Virus record (IMG/VR): IMGVR_UViG_3300033463_000022 | Location: 86,542 to 147,056 of that record | Origin: a virus | Taxonomy: Duplodnaviria > Heunggongvirae > Uroviricota > Caudoviricetes | DNA length: 60,515 nucleotides | Strand: one strand, 5' to 3' | Shown here: positions 1 through 60,515 of the stretch, one piece after another | How positions within the stretch are numbered: the first letter of the stretch is position 1 | How the letters are laid out: each line of letters begins with the position of its first letter | Notes under the pieces: generated by a model | What the model saw: the letters and a program-made list of their open reading frames with translations, nothing else | Told to the model about the DNA's origin: nothing | Database searches by the model: none | Program-made: the position numbers and the translations under genes

Positions 1-2169
1 ATAGCTGATGATGTTTATGCTTGGGCGGCATATGATAATGCTGGCAAAGAAATTTCCGTAGAAGATATCCAGAATAAGATAGAAGAACTGCTAATGCGTT
101 CAGAGCGCCATGATGTAGCTCGTGAATATATACGTTATCGCTATAAACGAGAGATAGCTCGTAAGGGCAGTGACGATTTCGTTAAAGGATATAGCGAGAA
201 AATTAGTGCTTTAAACCCCGATATGCAGAATGCAAATGTGGACGAGTTCTCCTTTGGTGGTCGTGTAGGCGCAGGCTCTGATTATATGATGAAGCAATAC
301 GCACTTGATTACTGTGTATCCAAAGCTTCCCGCAACAATCATCTTAATAATGAAATTTACATTCACGACTTATCGGCATATGCTGTTGGTATGCACAACT
401 GCTTATCTATTCCTTTTGATAAGTTACTTGCGGAAGGTTTTAATACAAGACAGACTGATGTACGTCCTGCTGGTAGTGTAAATACAGCTATGCAGCTTGT
501 AGCTGTGCTTTTCCAGTTGCAAAGTCTCCAACAATTTGGTGGAGTATCCGCTACTCACCTTGACTGGACAATGGTGCCATATGTGAGAAAGAGCTTCTGG
601 AAGCATTATAAAGATGGCGTAGATTTTGTGATTGACTCTGACTCAGAGCTTACTGATCCAGAAAACTTCCGCGAAAAAACGTATAAGTTTGTCGAGCTTT
701 GTAAAGAGCAAAATGTAGGTATCGATGATAAAGTACTCTTACTTGATGGGGAAAGTCCTATTTATAAATATGCTCTTCGTCAAACCGAGAAAGAAGTTCA
801 TCAAGCCGTGGAAGGTCTCTACCATAACCTCAATACGTTGCAGTCACGAAGTGGGAATCAACTCCCCTTCACATCTATCAATTATGGTACTTGTACTCTC
901 CCCGAAGGACGCATGATTATTAAAGCGCTACTTGATGTTTCTATCGAAGGACTCGGTAAGTTACATAAAACCTCTATCTTCCCCTGCGGCATCTTTCAAT
1001 GTATGAAAGGAGTTAACCGTGAGCCAGGAGATCCTAATTATGACCTGTTCCGTCTTGCCTTGCAAAGTACATCTACAAGGCTCTATCCAAATTACGCGAA
1101 CGTTGACTGGTCCGGAAATGCCGGATACGACAGAAACGACCCAAAGACCTATTTCAGTACAATGGGCTGCAGGACAGCAAATGGCGCTGATATCAATGCC
1201 GACCCAGGAGTAAATCCGCAGACCAAGGATGGGCGCGGCAATATCTGTCCTGTCACCATTATTCTTCCCACTTTAGCGATGGAAGCTAAACAAGAGATTC
1301 TTGCTTGTGGAGATATTGGACATGAAGAAGTTGATATTATTGATGGGTTTATGGGTCTTCTCGATCAAAAGATCCATGAAGCTAAAGATATGTTAATCGA
1401 ACGCTTCGAGTATATCTGCGCGCAACCTTCTTCTGGCGCCAAGTTCATGTATGAAAATGGCAGTATGATGGGGTATGATGGTAAAGATACACGTTCAGCT
1501 CTTCGTCATGGGACTCTCGCCCTTGGCCAGTTAGGCTTAGCTGAATGCCTCCAAATTCTCATTGGGTGCGACCAAACAACAGACAAAGGGATGAAGTTAG
1601 CTAAAAAGATAGAGCAACTATTTAAAGATAGATGCAAAGAGTTTAAAGAGCAATATCATCTAAACTTTGGTGTATATTACACTCCGGCGGAAAACCTCTG
1701 CTACACGGCGCTTAAAGCGTTCCGCAAGAAGTATGGCATAATTCCTAATGTCAGTGATAAAGATTTCTTTACTAATTCTATACATGTACCAGTATGGAAG
1801 AAAGTATCTCCTTTCGAGAAGATTGATATTGAGAGCCAACTAACAGGATACTCAAGTGCTGGCTGCATTACTTATGTAGAGTTAGAAGCTGCCGTTAAGA
1901 ATAATATAGATGCTCTTGAAACTATAGTCAATTACGCTATGGATCATGACATTCCATATTTCGCCGTAAACGTACCTAATGACACTTGTCTCGACTGTGG
2001 CTATACCGATGAGCTTAATGGTACCTGCCCTATGTGTGGTAGTCATAATATTCAAGAGCTTAGACGTGTAACGGGATATTTAACTGGCAACTACAAGACT
2101 GCCTTTAATCTCGGTAAACAAGATGAAGTCGAGCATCGAGTCAAACATACTGGACAAATGGAGGAATAA
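1..2169 (+). CDS. nrdD: Anaerobic ribonucleoside-triphosphate reductase (class III RNR), 5'-truncated at window edge
   Basis: Frame is open from base 1 (IADDVY...ISVEDIQNKIEELLM, ATP-cone tail). Motifs IYIHDL, NTLQSRSGNQLPFTSINYG, TMGCRT, C-terminal CxxC...CPxC and LRRVTGYL glycyl-radical loop. nrdG is adjacent. Confidence 0.97.
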   Translation: MADDVYAWAAYDNAGKEISVEDIQNKIEELLMRSERHDVAREYIRYRYKREIARKGSDDFVKGYSEKISALNPDMQNANVDEFSFGGRVGAGSDYMMKQYALDYCVSKASRNNHLNNEIYIHDLSAYAVGMHNCLSIPFDKLLAEGFNTRQTDVRPAGSVNTAMQLVAVLFQLQSLQQFGGVSATHLDWTMVPYVRKSFWKHYKDGVDFVIDSDSELTDPENFREKTYKFVELCKEQNVGIDDKVLLLDGESPIYKYALRQTEKEVHQAVEGLYHNLNTLQSRSGNQLPFTSINYGTCTLPEGRMIIKALLDVSIEGLGKLHKTSIFPCGIFQCMKGVNREPGDPNYDLFRLALQSTSTRLYPNYANVDWSGNAGYDRNDPKTYFSTMGCRTANGADINADPGVNPQTKDGRGNICPVTIILPTLAMEAKQEILACGDIGHEEVDIIDGFMGLLDQKIHEAKDMLIERFEYICAQPSSGAKFMYENGSMMGYDGKDTRSALRHGTLALGQLGLAECLQILIGCDQTTDKGMKLAKKIEQLFKDRCKEFKEQYHLNFGVYYTPAENLCYTALKAFRKKYGIIPNVSDKDFFTNSIHVPVWKKVSPFEKIDIESQLTGYSSAGCITYVELEAAVKNNIDALETIVNYAMDHDIPYFAVNVPNDTCLDCGYTDELNGTCPMCGSHNIQELRRVTGYLTGNYKTAFNLGKQDEVEHRVKHTGQMEE

Positions 2170-2172
2170 GCC

Positions 2173-2460
2173 ATGAAAGTTATAAAACATGGTAATAGAT
2201 TATATTACCGCGAAACAGAACATGTTTGTGAAGTCTGCGGATGTAAGTATGCTTTTAATCTTGCAGACATCTCATATAAGATAGATTACAATAGCGAAGA
2301 GGACAAGTTTATCCCCTGTAACTATATTGTATGTCCAGAGTGCAAAGGTATTTATATTTTAAATCAAGAGACAGAAAGTGAGGAGCCTGCGGGCGGGAGC
2401 TCTGAAGCGCCTACAGGCGACCCTTCGACAGACCCTACTGATCCTAGTGGAGGCGACTAA
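2173..2460 (+). CDS. Hypothetical Zn-ribbon protein with acidic Pro/Gly-rich tail
   Basis: CEVCGC...CPEC motif; tight operon spacing; TAA stop. Confidence 0.75.
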   Translation: MKVIKHGNRLYYRETEHVCEVCGCKYAFNLADISYKIDYNSEEDKFIPCNYIVCPECKGIYILNQETESEEPAGGSSEAPTGDPSTDPTDPSGGD

Positions 2461-2462
2461 CC

Positions 2463-2960
2463 ATGCGCTATGCAGGAATCATATATAACGATATAACTGC
2501 GGCGCCAGGTATATGTCTCTCCTTCTTTGTGCAAGGATGCGATCGTCATTGCCCAGGGTGTCACAATCCAGAGACATGGGACTTCGATGGAGGTTTGGAG
2601 TTCACCGAAAAAACGATGAACTCCATCCTCGAAGGACTAGTCGCCAACGGAGTACATAGAGATCTTGCAATCATGGGCGGAGAGCCTATGGCAGAAGAGA
2701 ATATGTTCTTGGTGCAGATGATAATTAACGAGGTCAAGAAGGTATTACCGCAGACGAAAATCTTTCTTTGGTCTGGTTACACGTACGAAGAACTGGATAA
2801 AAGAACGGATGGCCGCACAGCCGCTATTCTTGCATCTATTGATTGTATTGTTGATGGACCGTATATCGAGGCTGAGCGCGATATTACGCTACCCATGAGG
2901 GGCAGCCGCAACCAACGCATCATTCCATTAAAGGAGGGCAAACCTTGTGAAGCAATATAA
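2463..2960 (+). CDS. nrdG: Anaerobic RNR activating enzyme (radical SAM)
   Basis: FVQGCDRHCPGCHNPETW radical-SAM motif, GGEP, IVDGPY, RGSRNQR. Confidence 0.96.
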   Translation: MRYAGIIYNDITAAPGICLSFFVQGCDRHCPGCHNPETWDFDGGLEFTEKTMNSILEGLVANGVHRDLAIMGGEPMAEENMFLVQMIINEVKKVLPQTKIFLWSGYTYEELDKRTDGRTAAILASIDCIVDGPYIEAERDITLPMRGSRNQRIIPLKEGKPCEAI

Positions 2961-3267
2961 TTGCCCTGACTGCATGGTAGCAGAAGATTCGTGTGATGGC
3001 TGCCAACGAGCAGCGACCGCAAACAAGCCATCTAATTACAATGATTTGTTAGAGCGATTAAGTGAACCCATCCCGCATCTTAGATGGGACTGGGACTCTA
3101 CTGCTGAAATCCCCTCTTGTTGTCGCAATTGCAGTAACCATCCTTCTAATGGAGGTTCCGGTATTTGTCATTGTACTTTACCTTATGCAACAGAGAATCC
3201 AATTAAGTACGATTATCAAGGATATGAAATAACAACTTGCACTTCTGAAAATTATATTGTAAAATAA
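2947..3267 (+). CDS. Cys-rich hypothetical protein
   Basis: GTG start overlapping nrdG end; CPDC, CDGC, CCRNC..HPSNGGSGICHC. Confidence 0.7.
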   Translation: MKQYNCPDCMVAEDSCDGCQRAATANKPSNYNDLLERLSEPIPHLRWDWDSTAEIPSCCRNCSNHPSNGGSGICHCTLPYATENPIKYDYQGYEITTCTSENYIVK

Positions 3268-3279
3268 TACTATAAAGGA

Positions 3280-3675
3280 GTGATCACAGTGACATTATAT
3301 GAAATGAACCAAGCCGGCTATGCTAGCCTTCCAAAGATGGCTAAAAGCGCAATTTCAGCTGCTGAAGACAAAGTGGCGGACTGGATTCAAGCCAGTTTAA
3401 GCGAACATGGCGGCGAAAATATATATTTTATGCTTTTAAATAACGATCTTCACTACTATACGCTCTTTAATTGGAGAGCATTATCCCCTAAAGAGGGCGG
3501 TGGAGATAGCGAAGACGTTGTGAGAGAAATTTTCTCTATCGTTAAGAGTCTTGGCACCCTTAAAGCTATAGAGAAAAATAACAATGACGCTTGGGAATTT
3601 TGGATTACCAAACCCAATGCTACGACTGACGCCTACTATCTATTCGATTATACGAAAGGAGTGATAGAGGTATGA
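3280..3675 (+). CDS. Hypothetical phage protein
   Basis: AAGGA RBS, GTG start, operon position. Confidence 0.75.
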   Translation: MITVTLYEMNQAGYASLPKMAKSAISAAEDKVADWIQASLSEHGGENIYFMLLNNDLHYYTLFNWRALSPKEGGGDSEDVVREIFSIVKSLGTLKAIEKNNNDAWEFWITKPNATTDAYYLFDYTKGVIEV

Positions 3676-3941
3676 TAGAAGATTGCTTAATAATTGACTA
3701 CGACCCATTTAGCTGTGAATCTCGCGTTATTGTTGTTGAGAACGGTCAGCGGGGAATGATGGGCGTAAGTTCGGATGTGAATAATCTTGCGAAAGAGCTT
3801 CCCACCTATTGTCAGAAATATAACCAATGTAAAGTAAAGTTCCACGCTCCAGTTGGTATTTTCTATGAATTGAAACGTCAATTGGAAGAGAATGAACAGA
3901 CTCTCTATGGGGAGAATAGAATAGAATTGGAGATTTGTTAA
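3672..3941 (+). CDS. Hypothetical phage protein
   Basis: ATGA overlap with previous gene, GAGG RBS. Confidence 0.75.
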   Translation: MIEDCLIIDYDPFSCESRVIVVENGQRGMMGVSSDVNNLAKELPTYCQKYNQCKVKFHAPVGIFYELKRQLEENEQTLYGENRIELEIC

Positions 3942-3942
3942 T

Positions 3943-4185
3943 ATGAGTTATCTACTTAAAGTGCAAAATACTTACCGCGTTGAAACAGAGCAGGAGGCAT
4001 TAACTCTTCGTGAGACACTCCGCAATAAAAGTAATGGCGAGCTTATTGCTTTCTCTTACACAGTCAAAGAAGTGAAGCAGAAGGGTGAGGTCATTGGAAC
4101 CTATGTGGTATGCAAGGCGACTATAGAGTTTAATAAAGAGAAAGAGCCTGAGCGTACGGTTCAAGTAACCTATGAGGATATTTAA
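3943..4185 (+). CDS. Hypothetical phage protein
   Basis: Operon spacing; ORF track 80 aa. Confidence 0.75.
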   Translation: MSYLLKVQNTYRVETEQEALTLRETLRNKSNGELIAFSYTVKEVKQKGEVIGTYVVCKATIEFNKEKEPERTVQVTYEDI

Positions 4186-4186
4186 C

Positions 4187-4831
4187 ATGGAAGGTATTAG
4201 ATTTGATAAAGTCTCCCGTTTTAAAGATGTAGATCTGCCTCTCCCAACAAGAGGTACAGAGTTTTCAGCAGGATATGATTTTATTGTGGCTGAGGACGTA
4301 GTCCTCAAACCTTACGAACATGTCTCTACAATACTCCGGAACGGAGTAGCCCTTAATGATTACTGGGGATATACAAAACCAGTGACGCTACAAGAAATGG
4401 CTCAGGCCACGAAAGATCTTAAGGCCAAAGTACAGCTTGTATCCACTGGCATGAAGGCGTATATGCCGCAAGGCACTTACCTTGAACTTACCATGAGGAG
4501 TTCTACTCCCCTTAAGCACTGGCTCATTCTAGCAAACTCGAAGGGAATTATAGATGCCGACTATGTTGATAATCCCGATAATGAAGGCGAAATCTTTATG
4601 CAGATTATCAACCTTGCACCTTTTGCTATCCAGCTCAAGCGTGGCGATAAGATCGGCCAGGGTATCTTCCATAGATTTGAGATTACTGAAGACGACGCAG
4701 CAAAAGGTAAGAGAGAGGGAGGACTTGGTAGCACAGGTTCTACTATCTCCTAGGGTATGACTCAATTTATCAGACGAGAGATGGAAGAACGTGCGGCCGC
4801 AGGCTCTATGGTGTCTAGCGAGCAAGGTTAA
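4187..4831 (+). CDS. dut: Trimeric dUTPase; ends at TAG 4751-4753 in standard code, or 26 aa later at TAA 4829-4831 if TAG=Gln
   Basis: Motifs SAGYDF, MRSST, GIIDADY, KIGQGIF, REGGLGSTG. Start taken as ATG 4187 behind GAGGA. Confidence 0.93.
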
Positions 4832-4841
4832 GGTGGTTATA

Positions 4842-5315
4842 ATGAAAGTTCTATGTCTTGACCAAGCTACCAAAGTGAGCGGCTGGTCAGTATGGGATGG
4901 TTAGAAATTGGTAGCATAGGGAAAGTTCTCCTTTGAAGAGGACGGTAATCTAGTCTCTCGTCTGCACTAGATCAAGCTTAATGTCCTATAGCTTATCAAA
5001 GATTATAATATATAGAAGCTATATCTTGAAGATATTTAGTATCAACAACAAGCTGGAGTTACGACGTACAAGATTTTAGCCGAACTAATAGGGGTCTTAC
5101 AAGAGTTAGCTTTTGAAAATTAGATACCGTCTGAATTAGTACATTCGTAGTCTTGGAAATCATCCTGCGGAATTAAAGGGCGTGCTAGAGCAGAATAGAA
5201 GTAGAGCGCATAGTAGCACGTTAAATAGGTCTATGGTCTATCTGTATCGTAGGATGAAGCCGATGCCATTTGCATAGGCGAGCATGTTACAAGGCAAGAC
5301 GCATGTGCTTGGTGA
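4842..5315 (+). CDS. RuvC-like Holliday junction resolvase (TAG-recoded, 157 aa)
   Basis: Manual translation with TAG=Q: MKVLCLDQATKVSGW...LYLEDIQYQQ...QDEADAICIG...AW-TGA, showing the RuvC acidic motifs (D7, E, DxxD). 14 in-frame TAG; absent from the ORF track. Confidence 0.88.
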
Positions 5316-5400
5316 CCTCTTTGGGCAAAATAAAAAAAAATATCGCCCTCTTTTCTCATAATATGTAGAGACTATTATAAGAAAAGAGGGCGATATTTCA

Positions 5401-5886
5401 ATGGATATTGTTGATTTTATTTTGAAGTATTGGCTTGAGTTTCTACTAACTGCAATAGGTGCGGCGATAATAGCAAACTTTAAAAAGATTAAAGAAAAAA
5501 TTAAAGAATACAGAGAAATGAAAGAGACAGAAAGAAAAGAAAAATTTAAATAGAATTTATTAGAAACTATTAAGCCAATAGTGGCAGAATGTGTTGCCAA
5601 ATCAGATGCTACCGATGAAACTATCCAAGCGACACTAAAGCAGTTACAAGAGCAGCTTGGGAATCTCGAAGAGCGTGTTATTTTAATTACTTCTGGAGTT
5701 TTAGCCATGTAGGCGCAGGTGTTCAAAGGCGAATGTACCGCATTATTAAATCAAAAAACGCCTATTACATCCGACCAATACAACAAGTGCATGAACGACC
5801 ATGGTTTATATAATAGGCTTGGCGGCAACCACGATGGAGATTAGCTGTTTGAGCTAGTAACGGAAAAATATAAACATTAGCTATGA
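5401..5886 (+). CDS. N-terminally membrane-anchored coiled-coil protein, lysis-associated candidate (TAG-recoded, 161 aa)
   Basis: MDIVDFILKYWLEFLLTAIGAAIIANF TM segment; C-terminal YNRLGGNHDGD; 4 in-frame TAG; TGA stop before a terminator. Confidence 0.7.
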
Positions 5887-5920
5887 AAATAAAGGGGCTG
5901 TTTGAACAGCCCCTTTATTT
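5887..5920. terminator. Bidirectional intrinsic terminator between convergent units
   Basis: Perfect inverted repeat AAATAAAGGGGCTGTT-TG-AACAGCCCCTTTATTT. Confidence 0.85.
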
Positions 5921-6217
5921 TATTAATTGATTCACCACTTTAAAAATCTCTGGCCCAAAGACGGTTACAAAGCTTGCTAAAAATTCTTCTTCTTCCTCTG
6001 GAAGTGCAATACCATAGCTCGCAATTACAGCATGGGTTACTTCATGGCATATAACTTGAACAAATAGGGTATTTGTATTTACGGTTGATGATATATAAAT
6101 AGTATGATTTATACTATTACAGCATCCTATAGCTTTTCTGCCGTTTGGCTTTATCAGCTCGGGGTGATCGGGCGGGACAATGAAAATATGCCAAATCACC
6201 CCATTAATCTTAAACAT
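5915..6217 (-). CDS. Small HExxH zinc metallopeptidase-like protein
   Basis: VICHEVTHAVIASY...EEFLA; ATG 6217 overlaps the upstream stop. Confidence 0.75.
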   Translation of the reverse strand: MFKINGVIWHIFIVPPDHPELIKPNGRKAIGCCNSINHTIYISSTVNTNTLFVQVICHEVTHAVIASYGIALPEEEEEFLASFVTVFGPEIFKVVNQLIK

Positions 6218-6773
6218 TTGGATTGTTAACCAATTGTTCAACCTTGTTTGTTAAAGCCGCTAGTTTCTTATGGAGCATCATCTTTTCTTCTGGAGAGGCT
6301 CCACCAATCATTTCGGTAACATCCTGGCTTAGTTCGCCCATGTATTTCTCAAGTTCTTGGAGCTGAACTTCTTTGCCTTCGTGATGTTCTTTAGATTCCA
6401 TATACATTCGACGGGTGAGCGGACTACGCCCTTCGCGCAAGTCGCGGGCAACCGGCTCTTTATAGTCGTGGGGACGATCAAGCCAAGTTCCTTCACGCCT
6501 TGCAGTATCCATATAAGGATCGATGTATGGTTCCCAAGCTTTATCTTTCTCCCAGTGAGGAGTGTAATACCGACGAGATTCGTACTCTTCCTTCTCCTTA
6601 TTAGCGTCTTCCATGGCTTCAACAACAGAGCAGTAATAGCAGGCTTCAGCCATATCTTTGACCATATCGACAACCTCTCCGAGTTCATGAGTGTCGACTT
6701 TATCCTTGTTATGCTTTAACTGCTCATACGCTTCCTCAGCGACGATACACATTATTTCTTTAATATGTTCCAT
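6210..6773 (-). CDS. Acidic helical hypothetical protein (orphan operon)
   Basis: MEHIKEIM...; no TAG; TAA stop; ATG 6773 lies just after the stop of the upstream gene. Confidence 0.85.
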   Translation of the reverse strand: MEHIKEIMCIVAEEAYEQLKHNKDKVDTHELGEVVDMVKDMAEACYYCSVVEAMEDANKEKEEYESRRYYTPHWEKDKAWEPYIDPYMDTARREGTWLDRPHDYKEPVARDLREGRSPLTRRMYMESKEHHEGKEVQLQELEKYMGELSQDVTEMIGGASPEEKMMLHKKLAALTNKVEQLVNNPNV

Positions 6774-6777
6774 GAAA

Positions 6778-7200
6778 TTATGCCACCCTTTCCACAATCA
6801 AATTAGCGTTCTATACATTTACTGGGATAGTGCCAGTATTCTGAATAGAGAGTTGGGTGCAACAGCCGATAGGTACATCAATGAAAATATCAGCAGATAC
6901 ATTATTATAATTATCCACCGCAGTCGGGGTAGAGATCATAGAAGAGCTAGGAATGCCTTCCCCATTAAGGGAAATGGTTAGTTCGACAGGGCCTACCGTC
7001 TCTCCGGTGGGGACAGCAATATTGCTGCCATATGACACGCGAAAACGGGCCCTGCATTGACCATTGGCCAAGCCTCGGAGGGTTACTATCCCAGATCCTT
7101 CACGATGAAGGATCGAGGGGCAACCACGGACACTGACAGCATTAAACAGGACATCCTGATTTACTGCAACAGTCTGTTCAGCGACAGCTACAATTTCCAT
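6778..7200 (-). CDS. All-beta (BclA-C/TNF-like?) hypothetical protein, 140 aa with TAG read-through
   Basis: TAG 6811-6813 read as Q gives the natural ending VNVQNANLIVERVA-TAA, 4 nt before the next start. Fold call is inference. Confidence 0.8.
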
Positions 7201-7218
7201 GTTTATATTCTCCTTTTA

Positions 7219-8118
7219 TTAAGCTACGAGATTATTATAGCCGCAACCACATCCATAGTTAGTGGGGTAGCCGGCATAAGGATTTGCCACTGCATAAGCA
7301 GGGATGGGGTATGGAGCAACACGATTTACGATGTACTGAGTCTGAGCCGTATTATCAGCAATCAACTCACGAGTCTGGGTAGCCTGGGAAGCAGCCAGAT
7401 TCTGCATATTGACTTGATTCTGAAGAGCAACGTTCTGAGACTTGAGAGCATCGATTTCCTGCTGGCAGAGTTTGTCAAGAATAGCTTGAGTATTTGCATT
7501 GCTGGCTTCAAGTACATCACGAAGAGCATTGGAAACAGCATTGCGGTCTGCGCAAGCTTCGGTTGCAACAGTGTATTTAAGATCAGCAAGGCCAGCACGA
7601 TTCTCGCAGCAGCAGTTAGAAAGCTGACTGGAGACATTGGTCAAGCCATTAGTGATAGCTGTCTGAGTGCCAAAAGCCTGTTGCATGTTTGCCATCTAAC
7701 GTGCGTTATTGGATGCCTCAGCGCCAGCAAATCCAGATGCGATAGCAGCAGAGATTCCGTTGCCTGTCTGACAGATATTCTGGTTAACGCCTGCAAGTCC
7801 AAGGGCGGTGTCGCCAAACCCGCTAGTTACAGCAGACTGTAAGCCGTTAAGCTGATTAGAAATCTGCTGAGAGTTAAAGCCATTAGTAACGATGTTGTCA
7901 GTATTCTGGGTCATCATCCAAGGCCACATCATGAAGTTCTCGCCAAAGCCAAAACCATTCATACCAAAACCGCCGAAGCCTCCGCCCCAGCCACCAAAAG
8001 CAAAGAGAATGAATAGAATGAGCAGCCAGCTGCCATCTCCACCAAGGCCGAAACCATCAGCACCACGAGTTGCAGTTACAATATCAGATAGGGAATAACC
8101 ATTAGAATTATTGAACAT
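7219..8118 (-). CDS. Gly-rich, TM-containing, Gln/Asn-rich coiled-coil protein, 299 aa (two track ORFs joined at TAG 7696-7698)
   Basis: ORFs 7696-8118 and 7219-7695 are contiguous in frame: ...ASNNAR-Q-MANMQQAF...; AAGGAGG RBS at start. Confidence 0.88.
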
Positions 8119-8141
8119 GATTAGATGTTCCTCCTTTTAAG

Positions 8142-8336
8142 TTAGTGAAGACCTAATCTAGCTTTAAAAGAGGAAAACTCCTAGTCAAAGTCCTTTCCTT
8201 GTGATTGCATGAGATTGCGGGCAAGCGCTTCAATGCCCTACGTATCATGCTTTTCGATCATAGAAGCGAGGTTCTAAAGCATAGGATTTTGATTTTGTCT
8301 AAGCATCTGCATTAGTTGATTAAGATTCATAGGCAT
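8142..8336 (-). CDS. Small Met/Gln-rich helical protein (64 aa, 3 TAG)
   Basis: Manual translation MPMNLNQLMQMLRQNQNPMLQNLASM...DFDQEFSSFKARLGLH-TAA; AAGGAG RBS. Confidence 0.8.
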
Positions 8337-8350
8337 TATTTACCAACTCC

Positions 8351-8776
8351 TTAGAATTGATATACTTGCGGCGACTGAGATACTGCGGGCGTTTGAGCTT
8401 GCTTTGATGCGCTCTAGGTCTCGGCGGCCGCAAGTTTTCTTTCCTATCCCATACTCATTACCTCTTGTTGTAATTGTTTCATCGCAGTGTCGAACTCGTC
8501 GCGAGTGATGTACTGCGCAGGATTAACACTTTCGGGCTGCGGGATAGGACGCAGTTCATACAAATTAACTGTGCTTGTTCCATCTGGATTTATCTGCTTA
8601 GTATAAATCTTTTTATTGCCTAAATCTGGGAAATAAAATATCGAGCCATCAAAATCAACCGGCGTGCCTTTAACCTCTTCTATTGATGTCACAGGACGTC
8701 CTTTGAGCTGGCCGGCCTATTCCCTTATGGCTGCCTGGGGCTGGAACCAACCTGGGTAGTATGGATTATTTACCAT
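8351..8776 (-). CDS. Hypothetical protein, first gene of orphan operon (141 aa, 3 TAG)
   Basis: MVNNPYYPGWFQ...LKGRPVTSIEEVKGTPVDFDGSIFYFPD...; AAGGAG RBS; TAA stop. Confidence 0.85.
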
Positions 8777-8972
8777 TCCGTAATTTTCACTCCTTTGAAA
8801 AAATTTTTTATCAGGTCTTCCATTATATAGTGAAAATTGCGATAGATGAATTTACCAATTTTGCCAAAAATTTTGGTAAAAAATTGCTTAGAGTAGTCGC
8901 GCTCACCCTCGGGGCAAAATAGGTTAAAATATCTACAACCATTTTTAAAATATAAGAAGGAGGAAAAGAATT

Positions 8973-9272
8973 ATGAATCATAACATTCAAACATCTAAAC
9001 TCATTCTTTTTCTTTCCTATGGCTGTGCTATTTTACTATCAATTACTGCGGTAGTTGCAACTTTTAAATAGCTTGACACTTCAGCTCTCCATATTCTTGC
9101 AGGAGTAGCTTGGGGCGAAGTTGCTGTTCACACCGCAGTTTATAGTATAAAAGCAAAAGCGGAAAATCGTCTAAAGATCTTGCTTTCTATGATTAAAGAG
9201 CTCTCTCAAAATGATAAGTTTGAGCCTGAGGTTATAGTATAGCTCTTCGAAGGCGTAACTAGGGAGGGATAA
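8973..9272 (+). CDS. Two-TM holin-like protein (99 aa, 2 TAG)
   Basis: AAGGAGG RBS; two hydrophobic helices, then YSIKAKAEN; stop lies 2 nt before the endolysin start. Confidence 0.7.
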
Positions 9273-9274
9273 AG

Positions 9275-10795
9275 ATGACAGAACAACAGCTAAGACAATG
9301 GATTGTTGATACTTTTATGTCTTATCTTGGTGCTAAACAAGGTTCAGCAAAGCATAAAGATATTATTGATACATATAACAACGATAAGCCATTGCCTCGT
9401 GGGTATAAAGTTTCTTATACCGATCCTTGGTGTGCAACTACGGTTTCTTCAATGGCAATAAAATGTAATATGAAGGATCTTATTCCGAAAGAATGCAGTT
9501 GCAAGGCTTAGATCTCCCTATTTCAGCAACTCGGAAGATGGCACGAGGATGATACCTACCGTCCGCAAATTGGGGATATAGTATATTACGACTGGGATGA
9601 TGGTCCTAATTATGCAACAACAGATGATAAGAAAGACCCTAACCACGTAGGTATGGTATGCGAATCAAATGGAGATTCGTTCAGTGTAATAGAGGGAAAT
9701 AAAGGTACACCTGGCTAGGTTGCTATTAGATATATGAAAGTAAATGGTCGCTATATCAGAGGATTTGGTCTACCAGACTATGCTAGTAAGGCAACTGAAC
9801 AATAGCCACAAGGACAGAAAGGTCTAAACACTTATACTAAAAATGGTGTTTTTGTAGTAGAAGTTCCCGTCAGTTGTTTTAAACTATCCATGCGAAATCA
9901 TAAAAAACGTGATATGGGACAGAACTATTGCAATGCCAATTTCTTTGCCACTTATTCAGAAGAAAATAAAACTGTTGACTTCACTTTGCCCGTTGGGCAT
10001 CTTGTATGCGATTATAAAGTAAATCCAAAAGAATCTAAGAGTGACAAGTATTGTGATAAATACTGTCACGAAAGAGGTACTTTTAATGATGATAAATTCA
10101 CCTTTGATTCAAATAAATGGTCTTTTGACAATGGATTCTTTGGTAACGCTCTTACCACACTATAGGTAAAGGGTGGCAAAGCCTGGATCAGCGACATTAT
10201 AAGTGTCCCCGCTGGACTAGATTATGCAGTAACAGGCATCCCAATTATGATTAAAGGCAAAGATGTGAGCTGGACTAATTATGTCAGGCCGCAAGGGTGG
10301 AATGGTTCCGAGTTATATGCTACTTCACATATCTTTGTAGGTATCAAACAAGAGTAGGCAGATATGATTTATGTCATGGGTTGGACGTCTAAAACTAATA
10401 ATATGGTATCTACTTCTGAAGCTTACAAAACATTTTCCGCACTCGGAATGTATAGCGTAATGAAGCTCGATGGCGGCGGAAGTTATTTCATTAATGCAAA
10501 TGGAACAACAAAAGCTACCACAGAGAATAGAAGAATAAATGCTATTATAGAGTTTGCGGCCGCCGGTACATAGTGCCCTTATACCGAGCCTTTTATTGCA
10601 CTTAAACAAGGTTCAAGTAGCACCACTGGTGTTAAATGGATACAATGGCAACTAAATAGGAAGGGCTATACTTGCGAGATTGATGGTTCTTTCGGGCCTA
10701 TCACAGACGTATTAGTGCGTCAATTCCAAAAAGCAAATAATATCGCGGTTGATGGCATCGTAGGACCCGCCACCCGCAAACTATTGAAAGGATGA
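9275..10795 (+). CDS. Modular endolysin: CHAP + phosphodiester-glycosidase(NAGPA)-like + PG-binding domain (506 aa, 6 TAG)
   Basis: DPWCAT...NHVGMV...VIEGN (CHAP); VMKLDGGGS (NAGPA-like); LKQGS...IDGSFGP...VDGIVGPATR (PG_binding_1-like). Track fragments 9275, 9890 and 10364 share one frame. Confidence 0.9.
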
Positions 10796-10802
10796 ATGAT
10801 TT

Positions 10803-11204
10803 ATGTCTCCAGAATTAATTCAACAAATCTTTACTTTAGTTCTCATTCCTCTTGCTGGAATCCTTGTAAGATTCTTGGTTGTCTTTCTAGAAGCTAAATG
10901 TACTGAGCTTCAAAGTAGAACAGACAATGAGAAAGCAAAGAAATATATGTCAATGATTACTGACACTATTACTCGCTGTGTTATTACCACCAATCAGACT
11001 TATGTTGATGCTCTTAAAGAACAAGGTGAGTTTGATGAAGCGGCACAGAAGATTGCTTTCCAGAAGACACTAAATGCGGTTATGTCTATCTTAACCGAAG
11101 ATACAAAGCATTATATAGAAGAAATTACAAGCGATATGCAAGAGTATTTGATCCAGTTAATTGAATCTGAGGTCAACAAAAATAAGCTTGTCGTCGAAGG
11201 ATAA
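10803..11204 (+). CDS. Holin (single N-terminal TM, LL-H-like)
   Basis: N-terminal hydrophobic helix; follows endolysin; no TAG. Confidence 0.75.
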   Translation: MSPELIQQIFTLVLIPLAGILVRFLVVFLEAKCTELQSRTDNEKAKKYMSMITDTITRCVITTNQTYVDALKEQGEFDEAAQKIAFQKTLNAVMSILTEDTKHYIEEITSDMQEYLIQLIESEVNKNKLVVEG

Positions 11205-11209
11205 AAAGA

Positions 11210-11249
11210 AAAAGGCTTCGCTCTTTAGAAATAAAGAGCGAAGCCTTTT
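11210..11249. terminator. Bidirectional intrinsic terminator
   Basis: AAAAGGCTTCGCTCTTTA-GAAA-TAAAGAGCGAAGCCTTTT between convergent lysis and tail units. Confidence 0.88.
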
Positions 11250-11255
11250 ATTTGT

Positions 11256-12464
11256 TTACTAGATAACTGTAATTAGTATATCTATAGAAACTGCTCCAGT
11301 AGAAGTATCTCTAGTGAAGGTCAGTGTTTGGTTTTCTGTATCAACATCAAGACTAATAATGGTATTATAAGCAGTTTTATTTGTCAATGGAGTAATCTAT
11401 AATGATTGTCCATCCAATAGCCAAGTTTGCCCACTGAGTATTGAAGTGGAGCTGTTATTGCTAAAATTAATTACTCGTCTATATACTTTTAATGTTTCTT
11501 CATCGTTCTCTGCATTAACACTCAATGAATCAACTTCACTAATTGAAGTAGAAAATTGAATATTTTGCCATCCAGGCTCTTGTGGTAGCTTAGGTTGAGA
11601 AAACCAAAAGCTAGTAATTGAGCCACCACTTTTTTTTAGCGTCACAGCAATAATTTCGTTTGTAGATTCGGTTTTAACGTTTGGTGATAGCATATTAAAT
11701 ACTGCTATAATTGACGCCTCAACGTTTTCAAAATTGAAATTATACGTTCCAGCTACCGGAACCCCATTACGAGCTATCTCCACTGTATTCTGTCCAACGC
11801 CAGTTTGTTCTAAATATAATGTTTCAATCACCTTAATAGGATTGTTGAAATTAATTGTTCCTAATAGTTCAACATCAGTGGAATTAGTAGCTACATAAAT
11901 ATTGCCAGAAATTGAGATATAATAATCTCCAGCTCCCATTCCTTGGACGGTCACTTCTCCGTTAACGGGGTCATTACCACTGAAGAATTTTGCTGCACGT
12001 TGAAGCTCCAAGTCCATACTGTAGTCGCCGGTGGTTTCGTTTTCAATAAAAGATCCTGTAGGCGCCCCTGCTGGTGGCTTTGTTTGTTTTACGGTTACAG
12101 TATTAAATCTCGCCGCACGTGGAAAAGTACACCACAACTTAGGAGTTAAAGTCCCTCCTCCTTCCACCTCTACGGCAGGAGGGGTTTTTGCCGTAATCCC
12201 CTATGTCCTAACATCAGCAGTCCAAACTGGTTTCGCTCCGCCCATTTCTGCTATAAGGGCCAGCCCAGTTGGTGTCTTAAACCAGACAGAACTGTCATAG
12301 TTTTTATCATCTGTTCCTGGTATCTAGTATGGATCGGAATATTTAACCTCTACATATGTGCCAAGAGGAATATTATCTGCATCTGCCATCATCTAGGTTT
12401 TAGATGTATACTATCTATATATTTCGAAATTTCGACCAGGAGGTCCTCCGTAAAATGCATCCAT
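11256..12464 (-). CDS. Tail-associated/receptor-binding-type protein (402 aa, recoded)
   Basis: ATG 12464 with AAGGAGG RBS (MDAFYGGPPGRNFEI...); read-through of TAGs to TAG-TAA at 11256; last gene of the tail operon. Confidence 0.7.
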
Positions 12465-12478
12465 TTCTTTATACCTCC

Positions 12479-12739
12479 TTAATCTTCCTAAATATAATCT
12501 ATAATATAATAGGCGGGCGTGGAGCCGTTCGTTCCTATCCCTAGCTATCTAATATAAAAACCATCAAAGTCTAATTCATACAAACCCGAATATCCTATTG
12601 TAATAACGGTATTATTAATTGTGAACTAGTCGCCTCTGGAGGCTTGAATACCTAATTTAATAATAGGATTTGTGTCTAAATCTGTAGGGATCTGTCCGCC
12701 TGAGCTAGCTCCCATTTTATATATCTAACCCAATTTCAT
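12479..12739 (-). CDS. Small tail-region protein (86 aa, 4 TAG)
   Basis: Manual translation MKLGQIYK...KLGIQASRGDQFTINN...ITIGYSGLYELD; AAGGAGG RBS. Confidence 0.75.
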
Positions 12740-12753
12740 AATTCTTACCTCCT

Positions 12754-14619
12754 TTATATTCTAGTCAGCACTTCCGTAGCTGTAATGGACATTGTTCCAT
12801 TATAGGTTAAAGGAAGCGAAAACTGAGTTATCTAATAATTACCATTTATCTAGCTTTCCTTATCATATACATAGATAATATTATTTACATCCATATAGTA
12901 TTTAGGAAGGCAAGTAATAGTTATAGTAGTGTTGTAGTTTAAGTTTTGATACAACACTTCTCTTAATTTATCGAAACAGCTAGCACCAGTGGTGCTAATA
13001 CTAAATAGACTCTTACGGGCTTGGTCGGTCAATAAAAAGACCTTCTTGCCATAACTCATCCAACGATTTCTAAGCTCTCTTCCTTCATCGGTATTAGGCA
13101 CAAATAATACCTCCGGCACATCTTTATTATAGATAACATTGGCGCCAGAGTCTTTTACTATCTTAGTGCGGCGACCGATTTTATTGACAGAATATTTTCC
13201 TACATCTGAGCCGGTATCTATGAAGTCAAGCCAGAAAGTGAGATTATCTGGATTAGTAGTGACAGTATTAGTCCACCCCATAGTATTATTGTCTTTTAAC
13301 TCATAAGCTTCTCTCCAGCTCTTGATTAGCTCTTGATCGTAATACTCTTGAGATACTCCGGTTTGCTACTAAGCAATTAAAGCCTAACGATATAGCTCTT
13401 CTCGCCACTCGGAGCATGGAGTGCCCCTTAGCTCAAGACCATTAACTGACTAAGGTTGAATTATATAACACTTATTAACAGTATCATAATATAAATACTA
13501 TAGTGCAAGATCTAACTGCGGTTTAGCGCATACAGATAAATGATAGCATATCTAAGTTTCTTTGTTCTTTGTACCATACACATAGAAGTCATTCTTCAAG
13601 TTATTATATTTGGGAGATCTAGTTATTTGAGTGGTAGTATCTAGATCTGTTAGGCTATATAAATACTTAGCATTATTATAATTCTTTAGGTAGTCCTCTG
13701 GTGTTAACTCATTAAGAGGACTAGCGGTATTGAGATAATTCTTTATTTGTTGAAAATGAAATACTCCTTGAACATCATAGAAGTATTCAAAGTTACCAAG
13801 CGTTTTGGCTATCTTGTCTAAGAGAGTAACTACTGTATCTCCAGCATTGAGAGTTAACTCACCAGGGTAGGTAAACTCAGTTTCCTCGTAACCTACATCA
13901 TCGCCATTACCATAGATCCGATTTCCATGGTCTACTTCAGCATCAGTAAAAGAAAAGCTAGAATAGGTTTCCGAAAACTAGATATGTTTACTACCAATAT
14001 ACTTGACTAACTACACTACATAATCATCAACATCAGTAATCACTATCTTATCTGAATCTTCCCCACCATAGTGATTAACTGCTTCAAAAATTATGTCATA
14101 TATCTTAGCATCCAATCTCTCAATTGAACCATCGTCATGCTATATCTCTTTCTCGTTGGCAACAAGAGTAGCAGGAATCGTACCGCCGCAAGTACCATCT
14201 AACTAACACATCTTATCTCGTCCTTGTATGCTAATAGTCCAATTGCCGGTACTTCTACTTATCGAAACGCTAGTAAGAAAGAATGTTCCGCAAGGAAACC
14301 ACACAGGAGAACCATAGTTCTAATACTAAGGCAGCGGATTATCATATCCTATATATATTCTAACCTTCTTATCTATTGCTATATCGTTATTCAAATCCTC
14401 TATATTAGAGACTTGCGGCGATGCTAGCATCGTGAGGTTTATAGTGCGGCGAACCGCGGAGGATGCATTTACATTTAGCGTCCCCGCGGTAATAGCGCCT
14501 TCGATAGTTTTTATCGGACGTTCATCAAAAGTCAGAAGAACAATCTTAGCATAATGTGTGCGGATTTGAAGTTTATCAAGGGCGGTCAGAAATTCCATAT
14601 CATTAAGGTAATTATCCAT
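12754..14619 (-). CDS. Tail tip/baseplate hub-like protein (621 aa, recoded)
   Basis: Track fragments 14326-14649 and 12850-13281 share a frame; ends NGTMSITATEVLTRI-TAA; synteny. Confidence 0.75.
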
Positions 14620-17449
14620 TTCCACCACTCTCCTCGTAATAAATCTCATAGAGGCAATTTATCTATCCGCCTGGGGCGAGATTATTTATAAATTGGATAT
14701 CTTTAATAAATGTTGCAGGTTCCAATTTATAACCATTCGGCTCAATAACTTCTACGACCGATTCATCTTTTAGATTCTTGACATTTAATTGAGCATAACC
14801 AGATATTGAAATAGACAAAATGCTATTTATCTTAATATCTTCGTTATTACCCTTAAGAAGAGATGTAAGCCACTCACCAGCTACGTTAGAGCCGTCATTC
14901 TGCCATAATAGTATCTTACTATACCAAATTGTTGCAGCGCTATTATTACTTCCTCCATTAGCTTTTTTATATTTAACTTCATAAATGCAGTTAATATGAA
15001 GTGCAGAATCTGGAGGCGCTCCTTGACCAAATGAGACACTTAATTCGGTAATATCTTGCTCATTTGCTATGTTATCGGGGAGTTCAAAGTAGGTTCCTAA
15101 TGCTCGTTCTTCTGTAATTGTTCCAGATATATTATATGAGGGCGGAGTAGTATCCATCCAAACATTATACAAACTACCACCGTAGCCTATACCGGAATCT
15201 ATCCACAAACGCTTTATTGTGGTGGTATTAATATTATACCCAGTGAGCTGAGGGCATTCATTTTCTATTTTATTGATGATATTTTTCTCTTCGCTTGATG
15301 GAGTGATGACATATGAGCAAAGCTAATTGTCTAAAGTGAAAAATTCAGTATCTTCTATGTCAGTTATAACCTTAATAATGCCAGCATTCTTAAGGCTATC
15401 AACAGAGTTATCCATGACTTCGTAAGCAGTAGCGGAGAAATCAAATAACATACGGCCTAGCTGTTTGCGGGGCGACAATGTTACATTCATCAAGCCTATA
15501 ACGATATTGCCCTCGGTGGGCGAGCGATAAAGCTTGTAGGTAAAATCATTAAGGAACTCCTCGACTTTCTCGCGGAACTTGCGCTCCATGAAGATATTGT
15601 CGTAGGAGAGATCTGTCTTATGATAATCAAGAGAAGAGGAGAAAAGGTTGCTCGCGGCCGCCGCGGTTCCGGACGGTTCGCTAGACCCCTAGCTACTACC
15701 GACCTCACCCGCCGCAGGCTCACTATTCGCAGAAGCAATCAAATCATCTGGTCGAGGATATGTATCACCTGGCTCATATCCAGTCTTATGGGTAAAGGGC
15801 GGTTTCAAAGACTCCGGATTTTCTGGTTTCGGGGCGTAATAATCTCTCTTACTCTTAGTGTCTTCCCTTATCGACCTGCCAGCAACGACTAGCTCGTCCC
15901 TATAGTACCAACCATCTACCTCTTGCTTAAAGAATGTAGAATCTTCATCTGTATTAATAGTAATTAATCCCTTAATCGGGAATTCCGCATAATAGGCATT
16001 ACCATTAGCAACCAGATGGGGATATTTATCTCCTAATGTATCTTGCTTAGCTCTCAACACAGTATGCTTAAAGCTAGATACGTCGTTATCAAATTTAAGA
16101 GCTAGCTATACGCCATCACGATATATGTAGCTATACTCAAGATTATTAACATAATAATCTGCCGTTATAATTGGTCTACTTTGATTGCCAGAAGTATCCT
16201 CTTTTTGCATAGCATATTTATATCTTACTCCACTTTCAATAGTAAAGTCAGTATAAACTGTTGCACCATCTTTATATTTCTCCTAGCCCTCTTGCTCATC
16301 TATAGGCTAATAAAAAGAGAATAGTTCATCAAATGAAACATAATTGTCCGCTTCAGAGGAGCGTAACACTGTATAAATTCCGCTATAGAGCTTTGGAGTT
16401 TTTAATATTACTTCAATACATCCATTCTCTAAGCAGTATTGAGAATCCGAATTACAATATACAATTGCTTCTGGAAATATTATTGGGTTCTCTGGCAAAC
16501 TATAAGGTTCTTCTTTATAAAGCGAATATCCATTTTCTGTCTCTACTTCATATTTAATTTGATAATGAAGTCCATTCATTATCTAGTATTTAAATTTATA
16601 CTAATCACTCTCTGTATTTGGATCATGGTATAACCACCCAGAATTTTCAAGCTCTTCGCCGTTTTTCTTGAGGGTAAAACGATATAATTTTTCTGCCTCT
16701 TTATTTTCAACCAAAGAAGTATAATAACCTGTAGCAAGCTATCCATTCACCACAACAGAAAGGGAAATGCCGCTTGTATCAATTGCTTTGATAACAAGCA
16801 CGTTAGACCATTCGGAAAGCGCACCAATAGTGTTTATTTGGTCTTTCTTCCAGTCTGCAAATGACTAGCCCGAAAATAGCGGCCATAGACCATTTACACC
16901 AAGCCTTACTTGGATTTTATAAAGAATACCGGCTTGCCACGGAAGCTAGAAAAATTTCTGACTTGACTGATCTACAGATATTATTTTATTATCTTTTAAA
17001 ATTATTTCAGATACATTTGCAATAGATACATAGCCATTATCATAATAGAACCTTATGTTTGTATCATAAGAAAAAGAAGTTACAGCTGTTGTTCCATTTT
17101 TTACAGATGTAATATTCTTCGTTGTTCCATCATTCTTCTTAACGCTAGAAACCTAATTAGAATAAATTGTTTCTATAACAAACCAATCGTTCTTTACAGA
17201 AATTTTCCATTTATTATTCCCTAGCGACTCTAACGCAGGGTCATTTTTAGCAAGATACCTAATATTATCAGGACTTTTATCAGTAGAAGGAATTACCGAG
17301 CTGTTATTTGACTGTTTAGTAATCAAAACTTCAACATGCAAAAAATCACTCTATCCAGTAACCTAGCTTAGCTAAAACTCAAAGCTTGGCTCCTCCAAAA
17401 TAGAAAAAACCTTCTCTGCACTCGGCAAAGAAGGAGGAAAAAGTGCCAT
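14612..17449 (-). CDS. Large tail/baseplate structural protein (945 aa, recoded)
   Basis: Five track fragments (14663, 15323, 15689, 16307, 17153) in one frame; ATG 17449 with AAGGAGG; YKLYRSPTEGNIV distal-tail-like segment. Confidence 0.75.
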
Positions 17450-17549
17450 ATTTAATTACGCCTCCTTTTACTCTATCTATTTACTTTGAAAAATCTATAA
17501 CCAAAATAAATAATACTTGCCCAGCCTATAAAGCCAAAGAGGAAGAGGG

Positions 17550-17921
17550 TTAACCCTCTTCCTCTATAAGTGGATATAACTGTTCCATTACCTGTACCGA
17601 TAGCTCTACATGGTCGAGGTCTGAAAGCTTAATCTTGATAAGAGATACATCATTGTCAACCTTATCTAAAGCTTCTAACTCCTCAGTTACCTTCTGACGA
17701 TTCTCAGGAGGTATATTGAACATACCGGGGTTGGCTTCGTCGCGAGTGCCGTAGGTTTCTAGAACCTTTATACGGCTCTCTGCCATATCTTCAACAATAG
17801 GTTGAAGAAGTTTGATATTGCGGGTAATGGTAAAAGATGTGCGTGCGGGCAGGCGCATAGTAGCGTCCTGCCGCACGGTTGCAAGCCCGTTAAAAAGGGA
17901 CTGAATTTCGAAGTTTGTCAT
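17550..17921 (-). CDS. Small tail-fibre-associated protein (chaperone-like)
   Basis: 123-aa TAG-free ORF with AGGAG RBS downstream of fibre genes; function by synteny only. Confidence 0.7.
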   Translation of the reverse strand: MTNFEIQSLFNGLATVRQDATMRLPARTSFTITRNIKLLQPIVEDMAESRIKVLETYGTRDEANPGMFNIPPENRQKVTEELEALDKVDNDVSLIKIKLSDLDHVELSVQVMEQLYPLIEEEG

Positions 17922-17945
17922 CGTTGGTTTCTCCTTTTACTCTTG

Positions 17946-18842
17946 TTAGGATGATGGTTTCCATCCATTGACGTAGATATAGGTGTCTGCTTTTTGCCAT
18001 TTTAAAGTATCGTTTACATAAATATAGGGCGTTGCTTTTTTCCAAGTATCATTTATATAAATCCATACTTCACATCCATGAGACTTCTATTCCCATTTGG
18101 CAATAAAAGTATAAGTGGTGCCGGTTTCAGAAGCTTCAAATTCATTATTATAAGTTTTCTCTGCTTCGTAGGTATGAATTCCACCGCCGGCATCAATAGT
18201 TTGCCATCCCTTAAAATCATAATCAGTCTTTGTGGGTGCTGATTTTAAAGTATATGAAGGGATGGTAACGGTACTATAATATAAGGTTTCAGTTGATGGT
18301 GTTGGACTTCCACCATTACTATCATATATAAAAGTGCATTTATATGGTAAATCTTCCCAGTGGGCTTCTACTACATATGTTCCCGATTTAAAATCTACTG
18401 ACTCATTTGGCTGCCAGGTCGATGCTGACCAACTAATTTTCCAATATTTAAAAGTTTTTCCTTCTTTTGTGCCTGGATGAGGCATAATAACCGTTATATA
18501 TTCAGTGCTCGAATCCTAGTCAATATCATGACCTGTATATCCAGTGCCATAATTAATAAAGGTAATAGTATGGTGATAGTTAGTTCCTGTGGTAACAGCA
18601 TCATTTAATTCATAGATCTGGCCGCCTATGGCTCTCTGCCAAGCACTAATCCCATATGTAGTATTATAATCTAAGCTCGTAAACACTCTTGTCCGTGAAC
18701 TTATAGATGGAGATGGGTCGTCTTCGATTAAAGCTCCGTCTTTGTACAAGTCGATATGAATTTGACCTTGGTTATCACCTTCCGCGACGGCTCTAATGGA
18801 ATTTTTATTTTCAACCGTACATGTTAAACTAGTAAGTGCCAT
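17946..18842 (-). CDS. Virion protein with InlB B-repeat (Listeria-Bacteroides repeat)-like domains (298 aa, recoded)
   Basis: YDSNGGS...APTKTDYDFKGWQT and PGTKEGKTFKYW repeat motifs; C-terminal WIYINDTWKKATPYIY; track ORFs 18516 and 18087 are in frame. Confidence 0.72.
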
Positions 18843-18853
18843 AATCAATTACC

Positions 18854-21800
18854 TCAACTGTTAGAGTATACAAAAAGCAGCTAACCAGAAGTGCCGCTCG
18901 TAGAGGCGGTAGGAGCAGTATCTGTATAATTGTCGCTAGAGAGTGTTATTGCTTTGGCGGTTAATGATATTAAGTCAGTTGTCCTTGTATGAGCTACGGA
19001 CGTATCGCCCTTCTCTCCTATGTAAATACGGGCTTTTTTGGTAGAGGGATCAGTTGAACTTTTTTGAGCATATATGCTAATATCAGAATTGCATTTTATA
19101 TAAAAATTCGTCTCCGCCTCCATAAGTAAACCCTATGCCCAACCAGTTATTGAACCCCATTTGGTACGACTGGTGTCTCCTGATTGCTTAGCATAAATAC
19201 CAAATTCTCCACCAGATATTTCGGTAGAATAAGTATACATTCCAGAAGTTTTAGAAGTAACAAATATTCCACCCTTACAATCAACGGAACCATCGTTTTT
19301 TACTCCAAAGTGAGCAGTATCATTATCATTAAATTTATTTACTGAACCATTTTTACCTTCTTCATATGTAACCGCTTTATTACTTGCCCAGAACCAAAAG
19401 TTTCCATCATTAGAAATACCAACCTTATTATCCGAATTATTAATTCCATAATTATTAATTTTCCAGCCACTAGTGTCACTACTCCCGATAAAACCCGACG
19501 TCGCTTTTATTTCTCCTTTAACTGTTAGTCCATTGTTATTTACAACAAATTTATCACCGAATTTAAATTCTGTTTTGCCTAAGCAAACACTCTCATCACT
19601 ATTTTTTAATTTGTTGCTCGCTATCGTCCATCCGCCTATCTCGCCGCTCGTTGCGGCGATTTTCCCTTGGATTTCGGCGTTTCTACATTGCATTTCTCCC
19701 GCGGAGTTTACATAGAACCAAGTGGTTCCAGAAATACTAAAGGAAGAGGCGTAATAAGTTGTGGCAGAAGAAGAATTCGAAAACGTAAAGCTATATTGAT
19801 ATTTTCCATTGCCACCAGTATCAGTAACATTATAAATTGTTGTGTCCTAACTAATTGGTGTTCCGCTCGTCGCAGTAGGAGAATTATAATAGTAAGAGCC
19901 TCCTTTTAGTATCGCCTATGTATAGGAGCCTCGGCCGGTATTACTATCAACGGAAAGATTATCGCCAACCCAGAACCTTAAAGTCCCCTAGTTTGACATA
20001 CCAACTTTGCCGTTATTACTATAAATACCAGAACTAGAAATCGTCCAGCTGCCGATAGTGCCGCCTTTTCCTGCATGTATCGTACCCGTAATATAAGCGT
20101 CTGTTGCCTTTAGGTAGCCGGAATCGGTAACAGAAAATTTCGCAGTATCTGGAGAAGTGGAAGATGAACCAGCCCAGATGCGATATTGATAACTAGAATT
20201 ATCGACCCATATAATCTCTCCATTTTCTAATGTAAAGTTTTTTACTTCAGCAATCGGAATTTGGTTTCCAATGGGAGTGAAAGTTGATTTATCTAAAATA
20301 CTAAATTTTATATTCTTTGAATAACCATTTATATTAATTCCATGTCCATCGTCGTCAAAGTTATATATTATTATTAAATAATCTTCGTCTGTATAAGTAT
20401 TATTATTTTTTAATACAAGCTATTTTAAATTAGTGGCGGAACGAATTTCTGAATGTACGAATTCGCTTCCGCTATATAATGTTACACGACCGCCGGTAAG
20501 CTTATCTTCATTAATCGCCCAACCGTGAGTATCACTATTACTTCCGCCAATCTTTCCCTCAATAGCATATATCTTGCCATTAATCTCAGCTTCTTGGGCA
20601 TAAACTTTTCCGCCATAAGAGACCTCAAACATTCCTTTATTAGTATTATATTTACCAACTTGAATTGCAGGGGTGTCTTTATGCGAAGAAGAACTCTCTC
20701 CTTTGTTCAGGCGAAGAATCATCCCATCTTCGTCTAGCACTGCGGAACTAGCATCTTTATCTTTTATGCAATTTCCGCCAGCAATAACGGCAGACGTACC
20801 ATCAATCCAAATTCTTCCGCCGCCATCTGCTCTGCCAAAGAAGGCTTTTCCATTATCCATGAGCCCAAAAGAATTAACGCCAGTCTCGTATCCATAAAGA
20901 CCAATCCTCTGCTGCTAACTATCGCGCCCCATGACAACGCCAGTAAACTAGTTATTACTATTCTTCTCGCCAGCGCCTATCTGAGGAGCGAAGATATACT
21001 GCCCATTTCCGTCGATATCAAGAGCTGTACCATCCCAGCCATTAATAGCTTCATTACCGTAGGTATTTAAATGGAGAATAATTGGGTGATCAACATAGTT
21101 GTTAGAATTTGTTTTACAACGTAAAAAACCTACTTGTGTATTTGGTATAAGTTTATCAACTTCTACATCATTAGTATTTGCATAATATCGCACACTGTTT
21201 TTCGTAAATGACCAAGTTCTGCTATTAGTTCTTGTCACATTTGTATTTGCTGTTACTTGTCCTGCAACATTTATACAATCAGAATCATTGTAGTAATTTC
21301 TTGCTTTCGGCAAAACGCCGCTAATAGGCATACTTGCCCCATCAAAAAACAAAGGAACATTTAAACTATAATTACTCGTACTTCCTTCGCGACTTACAGA
21401 AACAATAGAGCCAGTTAGCTTAGAAATTGTACCAGAAAAATTAAAATTAATTTTAGAATTTGGAGCATAACCGCTAGAACTATAAACTACTTCTGTCGGT
21501 ACTCCGCTAATATCAGCACCGTTACCTTTTTTTACATCTATTGGAAATATATCTCTGATGACTGTTGTTACCGGTTCACCATTACGTAAAGATTCTGTCT
21601 TATCTTTGATGGTAGCCTCACACTAAAGAAAAATTGGAGTAGGCGAAGAAAAATCATAGTTAGAAAGTGTATAATCATATGTCTTATTTGTTTCTCCAAT
21701 AATTTTTTCTACACCGCTATACCATTGATAAGATATTAGATAAGCTGAATTATCAGAAGTTATTTCACTGCCATCTTTATAAACATAACAAGTTAATGTT

Positions 21801-23986
21801 CTGCTGTCTCCTCCGGCTTTTTCTCCATCAAAAGCTCCTCTGGGTCCAATGATAGCCACATACCTTGTTCCGTTCGTTCCGAGGTCTCCATCTTTCAAGA
21901 AGGTTATTTCCTTCGTAAAGATATGATCGCCAACCTCATCGGTACGAGATACTGCAAGACGAAGAGTATTATTACTATACTCTTTTCTATATGTTCTTTT
22001 TATAGTATAGCATATTTTTCGATTTTCGTCAAGCCAGATTGATTGTATCATAGAATTGGGTGGTTGCTTATGTTCTGTTGTAATTATGATATCACTATCA
22101 CCATTTTTATAATACCAGACAAGCTACTCAACCATGTCTGCAGGCTGCTGTGTCCAATGTGTCGTAGCAGACAAGGTATATATTTTATCACTATTATCAT
22201 AATCCAATATATCTTTCAGCTATAGCTGTCCTGCTGCATCATACTTATGGAGGTCGTCGCCAGTAAACTCTACTGTAACAGGGATGGTCTTGGTATAGTT
22301 CTCCTTGTAAACAACATGGGTTGTATAACCGAGGTCTAGTGTTGTATCATCCTTGGTTGCAAAAACATGAACATAAAAAACAGAAGCGTCATCTTTAAGA
22401 TAGCTATATACGTTCTAGTCTACACGAGAAGTATCCCCACTTATCTTTCTTGGTAGTCCATTAGGAGGAGACCAATACCAATTGCCGGTAAAAGCGAAGT
22501 TATCCCCTCCTTCTTTCGTAGAAACAATCTTTAAAGTATAGTTGTCCATTCCTCCAGCTACTTCGGTAATAGCAAAGGGATGAGCCGCTTGACCTCCAGA
22601 ATTGATAACCTCTAACTCTGCTGACGCAAGGTTGTTATCGTGGGAGGCAATTACTTTGTACTTTGCCTGATATTTAACTGCGGCCGCAGTCGCTATGTAG
22701 TCTCTATCAGTCTCGCCTTCTAGTGGAATCCAACCATACCCCGCAATTCTACTCCAAGAATCTTGCTCCTATGAAGCATTATCCAAATCCCACTGATACC
22801 ACTGATACTTAGTATTTGGATCTTCTGATATGTCAGAGCTAGCGTGAAATAAAGAAGCTCGATAAAATGTGCAAAAATCATCCCAGACTAGCCCAAATGG
22901 ATACCGCTAAAGTAAATAATATTCTTTATCCCCGTCTTCGCTTGATAAAAAATGAAATGCGGTTATTATACCATATTCATTGGTGGAGTAAGGGCGTATA
23001 TCACAAATATATACTTTTTCCTCTTGAATAGTTCCAGCTTTCTCAAATGTTTCTAGTTCCTAAACATAATAATCCGTATTTAAAGTTAAAAAACCACAAT
23101 TCCTTTTTCCTTTGCTAACGTCATAACCGATTCCATAAACGTCAACAATAGTAGCGTAGTGGGGATTTTCCAATAGATCCTACTTCTCTACAAACCACAT
23201 CTAAATATCTTTTACAGAGACAGAATCCCCTTCGGTCTCGCCATTAAAACCAGACTAATAAACCTATATTTTTTTTAACCCCGTTAAAAATCCCGCTGTA
23301 GCAACTTCGACAATAACAGATTGTTCAGCATATTCACCAAATTCATAAACTGAACCATTATAGTCTTTTGTACTCATGACATAAGAAATATCTTTACCTT
23401 CGCCCTCTGTGGTACTAAAAGTAAAAATAAGTCCGTAGTCTCCAGTTTCATGAGTATTTACAAAGCTAGTAAGGAATTTAGCCTAAATTTTTAACAGTCT
23501 AAATTTATTAGCGAGAACTGAAAATCTTGAATCGACAGAAGTATTATTAAAATTATCTACATCTACTTTGCTTTCAGAAGTATTTAAATTAATAGAGCAT
23601 GGTTCATCATTAAGTCCATGGGCTGAATTATAATAGCTCTCTCCCAGCAAATCCCCGCTCATCTGCACATACTAATTCGCCTAACTAGTTCTCTCTTCGT
23701 CTGTCAAGCTCTTATTAGAAACAAGCCCAGTAATAATCCTATTCTTTGTAGCATCATTACTAGGAATCTTGATATATACCTAATCATTAACAGAATATTC
23801 TTTTGTAATATCCTGCGCGTAAGCATCAGCCGAGCCGCCCTCGTAGGTAACCCTGTACTTACCTGTATCCTTGTCAAGCACTTCCGCAATATTACCAGCT
23901 ATCGTCCTATCAAAAGACAGAGCCTGTAGTCTGCTGTCTACCATAATCTACATAGCCGTTAAAAATTGCTCGCTAATATTTGACAT
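18854..23986 (-). CDS. Central tail fibre / host-specificity protein (1710 aa, recoded)
   Basis: Track fragments 18881, 19133, 20420, 20948, 21623 and 23483 share a frame; ATG 23986 with AAGGAG; repeated G.IG.W.I motifs; TGA stop. Confidence 0.8.
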
Positions 23987-24035
23987 ATAAAAACTCCTTT
24001 CTCTCATTAGAGGAGAGGGTTTAAACCCTCTCCTC

Positions 24036-27000
24036 TTATTCTGTACGCCTCAATGCCCATTGGGCAGCGTCGTTGACCAAGCTATTAAGAGCATCAACAA
24101 TCTCGTCAGAGCTTTGAACATTCGGGAAGTTAGCGTCGATATGGACATTCTAATCAATAGCAGTGGGACTAGCGGCCGCGCTAGGTGCGTAGCTGCCAAG
24201 CCTCATGGCTAGTGAACCTATCGCAGCGAGCACGCCTTCATCTATTGACCTTGTTATATCGCGCATCATACCGACCGCCGCAAGTATATTCTCTGTGTCC
24301 TCTTGATTAAGGACAAGCTCTTTCTCGTGGAGGAAAGCCATCTTACCAGACCCGTCACTCCAGTTTCCGGTATAGCCGCCAGAAGCAAATCCCTCTGGTG
24401 AAATTGTAATAGTTCCTCTTTGATCCACATGCTCATTCTTATAATCTCTCTCAACAACTTCTGTTTCATCTTCTACTTTCTGAGACAATTCATTTATTGC
24501 TGTAGTTAATTTATCTATAGCATCTTGCGTAGGCTACAAACTAAATCCCATGTCTTGCGCCCAATTTTTCATGGATGAATCAAACGCATGCATATCGCGA
24601 TTTAGATAACCTATAACTTCATCCAATCTCCCCTGCGAAGAAGCACTTTGCCACAATCCAAGAATATCTTTTTCTGACCATCCTCCCGGGGTGCCAAACT
24701 AATTAGACACTAAAGCTCTATATGCCAATTGAGCTATTGCTTCATCTAAGCTTCCTGCTTCAATGGCGTTACCAGAGACATCATAGTTAAGCATTGTATT
24801 GGTCTAATTATTACTATCTGGGATATCATAATTGGTCTATATCTCATTAACGCTTACAGAAGCCAATTCTTTCAGTTTATCAATTGCCTCTTGAATTCCT
24901 CTTGCTAGATCTCTATAGCCTTCAGCCGCATTATAAGCCGCATCCATTTGCTATAGCAGTGAATCAACCTCATTCATGCCCATCCAGGCGAGGTTATCAG
25001 TGGAATCAGAAAGATTTCTTACTGTCCAATCAAGCGTATCAAGATCGGTGCTAGTGGTATCAGCTGTGGTACTAATCTTCTATTGCAGATTATCGTATGC
25101 ATTTCGCATATTGTCAATCAGCTGAGTCGCTGCGGGATAGAATGCTTGAGTGGTTGTTGCCATTGAAGAAAGTTTTTTGGTATAATTATCAGCATAAGAA
25201 TTATGAGCTTTTGCTAGTCCTTCAAAATTCTAAGTTAAAATTTCATTATTAGTTTTGCCACTTTCCCTAGCAAGATTGATAATATTTCTAACTGCCTAAT
25301 CAGTTTTTTCATAAACACTTTGAGCCGCTGCTGCACTAAATACCTAGCTTTCGGTAGCCGACTTATCCATATCTTCTTTAGCGATATTAAATTCTCGTTC
25401 AAGATATCCTATCTTTTCAAAGTAATACTTTTCTTCCACCGCAAGCAATCTATCTCTTTCGTCTTCACTGATCAACTTATTATCAAAATCTTGCCAAATT
25501 TGCTGTATTCTCTATTCAAACTCAGCACCTAGCTACACTAGCTCTTGATTCAAATCTGTAACTCTCTACTTTGCTATATTATACTTTTCGTTCGCAGCGT
25601 CGAGAACTTTCTACTCAGCATCCTCAATCTACTCAAGATTGGCGGTATACTAATAGTTCCAGTTGCCTTGACTGTCTCGTACCAGACGCAACTCGGTCTT
25701 ATTATTCCTCTAGTCCTCAAGATCCATCTACGCCTTTAGTAGTTTATACTCGGCTTCCATGTAATCAAGGTCGTATTGAGAAAGAGTATTGCCTTCACGA
25801 CGTAGGTCGATTTCCTTCTACAGCTAAACCAGGCGTGTCTTATAAGCGTTATTGGTAGTCTTATCAATATCAGCCTATAGCTTCAAATACCATGAAGCTG
25901 TCTAATAGTCCTCGTTAACCTCGTCAAGATAGCGCTCAGAAGTTTCGATGTAGTGGTCATATTCGGTCTACTAAACCTTCGTACCCTTGCCACCAGAAAC
26001 CTTCTAATCAAACTCATAGAGCGCTTTATCAATCTCAAGGTTATACATATCCTTAGCTTTCTCAATAGCCTCTTGTGAGCTCTTCAAATAAGCTGCTTGC
26101 GCTTCCTAATACTCTTTTAGGAATGCATCGCGTGTCCTCACTAGATAATCATATTCAGCGCCAGTCTCTCCACCAGCATAATTATCTAGCTACTGTTGCG
26201 CCTCTAGGTACTTCTGGTACATACCTTCATACCATTCGCGCTACATCTAAGCTTTTGCGATAGAAGCATCCATCTACTCGCTGAAGGTACTCTATAGGCG
26301 AGCATATCCCTCAGCTGTTCTATAGGTCTACCCTTGCAGAGCATATAGCTCTCTAATCGTATCAAGAACGCTAGTATTATGTTCAAGCTAACTGGTGAAT
26401 TTTCCGAGTCTCTCGGCAGCCGCATCAACGGCATCTGCAACCGAGTTCTCCCATTCCTCTATCCAGCTAAGTAGATTCTTTCCAGATTCAGTGATATTAG
26501 AGACAAGACTCTCCATATCTTTTCTGATACGCTCTTTATCAGCATCATTCTCCGCAGTAGCAAGCTCTGCTTTAAGAGCTTCATAATTGGCTTTGTAGTG
26601 ATCATACATAGCCTTTTCATCTTGCGCGGAAAGGGTGCTAAAGCTTAGAGACTTCATTCCGTGAGTGAGAGCGTCACCGAAGGATTCTGCTATCTCCTTA
26701 GAGAAATCATTGAGCTACTTGCGGAGATTCTTCATATCGATCTTGACTTCGAGTTTGTGCTCGATTTCGCTCAAGATGGTATCTTTTGCTTCGCGAAGGG
26801 CCTCCTCATATTTCTCCATGTTTTCTCGCTGAATCTTTAGCGTTTCTTCATAGAGGTCAAGAGCTTTCTTTAGTTCTTCGTAAGAGTTCTTTGTGGTATC
26901 GAGGGTATCTTTGAGAGAGTCTAACTTCTCCTACATGCCCTCTGCTGCTTCGGTATTCCCCTCTTCAATATACTAATTAAATTCTTTCTAGGCATCAACA

Positions 27001-30000
27001 AGTGCTTTATTATCATTTTCGACTTTCTTCCAAGCCTCGCGAAGAACCGAGGTATAATTGAGAATATCTCCATCATCGGCCATATTGAGCTAGAACCCCA
27101 TAGCGCTGGCTTTTGCTTGAGCCTTGGCTAGGTCGCCATTTTCGCCATAAAGATACCCCTCTGCTTCCTTAGCTTTCGCTAAGTAGTTTTCAGCTTGCTT
27201 GTTAAGCTACTTAATTTTCTCCTGGAAATTCTTTAAACGGTCTGGGCCGTAAGTACGTCCAATAAGGGTATCAGTTTTCTTGAGAAGAGTATCTTGCTCC
27301 TCTATTTCAAGATTTATTTCGTGATAACGCTCACGGAAATCATCAAGAGTAGAGAGTTTTTGTTTGGAGAGGGACTTCCCTCCTCCATCTCCACTATCGC
27401 TGGTAAAATCGTCAATTAGAGATTGAATAACTTGATTAATGGCATCAGCCATCTTTTGAGCAGTAGTTTTAGCATCAAGAGCTCCAACCGATTCTCCCCA
27501 CTTGTAGAGAAATTTACTAGGATCTGCTTTTCCAGACTAGACACTTTGGTAATCTTTTATCATATTCGCTAGTTCTGGATTATCTTTTATTACTGAGTTT
27601 AAATCTCTATCTAGTGTTTTATCAAAAGTCCTAGCATCATATTCAGTCAACTCTGACTAGTTTGCATATATCCCAGTAAAATATTTAGATAAGTCTTCGC
27701 CATTTATGATAGCTTTTCTTAAAACTTCTAGATTATCTATCTCCGCTCGCCACTATTGAATCTCTTTATCTGTTTTAATAATATCGTCGGCTGTGAAAAC
27801 CTATCCAGTACCAACATCTTCAGAGAAGCTTTTCTTTAAAACATTAGAAACTCCAGTCCACCCTAAAGGATTCTAAACGAAGCTTTTGAAATCTAGAGTA
27901 GTATTCTTTAAAGCCTATTGGAAGAAAGACTATAGATTACTTGCAGCCTATTCTTCTTTCTTCTCGATAACTCCAAGACTTGAAACAATACTTTTCTCTT
28001 GAGCCGTCTAGTTTGTTATAGCATTAATCCTAGTTTCGATATTCCCTTTGCGCTTCTTTATTTCGTTATCAATGGTAGCTATGACAATCCTCTAAGAGCT
28101 TTCCTTTGCTGCTTCTTCAAGAGTTGCATCATTGTTTAGAGCTTCAGTAAGAGTATCTTTCTTCAGAGCACGCTTAGCTTCTTCGGCAATCTCCAAGACA
28201 GAAACAATAGCAGCTTCAGTCTATGATTCGTCAAGAAGCTATTGTACAGTTACGTCTCTTTGTTTATCAAGGTTGTCATAAGCATTAGCAAGCAACTAAT
28301 TATATTTCTCTTCGTCTATACGAAGAATATTCTATTCAGCATCATAGTAAGCATCAGCCATCGCTTGCGGCCAGCGCTTACCCAGTTCTACCCAGTTGTC
28401 CGCACTTACTGTCAGGTCGTCGTTGATAAGCTTGAGACCTTCGCGGATATTGGCAAACTTAGCTGCGAATACGCGAGAATCAAACTTGCCAAATTCTTTA
28501 TCATCAATTTCTAGCTTGACTTCCAGAGGGTCGCGCTCAAAATCATTCTTGAGCTTTTCAAGCTACTTCTCGGCAGTTCGCAGGTCTAAACCAATTTGAA
28601 TCTAGGAGAGAGTTTCATTAAGAGTCTTTTCTATACTCTTTTGATAGTCTCCGCCAGCAATCTTCGCGGTCTTTTGTAAACTGTCGTAAGAAGCTCTAAG
28701 TTCTTTTATTTTTTCTTCCGAATATTCTGTCTCGCCAATCAGCTCTTGCCACTGCTTTTTTAGCTCATTATAATAATCTTCATAGCTCTTTAAATACCCC
28801 TCTGTATATCGACCCTATTCATTTGTTGCTGTACTGACATACTCAACTAATTTCTATAGCGAATCAATCTAGTCGTCAACCGTTAAGTCGCCAAATCCTG
28901 TTAAATCAGCTATTCCAGAGAAAGCTTCCTAAAGCTCTTTTATAGTTTCATCATCTAGTAGCTCTCCATTGGCCAGCTTATCTAGAACTTCAAAAGCTTT
29001 TGAAGAGGCATCTTTTATCTGGATATTTAGGTCTATCGGTTCCCGCAAATCGTTAAGTTTTGCTAATAACTAATCAACATTTTCAATATCTGCTATTATC
29101 TTAACATCTGCGTATCCAAGATCTTCAATATTATCATTTAAACCAAAAGAACGAAGTTTTTCTTTTGCCTAAACGTATACAGACTATACTTTATTAGCAA
29201 CTTCTTCTGGAGAGAGACCCTCCATCATTATTGCCTTTAAAGTATCTTCTGAAACATCTTTAAGGCCGCTTGAACCTTTTTTAAGTTTATCAAAATCAAC
29301 CTTGCTTAATTTATTTAGATCAGATAAGAGGGGATCAATAAATGTTTCTTTGTATTTATCTCCATAAATGACTTTACGATTTTCCTATAATATCTTCAGA
29401 TTTTTCGTAAGTCTGTCATCATCTAGCTCTATAGCTCCAGATTCTAATGCTTCGGCAAGAGTTTTGAACTACTCTTCAGCTTTTTCATAAGCCTCAAAAT
29501 CCAATGCATTATCATAAGCTTCCAAATAAGCTTTTAAATTCTCCTCGTTATCAGCTAAAGCCTCTGCTAGAGCCTCTTTATCATTTTGATAAAATTCTTT
29601 TATACTAACTTCTCGTTGAGCAAAATAATCTTCAATTTCTTCTTTGGAGGTTAAAGTTGCATCTACCATGTGCAGCTCTGGGGCCTTCACCTGTTCAATT
29701 GTTTTCTTTCCATTGAATTGTCGAAGAGCTTCATTTCTAGCAATCGTAGCCCGCGTTTCTGCTAGTTCAACTTGCCTCTATAGTTCTCTATTTTCTTCTT
29801 TTAATACTTTTAGTCTTTCATACTCCTTCTCTGTTGCTATTCCTTCTTCTATTTTTACATTTAATTTTTCTATTTCTTCGTTCTACTATTCAAGTTGTTC
29901 CTTTAAATCTTTATAATTTGAAGTGGCTTCCTAAGCCTTTTCTATAGAGCGGTCTAAGGCGCCATTAAAATACTAATACGCTTTCACTCCTGCATAGAGA

Positions 30001-32729
30001 AGAACGGCGATAAGAGAAATCATTGGTAAGGCAGTTGAAATTGCAGCCCCAAATCCAGCTACAGCGGGAGTGGCGCTTGTAGCCGCAGCTCCTACTGCGC
30101 TTGTAGCCGCAGCCCCAATACCAAGAGTTGCAGAAAAACTCTAAACACCCTTTACTAATATTGGGAGCAGCATAGCAGCAGCACTTAATAGTCTAGTAAT
30201 AACTTCTGTATTTTCAAGGTCTTCATCTGTAAAGATGTCGCCTAAAGAATTTATTGCATTAATGCCAGCATTAATCTGCATTAAAGCATTACTAGTTTCT
30301 ACTAAAATAGCGGCCCAATCTTTTTGCTAGATAGAGGTCTGCTTTATCTCACCTTTTAGACGCTCTAAAACTTTACGGTAAGCTTCAGCTTTTTCCTCAG
30401 CGGTTTTCTCAGATGCGGCAACTGTTCTAAATTCCTCAGCAATTTTATCTATATCCTCTGGATTTTCAACAATAGCCTTTAAAGCCTCTTTTACCTTTGC
30501 TAAATTATTATATAAAATGTTGTCGCGTCCGCCCTAAAATAGAGTTTCTATTTCTTTTTTTGCAGTTTCTGTGTCTTTACTAAAAAGACCAAGCGTTTTA
30601 GAAAGTTCTAACCAATCAAGTTCTACATTTTCTTCATTTTCTCGACTAGCCTATTCAAAAGCACGAACTTTACTTGTTGCTTCTTCAAGCTTAGCGATTA
30701 AGTCCGTAAATACTTGACCAACACCTTTACTATCACCTATAACAGTATTTATAGAAGAAGTGATAGAAAGTCTATTTAAACTACCTCCACCAACAGAAGA
30801 CCCGACATTAGCCATTCGCTCCGCTATCTTTTTAGCATAAACATCTTTACTTTCCCTTAATAACCCGGTAGCGCTAATTTCTCCAATTCGTTCGTCTCTA
30901 GCGGTTTTACGTTTTGATGCAATTTCAGACGCTTTCAAAGCCTCCTATTGCATTATTTCCAAAAGCGCCTATTCGTTCTTTATCTAATCTAACTATTCAG
31001 CAGAGTACTTGCCTTCATTTTCATTTATGGTATTCTGTATACTAACCTATTCTTGTAATATTTCAAGCTTCCTCTTCATAAGAGGATCTGCTTCATACTC
31101 AACTTTTAAATTCTCTAACTGCGCAGCCCACGATGATTTTAATTCTCTCGCCCTCTATCCTTCAAGCCCAACCATTATTCGCACAGATTCGAGAGAATTT
31201 CTCAATCCATTGGCTATTTTATCGCTGTAAAGAGATGTAAATATGACGCCTAATTGATTGATTACGCCCCGCATCCCGCCAAAACCATCAATTAGTTTTG
31301 CTACTGTAGTAAGAACAGGGGTAAGAGTCTTATCCATATTAATGAATGCATCGTCATTAATTAGGCTATCATAAATATCCTCTGCCGCAGCACGAACACG
31401 ATCGCGCGCAGCTTCCCATCCCTCAGCATAAATATCTTGCTATCTCTAAAGTTCACCTTCTGCACCTTTTGCTGTTCCTAGATTCTATTTAAAGATATCT
31501 GAATTATCCATCAGTGCGATAAATGTAGCATACTGCCTTACACCAGCAACTGCTTGGGCAAGTGCCATCTACTAATCGCGCGATAGAGTTTTCCATTTGT
31601 CCATAGTTTCATTAAGGATCTAGTCCATATCTTTAAGATTTCCACTAGCATCCTTAATATCAACTCCAACCTAAGCAAGAGCAAGGGAATACTTATTTAA
31701 ATCTGTACCATCATCAAGCGACTCACCAAGTTTTAAACTCTCTAAGCGTCCAAAGATAGTTCTAAACGCAGTACCTACAGTATCAGCGCTTTCACGCGTC
31801 TAAGCTGTAACCGTAGCGAGCGCGGCCGCCGCATACTCGTAGCTAAGACCTACTGTATCAGCGACAGCCGAGAACTTAGTCAATCCTTGAGATATCTCTT
31901 GAGTACTAGAAGCTGTGGTAGCGCCCAACTTAGCCATAACATCGGCATAATATTCAAGACTCTTAGAGCCATCATAGAAGTTATTCCATACCGCGGTCAT
32001 CTGTTCGGAAGCCTTTTCTGCAGATTCGCCGGCCGTATTCGCCAGCTTTATAGTGACCGCCGCACGTCCTTCCACTTCCTCTTGAGACAAACCTTGACGG
32101 AAGTAGATTAAAGCGGCGTCAGTATAACCTGTAGTGGTAGTACTTAAAGCCTTTGCAGCCTCGTTTGCTTTCTGAGCAAATCTATCCATTTCTTCTGCCG
32201 ATTGCCCAGTAACTACCTTAATATTTGTTAAAGATTCATTTAAATCTTTAACATAACCATAAGCTGTCTAGACTGCTCCCATAAAACCATGCAATGCACT
32301 AGATGTTAATTGCCATCTAGCTGTATTTTTCATAGTAACCCAAAGAGAGTCAAGCAATTTATTAGTTCTGCGCAACGGAAGCTCAGCTTGAACAACTGCC
32401 TAAGAAACTTTTAAGAAAGCTTCTTTTCCTAATGGGCCTAGATTAGCTAAATGTTCAGCATAATCTTTAACCTCCATGCCGCTAGCTTTTAAAGACTTAT
32501 TAAAAGCTATTAAATCAAGCTTCCCTGTATCAACATTATACGCTTTTTGTAGATTCAAAGATAGATCTAACGCAGCCTAAGCGCTTTCTACTATCCCATT
32601 CTTAGTAGCGGTTAGATTGGTCGTGCCTATCTTTTGTAAACTCTAGATAGCTTCCTCAACAGATCTTTTTAGCTAACTAGTATCGCCGGTAATACCAATC
32701 TGATATTCCACATTTAATCTTTTAGCCAC
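24036..32729 (-). CDS. Tape measure protein (2897 aa, recoded)
   Basis: GTG start with AAGGAGGAG; seven track fragments in one frame; TMP-core segment (AAKALSTTTTGYTDAALIYFRQG...VMAKLGATTASS); long A/E/K/Q helical composition; C-terminal FASGGYTG...LHEKELVLN. Confidence 0.9.
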
Positions 32730-32765
32730 GAAAAGCTCCTCCTTTATCTCAAAATATAAAAGTAA

Positions 32766-32798
32766 AAAGGCTCTGAGGAATCATACCTCAGAGCCTTT
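32766..32798 (-). terminator. Intrinsic terminator between the 174-aa gene and TMP
   Basis: AAAGGCTCTGAGG-N7-CCTCAGAGCCTTT with T-run on the minus strand. Confidence 0.75.
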
Positions 32799-32835
32799 CA
32801 ATTCCCTAATAATATTCAAAAATACCCATAATCAA

Positions 32836-33360
32836 TTAATCTTTCCCGGCCACATTCTTTACCTCTTCAAGAATCTCAAGACCTTCACGGTTCTTTATCT
32901 TCGCTAGAGCTTCGCTAATTTGTTCATTCAGCCCACCGGCTTCACTGTTCGCTATCTTCAAAATACCGGCAAATGAACTATTATAGTCGGCAATATCCTT
33001 AGTGGTCTCCTCTACCAGACTTCTAATCTCGTCATACTCCCCAGAGGGGATTACTGAGACGATACCATTGAGAACGCCACTGGTCTCTAACGCATCATAG
33101 GCTTCTAGCGCATTAATATCGTCGCCAAAGTTGATCCCACCATAGTAGTGAGCAATAGCGAGATCGAAGAAAAGACCGATGCGGACTGGAGAGAAACGAC
33201 CAGTATTTTCATCAAGAGCATTGTCAACTATATAGGTAATAATGGCAATTTTGTCCTACATAGGAAGATAAGTGCGGACGTCGAGGTCTGTGGTGTCATT
33301 GATCTTGAGTTTCGCGGTAGGAATCTTGGTTTCAAGATTCAGTTCTTTAAAATCAGGCAT
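32836..33360 (-). CDS. Tail assembly chaperone-like protein (174 aa, 1 TAG)
   Basis: Manual translation MPDFKELNLE...YLPMQDKIAII...; AAGGAG RBS; located between MTP and TMP (function inferred). Confidence 0.65.
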
Positions 33361-33392
33361 AATAATATCTCCTTTTACTCTATTATAAATAT

Positions 33393-33421
33393 ATTATAGC
33401 ATAACATGGAAGTTATGTCAA
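33393..33421 (-). promoter_or_regulatory. Perfect sigma-A/sigma70 promoter
   Basis: TTGACA-N17-TATAAT on the minus strand upstream of 33360. Confidence 0.8.
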
Positions 33422-34687
33422 GGTGTTGCCAAAGATAAAAGTTTTAGGTAGGGATGTAAGATCAAGATCCACATCTCCTTCGTGGTACTTTCCATCTTTA
33501 TTCGCAATTATAAAGGGTGGGTTAACATTTTTGACTGGAGATCCATTCACTAGATCTTTAGTGGCGTATACATTAGCATAAGCTCCTCCACCGCTCATAT
33601 AAGAGTTAATTATAATATAGTCTGCCAAAATATAATTTGCACCATTTAACTATCCAACGCCCATAAGCTCGTAAAAGACTCTTCCCCAGTCAGTATATTT
33701 CTATACAATGGGATTATCACTATTCTTAGAGGCAAAAATAAAGCTACATAAACCTCCAAAGTTTATATGTGATCCTTGGAAAAACAAGTCCGAAAAACCG
33801 ATTAATCGTGTGTTGTCCTGCGTAGCGCCAATGGTAATTACATCTTGGCTAGTATTCTTTAGACTAAGACTTTTCCCCCGTATTTCTTTCAAAAAGGCGT
33901 CTATAGTAGGTCCAAACTCTCCAGATATTGTTAACGTCGCTGGGATAGTAATATCAGCCTTCTCTGGAACTTTATAACCATATTTGATAAGAGTACCTTT
34001 TGAGTTACCTTGATTGACCTCTTTCTAAAACTCGTCAGATATTTCCTCGACCCAGTCCTAATACTCTTCATTCGCAATTTCTTGCAAATCAGTTCTCAAA
34101 AAACCACCAATCTAAACTGCATGGGTTCCTGTTCTAAGGGCTTTTCTTTCATCAATAGTTTTTATAACAATCTTACCTTTATTCTAACCTCGCGCGATTT
34201 TTCTTTCTTCTCTTACTGTCTTAAATCTTTTTCGACCCGCTAGACGCTAAATAAATTCAGATATACGTGATTCAAAAGAAAAGCCAGCGTTCTAAGCGGT
34301 AGCTTTTGTGTTAGAATCAACATAATAGTTCAATAGAGACTTCGCAGTTCCACTTGTACCAAGATTCATAGAACGCAAAGACTTTATTAAATCATTTGCT
34401 ATAATATTAGTTATACCTAAAAATTGCATATCTTCCGATGACATGGTTTTTTGTCCAGAGGGGCCAGTATACTTATTTAAAGTGTTTAAAACCTCTTGAA
34501 TTAGCTATGCACCTTCTGTAGTTCCTCGACAATTGTTTCTTATATACTACTGAAAAGCATCCCAATTCCCCTAAGACCACGCATCAAGAGAAGTAGGAGC
34601 CCACATAACACTCTGGCTATCTTCTCTATGTGTCGCGGGTTCTTCACCTATTCGAAGGTTTCTATTACCGTAATAAAAATTTGCCAT
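33413..34687 (-). CDS. Hypothetical 424-aa protein, possible PD-(D/E)XK nuclease fold (recoded)
   Basis: AAGGAGG RBS; track fragments 33413 and 33701 in frame; AGFSFE...KADI...SLK spacing resembles restriction-type catalytic motifs (inference). Confidence 0.6.
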
Positions 34688-34834
34688 CTTCTTACCTCCT
34701 TTTCCTCATTTTTAAAACTTGCGGCGGCTCGGTCTGTGGCGTCTCAAACCATGCTCGCTAGACGCTATACACCGCGCGGCCGCAAATATAAAGAAAAGGG
34801 AAGAGAGATTTCTCTCTCCTCCCTAAATCTTTTA

Positions 34835-35257
34835 TTAGGCAATATTGACGTCAACATCATAGAACTGAGTTGTTTTAACGCCATCAACAATACCCTCAAC
34901 TTTGAGTCCAATAACCTTCTTTGCCTGCTCGGCATTAGGTCCGAGATAGAACGCAAAGGTATCTATATCTTTATTAATCGTAGCAGGATTGTTAGGAACG
35001 GTGCTGCCAGCGTCACGAAGGACAGTTACAGTCACAGAACTTGCTCCCTCTACGCCAATATCAAGGGCCATGAAGTAACCGGTGTCCATATCAGGTCCCC
35101 ATAGAGAGGTCCAAGGATCTGCATCAGTCACTTCAACAGGAGTTACGCTGATATTATCGCCTACAACAGCAAAGCTTGATTGAATTTCATTGACGGGCTT
35201 ACCCAAGCCAGCAACGTCTACTGTCGGGACGCTGGTGGTTACGGTGCCGGCGTGAAA
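34835..35257 (-). CDS. Beta-rich (Ig-like?) C-terminal extension of the major tail protein, reached by -1 frameshift
   Basis: 140-codon -1 frame with no RBS-led start; slippery A_AAT_TTC at 35260-35254 in the correct phase. Confidence 0.7.
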   Translation of the reverse strand, partial: FHAGTVTTSVPTVDVAGLGKPVNEIQSSFAVVGDNISVTPVEVTDADPWTSLWGPDMDTGYFMALDIGVEGASSVTVTVLRDAGSTVPNNPATINKDIDTFAFYLGPNAEQAKKVIGLKVEGIVDGVKTTQFYDVDVNIA

Positions 35258-36300
35258 TTTGAGTTTATCTCGTCGGTGTTGCTGTTAGCATTAGGATACT
35301 TGGCATCACCAAAGGTGTAACTGGTCTTGTGATCGAAGGTGTCGTCAGAGGTCCAAGCGGCGGTACCGGCTGCCTTGCTAAGGTGTGGACGCTCCTCAAG
35401 GCCATTATCTTCCACGTCAACATCTTCAACAACCTGGAGAATAGCAAGAACCTTCTTCTCGGGATCGAACTTCGTATAATCGGGGAATGCGTCGAGAACG
35501 AAGTCAAAGGTAGAAGGATCGCCAGTTGCAGCCATCGTGAAGGTGAAGTTAGACTGGACCTTGCAGCGAGGAATTACGAACTCAGCAGGAAGATCCTGAC
35601 CGGTCTCTTCATCGCGGAACAAGGTAGAAGCTTCAAGATAGAAGTAACCACCGAACTTATCGGGGGTAATCTCAATCTGCTTACCCTTGTTTACAATAGT
35701 GTAATAGTCGACAAGAACGGTAGAACCAGGTGCAAATTTGTAGCACTCAATGATGGTCTTATCGTTAGTTGCATCATATTCAACACCAGATTTACCATCT
35801 TCGCCATCATAAGGAATAGCAGGTTCACTCATCTCGTTGCCGTTAACCTGCATGATGAAAATATCAGCACCGGCAACAGCATTTTCTCCACTGGTGTGAG
35901 TATGGTTGTATGCTGCTTTACCATCAACCTTGATAATAGCCTTAGTATTATCAGTTGTGTCTCTCTCGACAACGGCACGAGCAGTGGTGTGAACATACAT
36001 AGAGTTCTCAGCGCTTGCGTCAAGAACAGTAGCGCCAGAAAGAACAGAGAAGCTCTCGGGGCTAATTAGCGCATCGGTCATGTTAAAGGTAAGAGTACGC
36101 TCACCTTCCCATGCAAGCAGACGCGCATTACCACGACCACCCTGAGCATATACAGTAGTAGCTGCACCCTCAAGGGAAGAGGTAGTAAGAGAGTCAAAGT
36201 AAAGGACGGGTTCGTCCTTATAGAACGTTTTAGATCCAACAGTCATCTTGGCTTTCGCGCGAAGAACGACGTTGCAAATCTCACGAACTCCGAATCGCAT
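35239..36300 (-). CDS. Major tail (tube) protein
   Basis: 353 aa, high-expression codon bias, no TAG; FTMAATGDPSTFDF motif; position after neck genes. Confidence 0.85.
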   Translation of the reverse strand: MRFGVREICNVVLRAKAKMTVGSKTFYKDEPVLYFDSLTTSSLEGAATTVYAQGGRGNARLLAWEGERTLTFNMTDALISPESFSVLSGATVLDASAENSMYVHTTARAVVERDTTDNTKAIIKVDGKAAYNHTHTSGENAVAGADIFIMQVNGNEMSEPAIPYDGEDGKSGVEYDATNDKTIIECYKFAPGSTVLVDYYTIVNKGKQIEITPDKFGGYFYLEASTLFRDEETGQDLPAEFVIPRCKVQSNFTFTMAATGDPSTFDFVLDAFPDYTKFDPEKKVLAILQVVEDVDVEDNGLEERPHLSKAAGTAAWTSDDTFDHKTSYTFGDAKYPNANSNTDEINSNFTPAP

Positions 36301-36321
36301 GAGTATATTCCTCCTTACATA

Positions 36322-37071
36322 TTATTTCATGGAATATAAATTTCGCATCCATGTCTCAACTTGCTTATCGGGCTTACCTCCCGCAAGTCTTACTTGCAAG
36401 TCAGTATCCCATTCAACATAAGCATTATATCTTTCAACCTAATCAAATAATTGAAATAGGTTGTACTCTACACTCTCAGTGAGCGGAATGCGAGGCCCAA
36501 TGCGGAGTATAGATAGATATCGAGTTAAAATACTTGCGCTATCTTCTTTAGCAGCTTTCTATTTAGCAATCTTTAAACGACTTTTATTCATTTTTTCAGC
36601 AATCTCTTTGGCGCGTTTACCTTTAGGGTTATACACAACATTCCTGCCCTAAAACAGGCTAGCTGCGCATAATACCTATTTAACGACGTCCTAAAACATA
36701 TCAAAGTTATTATCGTCTATCATTACTACTTGTTCGCCAGTCATTATATTAAAACTTCGTGGCATCATAATAACCTAGCTGTCTGGGAAAAGTAACGTAA
36801 GTAAAGTGATAATAGCCTTCTTTTTATCTTTATTTTCGGGCTACTCTAACACTTTCATTAATATTTGGAAATTACTCAAGTTTGATAAAACAGTTTCGTC
36901 CTAAGTCAACCCGTGCTTATCAATACAAAGATAATTCATTGCCATAAAGAACTATGATTCTCCCATAAAAGCTATATCTTTAATGGTGGGCGAATGTATT
37001 ACTAATTGTAAATCAACAATAGGAATAGGTATGCCAGCCATTAAAGCAAGCTAGATATCATTTTTTGTCAT
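36322..37071 (-). CDS. Conserved neck/tail-completion region protein (249 aa, 10 TAG)
   Basis: Full manual translation is open only with TAG read-through; ATGA overlap with the upstream gene. Confidence 0.75.
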
Positions 37072-37610
37072 ATCATTGGCCTAATATCTTCGTATTTATC
37101 TTCGTTACCTCTAACTACACGGTAATTTAACGTAAGGCCACCAAACTCTTCATTATACACATCTTGAGTAGCATTTATAAAATTAGTTACACCGATGCCG
37201 CTAAGCTTAGCTCCATTAAGCATAGAATCAATCTCTCCAGCTATACTATATGCCCTTAACGCATTATTATCGAGATTCCAATTATCAAAATGCACCATAA
37301 TGCGAATTTCAATAGTGTGGTCACGATAAAAACTGTTTGTTATATTAGGCACATAATTATTAAAATTAACGCTAACGAAAGTTTTCTTCTCGTCTTTGCC
37401 AATTAAAACTCTGGGAATGGAATTAATCTACTTTGTCTCTAACATTTCTGATAGCTGTTCTGGAGTAACGACGCAATTTGGATTCGTCAAACAATCCTCG
37501 GTGTTATGATATACGAGGCGTGCGATGTTAGGATTATGTATAATCTTTTTCATTATATATGCTAGATCCTTTGGTACGCCAAGGAAGCTCGATTTAGCTT
37601 CAATAACCAT
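37068..37610 (-). CDS. Tail terminator/neck-like protein (180 aa, 1 TAG)
   Basis: Track ORFs 37428 and 37068 joined in frame; synteny. Confidence 0.7.
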
Positions 37611-37643
37611 ATCTCTCTACATAACTCCTGCTTCTCCAATCTA

Positions 37644-38630
37644 TTACCAAAGCGATTCAACAACAATAGTCTTGCGAAGTGAACCGCAACATAAATCAAA
37701 CTAACCTTGCTACATCTTATTCCAAGTAAGGGTAACTTTCTTCTTATTATCCTTATCTATAATAAGTGTTACAGGGCATTTCTCTCCTGGCTTAGCGTTA
37801 ACTACAATAGACCAATCCCCTTCAACATCGCTAGTATAAACTTGCGGGATCTGCGGTTTTATCCACGTCTCACCGTGAATACCGGATTCTGGAGTCGGAT
37901 CTTCTGGCTCGATCACCAAGCCATTCTTCATTTCATTGGGCACATCGTCGGTATCTCTGTCAATATAGCTTTCTTCTGCATTGATTTCTAAGACGCCGTC
38001 TATAGAAATTTCATCTGGCGTCTGCACTTTCCAACTGCGGCCCGCAAATAAAAATTCTTCATACCTATTAAACGCAGTTTTTGTTTTGTCGTTCTTCGGC
38101 ATAAGAATGTTTAACGTAAGATTTGGAACATCAATTCTGGTTTGATTTTTTTGGATAGAATTAATCTAAGTTTCAACAGGTCCTCGAATTGCTGCGTATG
38201 TCACGCACCAATTCCCCTCTTCATCCTTAAATTTTATTTTATATTTACAACGTCTTATCTCGCCCCTAAAATAAGCATCTTCGGTTAGCTCTGCGAGATA
38301 AATAATCCAGTAGGAGTTTGTACCCTCCCATTTCACAACGTCGCCGCAAATAAAATTATGCTTGCGGTCGACTGACAGGATTTTATCATCGTAGTCCTGC
38401 TTAACTCTATCGGGGTTAATAAGCGCGCGAACAATTGGCTCGGGTGGCTACGTATCCGCGATTGCAGACAAACAATCATTCTAATGCTGAGCCAAAGAGA
38501 TATCCGCGCCCTAATAAGAGAAATCTAACGCCTTTAAAAAGGTTTTATACTTGTCTTGAATCATGCGGTCTTCTTGTCTAACGCCGCCTTGGTACTCAAG
38601 ACGTCGTCTCATTAAATCAAGATTATTCAT
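37644..38630 (-). CDS. Head-tail joining/closure-like protein (328 aa, recoded)
   Basis: MNNLDLMRRRLEYQGG... through track ORF 37710-38102 to TAA 37644; synteny. Confidence 0.7.
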
Positions 38631-38925
38631 CATTAAGCACCTAACTCAATAGCTCAATACAGCGGAACACTGTCTTGCGGTAAAGCATAAAATCATCACA
38701 GACCTCGTCTTTAAGTCCTTTCATCTTACTTACAAGAATCAGTCCTTCAGGTCTGTCGCGATACAGATCGGCCAATCCCGCAATCTCTTCAATTAAAATT
38801 GAAAGATGTGCCAACCAATCTTCGTTATTCTCACGCATAGGAATTAATTTCCACAACTGATTAGTAAGTCTCTTCTTATCCTTTTCTCTTGTTTCGTAAG
38901 AGAAACCAATACCAAGATCATCCAT
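38623..38925 (-). CDS. Small head-region hypothetical protein (terminal TAG read-through)
   Basis: Track ORF extended through TAG 38641 to TAA 38623, overlapping the next start. Confidence 0.7.
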
Positions 38926-39409
38926 CAAACGTACTCTTTTCCATTATACTAGACCAGTTTGATGCGATTGTTCCCTTACTATCAGTTTGTTTTCTGCGTT
39001 TATAAAGACGTTGCTTATGGAGATTTTGACGTTCGGTTTCCTTCTTTAGCTCCATTAACTTTGCTAAATGGTTTGCTTGGCTCGTCATTTTAAAGTCGGT
39101 GCCAGAATACTTCTATCTAGTATTTTCAATAGAAGTAATCTAACGCTAGAGCCAGACTTCTAGCATACAAGTAGCAAGGATGTTAATTTCTTCCTCGGTT
39201 AAATGTATGGTATAGCCGGTATCGTCAAAATCATACAAAGAAAAACGCGGAAACTCGAAACCAGTTACCGCGTCTTTGAATATATTTTCTAGATCTGCTT
39301 CAGTGTCTTCCTTGGTCCATTCCATATACATGTCGTCGGTAATCTTACCAAAGAAGCAGTCATAAATATCGGTAAAGGGGGTTGGACCGTCCGTAACATG
39401 TATCGACAT
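38918..39409 (-). CDS. Head-tail adaptor-like protein (163 aa, 3 TAG)
   Basis: ...EVWLQRQITSIENTRQKYSGTDFKMTSQANHL... to TGA 38918; synteny after the capsid genes. Confidence 0.72.
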
Positions 39410-39424
39410 GTAGAACCCTCCTTA

Positions 39425-39988
39425 TTATTTCTTTTCGGGAAGTGTGATACTCGCCCGGCGAGCTGGCTCTTCAGTCTTAGGAGGAGCAACGCGTCTCTCT
39501 TTCTTTTCCTCTTGCTTAGGGGCGTCCTCTTCCTTGCTCATCTTCTCAAGCTCAATGGCTTTAAGCACGTCAAACTTCAACTTCTCCTTAATGGCATTGC
39601 ACTTATTCATATCATTAAGAGGAAGCTCAACTGCATACTTCTTAATCAAGGAAAGAACTCCGTCCGGAGCAAAATCAAGAGCATCCAATAGTTGGTCAAG
39701 CGAACAGCTAGGAAGCCATTGTTTAACCTGTTCAGAGGTCATAAAATACTCCGGCTCAGGCTTTATATTCATGGCTGCTTCAGCTGCTTCTGCATTATCG
39801 ATAAGAAGATATCGATTAAAGAGAGCCTTGCAACCATCGGTCTAACAAGCGGCTTCAATTTCGCCATAAGAAATCTTTTTGGTTTCTCCTGCCGCAAAAG
39901 TGCGCCAACGACCTTCTGTTTCGGGCACTGGATAAGCAACAGTATGAGAACTTCTGTTGGTTACCAAAAGAATAGTATCAGCATTCAT
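39425..39988 (-). CDS. Hypothetical head-region protein (187 aa, 1 TAG)
   Basis: ATG 39988 with AAGGAG; read-through joins track ORF 39425-39772. Confidence 0.78.
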
Positions 39989-40018
39989 AATTTAAAACTC
40001 CTTTTTCTCATTTAACGG

Positions 40019-40054
40019 TTTAAGGGGATAGGGGATGAACCCTATCCCCTTAAA
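40019..40054. other. Stem-loop immediately 3' of the major capsid gene
   Basis: TTTAAGGGGATAGGG-N6-CCCTATCCCCTTAAA; no U-tract. Confidence 0.7.
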
Positions 40055-40072
40055 CATAAGACGATATATTTA

Positions 40073-41089
40073 TCAGAACGTAGCGCTAAGCTGCGTATCC
40101 TCGTAAGAGCAAATGTTATTGGTCATAACAACACCAACGCCGACCTTCTGATAGACCTGCATGTCGCGGGACCAATCCTCATTCTCGCGCTCGCGCATAT
40201 GCGCAGTGCCTTCGAAAGCGATCTTGACAGGCTTATCATTGTTGTTACCGGAAGGAATAATCCAAGCAAAGCCAGGATTAATAATCTTACGAGTGTTCAT
40301 CTCGTCCTCGAAGGACTGAGGAAGAATAACAACAGGGGTGCCCTTGTAGTTAGCAAGATAGCCATTCTTCCAGCGCTCGTTACGGATTTCATCAGAAACC
40401 CAAGCGGTCTAAGGAAGCATCTTGGAAGCGAACTCACGAGTACAATAGATAACGGAGTTACCGTAGGCATCAGTAACAGCAATAAGATTATCCATAAGAG
40501 TCTCATTGAAGCCCGCGGTGCTTACGATATTAGCGGAAGGAAGCTGATTAATAGCTCCAATAAGAGCCTCAGCGATCTCACGATAGATCAGTTCGTCCAT
40601 ACCGTCCATAATGATCTGAATGACTTCGGCGAAGTCAGCGCGGCCATCAAAGAACTCCTCGAAACCGATCTGAGCAGCGCCGCCGATAGCGCTAGTCTTG
40701 ACTTCATACTTGGTCTCACCAAGCTTGAAGACTTCATACACACCAGCAAGTCCAACACGGGTGATGAACTGCTTAGCACGAATACGGCCAACCTTACGGG
40801 TGAAGACCGCGGTCTCACCCTGCTTGAAGTTGCGGGTCTCAGCGAAACGGCCATAAGCGTTTTCAATACGCTGAGGAAGGATATCATTTACAGCCTCTTC
40901 AACGAGGGTAAAAACATCTTCCTTATTCTTGCGGTAAAGCTCATAAGTACCGCAGAGAGGCTCAAGCTCCTTACGAAGCGTCTCATTAATGGCATTGTAA
41001 TTGAGGGTTTCGCCATTATAGCTGTAATTAGTGGAAGGAGTAGCCTGAGCAGCAGCCTTCATTAGGCTAACAATCTGTTTAAATTCCAT
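40073..41089 (-). CDS. Major capsid protein (338 aa, single TAG at 40409-40411)
   Basis: Track ORFs 40409-41089 and 40073-40300 are in one frame; strong codon bias; size and position after scaffold/decoration genes. Confidence 0.85.
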
Positions 41090-41109
41090 TATATAGCACT
41101 CCTTTCCTA

Positions 41110-41787
41110 TTACTGAATACGAATAATCTTAACGCCCGGCTGAAGATCAGGCATGTTATAAACACGAGCAACCTGCCAAATCATTCCAGTGGAGGCACTA
41201 TTGTTAATCTTGAGATAACCGTCTGTATCAACAACGAGCTTATTGCCTTCAGCTAGAGTTTCGGTGATCTCGCCAGTGGTCTGATCGGTAGCAAGCTTAA
41301 TGCAGTTAGTGGTGAAGATATCGCCAATATTAGTCTTGAGAACACGAGGAACCATAGTGGTACCAGTCTTCATCATACCATACTGAGCGGTACGGCCACC
41401 GGCAGCCATAGCAATTTCTACCATATTGTCGCCATTATCAGTATGACCATAGTGCTGATATGCAGAGTTGCCAGCAGCGTTATAAACGCGTGCCTCATAA
41501 GCGCTCTTCTTCATTGCGAAGTCAGCGTCAGTTTGATAGTCAAGATAAACCTTTACTTCGTTAAAAACAAGCATCCACTCGCCAGCGCCAGTGAAATTAA
41601 CTTCCTTATTGGCGTAGTCATACTTAACGAACTGGCCATTCTCAAGAAGATCAATATCGCTCTTAGCAGGAAGCTGAGCATAGATCTGGCCAGTGCGGCG
41701 GGCGGAGAGATGGTTAGGCTCTACCTGGCCGTAACCATACTGAACATAGTTAGCTTTAGGACTTAGGCGTCCGGTTGCGAGACTCAT
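41110..41787 (-). CDS. Capsid decoration/minor head protein
   Basis: 225 aa, no TAG, high-expression codons, between scaffold and MCP (inference). Confidence 0.7.
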   Translation of the reverse strand: MSLATGRLSPKANYVQYGYGQVEPNHLSARRTGQIYAQLPAKSDIDLLENGQFVKYDYANKEVNFTGAGEWMLVFNEVKVYLDYQTDADFAMKKSAYEARVYNAAGNSAYQHYGHTDNGDNMVEIAMAAGGRTAQYGMMKTGTTMVPRVLKTNIGDIFTTNCIKLATDQTTGEITETLAEGNKLVVDTDGYLKINNSASTGMIWQVARVYNMPDLQPGVKIIRIQ

Positions 41788-41788
41788 G

Positions 41789-43144
41789 TTAGAACTCCTC
41801 CTTATTCTGGATACGTCTGACGGCCTTTACCCACTCTGGCGCGTCATCAGCATCTTCTGTATTATTTAAATTAAAAGTAGTGGGCTGAATTTCTTGCTCT
41901 TCAGAATTCTCTTCCTCAGAAGCAAAGTTGATTCCATTGCGGAAACAATAGACGGAAAGCTGAGCTTCGATTTCATCAAGGCTATATTTATCTATATTCT
42001 CGACGCAATCTTTCTTTGCTTCGTCGTCAAGCATATAGAACTTAGCGATCATGTCCTCTTTAGCCTTACGCTCGCCAGCCAGTTTGTACTCACGAAGTCC
42101 AGCAACCTCACCATCAAGCTCGGTTTTCTCAGCCTCGAGAGCAGCATACTTGTCCTTGAGTTCATTATACTGAGCCTCAAGAGCAGCATAATTATCAGTC
42201 AATTCTTGATATTTAGCACTATAATCATCTTCGTCTTCTTTCTTATCTTCCTTTTTATCTTCTTCCTTATCTTCTGCTTTTGTTTCCTTTTTATCTTCTT
42301 TTTTATCCTTATTCTCTTTATCAGAATTGTCCTCGGGAACTTTCTTGACGAATTCACCTTCAGCAGGAGCGCTCTCTACGTCAGAGGTTTCCTCTGCCGC
42401 GAAAGTCTCCGTTACAGGCTCTTCGCCTTCAACAGGAAGGATATTCTTGTTCTCTTCTTCCATGTCAGAGCCTCCTTTAGTTATAGCTTCTTTTAGTTCG
42501 TTTATCATGGAAAACATTGTGGTCTTGAACTCCTCAAACTCTGGTGAGTTCAAAGAGAAAGCTGCAATGGAAGCTCCCTCAAAACAAGGTTCAAAATGTT
42601 CTCCAAGCACGCATAACTTTTTAATTAATGCCTCATTATAAATAAAAATTCTATGACTCGAATTATCACTGTTTGCCCAATAACCTGAAGAACTTTCTCT
42701 GTCGAGTTCCATAGATTGGTTATTACCTTTAGTGATCATTCTTTTACTCTCTGGATAAGCACCAGTCCAAATATAGCCTTCGGTACAAAGGTATTCGTGC
42801 TTTACACCATTATCATTAAACCACTAAAACCAAACCTGCGCGTCTGTGGGGACAAAGCCATAGGGAAAAGTGGTATCAATAAACTTTACGTCCCCATCAG
42901 ATAGATCTAGTTCCCTGTTGTGCTGTTCAAAGTCTTTTTCTTCTTTATTATAATATCCAACAATAGGAGAACCAGGTAGGTTACGTCCCATCTCAACGGC
43001 GACGTCCTTTGTAATAACTGTACTATTGCGGTTCGGCTATTGCCCAACCCAGCAGACTTTGATCTTAGCATGGCTGATAAATGGTGATATTTGAGTATTT
43101 TCAATAAATTCCATGGTGTTATTTACTGGAATACTTAAATTCAT
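41789..43144 (-). CDS. Prohead protease-scaffold fusion (451 aa, 2 TAG)
   Basis: N-terminal PNRNSTVIT...QSMEL...LGEHFEPCFEGA protease-like domain followed by an acidic coiled coil. Confidence 0.8.
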
Positions 43145-43155
43145 TTTATCACCCC

Positions 43156-44763
43156 TTAGCTCATAGCTTGTTTGTTCTTCAAGGTCTTATCTGACTTCTC
43201 TTGATCTTCCTTTTCTGGACGACCCGCTGAACCTTTAGAAGAACTCTACGCGGCATTGCCGCCACGTTCTCGCATTGCCTGCTGCTGACCAGCACTCAAA
43301 GTCGCACTAGACATAGGAGGAATCATACTATCAGCAAGATGTAGAACATCATTTTCAAAGTCGATAGTGGCGAGAATCATAGATTGAGACTGCCCAAGAG
43401 CAATCATTGGTAACATCTTACTAAAGCCGACCTAGACATTTTCTTTATACATCTTAGCGATTTCTTTATAATTAAACTAGGTGGTCTCTAGCATATTAAA
43501 TACAAAGATGTAATGATTTTTTCTATTATATTTCTTTTGAACGATTTTATTAAATACATTCTCTAGCTGGAGCTTTAAATCACGCAGATTGGCTTCATCT
43601 ACTAAAATAGAATTAGTAACAGCAAGGTTGCCGTCGGCATTAAAGAGGTTTTGAGAAACACCAGAGTTGTTATAAACAGTTCTTTCAACCTTCTCCAAAT
43701 CGTCTGTTGTAGTGGTAGAATTTCTATCTCTCATGTCTGCCACTTGAACATCGGCAAACGTGGTTAAAACATCTACACCAACTGCGCGCTTTAGCATAGC
43801 CACAGCATTATTATGGATATCCTTGGCTTCATCAACGTCAAAGATAAGCTCGCTATTTTTATCTAATGGAAGCTTTTGAATAATAATTTTCAAGAGCTAC
43901 TGCATTGTTTTCTTGCGATCAAGGTCCTACGCCATATCAAGATCGATAATAGAGGGGATAATCCCAACAAGAGGCGGGAAGCCGTCTTCACTCAATGTCA
44001 CTCTAATTCCCACACCAGGCTCTAACGCATACCAATAACTCTTATCGCCAGGATAATCACCCTTTAATTTCCCCTATCTATAAAGCACATAAGCTTTCTA
44101 AATATCTTGAGGGAATATCTTTAATATCTTGGCTCTATAAAGCGGATTAGGAAAATAAGCATCAAAGAAACGAAGATTTAATTCCACTACTGGATCTATT
44201 CCAGAATAATAGCGACATCTACAGTAGTCTGCGGGAAGCCTCTAAAAGGCGCAAAAATCGCCGTAGTCGAGAGCTATTGCATAGAATACTCCAGATTTCA
44301 TAATCTCAAGAGCAATCTATCCGCTAAGTCTCTTAACCTATGATTTATCTAAATACAGTAAAGCATCTGAAAACGCTTTTTCCAGCTTCTTAGAGTCTTC
44401 TGTCTTTTCTCTATAGGGCATTATGTACCAGTCATAACGATACATAAAAGCCATATAACGACATAAGCGATAGTATATTCCGCTAGATTGATAAAAGTAA
44501 TTAGATATTTCGCGAAGAGTCTATTCATCGCGACGATACATAGCTTGTAGAACAAAGTCCTTGTCACCATAAGAGCTATTCACTCTCTTATATGAACCTA
44601 GACTGAGGATGGCATCATCCACCGTCCGCAAGCCAACTTTCATCTTGGCGAAGTCTACATCACTAAACTCTGCCCAATCGTTTTCCCTATTAGATAAAGC
44701 AACGCCATCCTGCAAGAGATTAAAGCCTTTAGCCTTGATATCAGCCTGTCGTTGTTTAATCAA
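43156..44763 (-). CDS. Portal protein (535 aa, recoded)
   Basis: TTG start 9 nt after AGGAGG; track fragments 44521 and 43477 in frame; size and position between TerL and protease. Confidence 0.78.
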
Positions 44764-44777
44764 ACGGCTCAACCTCC

Positions 44778-45137
44778 TTAGGCAAGCCCAGCGCGGGTCA
44801 TAATGTAATCGTAGGTAATCAATGCTTCTTCGGTGTAGGGGATCTCGACTAGCTTGATCCCCTTAAAAGCACAATATCTACGCTTCTATGTATCATTATA
44901 TTGCTACTGATACAAACCGCGCATACCACCAAACTTAGAAACAGCTTGATAATGCTACTTGCCTTGATATTCAATTAAAAAATCAAGATTACCATCATCA
45001 TCAAAGACAGCGAAATCAAACTTTAAAGGTCTGCCCGCAGGAGTTTTTAATTCTGGAAAAACATACTCTTCAATAAAGTTGACGTCATTCTTCTCTAATA
45101 TTTCGTGTATTTTTATCTCTCCACGACTAGCTAACAT
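44778..45137 (-). CDS. Small PD-(D/E)XK (Vsr/DUF559-like) endonuclease (119 aa, 3 TAG)
   Basis: SRGEIKI...LKFDFAV...LIEYQGK-Q-HY...YNDT-Q-KRRYC. Confidence 0.78.
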
Positions 45138-45210
45138 ATTTCTCACTCCTTGCCTTTGAATTCTATTAAATTTAAAAATAGTTTACGATATTTTATCATG
45201 TCTTGCCCCA

Positions 45211-46962
45211 TTAATTCAAAAACATGAAGTCTCTAAAAGAGCGTTTACGCTTCTTCTTATTATCCTCTTCTTCACGGATATAGTAGATGCCATAGCATAG
45301 AGCAGAGAATTTATCCTTCTTAATATTCTTATTAGCTTGCTCAAGAATAATATTAACACCTTCATTTTTCTGTCGCAAGTTAAGAAGTTCTTCTTTTAAA
45401 ATATCCGTAAGGGTAAAAGGCATCAAGTATTCCGCACGCTCTTCAGGGGTCATAGCTTGACCCTTCTTAGTGCCCATCAAGCGCGCCTTAGCATGGCGCT
45501 CCTCACACAAGAACTTTACCTTACCGCTATCAAGAGCAGACTAGACAGCAGAATAAGCTTCTGTATTGATAGGAGCATTAGCTTTTATAGTATAAATAGC
45601 ATCATCTTCCGTATCATTCGTGCGGAATTGCTTATATTTCTACTCAGCATCTTGGTCGGTACCACCATACACGCCGAACGGAGGATAAATCTCTCCGTCG
45701 TCGTCCTGGTGGATAACCATAAAGTCCATAAGGCCTGATCCAAGACCGTTAGCATCAATTATGATGCGTTTGGCATTATACTTATAATATAGCTTCTTTA
45801 TTCGTAGTGCCTACAAACCATAATGTTCTGCTTCATAGGCATAGATATTCACCAACGATTTTATTGACGCCCCTTGTGCTTGCGGCGTTACCTTAAATAC
45901 GCAGATAACCGTCTAGCACTTGAAACGACCAACGTCGACGGATAGAATATAGTAAGCTTGTGCTGAAGACCTGCCGGAAGACTCGTACTCTGGCTGCTTC
46001 AAGATACGGTTGCGGTCAAACTTCTCACCATTAAAGAACGCATCCTCGACATTACCGGTCCAATGGCTGCAATATTCACGTTCAAAGCTAGCTTCATTGA
46101 ACGTTGGGTCTCGCCGCAAGTCTTGCACGAACGTTTTTTGCAGAAGTCCCATCAAGATAGGCACACGATAAGTACCGCCCATGATAAAAGCTTTATCAGG
46201 CTCAGTAATCATCTATACCAACGTCTAAATTAATTTTTCATAACTAAACGTGCCTTTATAACCAGCTGTGGTAATATATATCTGACTCTGATTCAACACT
46301 TCATCTTCTTGTACTGTTCCATCCAAACATCGTCTTGAAACGTTCATTGTAGGCAACAGAACTTCTTGGAGTATCTGCTGGTCGATACCGACGCACTCTT
46401 CCAGCACTCCGCCGTGTTTACGGCGACCTCTGGTGCTTTCGCGCGCCGCAAGGTTCTCAAAATCACTGCCATTTTTAAAAATAAATCTACAGTGGTCTTT
46501 ACCAACTTGTGTCTTTCCGCGTCGCCAATCTATCTCCCTCTTAAAAGCCGGTATTTTATTACAAATATCGTCGACCTTTTCTTGAAGGATTTGCGCAGCC
46601 TGCTCTTTTCCGCCAGCAGAAGAGAACAGATGTACGCCGGGGAATAAAATACAGCGAATCATCATAATAAGGACTGTTAAGAATGACTTAGAATACGCAC
46701 GAGGATATACAGCGTACACGTATTTATATCTCATTGCTACTCGTAGAAAAACTCGCTGATAGAAGAATAGGTGGAAGGTTAAGTCTTTCTCTTTTTCTTT
46801 ATCTCCACCCGTCTGCATAAAATCAATAAATAAATCGGGGTATTCTCGCCAAAAAGAAATATACTATACCAAAACAGGTTTTATTGCTTCAATGCGTTCT
46901 TCTGAAATACCAATTTTTTTTTCACTATGAGACGCTGTATCGAGTAAGGATTCAAGACTCAT
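45211..46962 (-). CDS. terL: Terminase large subunit (583 aa, recoded)
   Basis: YPRAYSKSF Walker-A-like, RGRRKHGGVLEE Walker-B, YITTAG, nuclease YILSVDVGR and KDKFSAL; three track fragments in frame. Confidence 0.9.
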
Positions 46963-48109
46963 TATCCTCACCTTCCTCATCATCGCTCATAGCATCAATG
47001 AAATCAACAAAATCTTTATCTTCAAGTTCTTTCTTGTCATACTCAAAAAGATTATCTTCTTCTTGTTCCTCAAAATCTTCTGGATTACCTTGAGCTGCGG
47101 CGATAGCTTCTTTTTCACGCTCCATGCTTTTCACAGCATTCTCAATCAAGTTACCAAGACCAAGCTCCTCTGTGACAAGATCATGAGTATATTTCTGCAT
47201 ATCTTGAATGACACGATCAGCTTTATCCATTGGTTCATCGGTATGATATCGAGGAATAAACCCGTCCTTCTCACACATAGCAACCAGCTCACCAATGGAG
47301 TCAACCGCATCAGTTTTATCTTCCTTGATCTAAGCGGCCGTAAGCTTTGCGCTAGTCATCAAGTCTTTGTACACCTTAGAAGCTTTCTAGAATCCCTCAA
47401 TATCTCCGGCGTCAATTAACTAATTAGCACGAAGCGAGGCTTTACAAATTAGTGTAAGTGTATCCTTTTGCCCAGCGCCCTGTATATCATAAGACCGCAT
47501 ATAATCATTATATAGTTGCTCTAATCTAACCCACTCTTCTTGACGATAGCCAGAACCCCACTTCATACGGAGATATATTTTATCATCATCCGAGAGCCCA
47601 AGATCTTCAATTTCAGGCTCTCCGGTGGTATCCCCGAATGTAGGCTGCTACGTAGCGGGCGCCGCAAGCCCCTACGGTTTCGGAGGAGTTCTATCTTTCG
47701 ATAACTCTTCCTCAATTTCCTCACCGGTGTAACCCTACTTCTGCATTGCTTCTACTTTTCTTTGCACTGCCTTTTGTTGAAGTTCTTCACTATCTTTCCA
47801 ATGGTATTTATTATACTATACCATTCGCATCTTTGCTAAATATCTTCCAATAATCGTAGTGCCAGTGAGTTTTTCTGGATCGGCGCCGTATTTTGCCAGA
47901 CAATCGTCCCATACATCTTTTATATAAGGTACATCAATTTCTTCCAATATCCACAAAAATGTATCGGGATCCCAGCTGTCTACCATTAAAGTAGCGCATT
48001 TCTTACATATATTCATCTTGCCGTCTGGATACTTCTCTAAGTTCCTAGACGAATAAAATTCTTTAACATCCTTTGTTAATCCGCATTTTTCACAAAAGTG
48101 AGTAGCCAT
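46952..48109 (-). CDS. Zn-ribbon protein upstream of TerL (TerS-like candidate, 385 aa, recoded)
   Basis: CEKC...CKKC N-terminus, acidic C-terminus; fragments 47816 and 46952 in frame; overlaps TerL start. Confidence 0.65.
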
Positions 48110-49182
48110 CAATTGCCCTCCTTTTCAATATTATGTTTACGGCTTCTACAACATTTACAGATGGAATACCAGCCATCCTTAGAGCCTCTATTTATTGAAA
48201 AGAAATCATTATGAGCTGGCTTAGTCTGCCCACATTTGGTACATTTTTTAAAGGGGAGCCCAAGACGCTTAAATTCGTGCGTGATAAAAGCTCGTTTAGC
48301 CTCTGCCGCGATCATTCTTGGGATTTTGTTTCTCCAAAGGCTAGAAATGTATTCTACACTATGCTTGATTCCAAACTCTACCTACAATGTTTCTTGAATA
48401 TCAATATTCTACACCCCATCAATTTTACATTCTACCAATCGTTCATATAATGGGTGGTCTTTAAGAGCATTAGTGCAGATTGAATCAAAAGCTTGCATTA
48501 AATACCATGTATCGCCTTCAAAGCGATCATAGCTATCTTCCTTTAATCGCGAATAATTACATAATATAGCTGATACAATTTTTGGATCCATTAAAGATAT
48601 ACCGTCAATTACAACTTCATTATCTTCATTCAACCAGCTATTATCTTCTATAGGGATATACGAACCAGAGGAACGAGTAAGCTTTACTGGAATTACAGGT
48701 TTTCTATAAGCCTACTTTATAATATATTGGTCTTTTCGCATATCAATTAATGCCTTTTTCATAATAAAAGCATCTCTCCCAGAGGTGTGCTTGATAGCTG
48801 CGTCCCAGTCATCAATAGAGGAACGAAGCTACCCTAAATAGGGAACTTGCTCTAAATCATCTTTACTAATTGAAATTTTAGGTTGGAATATTACATTTTT
48901 GTTTTCGTTTATAAGATTATATATACCATCTTCGCCATTTTCTAACTAACAAACTAGCCCTTCAAAAGAGGTCTCGCGCTTTGTTACCGTAGCCATACGA
49001 TTTTCTGTCAAGACCTTTTTCTCTTTCTTCTCTTGTTTCTCCATGCAGAGAATTAAATAATCAGCTAGAGCTTCCAAATAGTTAGGAGTTAGCTCAGAAT
49101 TTTCTTCGACTATTTGTTCAACAAGAGCAAGACGCTCTGAGGGAGATTCAAGTGTATAATCAAGTTTAGGCACTTTCATCAT
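48109..49182 (-). CDS. Putative DNA-binding regulator with HTH-like segment and C-terminal Zn ribbon (357 aa, 5 TAG)
   Basis: Fragments 48946, 48409 and 48109 in one frame; IDGVQNIDIQETLQVEFGIKHSVEYISSLW resembles a sigma-region-4-type HTH; CTKC...CKCC. Confidence 0.65.
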
Positions 49183-49196
49183 CTCCTTACGGAATA

Positions 49197-49258
49197 ATAT
49201 TAACATTTTTCCAAACTTTTGTCAAATAATTGCAAAATGGAAAAATTTTTGGTATTAT
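49197..49258. promoter_or_regulatory. Divergent sigma-A-like promoters at the strand switch
   Basis: Minus: TTGACA(49225-20)-N17-TAATAT. Plus: TTGCAA(49230-35)-N17-TATTAT. Confidence 0.65.
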
Positions 49259-49284
49259 AATAATAGTAATAAGGAGGCATAACT

Positions 49285-49656
49285 ATGTACGATGGTTTCT
49301 ATTTTGATAGCTTCTATGACTTACCACCCAAGGCTCTTCCAAAAGATTGCGAATATTACTTTAATGTTTTATATCTCGCAGTAAGTGTTCCTCCTGGTAC
49401 GTTTGGTAGTACTTGGGAGTTTACCGATATTAGTAGGATAAAAGACCCTAGACCCATTTGTGTATATTATTATGAAGACCCCGATGTAGACGACTGGGAG
49501 ATAGAAGCTAATCCGCATGCAGTGGTAGAGATAAATACTAAAACTCGGGAAGTAGTATGGTACGACATGATAGATTTTGAAACTGAAAAACCTTGGTTAA
49601 TAGAACCGATAGGCGAGGATTTCGACTATGAAGAATCCGATGAAGAAGAAGAATAA
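49285..49656 (+). CDS. Acidic hypothetical protein
   Basis: AAGGAGG RBS; 123 aa; D/E-rich tail. Confidence 0.8.
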   Translation: MYDGFYFDSFYDLPPKALPKDCEYYFNVLYLAVSVPPGTFGSTWEFTDISRIKDPRPICVYYYEDPDVDDWEIEANPHAVVEINTKTREVVWYDMIDFETEKPWLIEPIGEDFDYEESDEEEE

Positions 49657-49790
49657 ATAGGATATAAAGGAACTTGCGCGGCGACCGAGGTCTAAAACGC
49701 CACGTACCACGGATAAAGAGGCGCAACCGCAAGAGGATATTCTGGATAAAAGCCGCTATGATATAAGCGACGAAAGGGTGGAATGGAAAA

Positions 49791-50087
49791 TTGATTAACG
49801 CAGAAGAAGCTAAAAAATTATATAAAGAACGGTTGCAGAAGGATAAAGAGGCACGACTTGCTTTAGTAGAAGAAAAATGTGCTTGCACGCTGCAACAGAT
49901 AGAGCAGTGGATTATTTCAGCATGTAACGAGGGTAAAAATCAAATACGTGTCAACTCAGAAATAATTCCTTATGGTTATATGGTAGACCAGATAGGAGAA
50001 TACCTACATGATAAATTGGGATACGATAGTGAAATAGAGTGGGATTTAGATGTGCCGACTATACTAATTGTTAAGTGGGCGGATTAA
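49791..50087 (+). CDS. Hypothetical protein
   Basis: 98 aa, TTG start, TAA stop. Confidence 0.7.
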   Translation: MINAEEAKKLYKERLQKDKEARLALVEEKCACTLQQIEQWIISACNEGKNQIRVNSEIIPYGYMVDQIGEYLHDKLGYDSEIEWDLDVPTILIVKWAD

Positions 50088-50171
50088 AAACTCTACACAC
50101 TATATTTAAAAATTATAACAAACCACTTAACAACTTTTGTCCAAACGCATTTTTAAAGAAAGGAGACCGCA

Positions 50172-50369
50172 TTGAACTCGGACGCTGCCGCAATATACGC
50201 CGCTATCTTATCTACCGCACCTATTGATTGTATTAAAATTAAAGATGCAGAACATACCTCTATTCATGATATTGTCTCTACACTTCGTCACTGGAGAGAC
50301 TATACAGAAACGCTACAGCGTGATAATGACGCTTTACAAGAAATGGTGGATGCTTATGAAAAAGATTAA
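50172..50369 (+). CDS. Hypothetical protein
   Basis: AAGGAG RBS, TTG start, overlaps NADAR start. Confidence 0.65.
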   Translation: MNSDAAAIYAAILSTAPIDCIKIKDAEHTSIHDIVSTLRHWRDYTETLQRDNDALQEMVDAYEKD

Positions 50370-50784
50370 TAAATTCGCAGGAGACTATGGAGTTTTCTCT
50401 AACTTCTATTACTCCCCAATTTGGGATGATGGAATCGAATACCCCACTGTAGAGCACTACTTCCAAGCTATGAAGACACTAGACCCTAACCAACGCCGAA
50501 CGATTTCTATAGCCGCCACACCGGGCGCCGCAAAGAGAATGGGGAGGAGAGTAAAGCTAAGAGACGATTGGGAGCAAGTAAAGGAGCGCTACATGCTGTT
50601 TGCTCTACGTCAAAAGTTTTTAGATCCTACATTGAAAGAAAAATTGCTTGCGACTGGTGATACCTACCTGGAAGAGGGTAATAGCTGGGGCGATACATAC
50701 TGGGGCGTTTGCAATGGAGTGGGGAAGAATAGACTGGGTTATCTCTTGATGCAGGTAAGGGAGGAATTAAATGCTAACCGATAA
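50356..50784 (+). CDS. NADAR family (YbiA-like) hydrolase
   Basis: FSNFY...YPTVEHYFQAMK...AKRMGR...DWEQVK...KF...LLATG...EGNSWGDTYWG...GKNRLG..LMQVR. Confidence 0.92.
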   Translation: MKKINKFAGDYGVFSNFYYSPIWDDGIEYPTVEHYFQAMKTLDPNQRRTISIAATPGAAKRMGRRVKLRDDWEQVKERYMLFALRQKFLDPTLKEKLLATGDTYLEEGNSWGDTYWGVCNGVGKNRLGYLLMQVREELNANR

Positions 50785-51022
50785 GATTGAATGGCACGAC
50801 GCCCGCAAGGAACAACCTCCGATTGATGATTTTCTCTTACTAGCATATTATGATGATAGTGGAGACTATGTAGACTACTACGTTGGATATGGTTGGTATC
50901 TCAAGACTCACGATCTTTATATTATGGACGATATGGTAAATTATAATGTGATGTATTGGGCAGAGTTACCGAAGTTCCCTATCAATGGTAGAACGTACTG
51001 GGAAGTAGGAGGAGGATGTTGA
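50771..51022 (+). CDS. Small phage protein (DUF551-like W-rich)
   Basis: IEWHDARKEQPP...VMYWAELP pattern. Confidence 0.7.
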   Translation: MLTDKIEWHDARKEQPPIDDFLLLAYYDDSGDYVDYYVGYGWYLKTHDLYIMDDMVNYNVMYWAELPKFPINGRTYWEVGGGC

Positions 51023-51540
51023 TGGAGAGTAGAATTGAATGGCATTCTGTTTGGAAGCAGTTGATAATTGCAAGGAAAGACCTTGGAATGAGTCCTGGAA
51101 AGCTGGCCGCGCAGGTTTCTCATGGAAGTATGGCGTTTTTAACGTCGATGATAAAGAAGCAAGCTACAAAGATGCCAGATGGTATGATATTCATGGGCGA
51201 TAACGGAAAAGTGGTTGTGACCGGTGAAGATGAATACTACTGTTCAGTTTTATGGATTCCTAAAGGTATTTATGAAGGATGGATACAAGGGTCTTTTACC
51301 AAGGTAATATGCGAAGCAAAAAATAAGAGCCAACTTCTAAAGGCAGTAGAAATAGCAAAGGAGTTAGGACTAGAAGAAGGCAGAGACTACTTTTTAATAA
51401 AGGATAATTGCTTGACGGAACTGGAGCCGGAGGAAGTAGACGAGAGTGGAGTAGGGAGGACGTTAACTGTCGTGGGATTCCGTCCCTTACCTGCGGAGGT
51501 ATGTGCGAAAATTTCGCGGAAATTTCAACTGTATAAATGA
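51022..51540 (+). CDS. pth2: Peptidyl-tRNA hydrolase, Pth2 family
   Basis: KQLIIARKDLGMSPGKLAAQVSHG, KVICE, IKDNCLTEL...TLTVVGFRP; TGATG overlap start. Confidence 0.88.
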   Translation: MESRIEWHSVWKQLIIARKDLGMSPGKLAAQVSHGSMAFLTSMIKKQATKMPDGMIFMGDNGKVVVTGEDEYYCSVLWIPKGIYEGWIQGSFTKVICEAKNKSQLLKAVEIAKELGLEEGRDYFLIKDNCLTELEPEEVDESGVGRTLTVVGFRPLPAEVCAKISRKFQLYK

Positions 51541-51558
51541 AAGGAAATAGAGCCTAAA

Positions 51559-51771
51559 ATGGAGACTACAAAACTATGTCCTAAGTGTGGGGCATTAAGC
51601 TACTGGGATAGCTACTTTCAAGCCTATTGTTGCACAAGTAATAAGTGTGGGTATATGGAATATGTGAAGCAAGAGAGCCAACTTGATAGGATAGAGAGGA
51701 AGCTAGACTTAATTTATAAAAGGCTTCAACAAGAGAAAGAGGAAGAAGAAGGAAGGAACTTGCGGCCGTGA
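51559..51771 (+). CDS. Small Zn-ribbon protein
   Basis: CPKCG...CCTSNKC. Confidence 0.7.
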   Translation: METTKLCPKCGALSYWDSYFQAYCCTSNKCGYMEYVKQESQLDRIERKLDLIYKRLQQEKEEEEGRNLRP

Positions 51772-52213
51772 GGTTAGTAGTGACTAGGAGGCAGGTTGAA
51801 GGAGACCGTGTTTTGGATGAAGAGGGGATTTCAAGATTTTAGAGACCAGCCAACTTTCGTACACTAAAGTGAAAAAGAAAATCGCCCGAATACCTACCCC
51901 GGTACTAGGAGCGCTTTCACACGGTAAAGCGTCAAAACGTACTACCCACCCCGGAATCTGTAAGCTCTCGCTAACACCGACGCACGCCCTATTTAGCACG
52001 CTTTAGCACTCTAAAGAAATAAATTGCAAGCCTTTTCGCGCTCTCTCGCTTGCTATCTTCCCGATTTTCTCTCTTGTTTACATTGCACAATTCAAGTGAG
52101 AGAATCGGGTTATTATTTGTGTAAAATACCATCTTGCATTTGTCCGGACAATTTGCTATACTACAATCAGAAAGAGCAAGGAACACATCAATAGTAAGAA
52201 AGGAGAACACGCC

Positions 52214-52381
52214 ATGTATAGAATTTATTATCATCCTCATTATGGCAATGGCTACACTGGCGAGGAGTGGATAGGCACAAACGACACACATGAAGCTTAT
52301 ATTAGAGGCACGATGATTATATCTGGTTGGGAGTATGAGCACATCTTCAAAGAAAAGGAAAAGGTTGAAACCAAAGGTTAA
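52214..52381 (+). CDS. Microprotein, 55 aa
   Basis: AAGGAG RBS, downstream of promoter 52134-52162. Confidence 0.7.
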   Translation: MYRIYYHPHYGNGYTGEEWIGTNDTHEAYIRGTMIISGWEYEHIFKEKEKVETKG

Positions 52382-52408
52382 GGGCAACAAAAGAAAGGAG
52401 TACATACC

Positions 52409-52543
52409 ATGAAAAGATATGACGCTGACGCCATCATCCATTATATCGCAGTAGCGAAAGAGCTTGCGGAGTCGCTCATTGGAGCTGTGTGCCTTGTCGC
52501 TGGCATCATTGGCGTGTGGTTCATAGGCTGTGCGCTTGCTTAA
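52409..52543 (+). CDS. Microprotein, 44 aa, one TM helix
   Basis: AAGGAG RBS; LIGAVCLVAGIIGVWFIGCALA. Confidence 0.7.
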   Translation: MKRYDADAIIHYIAVAKELAESLIGAVCLVAGIIGVWFIGCALA

Positions 52544-52564
52544 TAAGGAAAGGAGAGAACGACT

Positions 52565-52723
52565 ATGAAGACCAACATCAACTACATGAATCGTACGACT
52601 GGAGAACTCACCGACAGACACTATATTGCGATGGAGTGGTACAACGACGGCAATGAAGTCAGCCTCATCACCTATAGCGAAGTCGTCGGCGAATGGCTGG
52701 AGAGAGGGCGCTGGGAGCACTAA
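52565..52723 (+). CDS. Microprotein, 52 aa
   Basis: AAGGAG RBS. Confidence 0.7.
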   Translation: MKTNINYMNRTTGELTDRHYIAMEWYNDGNEVSLITYSEVVGEWLERGRWEH

Positions 52724-52753
52724 GCTCCCAGCATAAGGAAAGGAGATAGGGCA

Positions 52754-52933
52754 ATGTACGACGATTATGAATATAGCGCATTTTGCGCATACAACGATTA
52801 TATGGCAAACGACACAGAGCGCGATATCATGGAACGCGATGATAGCGGATTCTCTATCGGTGGCGTTGGGATGGGGAAGTTTACAGCGCCCTATCAGACA
52901 GATTATATCAGCGGCTATCACCACTTTGGCTAA
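52754..52933 (+). CDS. Microprotein, 59 aa, acidic/aromatic
   Basis: AAGGAG RBS; followed by hairpin 52932-52959. Confidence 0.68.
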   Translation: MYDDYEYSAFCAYNDYMANDTERDIMERDDSGFSIGGVGMGKFTAPYQTDYISGYHHFG

Positions 52934-53283
52934 TAGACCGGGAGAAATCTCGGTCTATTCTTCTATCTATCCCAATAGACCGATAGGCTACACAGAAAAG
53001 AGTAAGTCAATTGCGGCCGGCGCGCACACGAGCGTTTTTAATACGTGCGCGCCGAATTCACGCTTTAAAGTGCTAAAGTAAATTTTTGTGCAACTTGCAC
53101 AATAGCGCTTTAAAGTGTTAAAGTCCTAAATTGGCGAGTAACTTGTGAAGTTACTGCGCATTTTGCACAAAAACTTGTATAAATCTTTGTATATTTTACC
53201 TATTGCAATTCCGGGCAGAGCGTGCTATACTGTATACAGAAAGAGGGAAGGAAAACCCCACAAACCGGAAAGGAATTAAGACC

Positions 53284-53586
53284 ATGACGATTTACAAGCT
53301 GACCGAGAACAAGGCTCTTCCCAAGTCCCTTTACTTCACCAGTAAGACCAAGCTTCTTTCCTATCTGCGCGCTATCAAGAACAAGGATTTTGTAGCGGTC
53401 TCCATCCCCAATCCCGACCGTCCCTGGGAGCCTCGCTCTTATGATGAAGAGTACCATAGTGACAAGATGCGTACTTTCCGCCGTGGTAAGTGGGACACCG
53501 ATACCATCACTATTTACTTCGAGCGCAACGTCAACAATGGTCACTGCTGGGACGCCTACACCATAGAACGCATTGAGGTTATCTGA
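53284..53586 (+). CDS. Early hypothetical protein (100 aa)
   Basis: Own promoter 53203-53231, AAGGA RBS, terminator 53595-53620. Confidence 0.8.
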   Translation: MTIYKLTENKALPKSLYFTSKTKLLSYLRAIKNKDFVAVSIPNPDRPWEPRSYDEEYHSDKMRTFRRGKWDTDTITIYFERNVNNGHCWDAYTIERIEVI

Positions 53587-53919
53587 CCGAATAGACCGAG
53601 GGAAAATCCCTCGGTTTTTTCTATATCATTTCACTTTCGCACTTTAAAGCGTGGCCGGGCCGCCTCCGAGCGTTTTTTGATATGGCGGCCCGCACTTTAG
53701 CGCACTGAAGTGCTACACTTTTATGCGCTAAATTGCGTCATTTCGCTTTAACGCACTAAAGTCCTAAAATAGCGCGGTAACTTTATAAGTTACTCGGCAC
53801 TTTATCACACTAAAGCGCTAAACCTATTAAAATTTTTAATGACCCTTATTAAAAAGTCGCGCTTGCAAAATGCTTCCGGGTGTGCTACAATGACTATAGT
53901 AAATGAAGGAGGTAATCCC

Positions 53920-54360
53920 ATGAAGATTATGCACGCCGAACCCGTGAGCAATAAAAATATCGGCATTGCCGCGCAGTTTGCGCTTGCCGCTCTTATGGGC
54001 GTTCCGCAGTCAAAGCACGATTCTGTCCCTTATGATAAAGGTTCTGATGTTTCTGTGAACGGCATGGAGATTTCCGTCAAGGCGTCCGGTTTTACGCTGA
54101 TGTCCGGCTCTTTATGCGAGGGACGTGATACGTTCGATGGTATTTGGGACTTGTATGCCGAGAACGTCCATAGCAACACTTTCGCCTATGTTACCGCGGA
54201 TTTCACCGTTTATATGATGAATCTCTCCGAGTTTGAGCGCTTTGTATATGCGTTTTGCCGCATAGAGCGCGAGTCCGAAAAGAACGGTGGCGCAATGAAA
54301 ATCCGTTGCCGCAAGGAATCCGCCAAAATGCTGGCATGGCTCGCGGCGGAAGTTGCATAA
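53920..54360 (+). CDS. Early protein with PD-(D/E)XK-like motif (146 aa)
   Basis: AAGGAGG RBS; HDSVPYDKGSDV..NG..ISVK. Confidence 0.75.
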   Translation: MKIMHAEPVSNKNIGIAAQFALAALMGVPQSKHDSVPYDKGSDVSVNGMEISVKASGFTLMSGSLCEGRDTFDGIWDLYAENVHSNTFAYVTADFTVYMMNLSEFERFVYAFCRIERESEKNGGAMKIRCRKESAKMLAWLAAEVA

Positions 54361-54424
54361 GGGCTTGACAAATCAAGCCCTATATGGTACAATACAGACA
54401 ACAAGAGAAAAGGAGATTAAAACC

Positions 54425-54547
54425 ATGACTTGGCTTCATCTTATAACTATTATCGACGAGGAAATGGACAAGGAAAATATCAACCAGTTTGACGAGGTTA
54501 CTTTTGACGAACTCGTACGCATTCTCAATATTGCGGCACAAAAATAA
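54425..54547 (+). CDS. Acidic microprotein, 40 aa
   Basis: Own promoter 54365-54393, AAGGAG RBS, terminator 54551-54577. Confidence 0.72.
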   Translation: MTWLHLITIIDEEMDKENINQFDEVTFDELVRILNIAAQK

Positions 54548-54806
54548 ATCAACCGAGGGCTGAAAATGCCCTCGGTTTTCCTTTTCCTTTCGCCGGCCCG
54601 CGCTCGACCAATTTTTAATCGCGCGGGCCGAGTTTAGCGCTTTAAAGTGCTACAGTGATTTTTGTGCAAAATGACGAATCACGCTTTAAAGCATTAAAGT
54701 CCCCAAATTTGTGCAAAATGACGAAAAATTTTTTCGCCAAACCCCTTGACAACCGACCGGAAGTGTGCTATACTTAGGCTACAGTAAAGGAAAGGGGAAC
54801 AACACC

Positions 54807-55271
54807 ATGACTACCAACACCGCTCTGCTTCTCAACCTCATCGACCGCTACAACGCCCTTGCGTACACCCACGACTACATCTTCGGCTTCTTCTTCCACG
54901 GCAACGTCTATATGGCTTATGCCAACTCCTCCATGCTTCCTGCTATCCTCTGCGTGGACAAGGCTTCCCGCGGTCAGGGCATGGCTCTCCGCTTCTGCCC
55001 CAACAAGGATATCAAGGTCGCCCTTATGGCGGGTGCGGAGCTCCTTTGCTCCGAGGAGTACTTCGAGGATGTTAAGGACTCCTGCGGCTACAATAAGGGC
55101 GAGACCTTCGAGAAGCTCGTGACCGAGCGTTTCGGGCAGGTCTGGCATAAGGACAATGTCCCCTTCACTGAGGACGGGGATGTGACCGCGGACGGCATCG
55201 CCTATCAGGTCAAGTTTGAGCGCGCCACATTCACCAACGAGAAGATTCTCGCCAAGCTCGAGCGGGCATAA
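54807..55271 (+). CDS. Early protein with PD-(D/E)XK-like motif (154 aa)
   Basis: NKGETFE...KDNVPFTEDGDV..DG..YQVK; own promoter 54746-54774. Confidence 0.78.
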   Translation: MTTNTALLLNLIDRYNALAYTHDYIFGFFFHGNVYMAYANSSMLPAILCVDKASRGQGMALRFCPNKDIKVALMAGAELLCSEEYFEDVKDSCGYNKGETFEKLVTERFGQVWHKDNVPFTEDGDVTADGIAYQVKFERATFTNEKILAKLERA

Positions 55272-55409
55272 GCCCGCTCTTTTGGTTTCGCCCGGGCGAC
55301 TGACCATTTGCACAAAAGGACCGAATCATTTTTGTGCAAAATACCATCTTGATTTTTTAACTTTTATTTGTTATTATTATAATAGAAAAAGGAAAGGGGA
55401 TTCCAAGCC

Positions 55410-55520
55410 ATGCGTGACTACTTCCAGCGCGTCCGCTCCCGCGGCAAGTTCTGTCGCTTCGACCTCACCAATAAGCACGTCCGCGCTATCGCTAAGCGCG
55501 AGCTTCGGAAGGCGGTGTAA
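55410..55520 (+). CDS. Basic (Arg-rich) microprotein, 36 aa
   Basis: AAGGGG RBS after promoter 55349-55377; MRDYFQRVRSRGK... Confidence 0.65.
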   Translation: MRDYFQRVRSRGKFCRFDLTNKHVRAIAKRELRKAV

Positions 55521-55522
55521 GT

Positions 55523-55720
55523 ATGAAGATTATCGATTGGGATGATAAAATCGCTTCCCTTGAAAATGTCCGTGACGTTGTCGCTCTCACAAGCTGTAAA
55601 GACGGCTACACCATCAGAATCAATTACATGGACAACAACTTTACATGTTTCCTCAACTTGTCGCTTACTGCCAAAAATGTGTTGATGAACGACATTAAGC
55701 GAATTCTTGAAAAAGCTTGA
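55523..55720 (+). CDS. Early hypothetical protein (65 aa)
   Basis: Coupled to the preceding gene. Confidence 0.7.
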   Translation: MKIIDWDDKIASLENVRDVVALTSCKDGYTIRINYMDNNFTCFLNLSLTAKNVLMNDIKRILEKA

Positions 55721-55776
55721 CAAGCGCCCTCAAGTGTGCTATAATAAGACCATCAAGAGAAAAGGAGATTACAGCC

Positions 55777-56013
55777 ATGATGACTTCGATTAAGACCAAG
55801 AACGGTAACGTCCCCATCAACATGACCCACGGTTTTGACTGCGTGGTTCGCGGTCAGATTGTTCAGAACTTCCGTTCCTATGAAGCCGCTCGTACCTATC
55901 AGCGGATTCATAACGCGCAGGCGGACGCTATCGCCAAAGACAACATTGGCAAGCCCAAGGACGAGCGCAAGTCTGTCCCCGCGTCCTGCTCTATCCTCTA
56001 CTATACCGTCTGA
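55777..56013 (+). CDS. Early hypothetical protein (78 aa)
   Basis: Own promoter 55717-55745, AAGGAG RBS. Confidence 0.75.
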   Translation: MMTSIKTKNGNVPINMTHGFDCVVRGQIVQNFRSYEAARTYQRIHNAQADAIAKDNIGKPKDERKSVPASCSILYYTV

Positions 56014-56339
56014 AAAGACGCGTACAAGCCGCCCCTGTTTTCATGGGGCAGGGGCGGCTCTCCTTTCCCAAACTATCGGGGCAAGGGTTGGCTCACGCAT
56101 GGCCGTGCGTGCTTGCTCCGTTTTGAATAACCGCCTTGTTGAGCTAGCCGCGACAAGGCGGCATTTTAACAAGAGAAGAAAGTGTTATGTAAACTTGCGG
56201 CCGGTCGCCCGCCCGGGCGGTTGGCAAGATGACTAGTTTTTCTAACCTCGCGTCCGCAAGTTTTTGGTTATTTTGACTATTGACTTTTCTCTCTTGTTGT
56301 AGTATTATTAAGATACAAAAAGAAAAGGAAGGTTGAGCC

Positions 56340-56714
56340 ATGACTACTAAAACCGTTTACGTTGCTTTTGATGGCAAGCAGTTCAACACTGAGAATGAGT
56401 GTCGCGAGTACGAGAAAAGAGGTATGATTCCCAAAGGTGTCACCGTCTTCGATGCAGATTTTAAACGTACAGTAGACCCTTACAAGGCAATTTTCATCGT
56501 GGTAGACCACGAGCTAAAAGAAGATGAAAATGCTCTCTTCCTCAATTGGATTAACTCTGCTAGCGCAACAGACGAGCCTGAGGATGATTTTTTCGAGACG
56601 GGTGTTCATGCTTGGGATTATTACCGCGAAAGCTACATTCATTTTCCGTATGAAAAATTCGACATCTTCAGAAAGCTTTTTAACCTTGGAGAAAAAATAA
56701 TTAGGGACTGCTAA
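56340..56714 (+). CDS. Early hypothetical protein (124 aa)
   Basis: YVAFDGKQFNTENECREYE N-terminal motif; own promoter 56280-56308. Confidence 0.8.
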   Translation: MTTKTVYVAFDGKQFNTENECREYEKRGMIPKGVTVFDADFKRTVDPYKAIFIVVDHELKEDENALFLNWINSASATDEPEDDFFETGVHAWDYYRESYIHFPYEKFDIFRKLFNLGEKIIRDC

Positions 56715-56795
56715 TTAGCAGTCCCTTTGACATTTAAAAAATTTTATTCTATAATAATAACAGAAAATTAAAGAAAGGAAAGCTGACGAGTGCGG

Positions 56796-56906
56796 ATGCT
56801 GATTAGATTCCTCACTACCATGCTAAAGCGCGATTGCCTAAGGGCCCGGAGCTGCGATAAATGTCCGGTGCGCTAGTACTGCGGAAAACTTCCGAGTGAA
56901 TGGTAA
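56796..56906 (+). CDS. Cys-rich microprotein (36 aa) with one in-frame TAG
   Basis: MLIRFLTTMLKRDCLRARSCDKCPVR-Q-YCGKLPSEW-TAA; downstream of promoter 56727-56755; RBS spacing is imperfect. Confidence 0.55.
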
Positions 56907-56969
56907 CTAGAGGTCGGCCGTCGAACGGCCGTTTCCCGCGCGCTTAGGTCAGTAGAAATTTTAATCGAC

Positions 56970-57209
56970 ATGACACCGCTTGATGCAACACGCAAATTGG
57001 ATACACTTGGAAGAATTGTTATTCCCAAAGACTTGCGCGAAGAATTTCACCTAATCCAGGGACGCCCCTACAAATTCTTCCTGCATGAGGAAGATGGACA
57101 CCAGTACCTATGTATTCAATGCCCGGGCCCGAACAGTGACGAGCTGAACAAGGCACGCCAGATGTTGGAGGATGCTGGATACTTTGTCACAGCCGAGGAC
57201 GAATTGTAA
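56970..57209 (+). CDS. AbrB/SpoVT-like DNA-binding protein
   Basis: TRKLDTLGRIVIPKDLRE swapped-hairpin motif. Confidence 0.85.
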   Translation: MTPLDATRKLDTLGRIVIPKDLREEFHLIQGRPYKFFLHEEDGHQYLCIQCPGPNSDELNKARQMLEDAGYFVTAEDEL

Positions 57210-57299
57210 CCCGGGCGTTCGTCAAAATAGACAACTCAAATCCTTGAATTTTGTGCACCTTGCCTATTGCAATCCTACAGGCAAGGTGTTATACTATAA

Positions 57300-57545
57300 T
57301 TGTTCCGAGGGAATGAAACCAGAAGAGGTTGAGCGAGCTTGGGCTTGGTTCAGATGGTGCGCAACATCGGCAACAGTCCCAACCGCCAATCAGCAAAACT
57401 ATGGGGCGCCTTCTCCTTGGATTACAACTGAATAAAGGGCAGGTACGCCGTAGCTACCCACTGCTCGCAAAGGTAGCCGTCACCGCTGACGCGAGTATTG
57501 TGTAAAGTGTGGCGGTCGAAGCCGAGGGTCGCTCCCTCGGCTTTC
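57300..57545 (+). ncRNA. Candidate structured small RNA
   Basis: Own promoter 57267-57295 and terminator 57519-57543; no RBS-led ORF; two hairpins with complementary loops. Confidence 0.4.
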
Positions 57546-57666
57546 GGTATTTCTACGGTTAGTCTAGGCTAACCGCCCGGGCGCCGCAATTTTTGTGCAA
57601 CTTGACTATTGACTTCTGTCTTTTATTATGGTATTATAAGAGTACAAAAAGAAAGGAGATAACACT

Positions 57667-57933
57667 ATGAAAGCACTTGGTATTGTGCGCCGCATCGACG
57701 ACCTCGGGCGTATCGTAATCCCCAAAGAAATCCGCCGCAACCTCCACATTAACGAGGGCGACTCAATGGAGTTTTTCGTGCAGGACGGCGACCTCGTTCT
57801 TCACCCGCTGGAAGCGGTTGTCCTGTCGCACAAACTGCGCGACCTCGCGGACGAGTTTGATTACAATTCGCTCTACGCTATCGCAAGCAAACTGCGTGTA
57901 ATGGCAAGAGAGATGGAGGAGGAGCGCGAGTAA
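57667..57933 (+). CDS. AbrB/SpoVT-like DNA-binding protein
   Basis: MKALGIVRRIDDLGRIVIPKEIRRNLHINEGDSMEFFV, very close to the AbrB/SpoVT N-terminal consensus. Confidence 0.92.
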   Translation: MKALGIVRRIDDLGRIVIPKEIRRNLHINEGDSMEFFVQDGDLVLHPLEAVVLSHKLRDLADEFDYNSLYAIASKLRVMAREMEEERE

Positions 57934-58070
57934 AGGGGAAGCCCTTTACTTCGCCCGGGCGCCCGTCAAAATAGCCAAACAAGAGGAAGAAAGATTGTGC
58001 AAATTACCAAATTGACAATTTTAATTAAAGATGTTATTATAAGAGTACAAAAGGAAAGGAGATACAGACC

Positions 58071-58523
58071 ATGAACTACAGAACAATTAACCTTGACATG
58101 GACGGTACGATTGCCAATCTCTACGCGGTGGACAACTGGCTTCCCAAACTCCGTGCCTACGATGCCGCGCCGTATGCCGAAGCTGTCCCAATGGTGAGAA
58201 TGTCCACGCTTGCGCGGTATCTAAACAAAGCGCGGCGCATGGGCTACACTGTCAACATCATTTCGTGGCTGTCCAAAGAACCGAATCCCACGTTTGATGA
58301 AGCGGTCACACAGGCGAAAATCGACTGGCTCAAAAAGCATCTTCCCTCGGTCGATTTCGACAACATCTTCATCGTCCCCTATGGCACGCCGAAAGCCTCC
58401 CTTGCAAGCGGGATTCTGTTTGACGATGAAAAGCCCAACAGACAGAGCTGGGCGGCAGAAAATGACGCAAACATGGCGTTTGATGCTGATAAACTGCTTG
58501 AGATTCTGCGGAATCTGCTGTAA
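58071..58523 (+). CDS. HAD-superfamily 5'(3')-deoxyribonucleotidase-like protein
   Basis: LDMDGTIANLY motif I; K..WL..H; GILFDDE motif IV. Confidence 0.82.
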   Translation: MNYRTINLDMDGTIANLYAVDNWLPKLRAYDAAPYAEAVPMVRMSTLARYLNKARRMGYTVNIISWLSKEPNPTFDEAVTQAKIDWLKKHLPSVDFDNIFIVPYGTPKASLASGILFDDEKPNRQSWAAENDANMAFDADKLLEILRNLL

Positions 58524-58679
58524 ACAAGAGGAAAGGAAATAGACCTAGGGAACGTGCGGCGACCCTAGGTCTCTCGCCCGGGCGACCTTGGTTAAAGTAA
58601 CTAAAAGGCGTGCGGCCGCACGTATCAAATTTGTGCAAAATACCATCTTGCAATTCTGCGAAAATCTGCTATAATAATA

Positions 58680-58791
58680 ATTGTCAAGAGGGAGTGAGAC
58701 CCCGTGGGCTGGGCTAATGGTATGTAATGTCCCACAGTTGTAGTCCGAGGCGCCAGGATGAAAAAAAAGACCAAAATTCCCTCTTGACAAT
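58680..58791 (+). ncRNA. Candidate small RNA closed by a 14-bp terminal stem
   Basis: Promoter 58648-58675; ATTGTCAAGAGGGA...TCCCTCTTGACAAT perfect inverted repeat; no ORF. Confidence 0.35.
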
Positions 58792-58860
58792 CCTCGCGAC
58801 CTATGTTATAATAGGTACATAAAGACAAGGCTAGTCTAAAAAACCAGAAAGGATTTGATT

Positions 58861-59262
58861 ATGGCTACTACTGATTCCAAGACCCCGCGCATCACTAAGG
58901 CTCAGCGTTTCGCTGACATTAAGGCTCTGCTGACTGGCGATACCGTCACCAACGGCACGACTGTCGATGAAGCTCTGTCGGTTCTCGACCATGAGATTGA
59001 GCTTCTCTCCCGCAAGAACACTTCGGTCGATAAGCGCAAGGCTGAGGCTGATGCCCAGAATGCCGCGTTCAAGGCTTCGATCGTTGACTTTCTTGCGGGC
59101 GTCGATGGCGATGGCATGACCTGTACGGATATCGGCAAGTCTATCCCCGCGCTGGCTGACTTCAACACCAGCAAGATGTCCTCCCTCTGCAACGCCCTCG
59201 TCAAGGACGGCGCACTCGTCAAGGCTACGGTCAAGGGCAAGACCCTGTTCCGCCTTGCGTGA
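58861..59262 (+). CDS. Early protein with C-terminal winged-helix-like domain
   Basis: MTCTDIG...TSKMSSLCNALVKDG...KGKTLF; own promoter 58784-58812. Confidence 0.78.
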   Translation: MATTDSKTPRITKAQRFADIKALLTGDTVTNGTTVDEALSVLDHEIELLSRKNTSVDKRKAEADAQNAAFKASIVDFLAGVDGDGMTCTDIGKSIPALADFNTSKMSSLCNALVKDGALVKATVKGKTLFRLA

Positions 59263-59419
59263 CCCGCGGGGCGCGGTAGAAATGCCGCGCCCCTTGCCTT
59301 TGTCGGCGTGTTAGCTAAGGCTAACCGCCCGGGCGCCCGCAAATTTGTGCAAAATGCCAACTTGACACGGCTGTGATGATGTGGTATCATTAAGATACAA
59401 AAGGAAAGGAGATACGAAC

Positions 59420-59629
59420 ATGGACGAGGAAATGATTCAGCTGCTGCGCAAAATCTGTCGTGCACGGTATGAGTATTACGATAAAAAGGCAAAAGAACTC
59501 AAGGAAGATAACCCCGTTCAGCGCATGATGTATCTGACCTCTGCCTGCGACTACGAAACGATGGAGCTGATGCTCTACTACGCAGAGAGGGGCAAATACG
59601 AGGCACTCAAAGAATTCGACTATTTCTAA
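59420..59629 (+). CDS. Early hypothetical protein (69 aa)
   Basis: Own promoter 59362-59390, AAGGAG RBS. Confidence 0.78.
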   Translation: MDEEMIQLLRKICRARYEYYDKKAKELKEDNPVQRMMYLTSACDYETMELMLYYAERGKYEALKEFDYF

Positions 59630-59776
59630 CTGCGGGCGCGGGTAACTCCCCGCGTTTCGCCCGGGCGTCTGGCAAAATGCACAAAGCGGCCGCCGCAAGT
59701 TTGGCTATTTTAACTATTGACTTCTTACTGTTGTTGGATTATAATTAGAGTACAAAAAGAAAAGGAGATTCAAGCC

Positions 59777-60100
59777 ATGAAATTTGAGCCTAAAATCAGC
59801 GGCACTAGCGTTACGGACTACGGCAAAATCAAAGTCTTTCCCCATCTGCTTGACCAGATTGTGACCCTGTTTGACATTAACAAACTGACGAATCAGCGCG
59901 CCGTGCAGTTTATTCTCGATGCTTACAATATGGTACCGCTTAACGCAGACCATGCCGAGGGGTGCAACTGGGGCGCGATTATGTCCTATGACGACATTCT
60001 CAAAGTGTCGATTTTGGAAAATCACCCTGACCTCGAAGCGGAGCTTCAGGATTATTTCGGGGTTAACTGGCTGAAACAGTACATCCGATTCAACCATTAA
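59777..60100 (+). CDS. Early hypothetical protein (107 aa)
   Basis: Own promoter 59717-59745, AAGGAG RBS. Confidence 0.78.
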   Translation: MKFEPKISGTSVTDYGKIKVFPHLLDQIVTLFDINKLTNQRAVQFILDAYNMVPLNADHAEGCNWGAIMSYDDILKVSILENHPDLEAELQDYFGVNWLKQYIRFNH

Positions 60101-60118
60101 AGAAAGGGGGAATATAAA

Positions 60119-60322
60119 ATGGTGACCAAGCAGGTTCGATTCCGCGATAAAGCTAACGACCAGACCCTCGGAGGTATCCTCATTCAGAGCGGCGTGGTGG
60201 ACTACATCATCTGCGGCTGTTGCGGCGGGGTGATTGAAACTGATGACCCCGACATTGAGATTGAGGAAATTTATCGTAACTGGAGCGACATTAGCGAGTG
60301 CATCATCGGCGAGGAGGACTGA
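60119..60322 (+). CDS. Small Cys-containing hypothetical protein
   Basis: AAGGGG RBS; ICGCCGG. Confidence 0.75.
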   Translation: MVTKQVRFRDKANDQTLGGILIQSGVVDYIICGCCGGVIETDDPDIEIEEIYRNWSDISECIIGEED

Positions 60323-60449
60323 CGCCCTTTCGCCCGGGCGGCCGGCATTTTGCACAAAGAGCGCCCGCAATCTTTGTGCAAAATGCCATCTTGCTTTTCT
60401 TCTCTTGTTGTGGTAAGATTAAATTAACAAATGAGAGGAGCAATAACCT

Positions 60450-60515
60450 ATGTATGCAATAATGCTTGATACTGAAACTACGAACGACCTTGAGTCGCCC
60501 ATGATGTACGATTGC
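60450..60515 (+). CDS. DEDD 3'-5' exonuclease-like protein, truncated by window end
   Basis: MYAIMLDTETT ExoI motif; GAGGAG RBS; promoter 60391-60419. Confidence 0.6.
   Translation, partial: MYAIMLDTETTNDLESPMMYDC

Follow-up and report, generated by a model that had tools for sequence, protein, structure and literature searches.

The late genes of a siphovirus from the bovine gut, whose virion module is probably of the SPbeta type, very probably (probability of about 0.93) use TAG as a sense codon for glutamine, decoded by a tRNA(CUA) that the phage itself encodes, with the early genes following the standard code and the host most likely belonging to the Clostridia or Bacilli. The genome is 147 kb long, and the window, i.e., the whole stretch of 60,515 nucleotides analysed here, corresponds to its late half. 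This change of the genetic code is well supported and is of a type already known from the recoded gut phages of Borges et al. (10.1101/2021.08.26.457843) and from phAss-1.

In-frame TAG codons in the late genes

The comparison of translation tables 15 and 11 suggested by an earlier note on this DNA was carried out as greedy ORF coverage of positions 4751-49206. Table 11 gave a coverage of 0.576 in 76 pieces with a median of 94 aa; when TAG was read as sense (Q), coverage rose to 0.967, in 38 genes with a median of 238 aa, whereas the other reassignments reached 0.629 (TGA=W) and 0.712 (TAA=sense). For the whole genome, the coding fraction increased from 0.748 to 0.912 under TAG=Q. The earlier note nevertheless went too far in stating that most of the window would be missed under standard annotation: table 11 covers 58%, albeit as fragments, and a public protein collection already renders TAG as Q in its translations of relatives.

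The curated set of 36 late genes, with 14,342 codons, contains 259 in-frame TAG codons, distributed in 29 of the genes, and not a single in-frame TAA or TGA; all 36 end in TAA (27) or TGA (9) and none in TAG, as the earlier note had claimed. Since TAA and TGA amount to 7.3% of the codons in the two other frames of the same genes, a frame of 2897 codons without either would arise by chance with a probability of about e^-218; the observation that these frames are split by TAG alone is thus confirmed and lies far above chance. An AGGAGG-type RBS is found at 24 of the 36 longest-ORF starts. Matches to known families run across the TAGs in the genes for the portal, the tail tape measure protein (TMP), the endolysin and the RuvC-like protein; in the portal, the match covers residues 78-534, TAGs included. 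The portal genes of 41 relatives carry from 0 to 17 in-frame TAG each, and no TAA or TGA. The features of the window are the following.

94-4185, plus strand: early genes, TAG-free and in the standard code, comprising NrdD (94-2169), NrdG (2463-2960) and five small ORFs (PHROG 487, E 8.5e-175; PHROG 626, E 1e-44)
4172-4753, plus strand: dUTPase, most likely ending at the TAG at 4751-4753 (Pfam dUTPase; standard-code homologue)
4842-5315, plus strand: RuvC-like Holliday-junction resolvase, 14 TAG in 157 codons (PHROG 827, E 1e-17; Pfam RuvC)
5401-5886, plus strand: hypothetical gene, 4 TAG; its homologue in a relative (G005) adjoins the RuvC gene there
5915-8776, minus strand: late genes including 6778-7200 (1 TAG), 7219-8118 (1 TAG, 19 CAG) and 8351-8776 (3 TAG) (PHROG 20016, 16490)
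8973-11204, plus strand: lysis cassette formed by a small ORF (2 TAG), the endolysin and the holin
9275-10795, plus strand: endolysin with CHAP and PG_binding_1, 506 aa, 6 TAG
10803-11204, plus strand: holin, 0 TAG
11256-24007, minus strand: tail, baseplate and fibre genes of 402 aa (6 TAG), 86 aa (4), 631 aa (14), 945 aa (15), 123 aa (0), 300 aa (2) and 1717 aa (24) (PHROG 32343; PHROG 1887 tail protein)
24036-32729, minus strand: TMP, 2897 aa, 92 TAG (12 tape-measure PHROGs, best E 8e-55)
32836-39988, minus strand: tail and head-completion genes, including 36322-37071 (10 TAG) (PHROG 2729, E 2e-56)
35239-36300, minus strand: tail tube, 0 TAG, 6 CAG, 0 CAA (56% identity to a gene of a relative, L044, recorded as Pfam YomU_Tube)
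40073-41089, minus strand: major capsid protein (YonB-like), 1 TAG, 12 CAG, 0 CAA (82% identical to an L044 gene with Pfam YonB; tblastn matches to major capsid proteins annotated in Bacillus phages and, at 47%, to phAss-1)
41110-43144, minus strand: two head genes, of 225 aa (0 TAG, 11 CAG) and 451 aa (YonD-like, 2 TAG)
43156-44772, minus strand: portal protein, 538 aa, 11 in-frame TAG (PHROG 2739, E 4e-79)
44778-45146, minus strand: HNH/homing endonuclease, its gene located between those for portal and TerL, 3 TAG (PHROG 9084, E 6e-29)
45211-46983, minus strand: large terminase (TerL), 590 aa, 7 in-frame TAG (PHROG 15503, 24618, 26582; 81% identity to a 583-aa L044 gene)
46952-49206, minus strand: the two genes that open the late block, one YonG-like of 386 aa (7 TAG) and a 365-aa match to a 'sigma factor' PHROG (5 TAG) (PHROG 3314, E 3e-59; PHROG 5767, E 2.5e-38)

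A minus-strand ORF at 5160-5726 that overlaps the gene at 5401-5886 is probably spurious, and codon 8 is probably the true start of TerL, which gives 583 aa. The gene sizes previously assigned to the TMP, the fibre (1717 aa), TerL (583 aa from the start of its homologue), the portal and the endolysin match those listed, and the five peptide contexts quoted with them are all present: EDI-Q and RAE-Q-K in the RuvC-like gene, and the others at 7678-7707, 6781-6819 and 44949-44972.

TAG as a probable stop codon in the early genes

The eight early genes of the window, dUTPase included, have no TAG among their 54 Gln-type codons (TAG, CAG and CAA), versus the 259 TAG of the late genes (Fisher p 2e-11). 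The large replication genes of the genome likewise have none, nor does a large early gene of 1298 aa that has 34 CAA. The early genes, devoted to nucleotide metabolism and replication, are readable in the standard code of the host, and some of them appear to stop at TAG with a TAA or TGA as a backup a few codons downstream.

The end of the dUTPase gene had been called ambiguous; from comparison with its homologues, the TAG is most likely a genuine stop. The match to the Pfam dUTPase domain runs to residue 187 (model position 127 of 129), the homologue in a standard-code relative (G004, 181 aa) ends about 4 residues ahead of the TAG, and reading through the TAG would lengthen the protein by 25 residues, as far as a TAA at 4829-4831. 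If this TAG is a stop, the codon has two meanings in the genome. Like dUTPase, the genes at genome positions 16464-17840, 66755-66985 and 71841-72377 have a TAG stop that coincides with the ends of their standard-code homologues or lies no more than about 4 residues away; for the TAGs near the C-termini of late genes, the standard-code homologues align through to the end of the protein. These alignments support the view that TAG would act as a stop in early genes and as a sense codon in late ones. In standard-code relatives TAG is a rare stop, used by 3-5 of 112-127 genes.

The amino acid encoded by TAG

The residue that corresponds to TAG was established by comparison with two relatives, G002 and G004, that use the standard code (no gain of density under TAG=Q and no tRNA(CUA)); a tally from the protein database was excluded as circular, because that collection already reads TAG as Q. 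Among 417 column observations opposite TAG, Gln was the commonest residue (93), followed by Glu and Lys, and in columns of conserved context it accounted for 59 of 135, the self-conservation of CAR-encoded Gln being 35% for comparison. The log-likelihood was -1052 for Q, -1193 for E and -1197 for K. At the codon level, the columns of the 41 related portal genes that align with the TAGs of the window contain 126 CAA, 47 TAG and 39 CAG, and two of them hold these codons exclusively. In the RuvC motifs EDIQ, RAEQK and QDE(A/S)DAICIG, Gln is opposite the TAG of the window in three of four relatives; in G002, the most distant one, this holds for just one of those sites. The non-circular tallies of codons and residues, plus the tRNA(CUA) of the phage, bear out the assignment of TAG to Gln made in the earlier note. 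For crAss-like phages, mass spectrometry is presented as proof of the same assignment by Peters et al. 2022 (PMC9523058).

The tRNA with a CUA anticodon, which the earlier note proposed to look for in the rest of the genome, is encoded at genome positions 40226-40299, outside the window (ARAGORN; Rfam 40.8 bits). In a comparison of five genomes, this tRNA was present in the three recoded whole genomes and in neither of the two with the standard code. It has unpaired U1 and U72, G73, U35, and C2-G71 and C3-G70 in the acceptor stem, and its nearest match is the tRNA-Gln(CUG) of a relative, with 70% identity. These two acceptor-stem pairs depart from the identity set of E. coli GlnRS. An enzyme of the host is predicted to charge the phage tRNA(CUA) with Gln. 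In many Bacillota, Gln-tRNA is made via GluRS and GatCAB, a route that would have to accept a CUA anticodon. The other two genes that had been proposed, for a Gln-tRNA synthetase as well as for a release factor, were not found: the genome record, which is 85% complete, encodes no release factor, no GlnRS, GluRS or other aminoacyl-tRNA synthetase, and no PylRS-type domain (PF01409).

Uneven TAG load among the late genes

The load of TAG differs widely between genes. Within the window it is densest in the RuvC-like resolvase (8.9% of codons), for which the orthologues of four relatives contain between 0 and 2 TAG each, and a GIY-YIG nuclease elsewhere in the genome reaches 7.5%. At the other extreme, the major capsid and tail tube genes have 0-1 TAG. 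Of the 54 Gln-type codons in these and two other CAG-rich genes, 2 are TAG; for the remaining late genes the figure is 257 of 622 (p 1.7e-9). According to the model of Borges et al., full-length late proteins would require an active suppressor tRNA, and TAG would act as a timing gate. This gate may be graded, with the most abundant proteins avoiding TAG and a potentially harmful nuclease carrying the heaviest load. However, the holin has no TAG, and the gating role is one that we infer.

As a speculative extension, the TAG load could be a graded, gene-specific lock beyond the early/late switch, with potentially self-harming nucleases at its extreme and the most abundant virion proteins poor in TAG. 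If so, nucleases able to damage the replicating DNA of the phage would be held back by TAG. With 92 TAG in the TMP, read-through of at least 97.5% per codon is needed for a full-length yield of 10%, and, as part of the same speculation, this may point to a near-total neutralisation of the host RF1 by a candidate phage factor that is neither a release factor nor a synthetase. The low TAG content of abundant proteins could alternatively be plain codon bias.

Alternative explanations

A doubtful alternative to the timing gate and to the graded lock is that TAG was reassigned with no regulatory role, as a near-neutral synonym of CAG and CAA that drifted in after the gain of the suppressor tRNA where selection for translation speed is weak, so that the patterns described reflect codon bias. 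It would fit the fact that the share of TAG follows that of CAA and reaches its minimum in genes rich in CAG, whose expression is presumably high, as well as the TAG-free holin; moreover, recoded relatives have RuvC orthologues with just 1-2 TAG, which means that the heavy load has not been conserved, and the portal tree requires at least 6-8 flips of the recoding state. Nevertheless, drift does not account well for large early genes that lack TAG in spite of their many CAA, for the several early genes that keep TAG as a stop, or for the position of TAG as the commonest Gln codon in many late genes (in the TMP, 62 CAA and 19 CAG accompany the 92 TAG), which goes beyond tolerance.

It is very improbable that TAG encodes a residue other than Gln, be it Glu (from a non-discriminating GluRS with no amidation), Lys or pyrrolysine, or Leu, Ser or Tyr. 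ARAGORN labels the tRNA(CUA) 'Pyl', a label taken from the anticodon alone, Glu and Lys rank next opposite TAG, and the suppressor tRNAs from two relatives possess long variable arms and, in a crude global alignment, look like tRNA-Leu; on the other hand, Gln is ahead of Glu by 141 and of Lys by 145 log units, the invariant portal columns admit Gln-type codons only, the PylRS-type, GluRS and GlnRS domains are absent from the 85%-complete genome record, and the discriminator is G73, where bacterial tRNA-Leu and tRNA-Tyr have A73. The missing PF01409 and the deficit of 145 log units for K rule against pyrrolysine in particular. We consider it highly improbable that TAG is already a sense codon in the host, or that RF1 is missing there, with the phage mirroring the host and no code switch during infection; no bacterium is known to read TAG as Gln. 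Although the near-complete read-through demanded by the TMP and the lack of a phage release factor would suit such a host, the early genes wholly avoid TAG and stop at it where their homologues end, the phage has its own tRNA(CUA), the code switches back and forth between standard and recoded among close relatives, and Borges et al. report standard-code hosts (10.1101/2021.08.26.457843). Finally, damage, either in a decaying prophage or by sequencing or assembly error, is favoured by nothing but the bare presence of stop codons, and is refuted by the exclusive occurrence of TAG, by the recurrence of the pattern in about 56 of the 74 related loci, which come from many studies, and by independent Logan contigs from the probable source sample, in which the TAG-rich DNA is identical (0 differences, e.g., over 24036-29058).

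Host and relationship with known phages

The cultured relatives identified by portal and capsid all infect Bacillota, and the MAG bins into which the nearest relatives fall belong mostly to Clostridia; both agree with the AGGAGG-type RBS and with the Firmicutes (Bacillota) host suggested previously. The class of recoded phages to which the earlier note likened this one holds for the change of TAG to Gln but not for the lineage, which is not that of the crAss-like or Lak phages but that of a large siphovirus with a probable SPbeta-type virion module and a distant kinship to phAss-1. Phages with recoded stop codons, including code 15 (TAG to Gln), were reportedly described by Ivanova et al. in 2014. 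The same TAG pattern, and the timing model, were presented by Borges et al. for recoded gut phages (10.1101/2021.08.26.457843). Common to these code-15 phages and the one studied here are the concentration of TAG in genes for structure and lysis, the standard code in those for replication, a phage-encoded tRNA(CUA), variation of the code within a clade, an animal gut habitat, and TAG as a rare stop in standard-code relatives. In contrast, the present genome record lacks a 'code-change module' of release factor or synthetase, and within the window the heaviest recoding falls on the resolvase instead of the lysis cassette. The resemblance to the Agate clade of Borges et al. consists of genome size (147 kb) and habitat.

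The best named phage match for both capsid (47% amino-acid identity) and portal (35%) is phAss-1 (OQ749652; Babkin et al. 2023, PMC10607447), a 136 kb siphovirus of the human gut for which the genus Phassvirus was proposed; TAG occurs in its genes for TerL, portal, TMP and fibre, it carries tRNA-Sup(CTA) genes and no dedicated synthetase, and Gln was deduced from alignments. The present phage shares these traits of a large recoded gut siphovirus, but one suppressor tRNA was found here and three there, and its habitat is bovine instead of human. Members of Phassvirus are 83-86% identical in nucleotides among themselves (PMC10607447); given the portal and capsid identities, the two phages are not of the same genus, and membership of Phassvirus is rejected.

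With the SPbeta-type siphoviruses of Bacillota (Bacillus SPbeta, Enterococcus EF1, Brevibacillus Sundance and the Lactococcus 949 group), it shares a genome in the range of 125-170 kb and a very long TMP. In addition, close relatives' orthologues of the capsid, tube, YonD-, YonG-, YomW- and YomV-like genes carry SPbeta Pfam families: YonB, YomU_Tube, YonD_N, YomW and YonG_N are recorded for orthologues 56-82% identical to the corresponding proteins of the window, which themselves gave no match in the local copy of Pfam. The cultured members of this group differ in using the standard code, as annotated, and show 24-37% identity to the present phage.

Late genes and their reading frames

The window covers bases 86,542–147,056 of a single IMG/VR virus record. 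The record of 147,056 bp is linear, 85% complete according to CheckV, and has a GC content of 41–42%; the public runs that contain it are bovine-gut metagenomes only, with no RNA run listed among them. The window carries the following genes:

94–4753, plus strand: NrdD, NrdG, small ORFs and dUTPase
4842–5315, plus strand: RuvC-like resolvase
8973–11204: lysis cassette (CHAP/PG_binding_1 endolysin, holin)
11256–49206, minus strand: complete virion and packaging block

The last of these comprises tail and fibre genes, a tape measure protein of 2897 aa, the tail tube, head-completion genes, the major capsid protein, the portal, an HNH endonuclease, TerL and two upstream genes. Close relatives carry orthologues with 56–82% identity, whose recorded Pfam families are YonB, YomU_Tube, YonD_N, YomW and YonG_N (SPbeta).

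The earlier note had proposed that the late region is recoded, its genes being interrupted by TAG only, and this was borne out. The 36 curated late genes (14,342 codons) contain 259 in-frame TAG codons, spread over 29 genes, and not one in-frame TAA or TGA; they terminate at TAA (27 genes) or TGA (nine). TAA and TGA together account for 7.3% of the codons in the other two frames of these genes, and the chance of a 2897-codon frame lacking both is about e^-218. An AGGAGG-type ribosome-binding site precedes 24 of the 36 longest-ORF starts. The gene sizes and all five peptide contexts quoted in that note were also found in the sequence.

Coding density under table 15 versus table 11 gave the same picture. 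For a greedy set of non-overlapping ORFs in window 4751–49206, coverage was 0.576 with table 11, in 76 pieces with a median of 94 aa and a maximum of 354 aa, and 0.967 with TAG as Gln, in 38 genes with a median of 238 aa and a maximum of 2898 aa; as controls, reading TGA as Trp gave 0.629 and TAA as sense 0.712. The flanks of this region were barely altered by reading TAG as sense, and over the whole genome coverage was 0.748 versus 0.912. On the minus strand, stop-to-stop ORF coverage increased from 27 to 51 kb, the longest frame reaching 2915 codons. Matches to protein families continue across the TAG codons, as in the portal, where the match to PHROG 2739 (E 4e-79) covers residues 78–534 and includes all 11 TAG. 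Independent Logan contigs, from the probable source sample, are identical to the TAG-rich DNA across kilobases; therefore, these codons are not an assembly artefact.

Since table 11 splits the 44-kb late region into 76 fragments, the tape measure, fibre, portal, terminase, endolysin and resolvase genes would be missed or split by it. TerL (window 45211–46983, minus strand) matches PHROG 15503 over 245 positions in its N-terminal half and PHROG 24618 over 230 positions in its C-terminal half, and these two families look as though recoded terminase genes, cut into pieces by table 11, had been their source.

Several ORFs were not retained. The minus-strand ORF 5160–5726 was dropped in favour of the plus-strand RuvC gene and 5401–5886; the minus-strand ORFs 49430–49888, 51932–53263 and 59390–60370 contain TAG but match no family or relative, and were not counted as recoded; ORF 57966–58790 was left uncounted, having no family match and just partial tblastn matches in the two standard-code genomes G002 and G004. 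The 443-aa ORF at 51932–53263 is open only when TAG is sense and contains seven TAG, one CAG and no CAA; it may be a recoded gene outside window 4751–49206, or spurious. A NADAR-domain protein (Pfam PF08719, E 8e-27) is encoded at window 50224–50784, plus strand, and is also found in the recoded relative G005.

The residue encoded by TAG

A tally of database proteins at the TAG columns of the portal (120 homologues) gave 63% Gln, but it was discarded as circular because these proteins had themselves been translated with TAG as Gln. It was replaced by tallies at the DNA level and against standard-code relatives. In 41 relatives from IMG/VR, the portal gene has from 0 to 17 in-frame TAG and never TAA or TGA. 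Opposite the 11 portal TAG of the window, these relatives have CAA 126 times, TAG 47 and CAG 39, with other codons scattered behind. Two of the columns are occupied exclusively by CAA, CAG or TAG, and in them the eight TAG-free portals have Gln.

The whole genomes of four relatives were also compared, of which G002 and G004 served as standard-code references because they gain nothing from reading TAG as Gln and lack a suppressor tRNA(CUA). All proteins of the window's own genome, with TAG translated as X, were aligned to the table-11 ORFs of these two, yielding 417 TAG-column observations in 33 genes. Gln was the commonest residue (93), followed by Lys (38), and in conserved context it stood opposite TAG in 59 of 135 cases, which exceeds the 35% self-conservation of ordinary CAR-encoded Gln. 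Using empirical substitution frequencies, the log-likelihood was −1052 for Gln, −1193 for Glu and −1197 for Lys. At three conserved motifs of RuvC, Gln is found opposite the window's TAG in three of four relatives; G002, the most distant of these, keeps it at only one of the three. The assignment of TAG to Gln made from the sequence alone is upheld by the homologues; it holds and has good support, and this kind of system was already known.

Two meanings of TAG in one genome

The eight early genes of the window have no TAG among 54 Gln-type codons, versus 259 of 676 in the late genes (p 2e-11), and the large replication genes elsewhere in the genome have none in frame. The dut gene stops at TAG immediately after its Pfam domain, at the same end as its standard-code homologue, and three further early genes end at TAG where their homologues end, with a TAA or TGA 0–25 codons downstream of these early TAG stops. 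For the late genes, standard-code homologues align past the TAG codons near the C-terminus up to the true end. This split agrees with the model put forward by Borges et al. (10.1101/2021.08.26.457843), in which the host code suffices for the early genes and the late genes depend on a change of code.

Decoding apparatus

The genome has 25–26 tRNA genes. A search for a tRNA with a CUA anticodon located one outside the window, at genome 40226–40299 (ARAGORN; Rfam 40.8 bits); in this tRNA, U1/U72 is unpaired, the discriminator base is G73 and the CCA is encoded. Its closest match among the 109 tRNAs of five genomes is a tRNA-Gln(CUG) of a relative, and, as judged from sequence, these features fit a Gln identity without proving it. 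BLAST of this tRNA against the genomes of five relatives gave no useful match. Calling by ARAGORN on whole genomes detected a tRNA(CUA) in all three recoded genomes and in neither of the two standard-code ones. A synthetase or release factor, for which the earlier note had also suggested a search, was not found: in the 85%-complete record no match was detected to the RF-1 (PF00472), GlnRS/GluRS (PF00749) or PylRS/PheRS-type (PF01409) domains.

The suppressor tRNAs of the recoded relatives G001 (84459–84549) and G005 (144887–144974) measure 88–91 nt and combine a long extra arm with a 4-bp D stem and G73, versus a length of 74 nt in the window's genome; the suppressor tRNAs of this clade may not have a single shared origin. 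Two other tRNAs lie outside the window: a class II tRNA with a long variable arm and a UUG (Gln) anticodon at genome 26824–26909 (8825–8910 in locus L048), and one with an 8-nt anticodon loop (GTTT) at genome 26586–26659 (L048 8587–8660).

Directly upstream of the late block, at window 51016–51540 on the plus strand, there is a TAG-free gene for a PTH2-type peptidyl-tRNA hydrolase (Pfam PF01981, E 5.7e-19). The enzyme could serve to recycle peptidyl-tRNA lost at TAG codons. PTH2 is present in this genome, in G001 and in the portal-clade loci L054, L044, L046 and L047. As a helper of the code change it was rejected, given that no association with recoding emerged: G005 is recoded but lacks it, and so do almost all of the other portal-flanking loci (present in 1/34 recoded and 0/7 standard).

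Uneven load of TAG

Over all late genes, TAG makes up 38% of the Gln-type codons, but the capsid, the tube and two other CAG-rich genes have it at only 2 of 54 (p 1.7e-9). At the other extreme, the tape measure gene contains 92 TAG, and RuvC 14 in 157 codons, where its orthologues have 0–2. A full-length yield of 10% from 92 TAG demands a read-through of at least 97.5% per codon, and nothing was found in the genome analysis that accounts for how the host RF1 is overcome; the 92-TAG gene puts a sharp number on this question. These figures are also relevant to a possible tuning of the expression of individual genes by TAG density. Outside the window, a 319-aa gene (genome 67315–68274) has 24 in-frame TAG (7.5% of its codons) and a full-length homologue in the standard-code G002.

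Relation to known phages, host and clade

The recoding phenomenon, its mechanism and the regulatory model have already been published, by Borges et al., by Peters et al. (PMC9523058) and, for the distantly related phAss-1, by Babkin et al. (PMC10607447). Identity to phAss-1 is just 35% in the portal and 47% in the capsid, which places the window's phage in a different genus. What is noteworthy here is the dual use of TAG, its extreme load in the resolvase and tape measure genes, and its avoidance by abundant virion proteins.

A Firmicutes (Bacillota) host had been proposed as well, and every cultured phage matched by portal or capsid indeed infects Bacillota (Enterococcus, Bacillus, Brevibacillus, Clostridioides, Lactococcus or Staphylococcus). 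The MAG bins of relatives are mostly Bacillota, with Bacteroidales, Methanobrevibacter and Gastranaerophilales among them too; this mixture makes MAG taxonomy weak evidence of the host.

The clade was sampled as 74 portal-bearing loci, from IMG/VR contigs and mis-binned MAG contigs of ruminant, rabbit, chicken and human gut, and approximately 56 of them are TAG-recoded. On the portal tree the code state requires at least 6–8 changes, and the window falls inside a six-row clade with good support, in which every row is recoded. It thus adds a well-documented case to a large clade of gut siphoviruses (cattle, sheep, rabbit, chicken, human) in which the code flips repeatedly. TAG is the least frequent stop in the two standard-code relatives (3–5 of 112–127 genes), a rarity in keeping with the evolutionary route that Borges et al. 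propose.

In two loci of the same portal clade, L057 and L033, coding density rises when TGA is read as Trp and not when TAG is read as Gln (0.79 to 0.88 and 0.84 to 0.90, respectively), and from these densities TGA recoding may also occur within the clade. With regard to the ends of the record, classed as linear, genome 1–127 recurs at window about 59238–59364 (genome 145779–145905), approximately 1.2 kb before the record end, and the final 30 bases recur at genome 220–249; repeats are thus found near both ends.

Follow-up and report, generated by a model that had tools for sequence, protein, structure and literature searches.

The window, i.e. the whole stretch of 60,515 nucleotides analyzed in the current work and part of the 147-kb genome of a stop-codon-recoding rumen phage (here G000), contains several copies of two short boxes, GRCAA and TTTT, separated by 24 nt, which raises the question of whether these copies represent a promoter class, which genes such promoters would serve and by which factor they would be read. 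A first-pass annotation had proposed a bipartite late promoter, recognized by a phage sigma factor or activator, whose timing would be layered on the code switch of TAG-containing units.

A pattern check of the window confirmed the five N24 copies of this annotation, GRCAA-N24-TTTT being present at 8865-8833(-), 8913-8945(+), 17521-17489(-), 45207-45175(-) and 50141-50109(-). A total of 8 matches was obtained, compared to 2.24 expected (sd 1.24), a number reached in 0 of 100 shuffles; the three additional matches are located at 42677(-), which is inside a gene, and at 37437(-) and 54310(-), both of which are without TTTTYA and score at noise level. A sixth copy at 5324(+), for which a 22-nt spacer had been proposed, was instead placed by PWM alignment in the N24 register, with a degenerate downstream box TTCTCA (5353-5358). 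The spacing is rigid: across the whole genome GGCAA..TTTTYA occurs six times with a spacer of 24 and at most once with every other spacer from 14 to 34, and the N24 spike is also present at related loci. Half-matrices trained independently on the upstream and downstream parts co-occur at a single offset, both in G000 (11 vs at most 2) and in the related genome G002 (14 vs at most 3).

The term bipartite proved too narrow, as the full motif, TTtGGrCAAAA-N4-tTAAt-N13-TTTTYA-N7-T-R-R-A, also includes a third box and a start-region signature. In the following, TTGGRCAAAA is referred to as box A, tTAAt as box B and TTTTYA as box C, with position 0 being the invariant final A of TTTTYA; the corresponding logos are partly circular, the matrix itself having picked the sites. 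Approximately 15-19 copies, almost all of them intergenic, are present across the 147-kb genome; the sites are co-oriented with the downstream genes and positioned about 25-60 nt upstream of start codons (genes being called with a simple ORF caller). As the first-pass annotation had noted, a Shine-Dalgarno (SD) sequence and the start codon of a gene containing TAG codons come next at five of its sites, and a canonical TTGACA is absent, the upstream TTGGRCA resembling TTGACA plus one extra G. At these five sites the start codon is located 26-55 nt past the box. A palindrome formed by boxes A and B (GGAcAAAA..TTTaaTCC) was discarded, being restricted to G002 and not kept in G000, and a sigma-A promoter pairing box A (as -35 element) with motif positions 22-27 (as -10 element) was rejected for lack of conservation of the latter stretch in G002.

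Table 1 Motif copies and associated features in the window (positions and strand refer to the window).
Feature	Position	Strand	Description
Full motif copy	8909..8958	+	Box A GGGGCAAAA, box B TTAAA, box C TTTTTA ending at 8947; precedes lysis unit (99-aa gene, endolysin, holin)
Full motif copy	8820..8869	-	Divergent from the 8913 copy; precedes leftward six-gene unit 8776-5915
Full motif copy	17476..17525	-	Precedes 945-aa tail-tip gene
Full motif copy	45162..45211	-	Precedes conserved HNH gene, portal gene and head genes
Top-scoring copy	50096..50145	-	No gene start nearby
Degenerate copy	5320..5369	+	Box B absent, box C TTCTCA; precedes 161-aa membrane-anchored coiled-coil gene 5401-5886
26-nt inverted repeat	5338..5398	+	-34 kcal/mol as RNA
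Weak copy (15.5 bits)	32805..32854	-	Precedes tape-measure gene; box A degenerate
Intragenic match	42632..42681	-	Within 451-aa head-module gene; conserved in all relatives; candidate promoter
Intragenic match	36855..36904	-	Within 249-aa gene; G002 orthologue 29818(-); candidate promoter
Perfect sigma-A-type promoter (contrast)	33393..33421	-	TTGACA-N17-TATAAT with TG; inside late region

The individual copies (Table 1) differ in their distance to the gene that follows. The SD sequence AAGGAGG of the lysis unit begins 10 nt past box C, with the ATG at 8973, and the ATG of the divergent leftward unit is located 55 nt past box C. The tail-tip copy, upstream of which a separate terminator hairpin is found (17543-17560), has an orthologous site in G002 at 12410(-), and 11 of 26 distinct relatives have an orthologue of the copy preceding the HNH and portal genes, at a distance of 430-500 nt upstream of their portal gene. 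The top-scoring copy points leftward, for approximately 880 nt antisense to conserved genes of the + strand and then towards the terminase-side late unit; both this copy and the flank downstream of it are conserved in the relatives L007/L010. The weak tape-measure copy retains box B, box C and the start-region signature, and has strong orthologues at 26154(-) in G002 and 25609(+) in G003. The intragenic match at 42632..42681(-) coincides with the conserved protein motif GQ..II..FFIINEA.

Conservation of the motif was assessed with a matrix derived from G002 only, which in G000 recovers all six first-pass sites and yields 19 hits of at least 12 bits, as compared to 1.85 (maximum 5) in shuffled sequences and to 3 hits with the reversed matrix. 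Thirteen of these 19 hits are intergenic, while only 17% of the genome is intergenic. Orthologous sites precede nrdD, the tape-measure gene, the HNH-portal unit and the tail-tip gene in both G002 and G003, persisting where the flanks diverge; the relatives in which the motif is conserved have a portal identity of 46-62%. In IMG/VR, at least 119 stretches match the motif pattern. A stricter version, to which N7-TRRA was added (an extension that real sites mostly satisfy), was matched only 12 times, each time once per genome, when 185,579 prokaryote species were searched, and 5 of these hits are mis-binned relatives of the phage; no genome in this collection, outside of which the true host may fall, contained more than one exact match. 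A 17-kb megablast against GenBank phages returned no match, no Rfam family matches within the window, and window positions 8000-17900 are present in three bovine-gut DNA runs and in none of the RNA runs listed. The motif is conserved across a clade and essentially confined to phage DNA. In line with the suggestion that it may be undescribed, literature searches gave no account of the motif or of promoters in recoded phages.

The transcription start is most likely located 7-11 nt past TTTTYA, in the conserved T-R-R-A, as predicted from several features. The SD sequence begins at +10 or +11 at four sites, and the 5' end of the mature tRNA-Gln lies at +11 of its motif copy. In sigma-A-type promoters of this genome, TATAAT-N5-TAGA occurs 17 times and at most twice at other spacings, indicating that TAGA is located at the canonical start of such promoters; the same signature, as T-R-R-A, occupies +8 to +11 of the motif. 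Among 65 IMG/VR sites, retrieved with a search pattern that did not contain T-R-R-A, its T is present in 76% and is followed by 78, 89 and 96% purine. At the 5324 copy, the left arm of the inverted repeat corresponds to the promoter core and the right arm to the SD sequence of gene 5401, and the 9-nt loop of this hairpin, which would otherwise lock the SD sequence, contains the predicted start TAGA (5366-5369); in T4, a late promoter is similarly present in the 5' arm of an SD-locking hairpin at gene e and I-TevI (PMC3014915). A start just downstream of the TTTT box, as originally proposed, is thus very probable. Since such a start would place TTTTYA(AA) at about -14 to -7, box C would occupy the position of a -10 element, with box B at about -30 and box A at about -40.

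Considering this geometry, the motif differs from the genome's own sigma-A promoters: it does not display TTGACA and TATAAT separated by 17 +/- 1 bp with a start about 7 nt past the -10 element, TTTTYA is without the A-11/T-7 pattern that sigma-A needs, and no conserved sequence stands 17 bp ahead of the two candidate -10 elements, the distance from box A to box C being 25 bp. An alternative, which we consider unlikely, is that host sigma-A uses a TAnAAT hexamer at +3 to +8 as a -10 element without a -35 element, with a phage activator (such as a 90-aa winged-helix protein) acting on boxes A and B and TTTTYA being a spacer or extended element. Many copies indeed have a TATAAT-like hexamer after box C (T at +8 in 85%, A at +4 in 64%), which sigma-A could use at long-leader sites. 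A further point against a reading without sigma-A is the similarity of box A to the -35 element of sigma-A promoters; in the G000 copy at 7985(-), box A is indeed positioned 17 bp upstream of TGnTACAAT. The activator alternative also agrees with the conservation of small winged-helix proteins in G000, G002 and G003 and with the fact that no alternative sigma gene was found in these genomes. However, a start 6-8 nt past the hexamer would fall within or beyond the SD sequence at four sites and inside tRNA-Gln, as well as 5-7 nt downstream of the TAGA start signature of sigma-A promoters, and the -11-equivalent A is conserved in no more than the 64% mentioned above.

Borrowing of an alternative sigma factor from the host, for example one for sporulation, flagella or stress, the promoter of which would be represented by the motif, would be in line with the lack of a detected phage sigma, yet it appears extremely unlikely, as with the strict exact pattern no genome among the 185,579 species is matched more than once and phage contigs account for 5 of the 12 matches. 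To our knowledge, the motif matches no consensus of sigma-54, sigma-B, -D, -E, -F, -G, -H or -K. A sigma-54 promoter has GG at -24 and GC at -12, 10 bp apart (TGGCAC-N5-TTGCW), whereas GGRCAAAA is followed 10 bp on by TAA, not GC. The boxes recognized by the TcdR/UviA/BotR group-5 sigma factors (-35 TTTACA, -10 GTTATA; PMC4031146) are likewise absent from the motif logo. It is also very unlikely that the motif is not a promoter at all. Hairpins do overlap it at G000 42903, at G002 38224 and at several GGGCAAAA..TTTGCCC IMG/VR sites, but a significant fold across boxes A to C is found in only 3 of 39 sites, and an intrinsic terminator (a stable GC-rich hairpin followed by a T-run) was rejected on the basis of the other 36. 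Two conserved matches in coding sequence are accounted for by conserved peptides, while a repressor operator or a chance or coding-driven pattern is opposed by the orientation of the sites with downstream genes, near start codons, and chance is excluded by the fixed spacing and the cross-genome enrichment.

As regards the factor that would read the motif, a phage sigma factor or activator, as first suggested, is still conceivable, although no sigma protein was detected in G000 or in the two complete relatives G002 and G003 by searches with sigma-70-family profiles (PF04542, PF04545, PF08281, TIGR02937), all weak hits being HTH domains of GIY-YIG homing endonucleases. Nor was an NADFDGD-type motif of a phage RNA polymerase present in real genes; a 2897-aa ORF considered as a polymerase is the tape-measure protein. 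Pfam and PHROGs searches of about 60 proteins assigned replication, nucleotide-metabolism, lysis and structural functions, the only transcription factors among them being small winged-helix and AbrB-like proteins. The former include the 90-aa protein (59/52% identity, pLDDT 88, MarR-type fold matches), and a 121-aa TrmB/MarR-like protein is also encoded. A 254-aa conserved early protein was rejected as a sigma factor, being TIM-barrel-like, and a 175-aa zinc-ribbon protein beside DnaB gave a poor model (pLDDT 64) and no informative fold match. The small winged-helix proteins are thus the sole candidate genes for the postulated factor.

Several phage systems offer partial parallels. T4 late promoters consist of TATAAATA at -13 to -6 with no upstream sequence requirement. 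They are, like the motif, a phage-specific class without a -35 element, and the motif core TTYAAATA matches TATAAATA at 6-7 of 8 positions, its second position being T where T4 has A; the hairpin arrangement described above is a further likeness. T4 middle promoters combine a MotA box at -30 with a sigma-70 -10 element, through AsiA/MotA sigma appropriation. Here, too, the place of the -35 element is taken by a specific box, located some 12-13 bp ahead of the -10-position element, and nucleotide-metabolism genes and tRNAs are among the class; the motif differs in its sequence, in a -10-position element unlike that of sigma-70 and in an additional box at about -40. The reader of T4 late promoters is gp55, together with gp33 and the sliding clamp (PMC2988020); that of the present motif would by analogy be a sigma factor too diverged for sequence models. 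In contrast to T4, two upstream boxes are present at a fixed distance (about -30 and -40), general sigma models identified no gp55/gp33 homologue, and the host is of Gram-positive type, as judged from strong SD sequences. SPO1 consensuses are AGGAGA-N17-TTTNTTT and CGTTAGA-N18-GATATT. This large Firmicute phage similarly has sigma-A early promoters followed by phage-specific classes, but with a different consensus, a standard 17-19 bp geometry and recognizable sigma genes. Its middle and late promoters are read in a cascade by gp28 and gp33/34 (PMC13401047). Kayvirus combines a consensus sigma-A early class with late promoters (TGTTATATTA, no -35; PMC7698491) without an assigned sigma factor, and some of its homing-endonuclease genes have their own promoters; its late class is a single long -10 box, whereas the present motif comprises three boxes over about 50 bp.

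The proposal of a late promoter was upheld as regards promoter behavior, the sites being intergenic, co-oriented, upstream of SD sequences and start codons, and conserved at orthologous positions, though not as regards strict lateness; nor did the association with TAG-containing units and the code switch hold. The motif also precedes nrdD (1 TAG in 764 codons), an HNH-like gene without TAG, a PhoH unit, tRNA-Gln(UUG) and two GIY-YIG endonuclease genes. In the relative G003 TAG is not recoded, yet the motif is present at orthologous sites, and the suppressor tRNA(CUA) is located behind a sigma-A-type promoter. The class is therefore neither strictly late nor TAG-linked.

Judged from sequence, the motif appears to be a genuine and apparently undescribed phage promoter class. 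We consider it probable that this class is clade-wide and phage-specific, serves post-early (middle and late) genes and is read via a phage factor. With a -10-position element unlike that of sigma-A and no -35 element 17 bp upstream, the host RNA polymerase core would presumably be guided by one or more phage specificity factors, which may be either a minimal sigma resembling gp55 but highly diverged, or a sigma-remodelling protein paired with an activator and contacting boxes A and B. For widespread uncultured gut and rumen phages the motif provides a ready transcription map, distinguishing early sigma-A units from phage-specific units, and its matrix can be used for operon annotation, for spotting phage contigs mis-binned in bacterial MAGs and, once the host is found, for reporter design. 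It also poses the problem of what reads a promoter of unusual geometry where no sigma or polymerase gene is visible. The motif further shows that the post-early programme of the clade is independent of TAG recoding. We tentatively suggest that this large clade of 90-200-kb gut and rumen phages, recoded and unrecoded, may redirect the host RNA polymerase without a recognizable sigma-70-family member, to a three-box promoter in which TTTTYAAA lacks the universal A-11/T-7 pattern; if true, promoter recognition or sigma appropriation would take a new form in these Firmicute-type phages.

The GRCAA-N24-TTTT arrangement (N24 being the 24-nt spacer between the two boxes) occurs eight times in the window against 2.24 expected, a count reached by no shuffle, and in the whole genome GGCAA..TTTTYA is found six times at a spacer of 24 nt and zero to one times at each other spacer from 14 to 34 nt. 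The five N24 copies listed in the first-pass annotation are exactly positioned; the sixth, starting at 5324 and described as having a 22-nt spacer, is actually in the N24 register and carries a degenerate TTTT box (TTCTCA). Both boxes of the original two-box description are present, but the motif extends beyond them and occurs at more places, with an additional box B, a T-R-R-A in the start region and new copies (see table). The consensus from aligned sites is TTtGGrCAAAA (box A)-N4-tTAAt (box B)-N13-TTTTYA (box C)-A/T-rich 7 nt-T-R-R-A, in which the last A of box C is invariant (39/39 sites), the logos being partly circular.

A matrix trained only on G002, a complete relative, and applied to the present genome (G000) at a threshold of >=12 bits yielded 19 matches, compared with a mean of 1.85 (maximum 5) for shuffles and 3 for the reversed matrix. 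All six previously listed sites were recovered, and 13 of the 19 matches are intergenic, the intergenic share of the genome being only 17%. Separately trained upstream and downstream half-matrices occurred jointly at one offset only (G000, 11 vs <=2; G002, 14 vs <=3). Full-length matches also lie inside two head-module genes; that all relatives keep them is due to the conserved peptides encoded there. These matches could be internal promoters or coincidences.

A portal search retrieved 43 related loci (46-62% identity), whose N24 spike is largely due to two conserved coding motifs, CxxCGQ..FFS, which belongs to an HNH protein, and GQ..FFIINEA, encoded by the gene that follows the portal gene. 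Because these supply much of the spike, the N24 count was set aside and orthologous intergenic positions were used instead. In G002 and/or in G003, a second complete relative, motif copies at such positions stand before nrdD, the genes for the tape measure and the tail tip, and the HNH-portal unit, and a match is located 430-500 nt upstream of the portal gene in 11 of 26 distinct relatives; the motif is thus conserved in related phages. The HNH gene that separates the portal gene from the terminase-side genes shows 73% and 62% identity in G002 and G003, respectively, and is therefore regarded as a fixed packaging-module HNH rather than a mobile homing gene. When four phages are aligned across the 50141 region, the boxes are seen to be kept and the flanks to have diverged. 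This best-scoring copy points antisense through two plus-strand genes before reaching a late unit that has its own sigma-A-like promoter, and may yield late antisense RNA; loci L007/L010 retain this arrangement together with an AGTGTGT..CCGC stretch downstream.

Four independent lines, all inferential, agree in pointing to a transcription start at +7 to +11, counted from the invariant A. Four sites have an SD starting at +10 or +11, and the mature 5' end of tRNA-Gln is at +11. In the sigma-A-type promoters of this genome TATAAT-N5-TAGA occurs 17 times vs <=2 at other spacings, which would place the A of TAGA at the canonical start, and the motif's own T-R-R-A occupies +8 to +11 like this TAGA; it is also present in 65 IMG/VR sites, for which the search pattern did not contain T-R-R-A. 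The 5324 copy lies within a 26-nt inverted repeat (-34 kcal/mol, z = -8) with TAGA in the loop and the SD of gene 5401 in the right arm, and an RNA beginning in the loop is unstructured. The same arrangement, a promoter within an SD-locking hairpin, is known from the late promoters of T4 gene e and I-TevI (PMC3014915). The product of gene 5401 may be a lysis-timing protein. At the tape-measure gene, promoter, terminator-like hairpin and gene follow one another in the same order in G002 and G003, the hairpin itself having another sequence there; it could act as an attenuator or antitermination site, or stabilise the 5' end. A second family of sigma-A-like promoters, AT-rich and with 17 copies, many of them in the tRNA array, is present at 5-70 kb of G000 (loci L049-L052); its members have TATAAT-N5-TAGAAA and an almost identical spacer, TTAAAAAATAT.

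Motif copies and associated features (plain positions refer to the window; L-numbers are loci)
Feature	Position	Strand	Remarks
New copy before nrdD	just left of window		
New copy before tRNA-Gln(UUG) and GIY-YIG gene			
New copy before second GIY-YIG gene			
New copy before HNH-like gene			263 aa
New copy before tail-fibre module			
New copy before PhoH unit			
New copy before tape-measure gene, with downstream hairpin region	32766-32854	-	weak form; then GC-rich hairpin, T-run, SD, start codon
Box C of 5324 copy	5353-5358	+	TTCTCA
Hairpin	5338-5398		predicted fold locking SD of gene 5401 on read-through RNA
Gene 5401	5401-5886	+	161 aa; N-terminal membrane helix, coiled coil, 4 TAG codons
Matches inside head-module genes	42632-42681; 36855-36904	-	full-length
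HNH gene	44778-45146	-	
50141 copy and antisense region	49230-50145	-	
Gene opposite 50141 transcript	49285-49656	+	conserved in L010, E = 3e-18
Gene opposite 50141 transcript	49791-50087	+	
Sigma-A-like promoter of late unit	49225-49197		
Suppressor tRNA	L051:226-299 (G000 40226-40299)		anticodon CUA
AT-rich sigma-A-like promoter, example	L049:8124-8174		
Palindrome	L053:6380-6415		just left of window

Taken together, the motif probably represents a class of phage-specific, post-early promoters, which the host core polymerase would read with the help of a putative phage specificity factor. The main rival, sigma-A assisted by an upstream activator, appears considerably less probable: a TATAAT-like hexamer is found at +3 to +8, but is unlikely to be a -10 element because the four lines put the start at +7 to +11, and the -10 position is occupied by TTTTYA(AA), without A-11 and without T-7. 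A pattern scan of IMG/VR gave at least 119 stretches, those listed being mostly on 90-160-kb contigs, and a scan of 185,579 prokaryote species, each represented by a single genome, with a stricter pattern (the IMG/VR pattern plus N7-TRRA) gave 12 single matches, 5 of them mis-binned relatives of this phage, a contrast overstated only modestly because most real sites, but few chance matches, satisfy the added TRRA. That a host alternative sigma reads the motif is unlikely, and so is a non-promoter function. Contigs of relatives (L193, L196, L197 and L199) were binned into MAGs of Erysipelotrichaceae, Ca. Enterocola, Gastranaerophilaceae and Collinsella; these taxa are mutually unrelated, and the bins give no host assignment.

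As to the putative phage factor, a search for the catalytic motif of a phage RNA polymerase found none and no such enzyme is evident; the giant ORF was ruled out, being a tape-measure protein. Domain-model searches found no sigma-70-family domain in G000 or the two complete relatives, an absence that is weak evidence because minimal sigmas such as T4 gp55 resemble sigma-70 in domain 2 only (PMC2988020). Weak matches to sigma models are HTH domains of homing endonucleases. Candidate DNA binders comprise a 90-aa stand-alone winged helix whose conservation extends across G000, G002 and G003, a 121-aa TrmB/MarR-like protein and early AbrB-like proteins.

The window covers the final 60.5 kb of an IMG/VR phage record of 147,056 bp from bovine gut samples. 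According to our own ORF caller, it encompasses a lysis cassette, an operon for the tail tip, the tape-measure gene (2897 aa), a module of HNH, portal and head genes, and an early region in which consensus sigma-A promoters occur; the coding density of its late region rises from 0.38-0.69 to 0.94-0.99 once TAG is read as sense. The motif had been proposed as a signal of late, TAG-containing units, a coupling contradicted by its presence at nrdD, at a TAG-free HNH-like gene and in the unrecoded G003. Between the nrdD copy and the nrdD SD lies the palindrome ACAATATCTTGT, which we take to resemble an NrdR box; this likeness would point to regulation of the phage nrdD by host NrdR. TAG is recoded in G000 and G002, and the standard code applies in G003 (146 kb, 33% GC, direct terminal repeats); as the motif occupies orthologous sites in this non-recoding relative, the class does not depend on recoding. 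What lies ~145 nt upstream of the suppressor tRNA is a sigma-A-like promoter with a terminator hairpin, and not a GRCAA motif. The motif class is therefore neither strictly late nor coupled to TAG; the host core polymerase would be directed to it by the putative phage specificity factor, and it would drive post-early genes.

Follow-up and report, generated by a model that had tools for sequence, protein, structure and literature searches.

Why should a phage repeat near-identical promoters, leaders and hairpins between one small gene and the next? The question is raised by positions 52,100-60,515 of the window (the whole 60,515-nucleotide stretch of DNA analyzed here), where 17 sigma-A-type promoters lie on the + strand together with near-identical leaders and common hairpins. 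The first-pass annotation had read these elements as self-contained expression cassettes of a gene-shuffling platform, with a 10-bp palindrome as a recombination or protein-binding site. Our results lead us to favor, at a probability of about 0.7, a reading in which the repeated modules are regulatory boundaries that double as short-homology recombination sites, similar to the promoter-early stem-loop (PeSL) cassettes of T4-type phages, in a lineage of Firmicute phages.

Extent and gene content of the early region

The window ends in the early, or "host-takeover", region of a large rumen phage. It is larger than the stretch originally flagged, continuing past the end of the contig in genome bases 250-5250, where we found 5 further perfect copies of the palindrome CGCCCGGGCG and ~11 further promoters. 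In total, the early region covers 13.4 kb and contains 34 small genes, ~28 promoters and 13 of the 13 palindromes in the 147-kb genome. The contig ends lie within it, depth there is not doubled, and contig L039 spans both ends. TAG is read as Gln in the late genes of the phage, and the genome includes a 2,897-codon reading frame that is open under this code. It is probable that this is a phage of ~147 kb with a rumen Firmicute as its host, and that the region is early, dependent on host RNA polymerase, and accessory; promoter activity, timing and termination are likewise all predicted.

The cassettes described here are all on the + strand. Cassette 1 (52134-52959) has a promoter at 52134-52162, four small ORFs (52214-52381, 52409-52543, 52565-52723 and 52754-52933) and a hairpin at 52932-52959. 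Cassette 2 (53203-53617; promoter 53203-53231, hairpin 53593-53617) contains a 100-aa ORF (53284-53586), and its long upstream spacer has CGCTTTAAAGTGCTAAAGT-type boxes instead of a palindrome. It is followed by cassette 3 (53863-54360; promoter 53863-53891), whose 146-aa ORF (53920-54360) has homologs in assemblies G002, G003 and L054, by cassette 4 (54365-54577; promoter 54365-54393, 40-aa ORF 54425-54547, hairpin 54551-54577), and by cassette 5 (54746-55298; promoter 54746-54774, 154-aa ORF 54807-55271, hairpin 55260-55279), which ends in a palindrome (55289-55298). Inverted boxes TTTGCACAAA/TTTGTGCAAA (55306-55341) belong to cassette 6 (55349-55720; promoter 55349-55377), which has ORFs of 36 aa (55410-55520) and 65 aa (55523-55720), while cassette 7 (55717-56219; promoter 55717-55745) combines a 78-aa ORF (55777-56013) with a GC-rich non-coding tail and a palindrome (56210-56219). 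The promoter of cassette 8 (56280-56726; promoter 56280-56308) is followed by the AAGATACAAAAAG leader, a 124-aa ORF (56340-56714) and a hairpin (56703-56726).

Cassette 9 (56727-57217; promoter 56727-56755, hairpin 56915-56931, palindrome variant 57208-57217) contains a Cys-rich ORF of 38 codons (56790-56906), with a single in-frame TAG at 56874-56876, and an AbrB-like ORF (56970-57209) without a Shine-Dalgarno site. Cassette 10 (57267-57583; promoter 57267-57295, palindrome 57574-57583) holds a candidate non-coding RNA (~57303-57545) with a conserved 5' portion of 135 nt and a terminator hairpin at 57518-57544. The consensus leader is found in both cassette 11 (57609-57961; promoter 57609-57637, stop-codon hairpin, palindrome 57952-57961) and cassette 12 (58012-58584; promoter 58012-58040, hairpin, palindrome 58575-58584), whose ORFs are, respectively, an AbrB/MazE-domain protein of 88 aa (AbrB-88; 57667-57933) and a 5'-nucleotidase (NT5C; 58071-58523). 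In cassette 13 (58648-59335), two promoters in tandem (58648-58675 and 58784-58812) are separated by a structured 100-nt spacer and precede a winged-helix ORF of 133 aa (58861-59262), which has a paralog at genome 1957-2346, and two hairpins (59268-59293 and 59310-59325) lead to the palindrome (59326-59335). Cassette 14 (59362-59667; promoter 59362-59390, 69-aa ORF 59420-59629, hairpin, palindrome 59658-59667) and cassette 15 (59717-60340; promoter 59717-59745, ORFs 59777-60100 of 107 aa and 60119-60322 of 67 aa, palindrome 60331-60340) are followed by cassette 16 (60391-60515; promoter 60391-60419), in which the gene for a 213-aa DEDD-type exonuclease starts at 60450 and resumes at genome base 250. 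This exonuclease is the early gene best conserved among relatives. A single-protein locus search of IMG/VR with it recovered one distant relative only, and the same search with AbrB-79 gave no match.

Clear Pfam or PHROG matches were obtained for 3 of 20 scanned early-region proteins, two of them AbrB-like and the third NT5C; beyond the AbrB/MazE-like and 5'-nucleotidase families, scans with PHROGs (10 of the ~34 early proteins) and Pfam (20 proteins) matched nothing. A role of these genes in host takeover or anti-defense is putative, and the ~34 small orphan early genes delimited by the standardized units are candidates for it. No match to the whole region was found by megablast against the phage database, no credible match by Rfam at gathering and E-value thresholds, and no tRNA by a scan within the window.

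The boundary module and its palindrome

The units of the array are CCCGGGCG-box cassettes, and the boundary module between them has the order hairpin, palindrome, TTGTGCAA/TTGCACAA boxes, promoter, leader. The same order is kept in relatives that share only 26-59% identity in the exonuclease. The hairpin is variable in sequence and overlaps the stop codon or comes after it, the palindrome lies 0-8 nt 3' of the hairpin, and one or two TTGCACAA/TTGTGCAA boxes follow, the last of them fixed ~17 nt upstream of the -35 hexamer, the position typical of UP elements or activator sites. The promoter, of the form TTGACA-17-TGnTATAAT, is 20-90 nt downstream of the hairpin/palindrome in most modules, and the leader is short, A-rich and ends in AAAGGAGAT-N6-ATG. 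All 17 promoters that had been proposed were recovered at the positions given above; the extended -10 TG is present in 14 of them, and 11 agree with the consensus at 10 or more of 12 positions, whereas 200 dinucleotide shuffles gave 0.76 +/- 0.91 such sites and the minus strand has 1. Both leader types, (A)AGAGTACAAAA(A/G)GAAAGGAGAT and AAGATACAAAA, are located where the first-pass annotation had placed them, and the hairpins sharing CCGAGGG/CCCTCGG stems, which it had also reported, occur at 53593, 54551 and 57518. A fold test on three inter-promoter leaders found no significant fold in two.

The palindrome, previously estimated at 8-9 copies, has 8 exact copies in the window, at the positions listed for each cassette, and one variant copy (57208), with an expectation of 0.01 exact copies in the shuffled window. 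In each of five relatives, all palindrome copies (2, 4, 11, 22 and 25) are inside a single early block, and a reversed control pattern has 0 copies in the same five. All ten bases are unchanged in ~90 copies across phages with proteins at 26-32% identity, and the palindrome is constant where the box sequences differ by lineage (TTGTTCAA, TTGTGAACAA). At 56 of 92 palindromes a perfect stem of at least 6 bp ends no more than 8 nt away, compared to 56 of 360 random sites. Most hairpins are missing a U tract, with a mean of 1.9 T in the 6 nt preceding the palindrome, and may therefore be something other than ordinary intrinsic terminators. When bacterial genomes were searched for the palindrome together with a box, the matches listed were lone chance matches, mostly in high-GC genomes, and formed no array.

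That the palindrome stays perfect while protein identity falls below 30% points to a putative DNA- or RNA-binding factor, which would be worth seeking. We tentatively suggest that CGCCCGGGCG, directly after a variable hairpin without a U tract, may be the recognition site of a conserved protein that sets cassette boundaries family-wide in large gut/rumen Firmicute phages. It is conceivable that such a protein is a new type of factor-dependent terminator/insulator, or an enzyme that initiates cassette exchange. If so, the array would be an organized, protein-run system and more than a series of repeated promoters. We considered and rejected the Noc box, Spo0A box, LexA Cheo box and CRP-type TGTGA-N6-TCACA site, each of which differs in sequence or spacing from what is seen here. 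We also rejected a ParB/KorB-type global operator system, as ParB-family genes (PF02195) had no match in the genome or four relatives.

Rearrangement among relatives

The first-pass annotation had expected gene gain, loss or reordering to break at the repeated elements, and comparison of relatives agrees with this: gene order is not fixed, gene content varies among all relatives, and mapped junctions fall in repeated modules. Cassettes are arranged differently in L053, L054 and L055 (~80% identity), which, like G001-G005, were assembled separately from other samples. L053 is without 842 bp (genome 873-1714), with the switch point exactly at the palindrome, and the AbrB-88 cassette, flanked by two palindromes, is missing whole from L054 and L055. 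One cassette is duplicated as a paralog pair with 76% nucleotide identity. A strain from another study shows 0 differences across 56002-57406, adjoining an 8-11% divergent patch that starts at the 54746 promoter. Three junctions were resolved to the nucleotide. Short-sided joints in the contig comparison were left out, as they came mostly from other phages having the same module.

Modules account for 38% of the length and contain 34 of 54 homology-block ends; 7 of the 54 are within 12 nt of a palindrome, positions that make up 2.7% of the length. A further 7 of 54 are in operon spacers without a promoter module, where the per-base enrichment is above that of the modules, and because several junctions are at stop/Shine-Dalgarno spacers within operons, the promoter module is not the sole exchange point. 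Such spacers would be expected if the repeats were purely regulatory, with illegitimate recombination occurring at random and only between-gene endpoints surviving. Selection alone would likewise leave breakpoints between genes, and no phage recombinase was found; RecT, ERF and RecA homologs were looked for in the phage without a match, and explanations based on them were set aside. However, both junctions with a one-step history are within runs identical in the parents (16+4 nt in the box, 10-11 nt at the palindrome) rather than at arbitrary intergenic sites, and the recombinant modules are seamless chimeras, making this explanation unlikely.

The palindrome had also been put forward as a possible recombination site. 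The palindrome with its preceding hairpin could be the target of a dedicated enzyme, such as a site-specific recombinase or a nicking or homing endonuclease, in an integron-like form of cassette capture. The invariance of its ten bases over such protein divergence would fit this, as would two mapped switches exactly at the palindrome and the ~five-fold enrichment of homology-block ends there. However, neither tyrosine (PF00589) nor serine (PF00239) recombinases had a match in the whole genome, further junctions are at Shine-Dalgarno spacers, the crossover of a deletion in the source population (described below) is in a promoter box, L054 tolerates five palindrome variants that are each one base off, and every cassette has its own promoter. 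We therefore consider a dedicated enzyme quite improbable.

We return to modules that are primarily regulatory, with recombination occurring at them because they are repeated. The region would be a row of autonomous transcription units with one composite module per boundary, whose primary role is probably in transcription. It would bring about termination of the upstream unit, or insulate it, and then start the next one strongly, and the units may be under joint control, probably via putative proteins that bind the palindrome and boxes. As 10-30-bp repeats between unrelated genes, the modules also provide short-homology crossover points, at which general recombination removes, adds, duplicates or reorders entire genes and leaves behind a working chimeric module.

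Rearrangement within the source population

A deletion variant in the source population extends this picture beyond between-species comparison, as it captures an exchange inside a natural population. The variant lacks three genes on 1,026 bp (59365-60390), corresponding to cassettes 14 and 15. Its crossover is inside the repeated promoter box TTTGTGCAAAATGCCA(A/T)CTTG, and the contig start is the junction 59364/60391 within the common box. The evidence for it consists of assembly structure and contig depths rather than raw reads: depth in run X1 is 8.2 for the skipped segment and 15.1 and 18.9 for its flanks, and the full form is carried by the independent contig L039, which links the contig ends at 100% identity. 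An exact 34-mer of the junction found no further record in IMG/VR, and the full-length gene order alone was seen in other assemblies with the 133-aa protein.

Short repeats can mislead metagenome assembly, and the variation might be an artefact of this kind, as Logan contigs end at every module and direct junction sequence is limited to 249 bases at the start of a single contig. However, the junction has just 16-21 nt of shared sequence, far under the word size implied by assembly overlaps of 127 nt and 128 nt, the skipped segment is at about half the depth of its flanks, and the separately assembled relatives have genes that are diverged and not just rearranged. An artefact is thus highly improbable.

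Comparison with known systems

Like integron arrays, the early region has single-gene units on the same strand with a palindromic site between them. However, integron attC sites are imperfect and 57-141 bp long, and integron cassettes are promoterless and read from a common promoter, whereas the site here is a perfect 10-bp palindrome, each unit has its own promoter, and no IntI-type integrase, resolvase or adjacent tyrosine recombinase was found; we rejected an integron for these reasons. Morons of lambdoid phages are reportedly autonomous promoter-gene-terminator units inserted between phage genes. The cassettes are self-contained in the same way, but more than 25 of them are arrayed contiguously here, with a standardized, family-wide boundary module.

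The host-takeover module of the large lytic Firmicute phage SPO1 is summarized (Stewart et al. 1998, cited in PMC6873191) as ~26 small early genes in ~12 kb, grouped into many short operons whose sigma-A promoters and ribosome-binding sites are strong. The early region has an SPO1-like density of small, clustered early genes with strong predicted sigma-A promoters and ribosome-binding sites, while its family matches (PHROGs, 10 proteins; Pfam, 20), made to family profiles, are only AbrB/MazE-like and NT5C. SPO1-type modules encode gp37-gp60 and are situated in the terminal redundancy; in the present phage the contig ends fall inside the early region, at a depth that is not doubled, and L039 bridges them. 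We know of no report of an invariant boundary palindrome or of cassette shuffling in SPO1.

The closest resemblance is to PeSL cassettes, which occupy hyperplastic regions in T4-type phages (Arbiol et al. 2010, PMC2839356; Comeau et al. 2014, PMC4122927). In both, a strong host-type early promoter and a stem-loop are joined in one composite motif of ~100 bp, which is repeated between ORFan genes, is concentrated in a plastic, ORFan-rich region, and flanks indels between relatives, with one chimeric motif left at the junction. The shuffling part of the first-pass proposal is supported by the gain, loss, duplication and reordering of cassettes, while a host-takeover or anti-defense role of the genes is putative. 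The phage differs in its Firmicute host and is not evidently T4-like; sigma-A/Shine-Dalgarno signals typical of Firmicutes and the long TAG-recoded frame argue against a T4-like myovirus. In PeSL subclasses the stem-loop is usually inside or overlaps the promoter (PMC2839356), whereas the hairpin here is always upstream and never within it. Two extra conserved elements, the invariant 10-bp GC palindrome and the TTGTGCAA-type boxes, go beyond PeSL, as do the leader and Shine-Dalgarno site, which are also repeated and also used as junctions. PeSL-type shuffling, described only in T4-like phages of Gram-negative hosts, is thereby extended to unrelated, large, stop-codon-recoded gut Firmicute phages: the type of region is already known from T4-like phages, and the sequence signatures found here are new.

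Extent and coding of the early array

The small early transcription units of the window (cassettes 1-16, 52134-60515) belong to an array that runs past the window end, with 5 further perfect copies of the 10-bp palindrome CGCCCGGGCG and about 11 promoters in genome 1-5250 (coordinates of the whole record). The entire array measures 13.4 kb at a G+C content of 0.477; curation gave 34 genes with 2,989 codons in total, alongside about 28 promoters and two groups of palindromes, 13 perfect and 5 one-off. G+C is 0.45-0.50 in the flagged region, compared to about 0.39 in the late region. The record is 147,056 bp in size, the window being its final 60.5 kb, and an independent JGI contig, L039, is 100% identical to it over 20,453 bp, from window 48071 through genome 8257. 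L039 thus spans both contig ends, indicating that they are contiguous and that the genome is circular or circularly permuted. The record contig opens with the deletion-variant branch and closes with the full-length branch of one assembly bubble (window 59238-60515, genome 1-249); together with the L039 bridge, this means that a record classed as 'linear, 85% complete' closes, at about 146.8 kb, into a circular or permuted map.

The late genes, on the minus strand, have long reading frames only with TAG as a sense codon, in agreement with the UAG-to-Gln recoding known in gut phages (PMC10879173). The 34 array genes end in TAA (23) or TGA (11), never in TAG, and contain no in-frame TAG, and are therefore read identically under both codes. 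On the plus strand of window 52100-60515 and genome 250-5250, 90 TAG trinucleotides were counted, versus about 225 expected from base composition. Directly upstream of the array (window 50224-51540) are two genes, one with a NADAR domain (ADP-ribose processing) and one for a PTH2 peptidyl-tRNA hydrolase.

Architecture of the boundary module

Every element named in the first-pass annotation was found in the window, including near-identical leaders (about 57638, 58039 and 59746; 56310 and 59392) and CCGAGGG/CCCTCGG hairpins (53595, 54551 and 57522). Its 17 sigma-A-type promoters lie on the plus strand at 52134-60419, 14 of them with an extended -10 TG; at a consensus match of at least 10/12, 11 promoters were counted versus 0.76 +/- 0.91 in shuffles, and 1 on the minus strand. 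The palindrome has 8 copies in the window against 0.01 expected, with a variant, AACCCGGGCG, at 57208.

In the module between these CCCGGGCG-box cassettes, the order from the 5' side is first a stop codon, often within the 5' arm of a variable-sequence hairpin. The palindrome follows the hairpin at a distance of 0-8 nt; next come CAAAATGCACAAA, some 5 nt on, and, 10-25 nt past CAAAATGCACAAA, TTTGTGCAAAAT(A/G)CCA(T/A)C, which is continuous with the -35 hexamer; a 17-nt spacer, TGnTATAAT and the leader ((A)AGAGTACAAAAAGAAAGGAGAT, N6-7, ATG) complete the order. The two boxes are mutual reverse complements, adjoining at 53086 as a 17-bp perfect palindrome. Across the present phage and its relatives, 56 of the 92 palindromes have a perfect stem (6 bp or longer) ending no more than 8 nt away, versus 56 of 360 random positions. 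The mean T count in the 6 nt preceding these palindromes is only 1.9, suggesting that the hairpins differ from canonical intrinsic terminators.

The CGCCCGGGCG palindrome is missing from three long spacers (52934-53283, 53587-53919 and 54548-54806). Their signal set is another one, which may mark a separately regulated promoter class: a GCGCTTTAAAGTGC/CTAAAGT-type box in 2-4 copies, and a GC-rich GGCCGG...GAGCGTTTTT-type hairpin. Paired consensus promoters 75-135 nt apart precede each of the two winged-helix paralogues (window 58648-58860 and genome 1774-1956) and the 132-aa gene (genome 3148-3345), a layout kept in the relatives L053-L055. Folding of the spacer at 58683-58790 gave a 13-bp closing stem overlapping the second -35 hexamer (z = -3.7), and no significant fold in the other two tandem-promoter spacers.

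Cassette 10 (57296-57545) is promoter-driven, has no ORF and ends with a terminator hairpin; in L054 the initial 135 nt are nearly the same, L055 has three compensatory pairs in one stem, and the unit has no Rfam match. We regard it as a candidate early small RNA. Cassette 9 (56790-57209) encodes a conserved Cys-rich peptide of 38-39 residues ending ...CGK(L/R)PSEW, with its stop codon 4-8 nt 5' of a terminator-like hairpin; the AbrB-like gene that comes next lacks a Shine-Dalgarno site. The rest of the early region is TAG-free. Of 7 distinct Cys-rich orthologues with a readable ORF, 5 have a TAG in frame, at four different positions; one of them aligns with a CAA Gln codon. A ribosome at the true stop would occupy the hairpin, and we speculate that AbrB expression may be coupled to amber suppression, with an attenuator sensing suppression.

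Conservation and confinement of the palindrome

The module is deeply conserved and confined to the early region. An IMG/VR pattern scan and a metagenome protein scan yielded relatives with the same module order, whose exonuclease identity to the present phage is 89% (L055), 82% (L053) and 81% (L054) in near relatives, and 59% (G001), 46-47% (G003), 43% (G002), 29-32% (G005) and 26-28% (G004) in distant ones. Perfect palindromes number 2, 4, 11, 22 and 25 in G001 to G005, respectively, with all copies in one block per genome; the reversed control pattern had 0 matches in these five. In L054, 4 perfect palindromes and 5 variants indicate decay by single outer-base changes. Box sequence drifts by lineage (TTGTTCAA-A-TTGAACAA in G005, TTGTGAACAA/TTGTAAACAA in G004) and the palindrome remains perfect. 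In the whole genome of the present phage, 18 of 20 CCCGGG sites lie inside the array and only 2 in the other ~134 kb, which suggests avoidance elsewhere. This pattern of conservation suggests that the palindrome is functional and is recognised by a conserved factor of either phage or host; the boxes appear to resemble lineage-specific operators or UP-like elements.

Cassette order and breakpoints

The first-pass annotation had proposed a gene-shuffling platform with breakpoints at the palindrome or promoter module. Gene order is not fixed among relatives, differing in L053, L054 and L055 (~80% identity). With genes named by length in amino acids, slashes for transcription-unit boundaries and n for genes without a homologue in the present phage, the latter reads NT5C (5'-nucleotidase) / 133 / 69 / 107, 67 / EXO (DEDD-type exonuclease) / 79 / 57, 63 / 129 / 74, 75 / 132. 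L055 reads NT5C, 54n / 82n / 107 / 48n, 67, 69 / 128 / 57, 58n / EXO; L054, NT5C / 49n, 69, 57 / EXO / 61n, 46 / 130 / 134; and L053, 134 / 69, 57 / EXO / 135 / 131 / 67n / 74, 65. Duplication is also evident: the 133-aa and 129-aa genes, tandem promoters included, are paralogues with 76% nucleotide identity, G002 has two copies each of NT5C and the 132-aa gene, and G003 has the latter twice.

Mapped joints support the proposed breakpoints in part. Genome 873-1714 is missing from L053, where left-to-right flank homology switches exactly at the palindrome, and the AbrB-88 cassette (cassette 11), between palindromes 57574 and 57952, is missing from L054 and L055. Of 54 homology-block ends, 34 fell in modules (38% of length), 7 in operon spacers (3.9%) and 13 in coding sequence (58%); 7 of the 54 were no more than 12 nt away from a palindrome (2.7%). 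However, some joints, such as 69-to-57 in L053 and L054, lie at stop/Shine-Dalgarno spacers, indicating that the repeated AAAGGAGAT leader is also an exchange point.

Exchange was also visible inside the source population, where the junction falls within common motif sequence, and between strains. Contig bases 1-127 match window 59238-59364, and bases 96-249 match 60361-60515; the deletion junction, inside TTTGTGCAAAATGCCA[A/T]CTTG, which cassettes 14 and 16 both have in their promoters, removes 1,026 bp (three genes). The contig overlaps of 127 and 128 nt match a graph bubble with both branches traversed, and a 16-21 nt repeat alone could hardly have produced them. In Logan contigs of sequencing run X1, which are interrupted at every module, depth is 8.2 in the skipped segment and 15.1 and 18.9 in its flanks. 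In run X3, which comes from a different study, 0 differences were counted over 56002-57406, 58032-58690, 58832-59268 and 59304-59577, and an 8-11% divergent patch extends from 54729-54738, just upstream of the 54746 promoter, to ~55900-56002. Summed metagenome depth is far higher for modules than for unique genes (529 vs 25 at position 53258), indicating that modules are common to co-occurring phages.

Proposed mechanism and known systems

We propose that the promoters would be active early, that hairpin and palindrome would insulate adjacent units, and that the boxes would be bound by a regulator or by the alpha subunit of RNA polymerase. No integrase, resolvase, ParB, RecT, ERF or RecA gene was found in the phage; recombination would be general and driven by short homology, through functions of the host or through phage functions that escaped recognition. 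Among the array's own products, candidate binders are two AbrB/MazE-domain proteins and the 133/129-aa paralogues. The latter are modelled (pLDDT 88) as a long helix with a winged helix at the C-terminal end, weakly matching MarR, HxlR, ArsR and Z-alpha folds.

We rejected the identification of the region as an integron. It is similar in appearance to the SPO1 host-takeover module (PMC6873191). The region works like the promoter-stem-loop (PeSL) cassettes (PMC2839356, PMC4122927), but differs from them in host, in hairpin placement and in having two additional conserved elements.
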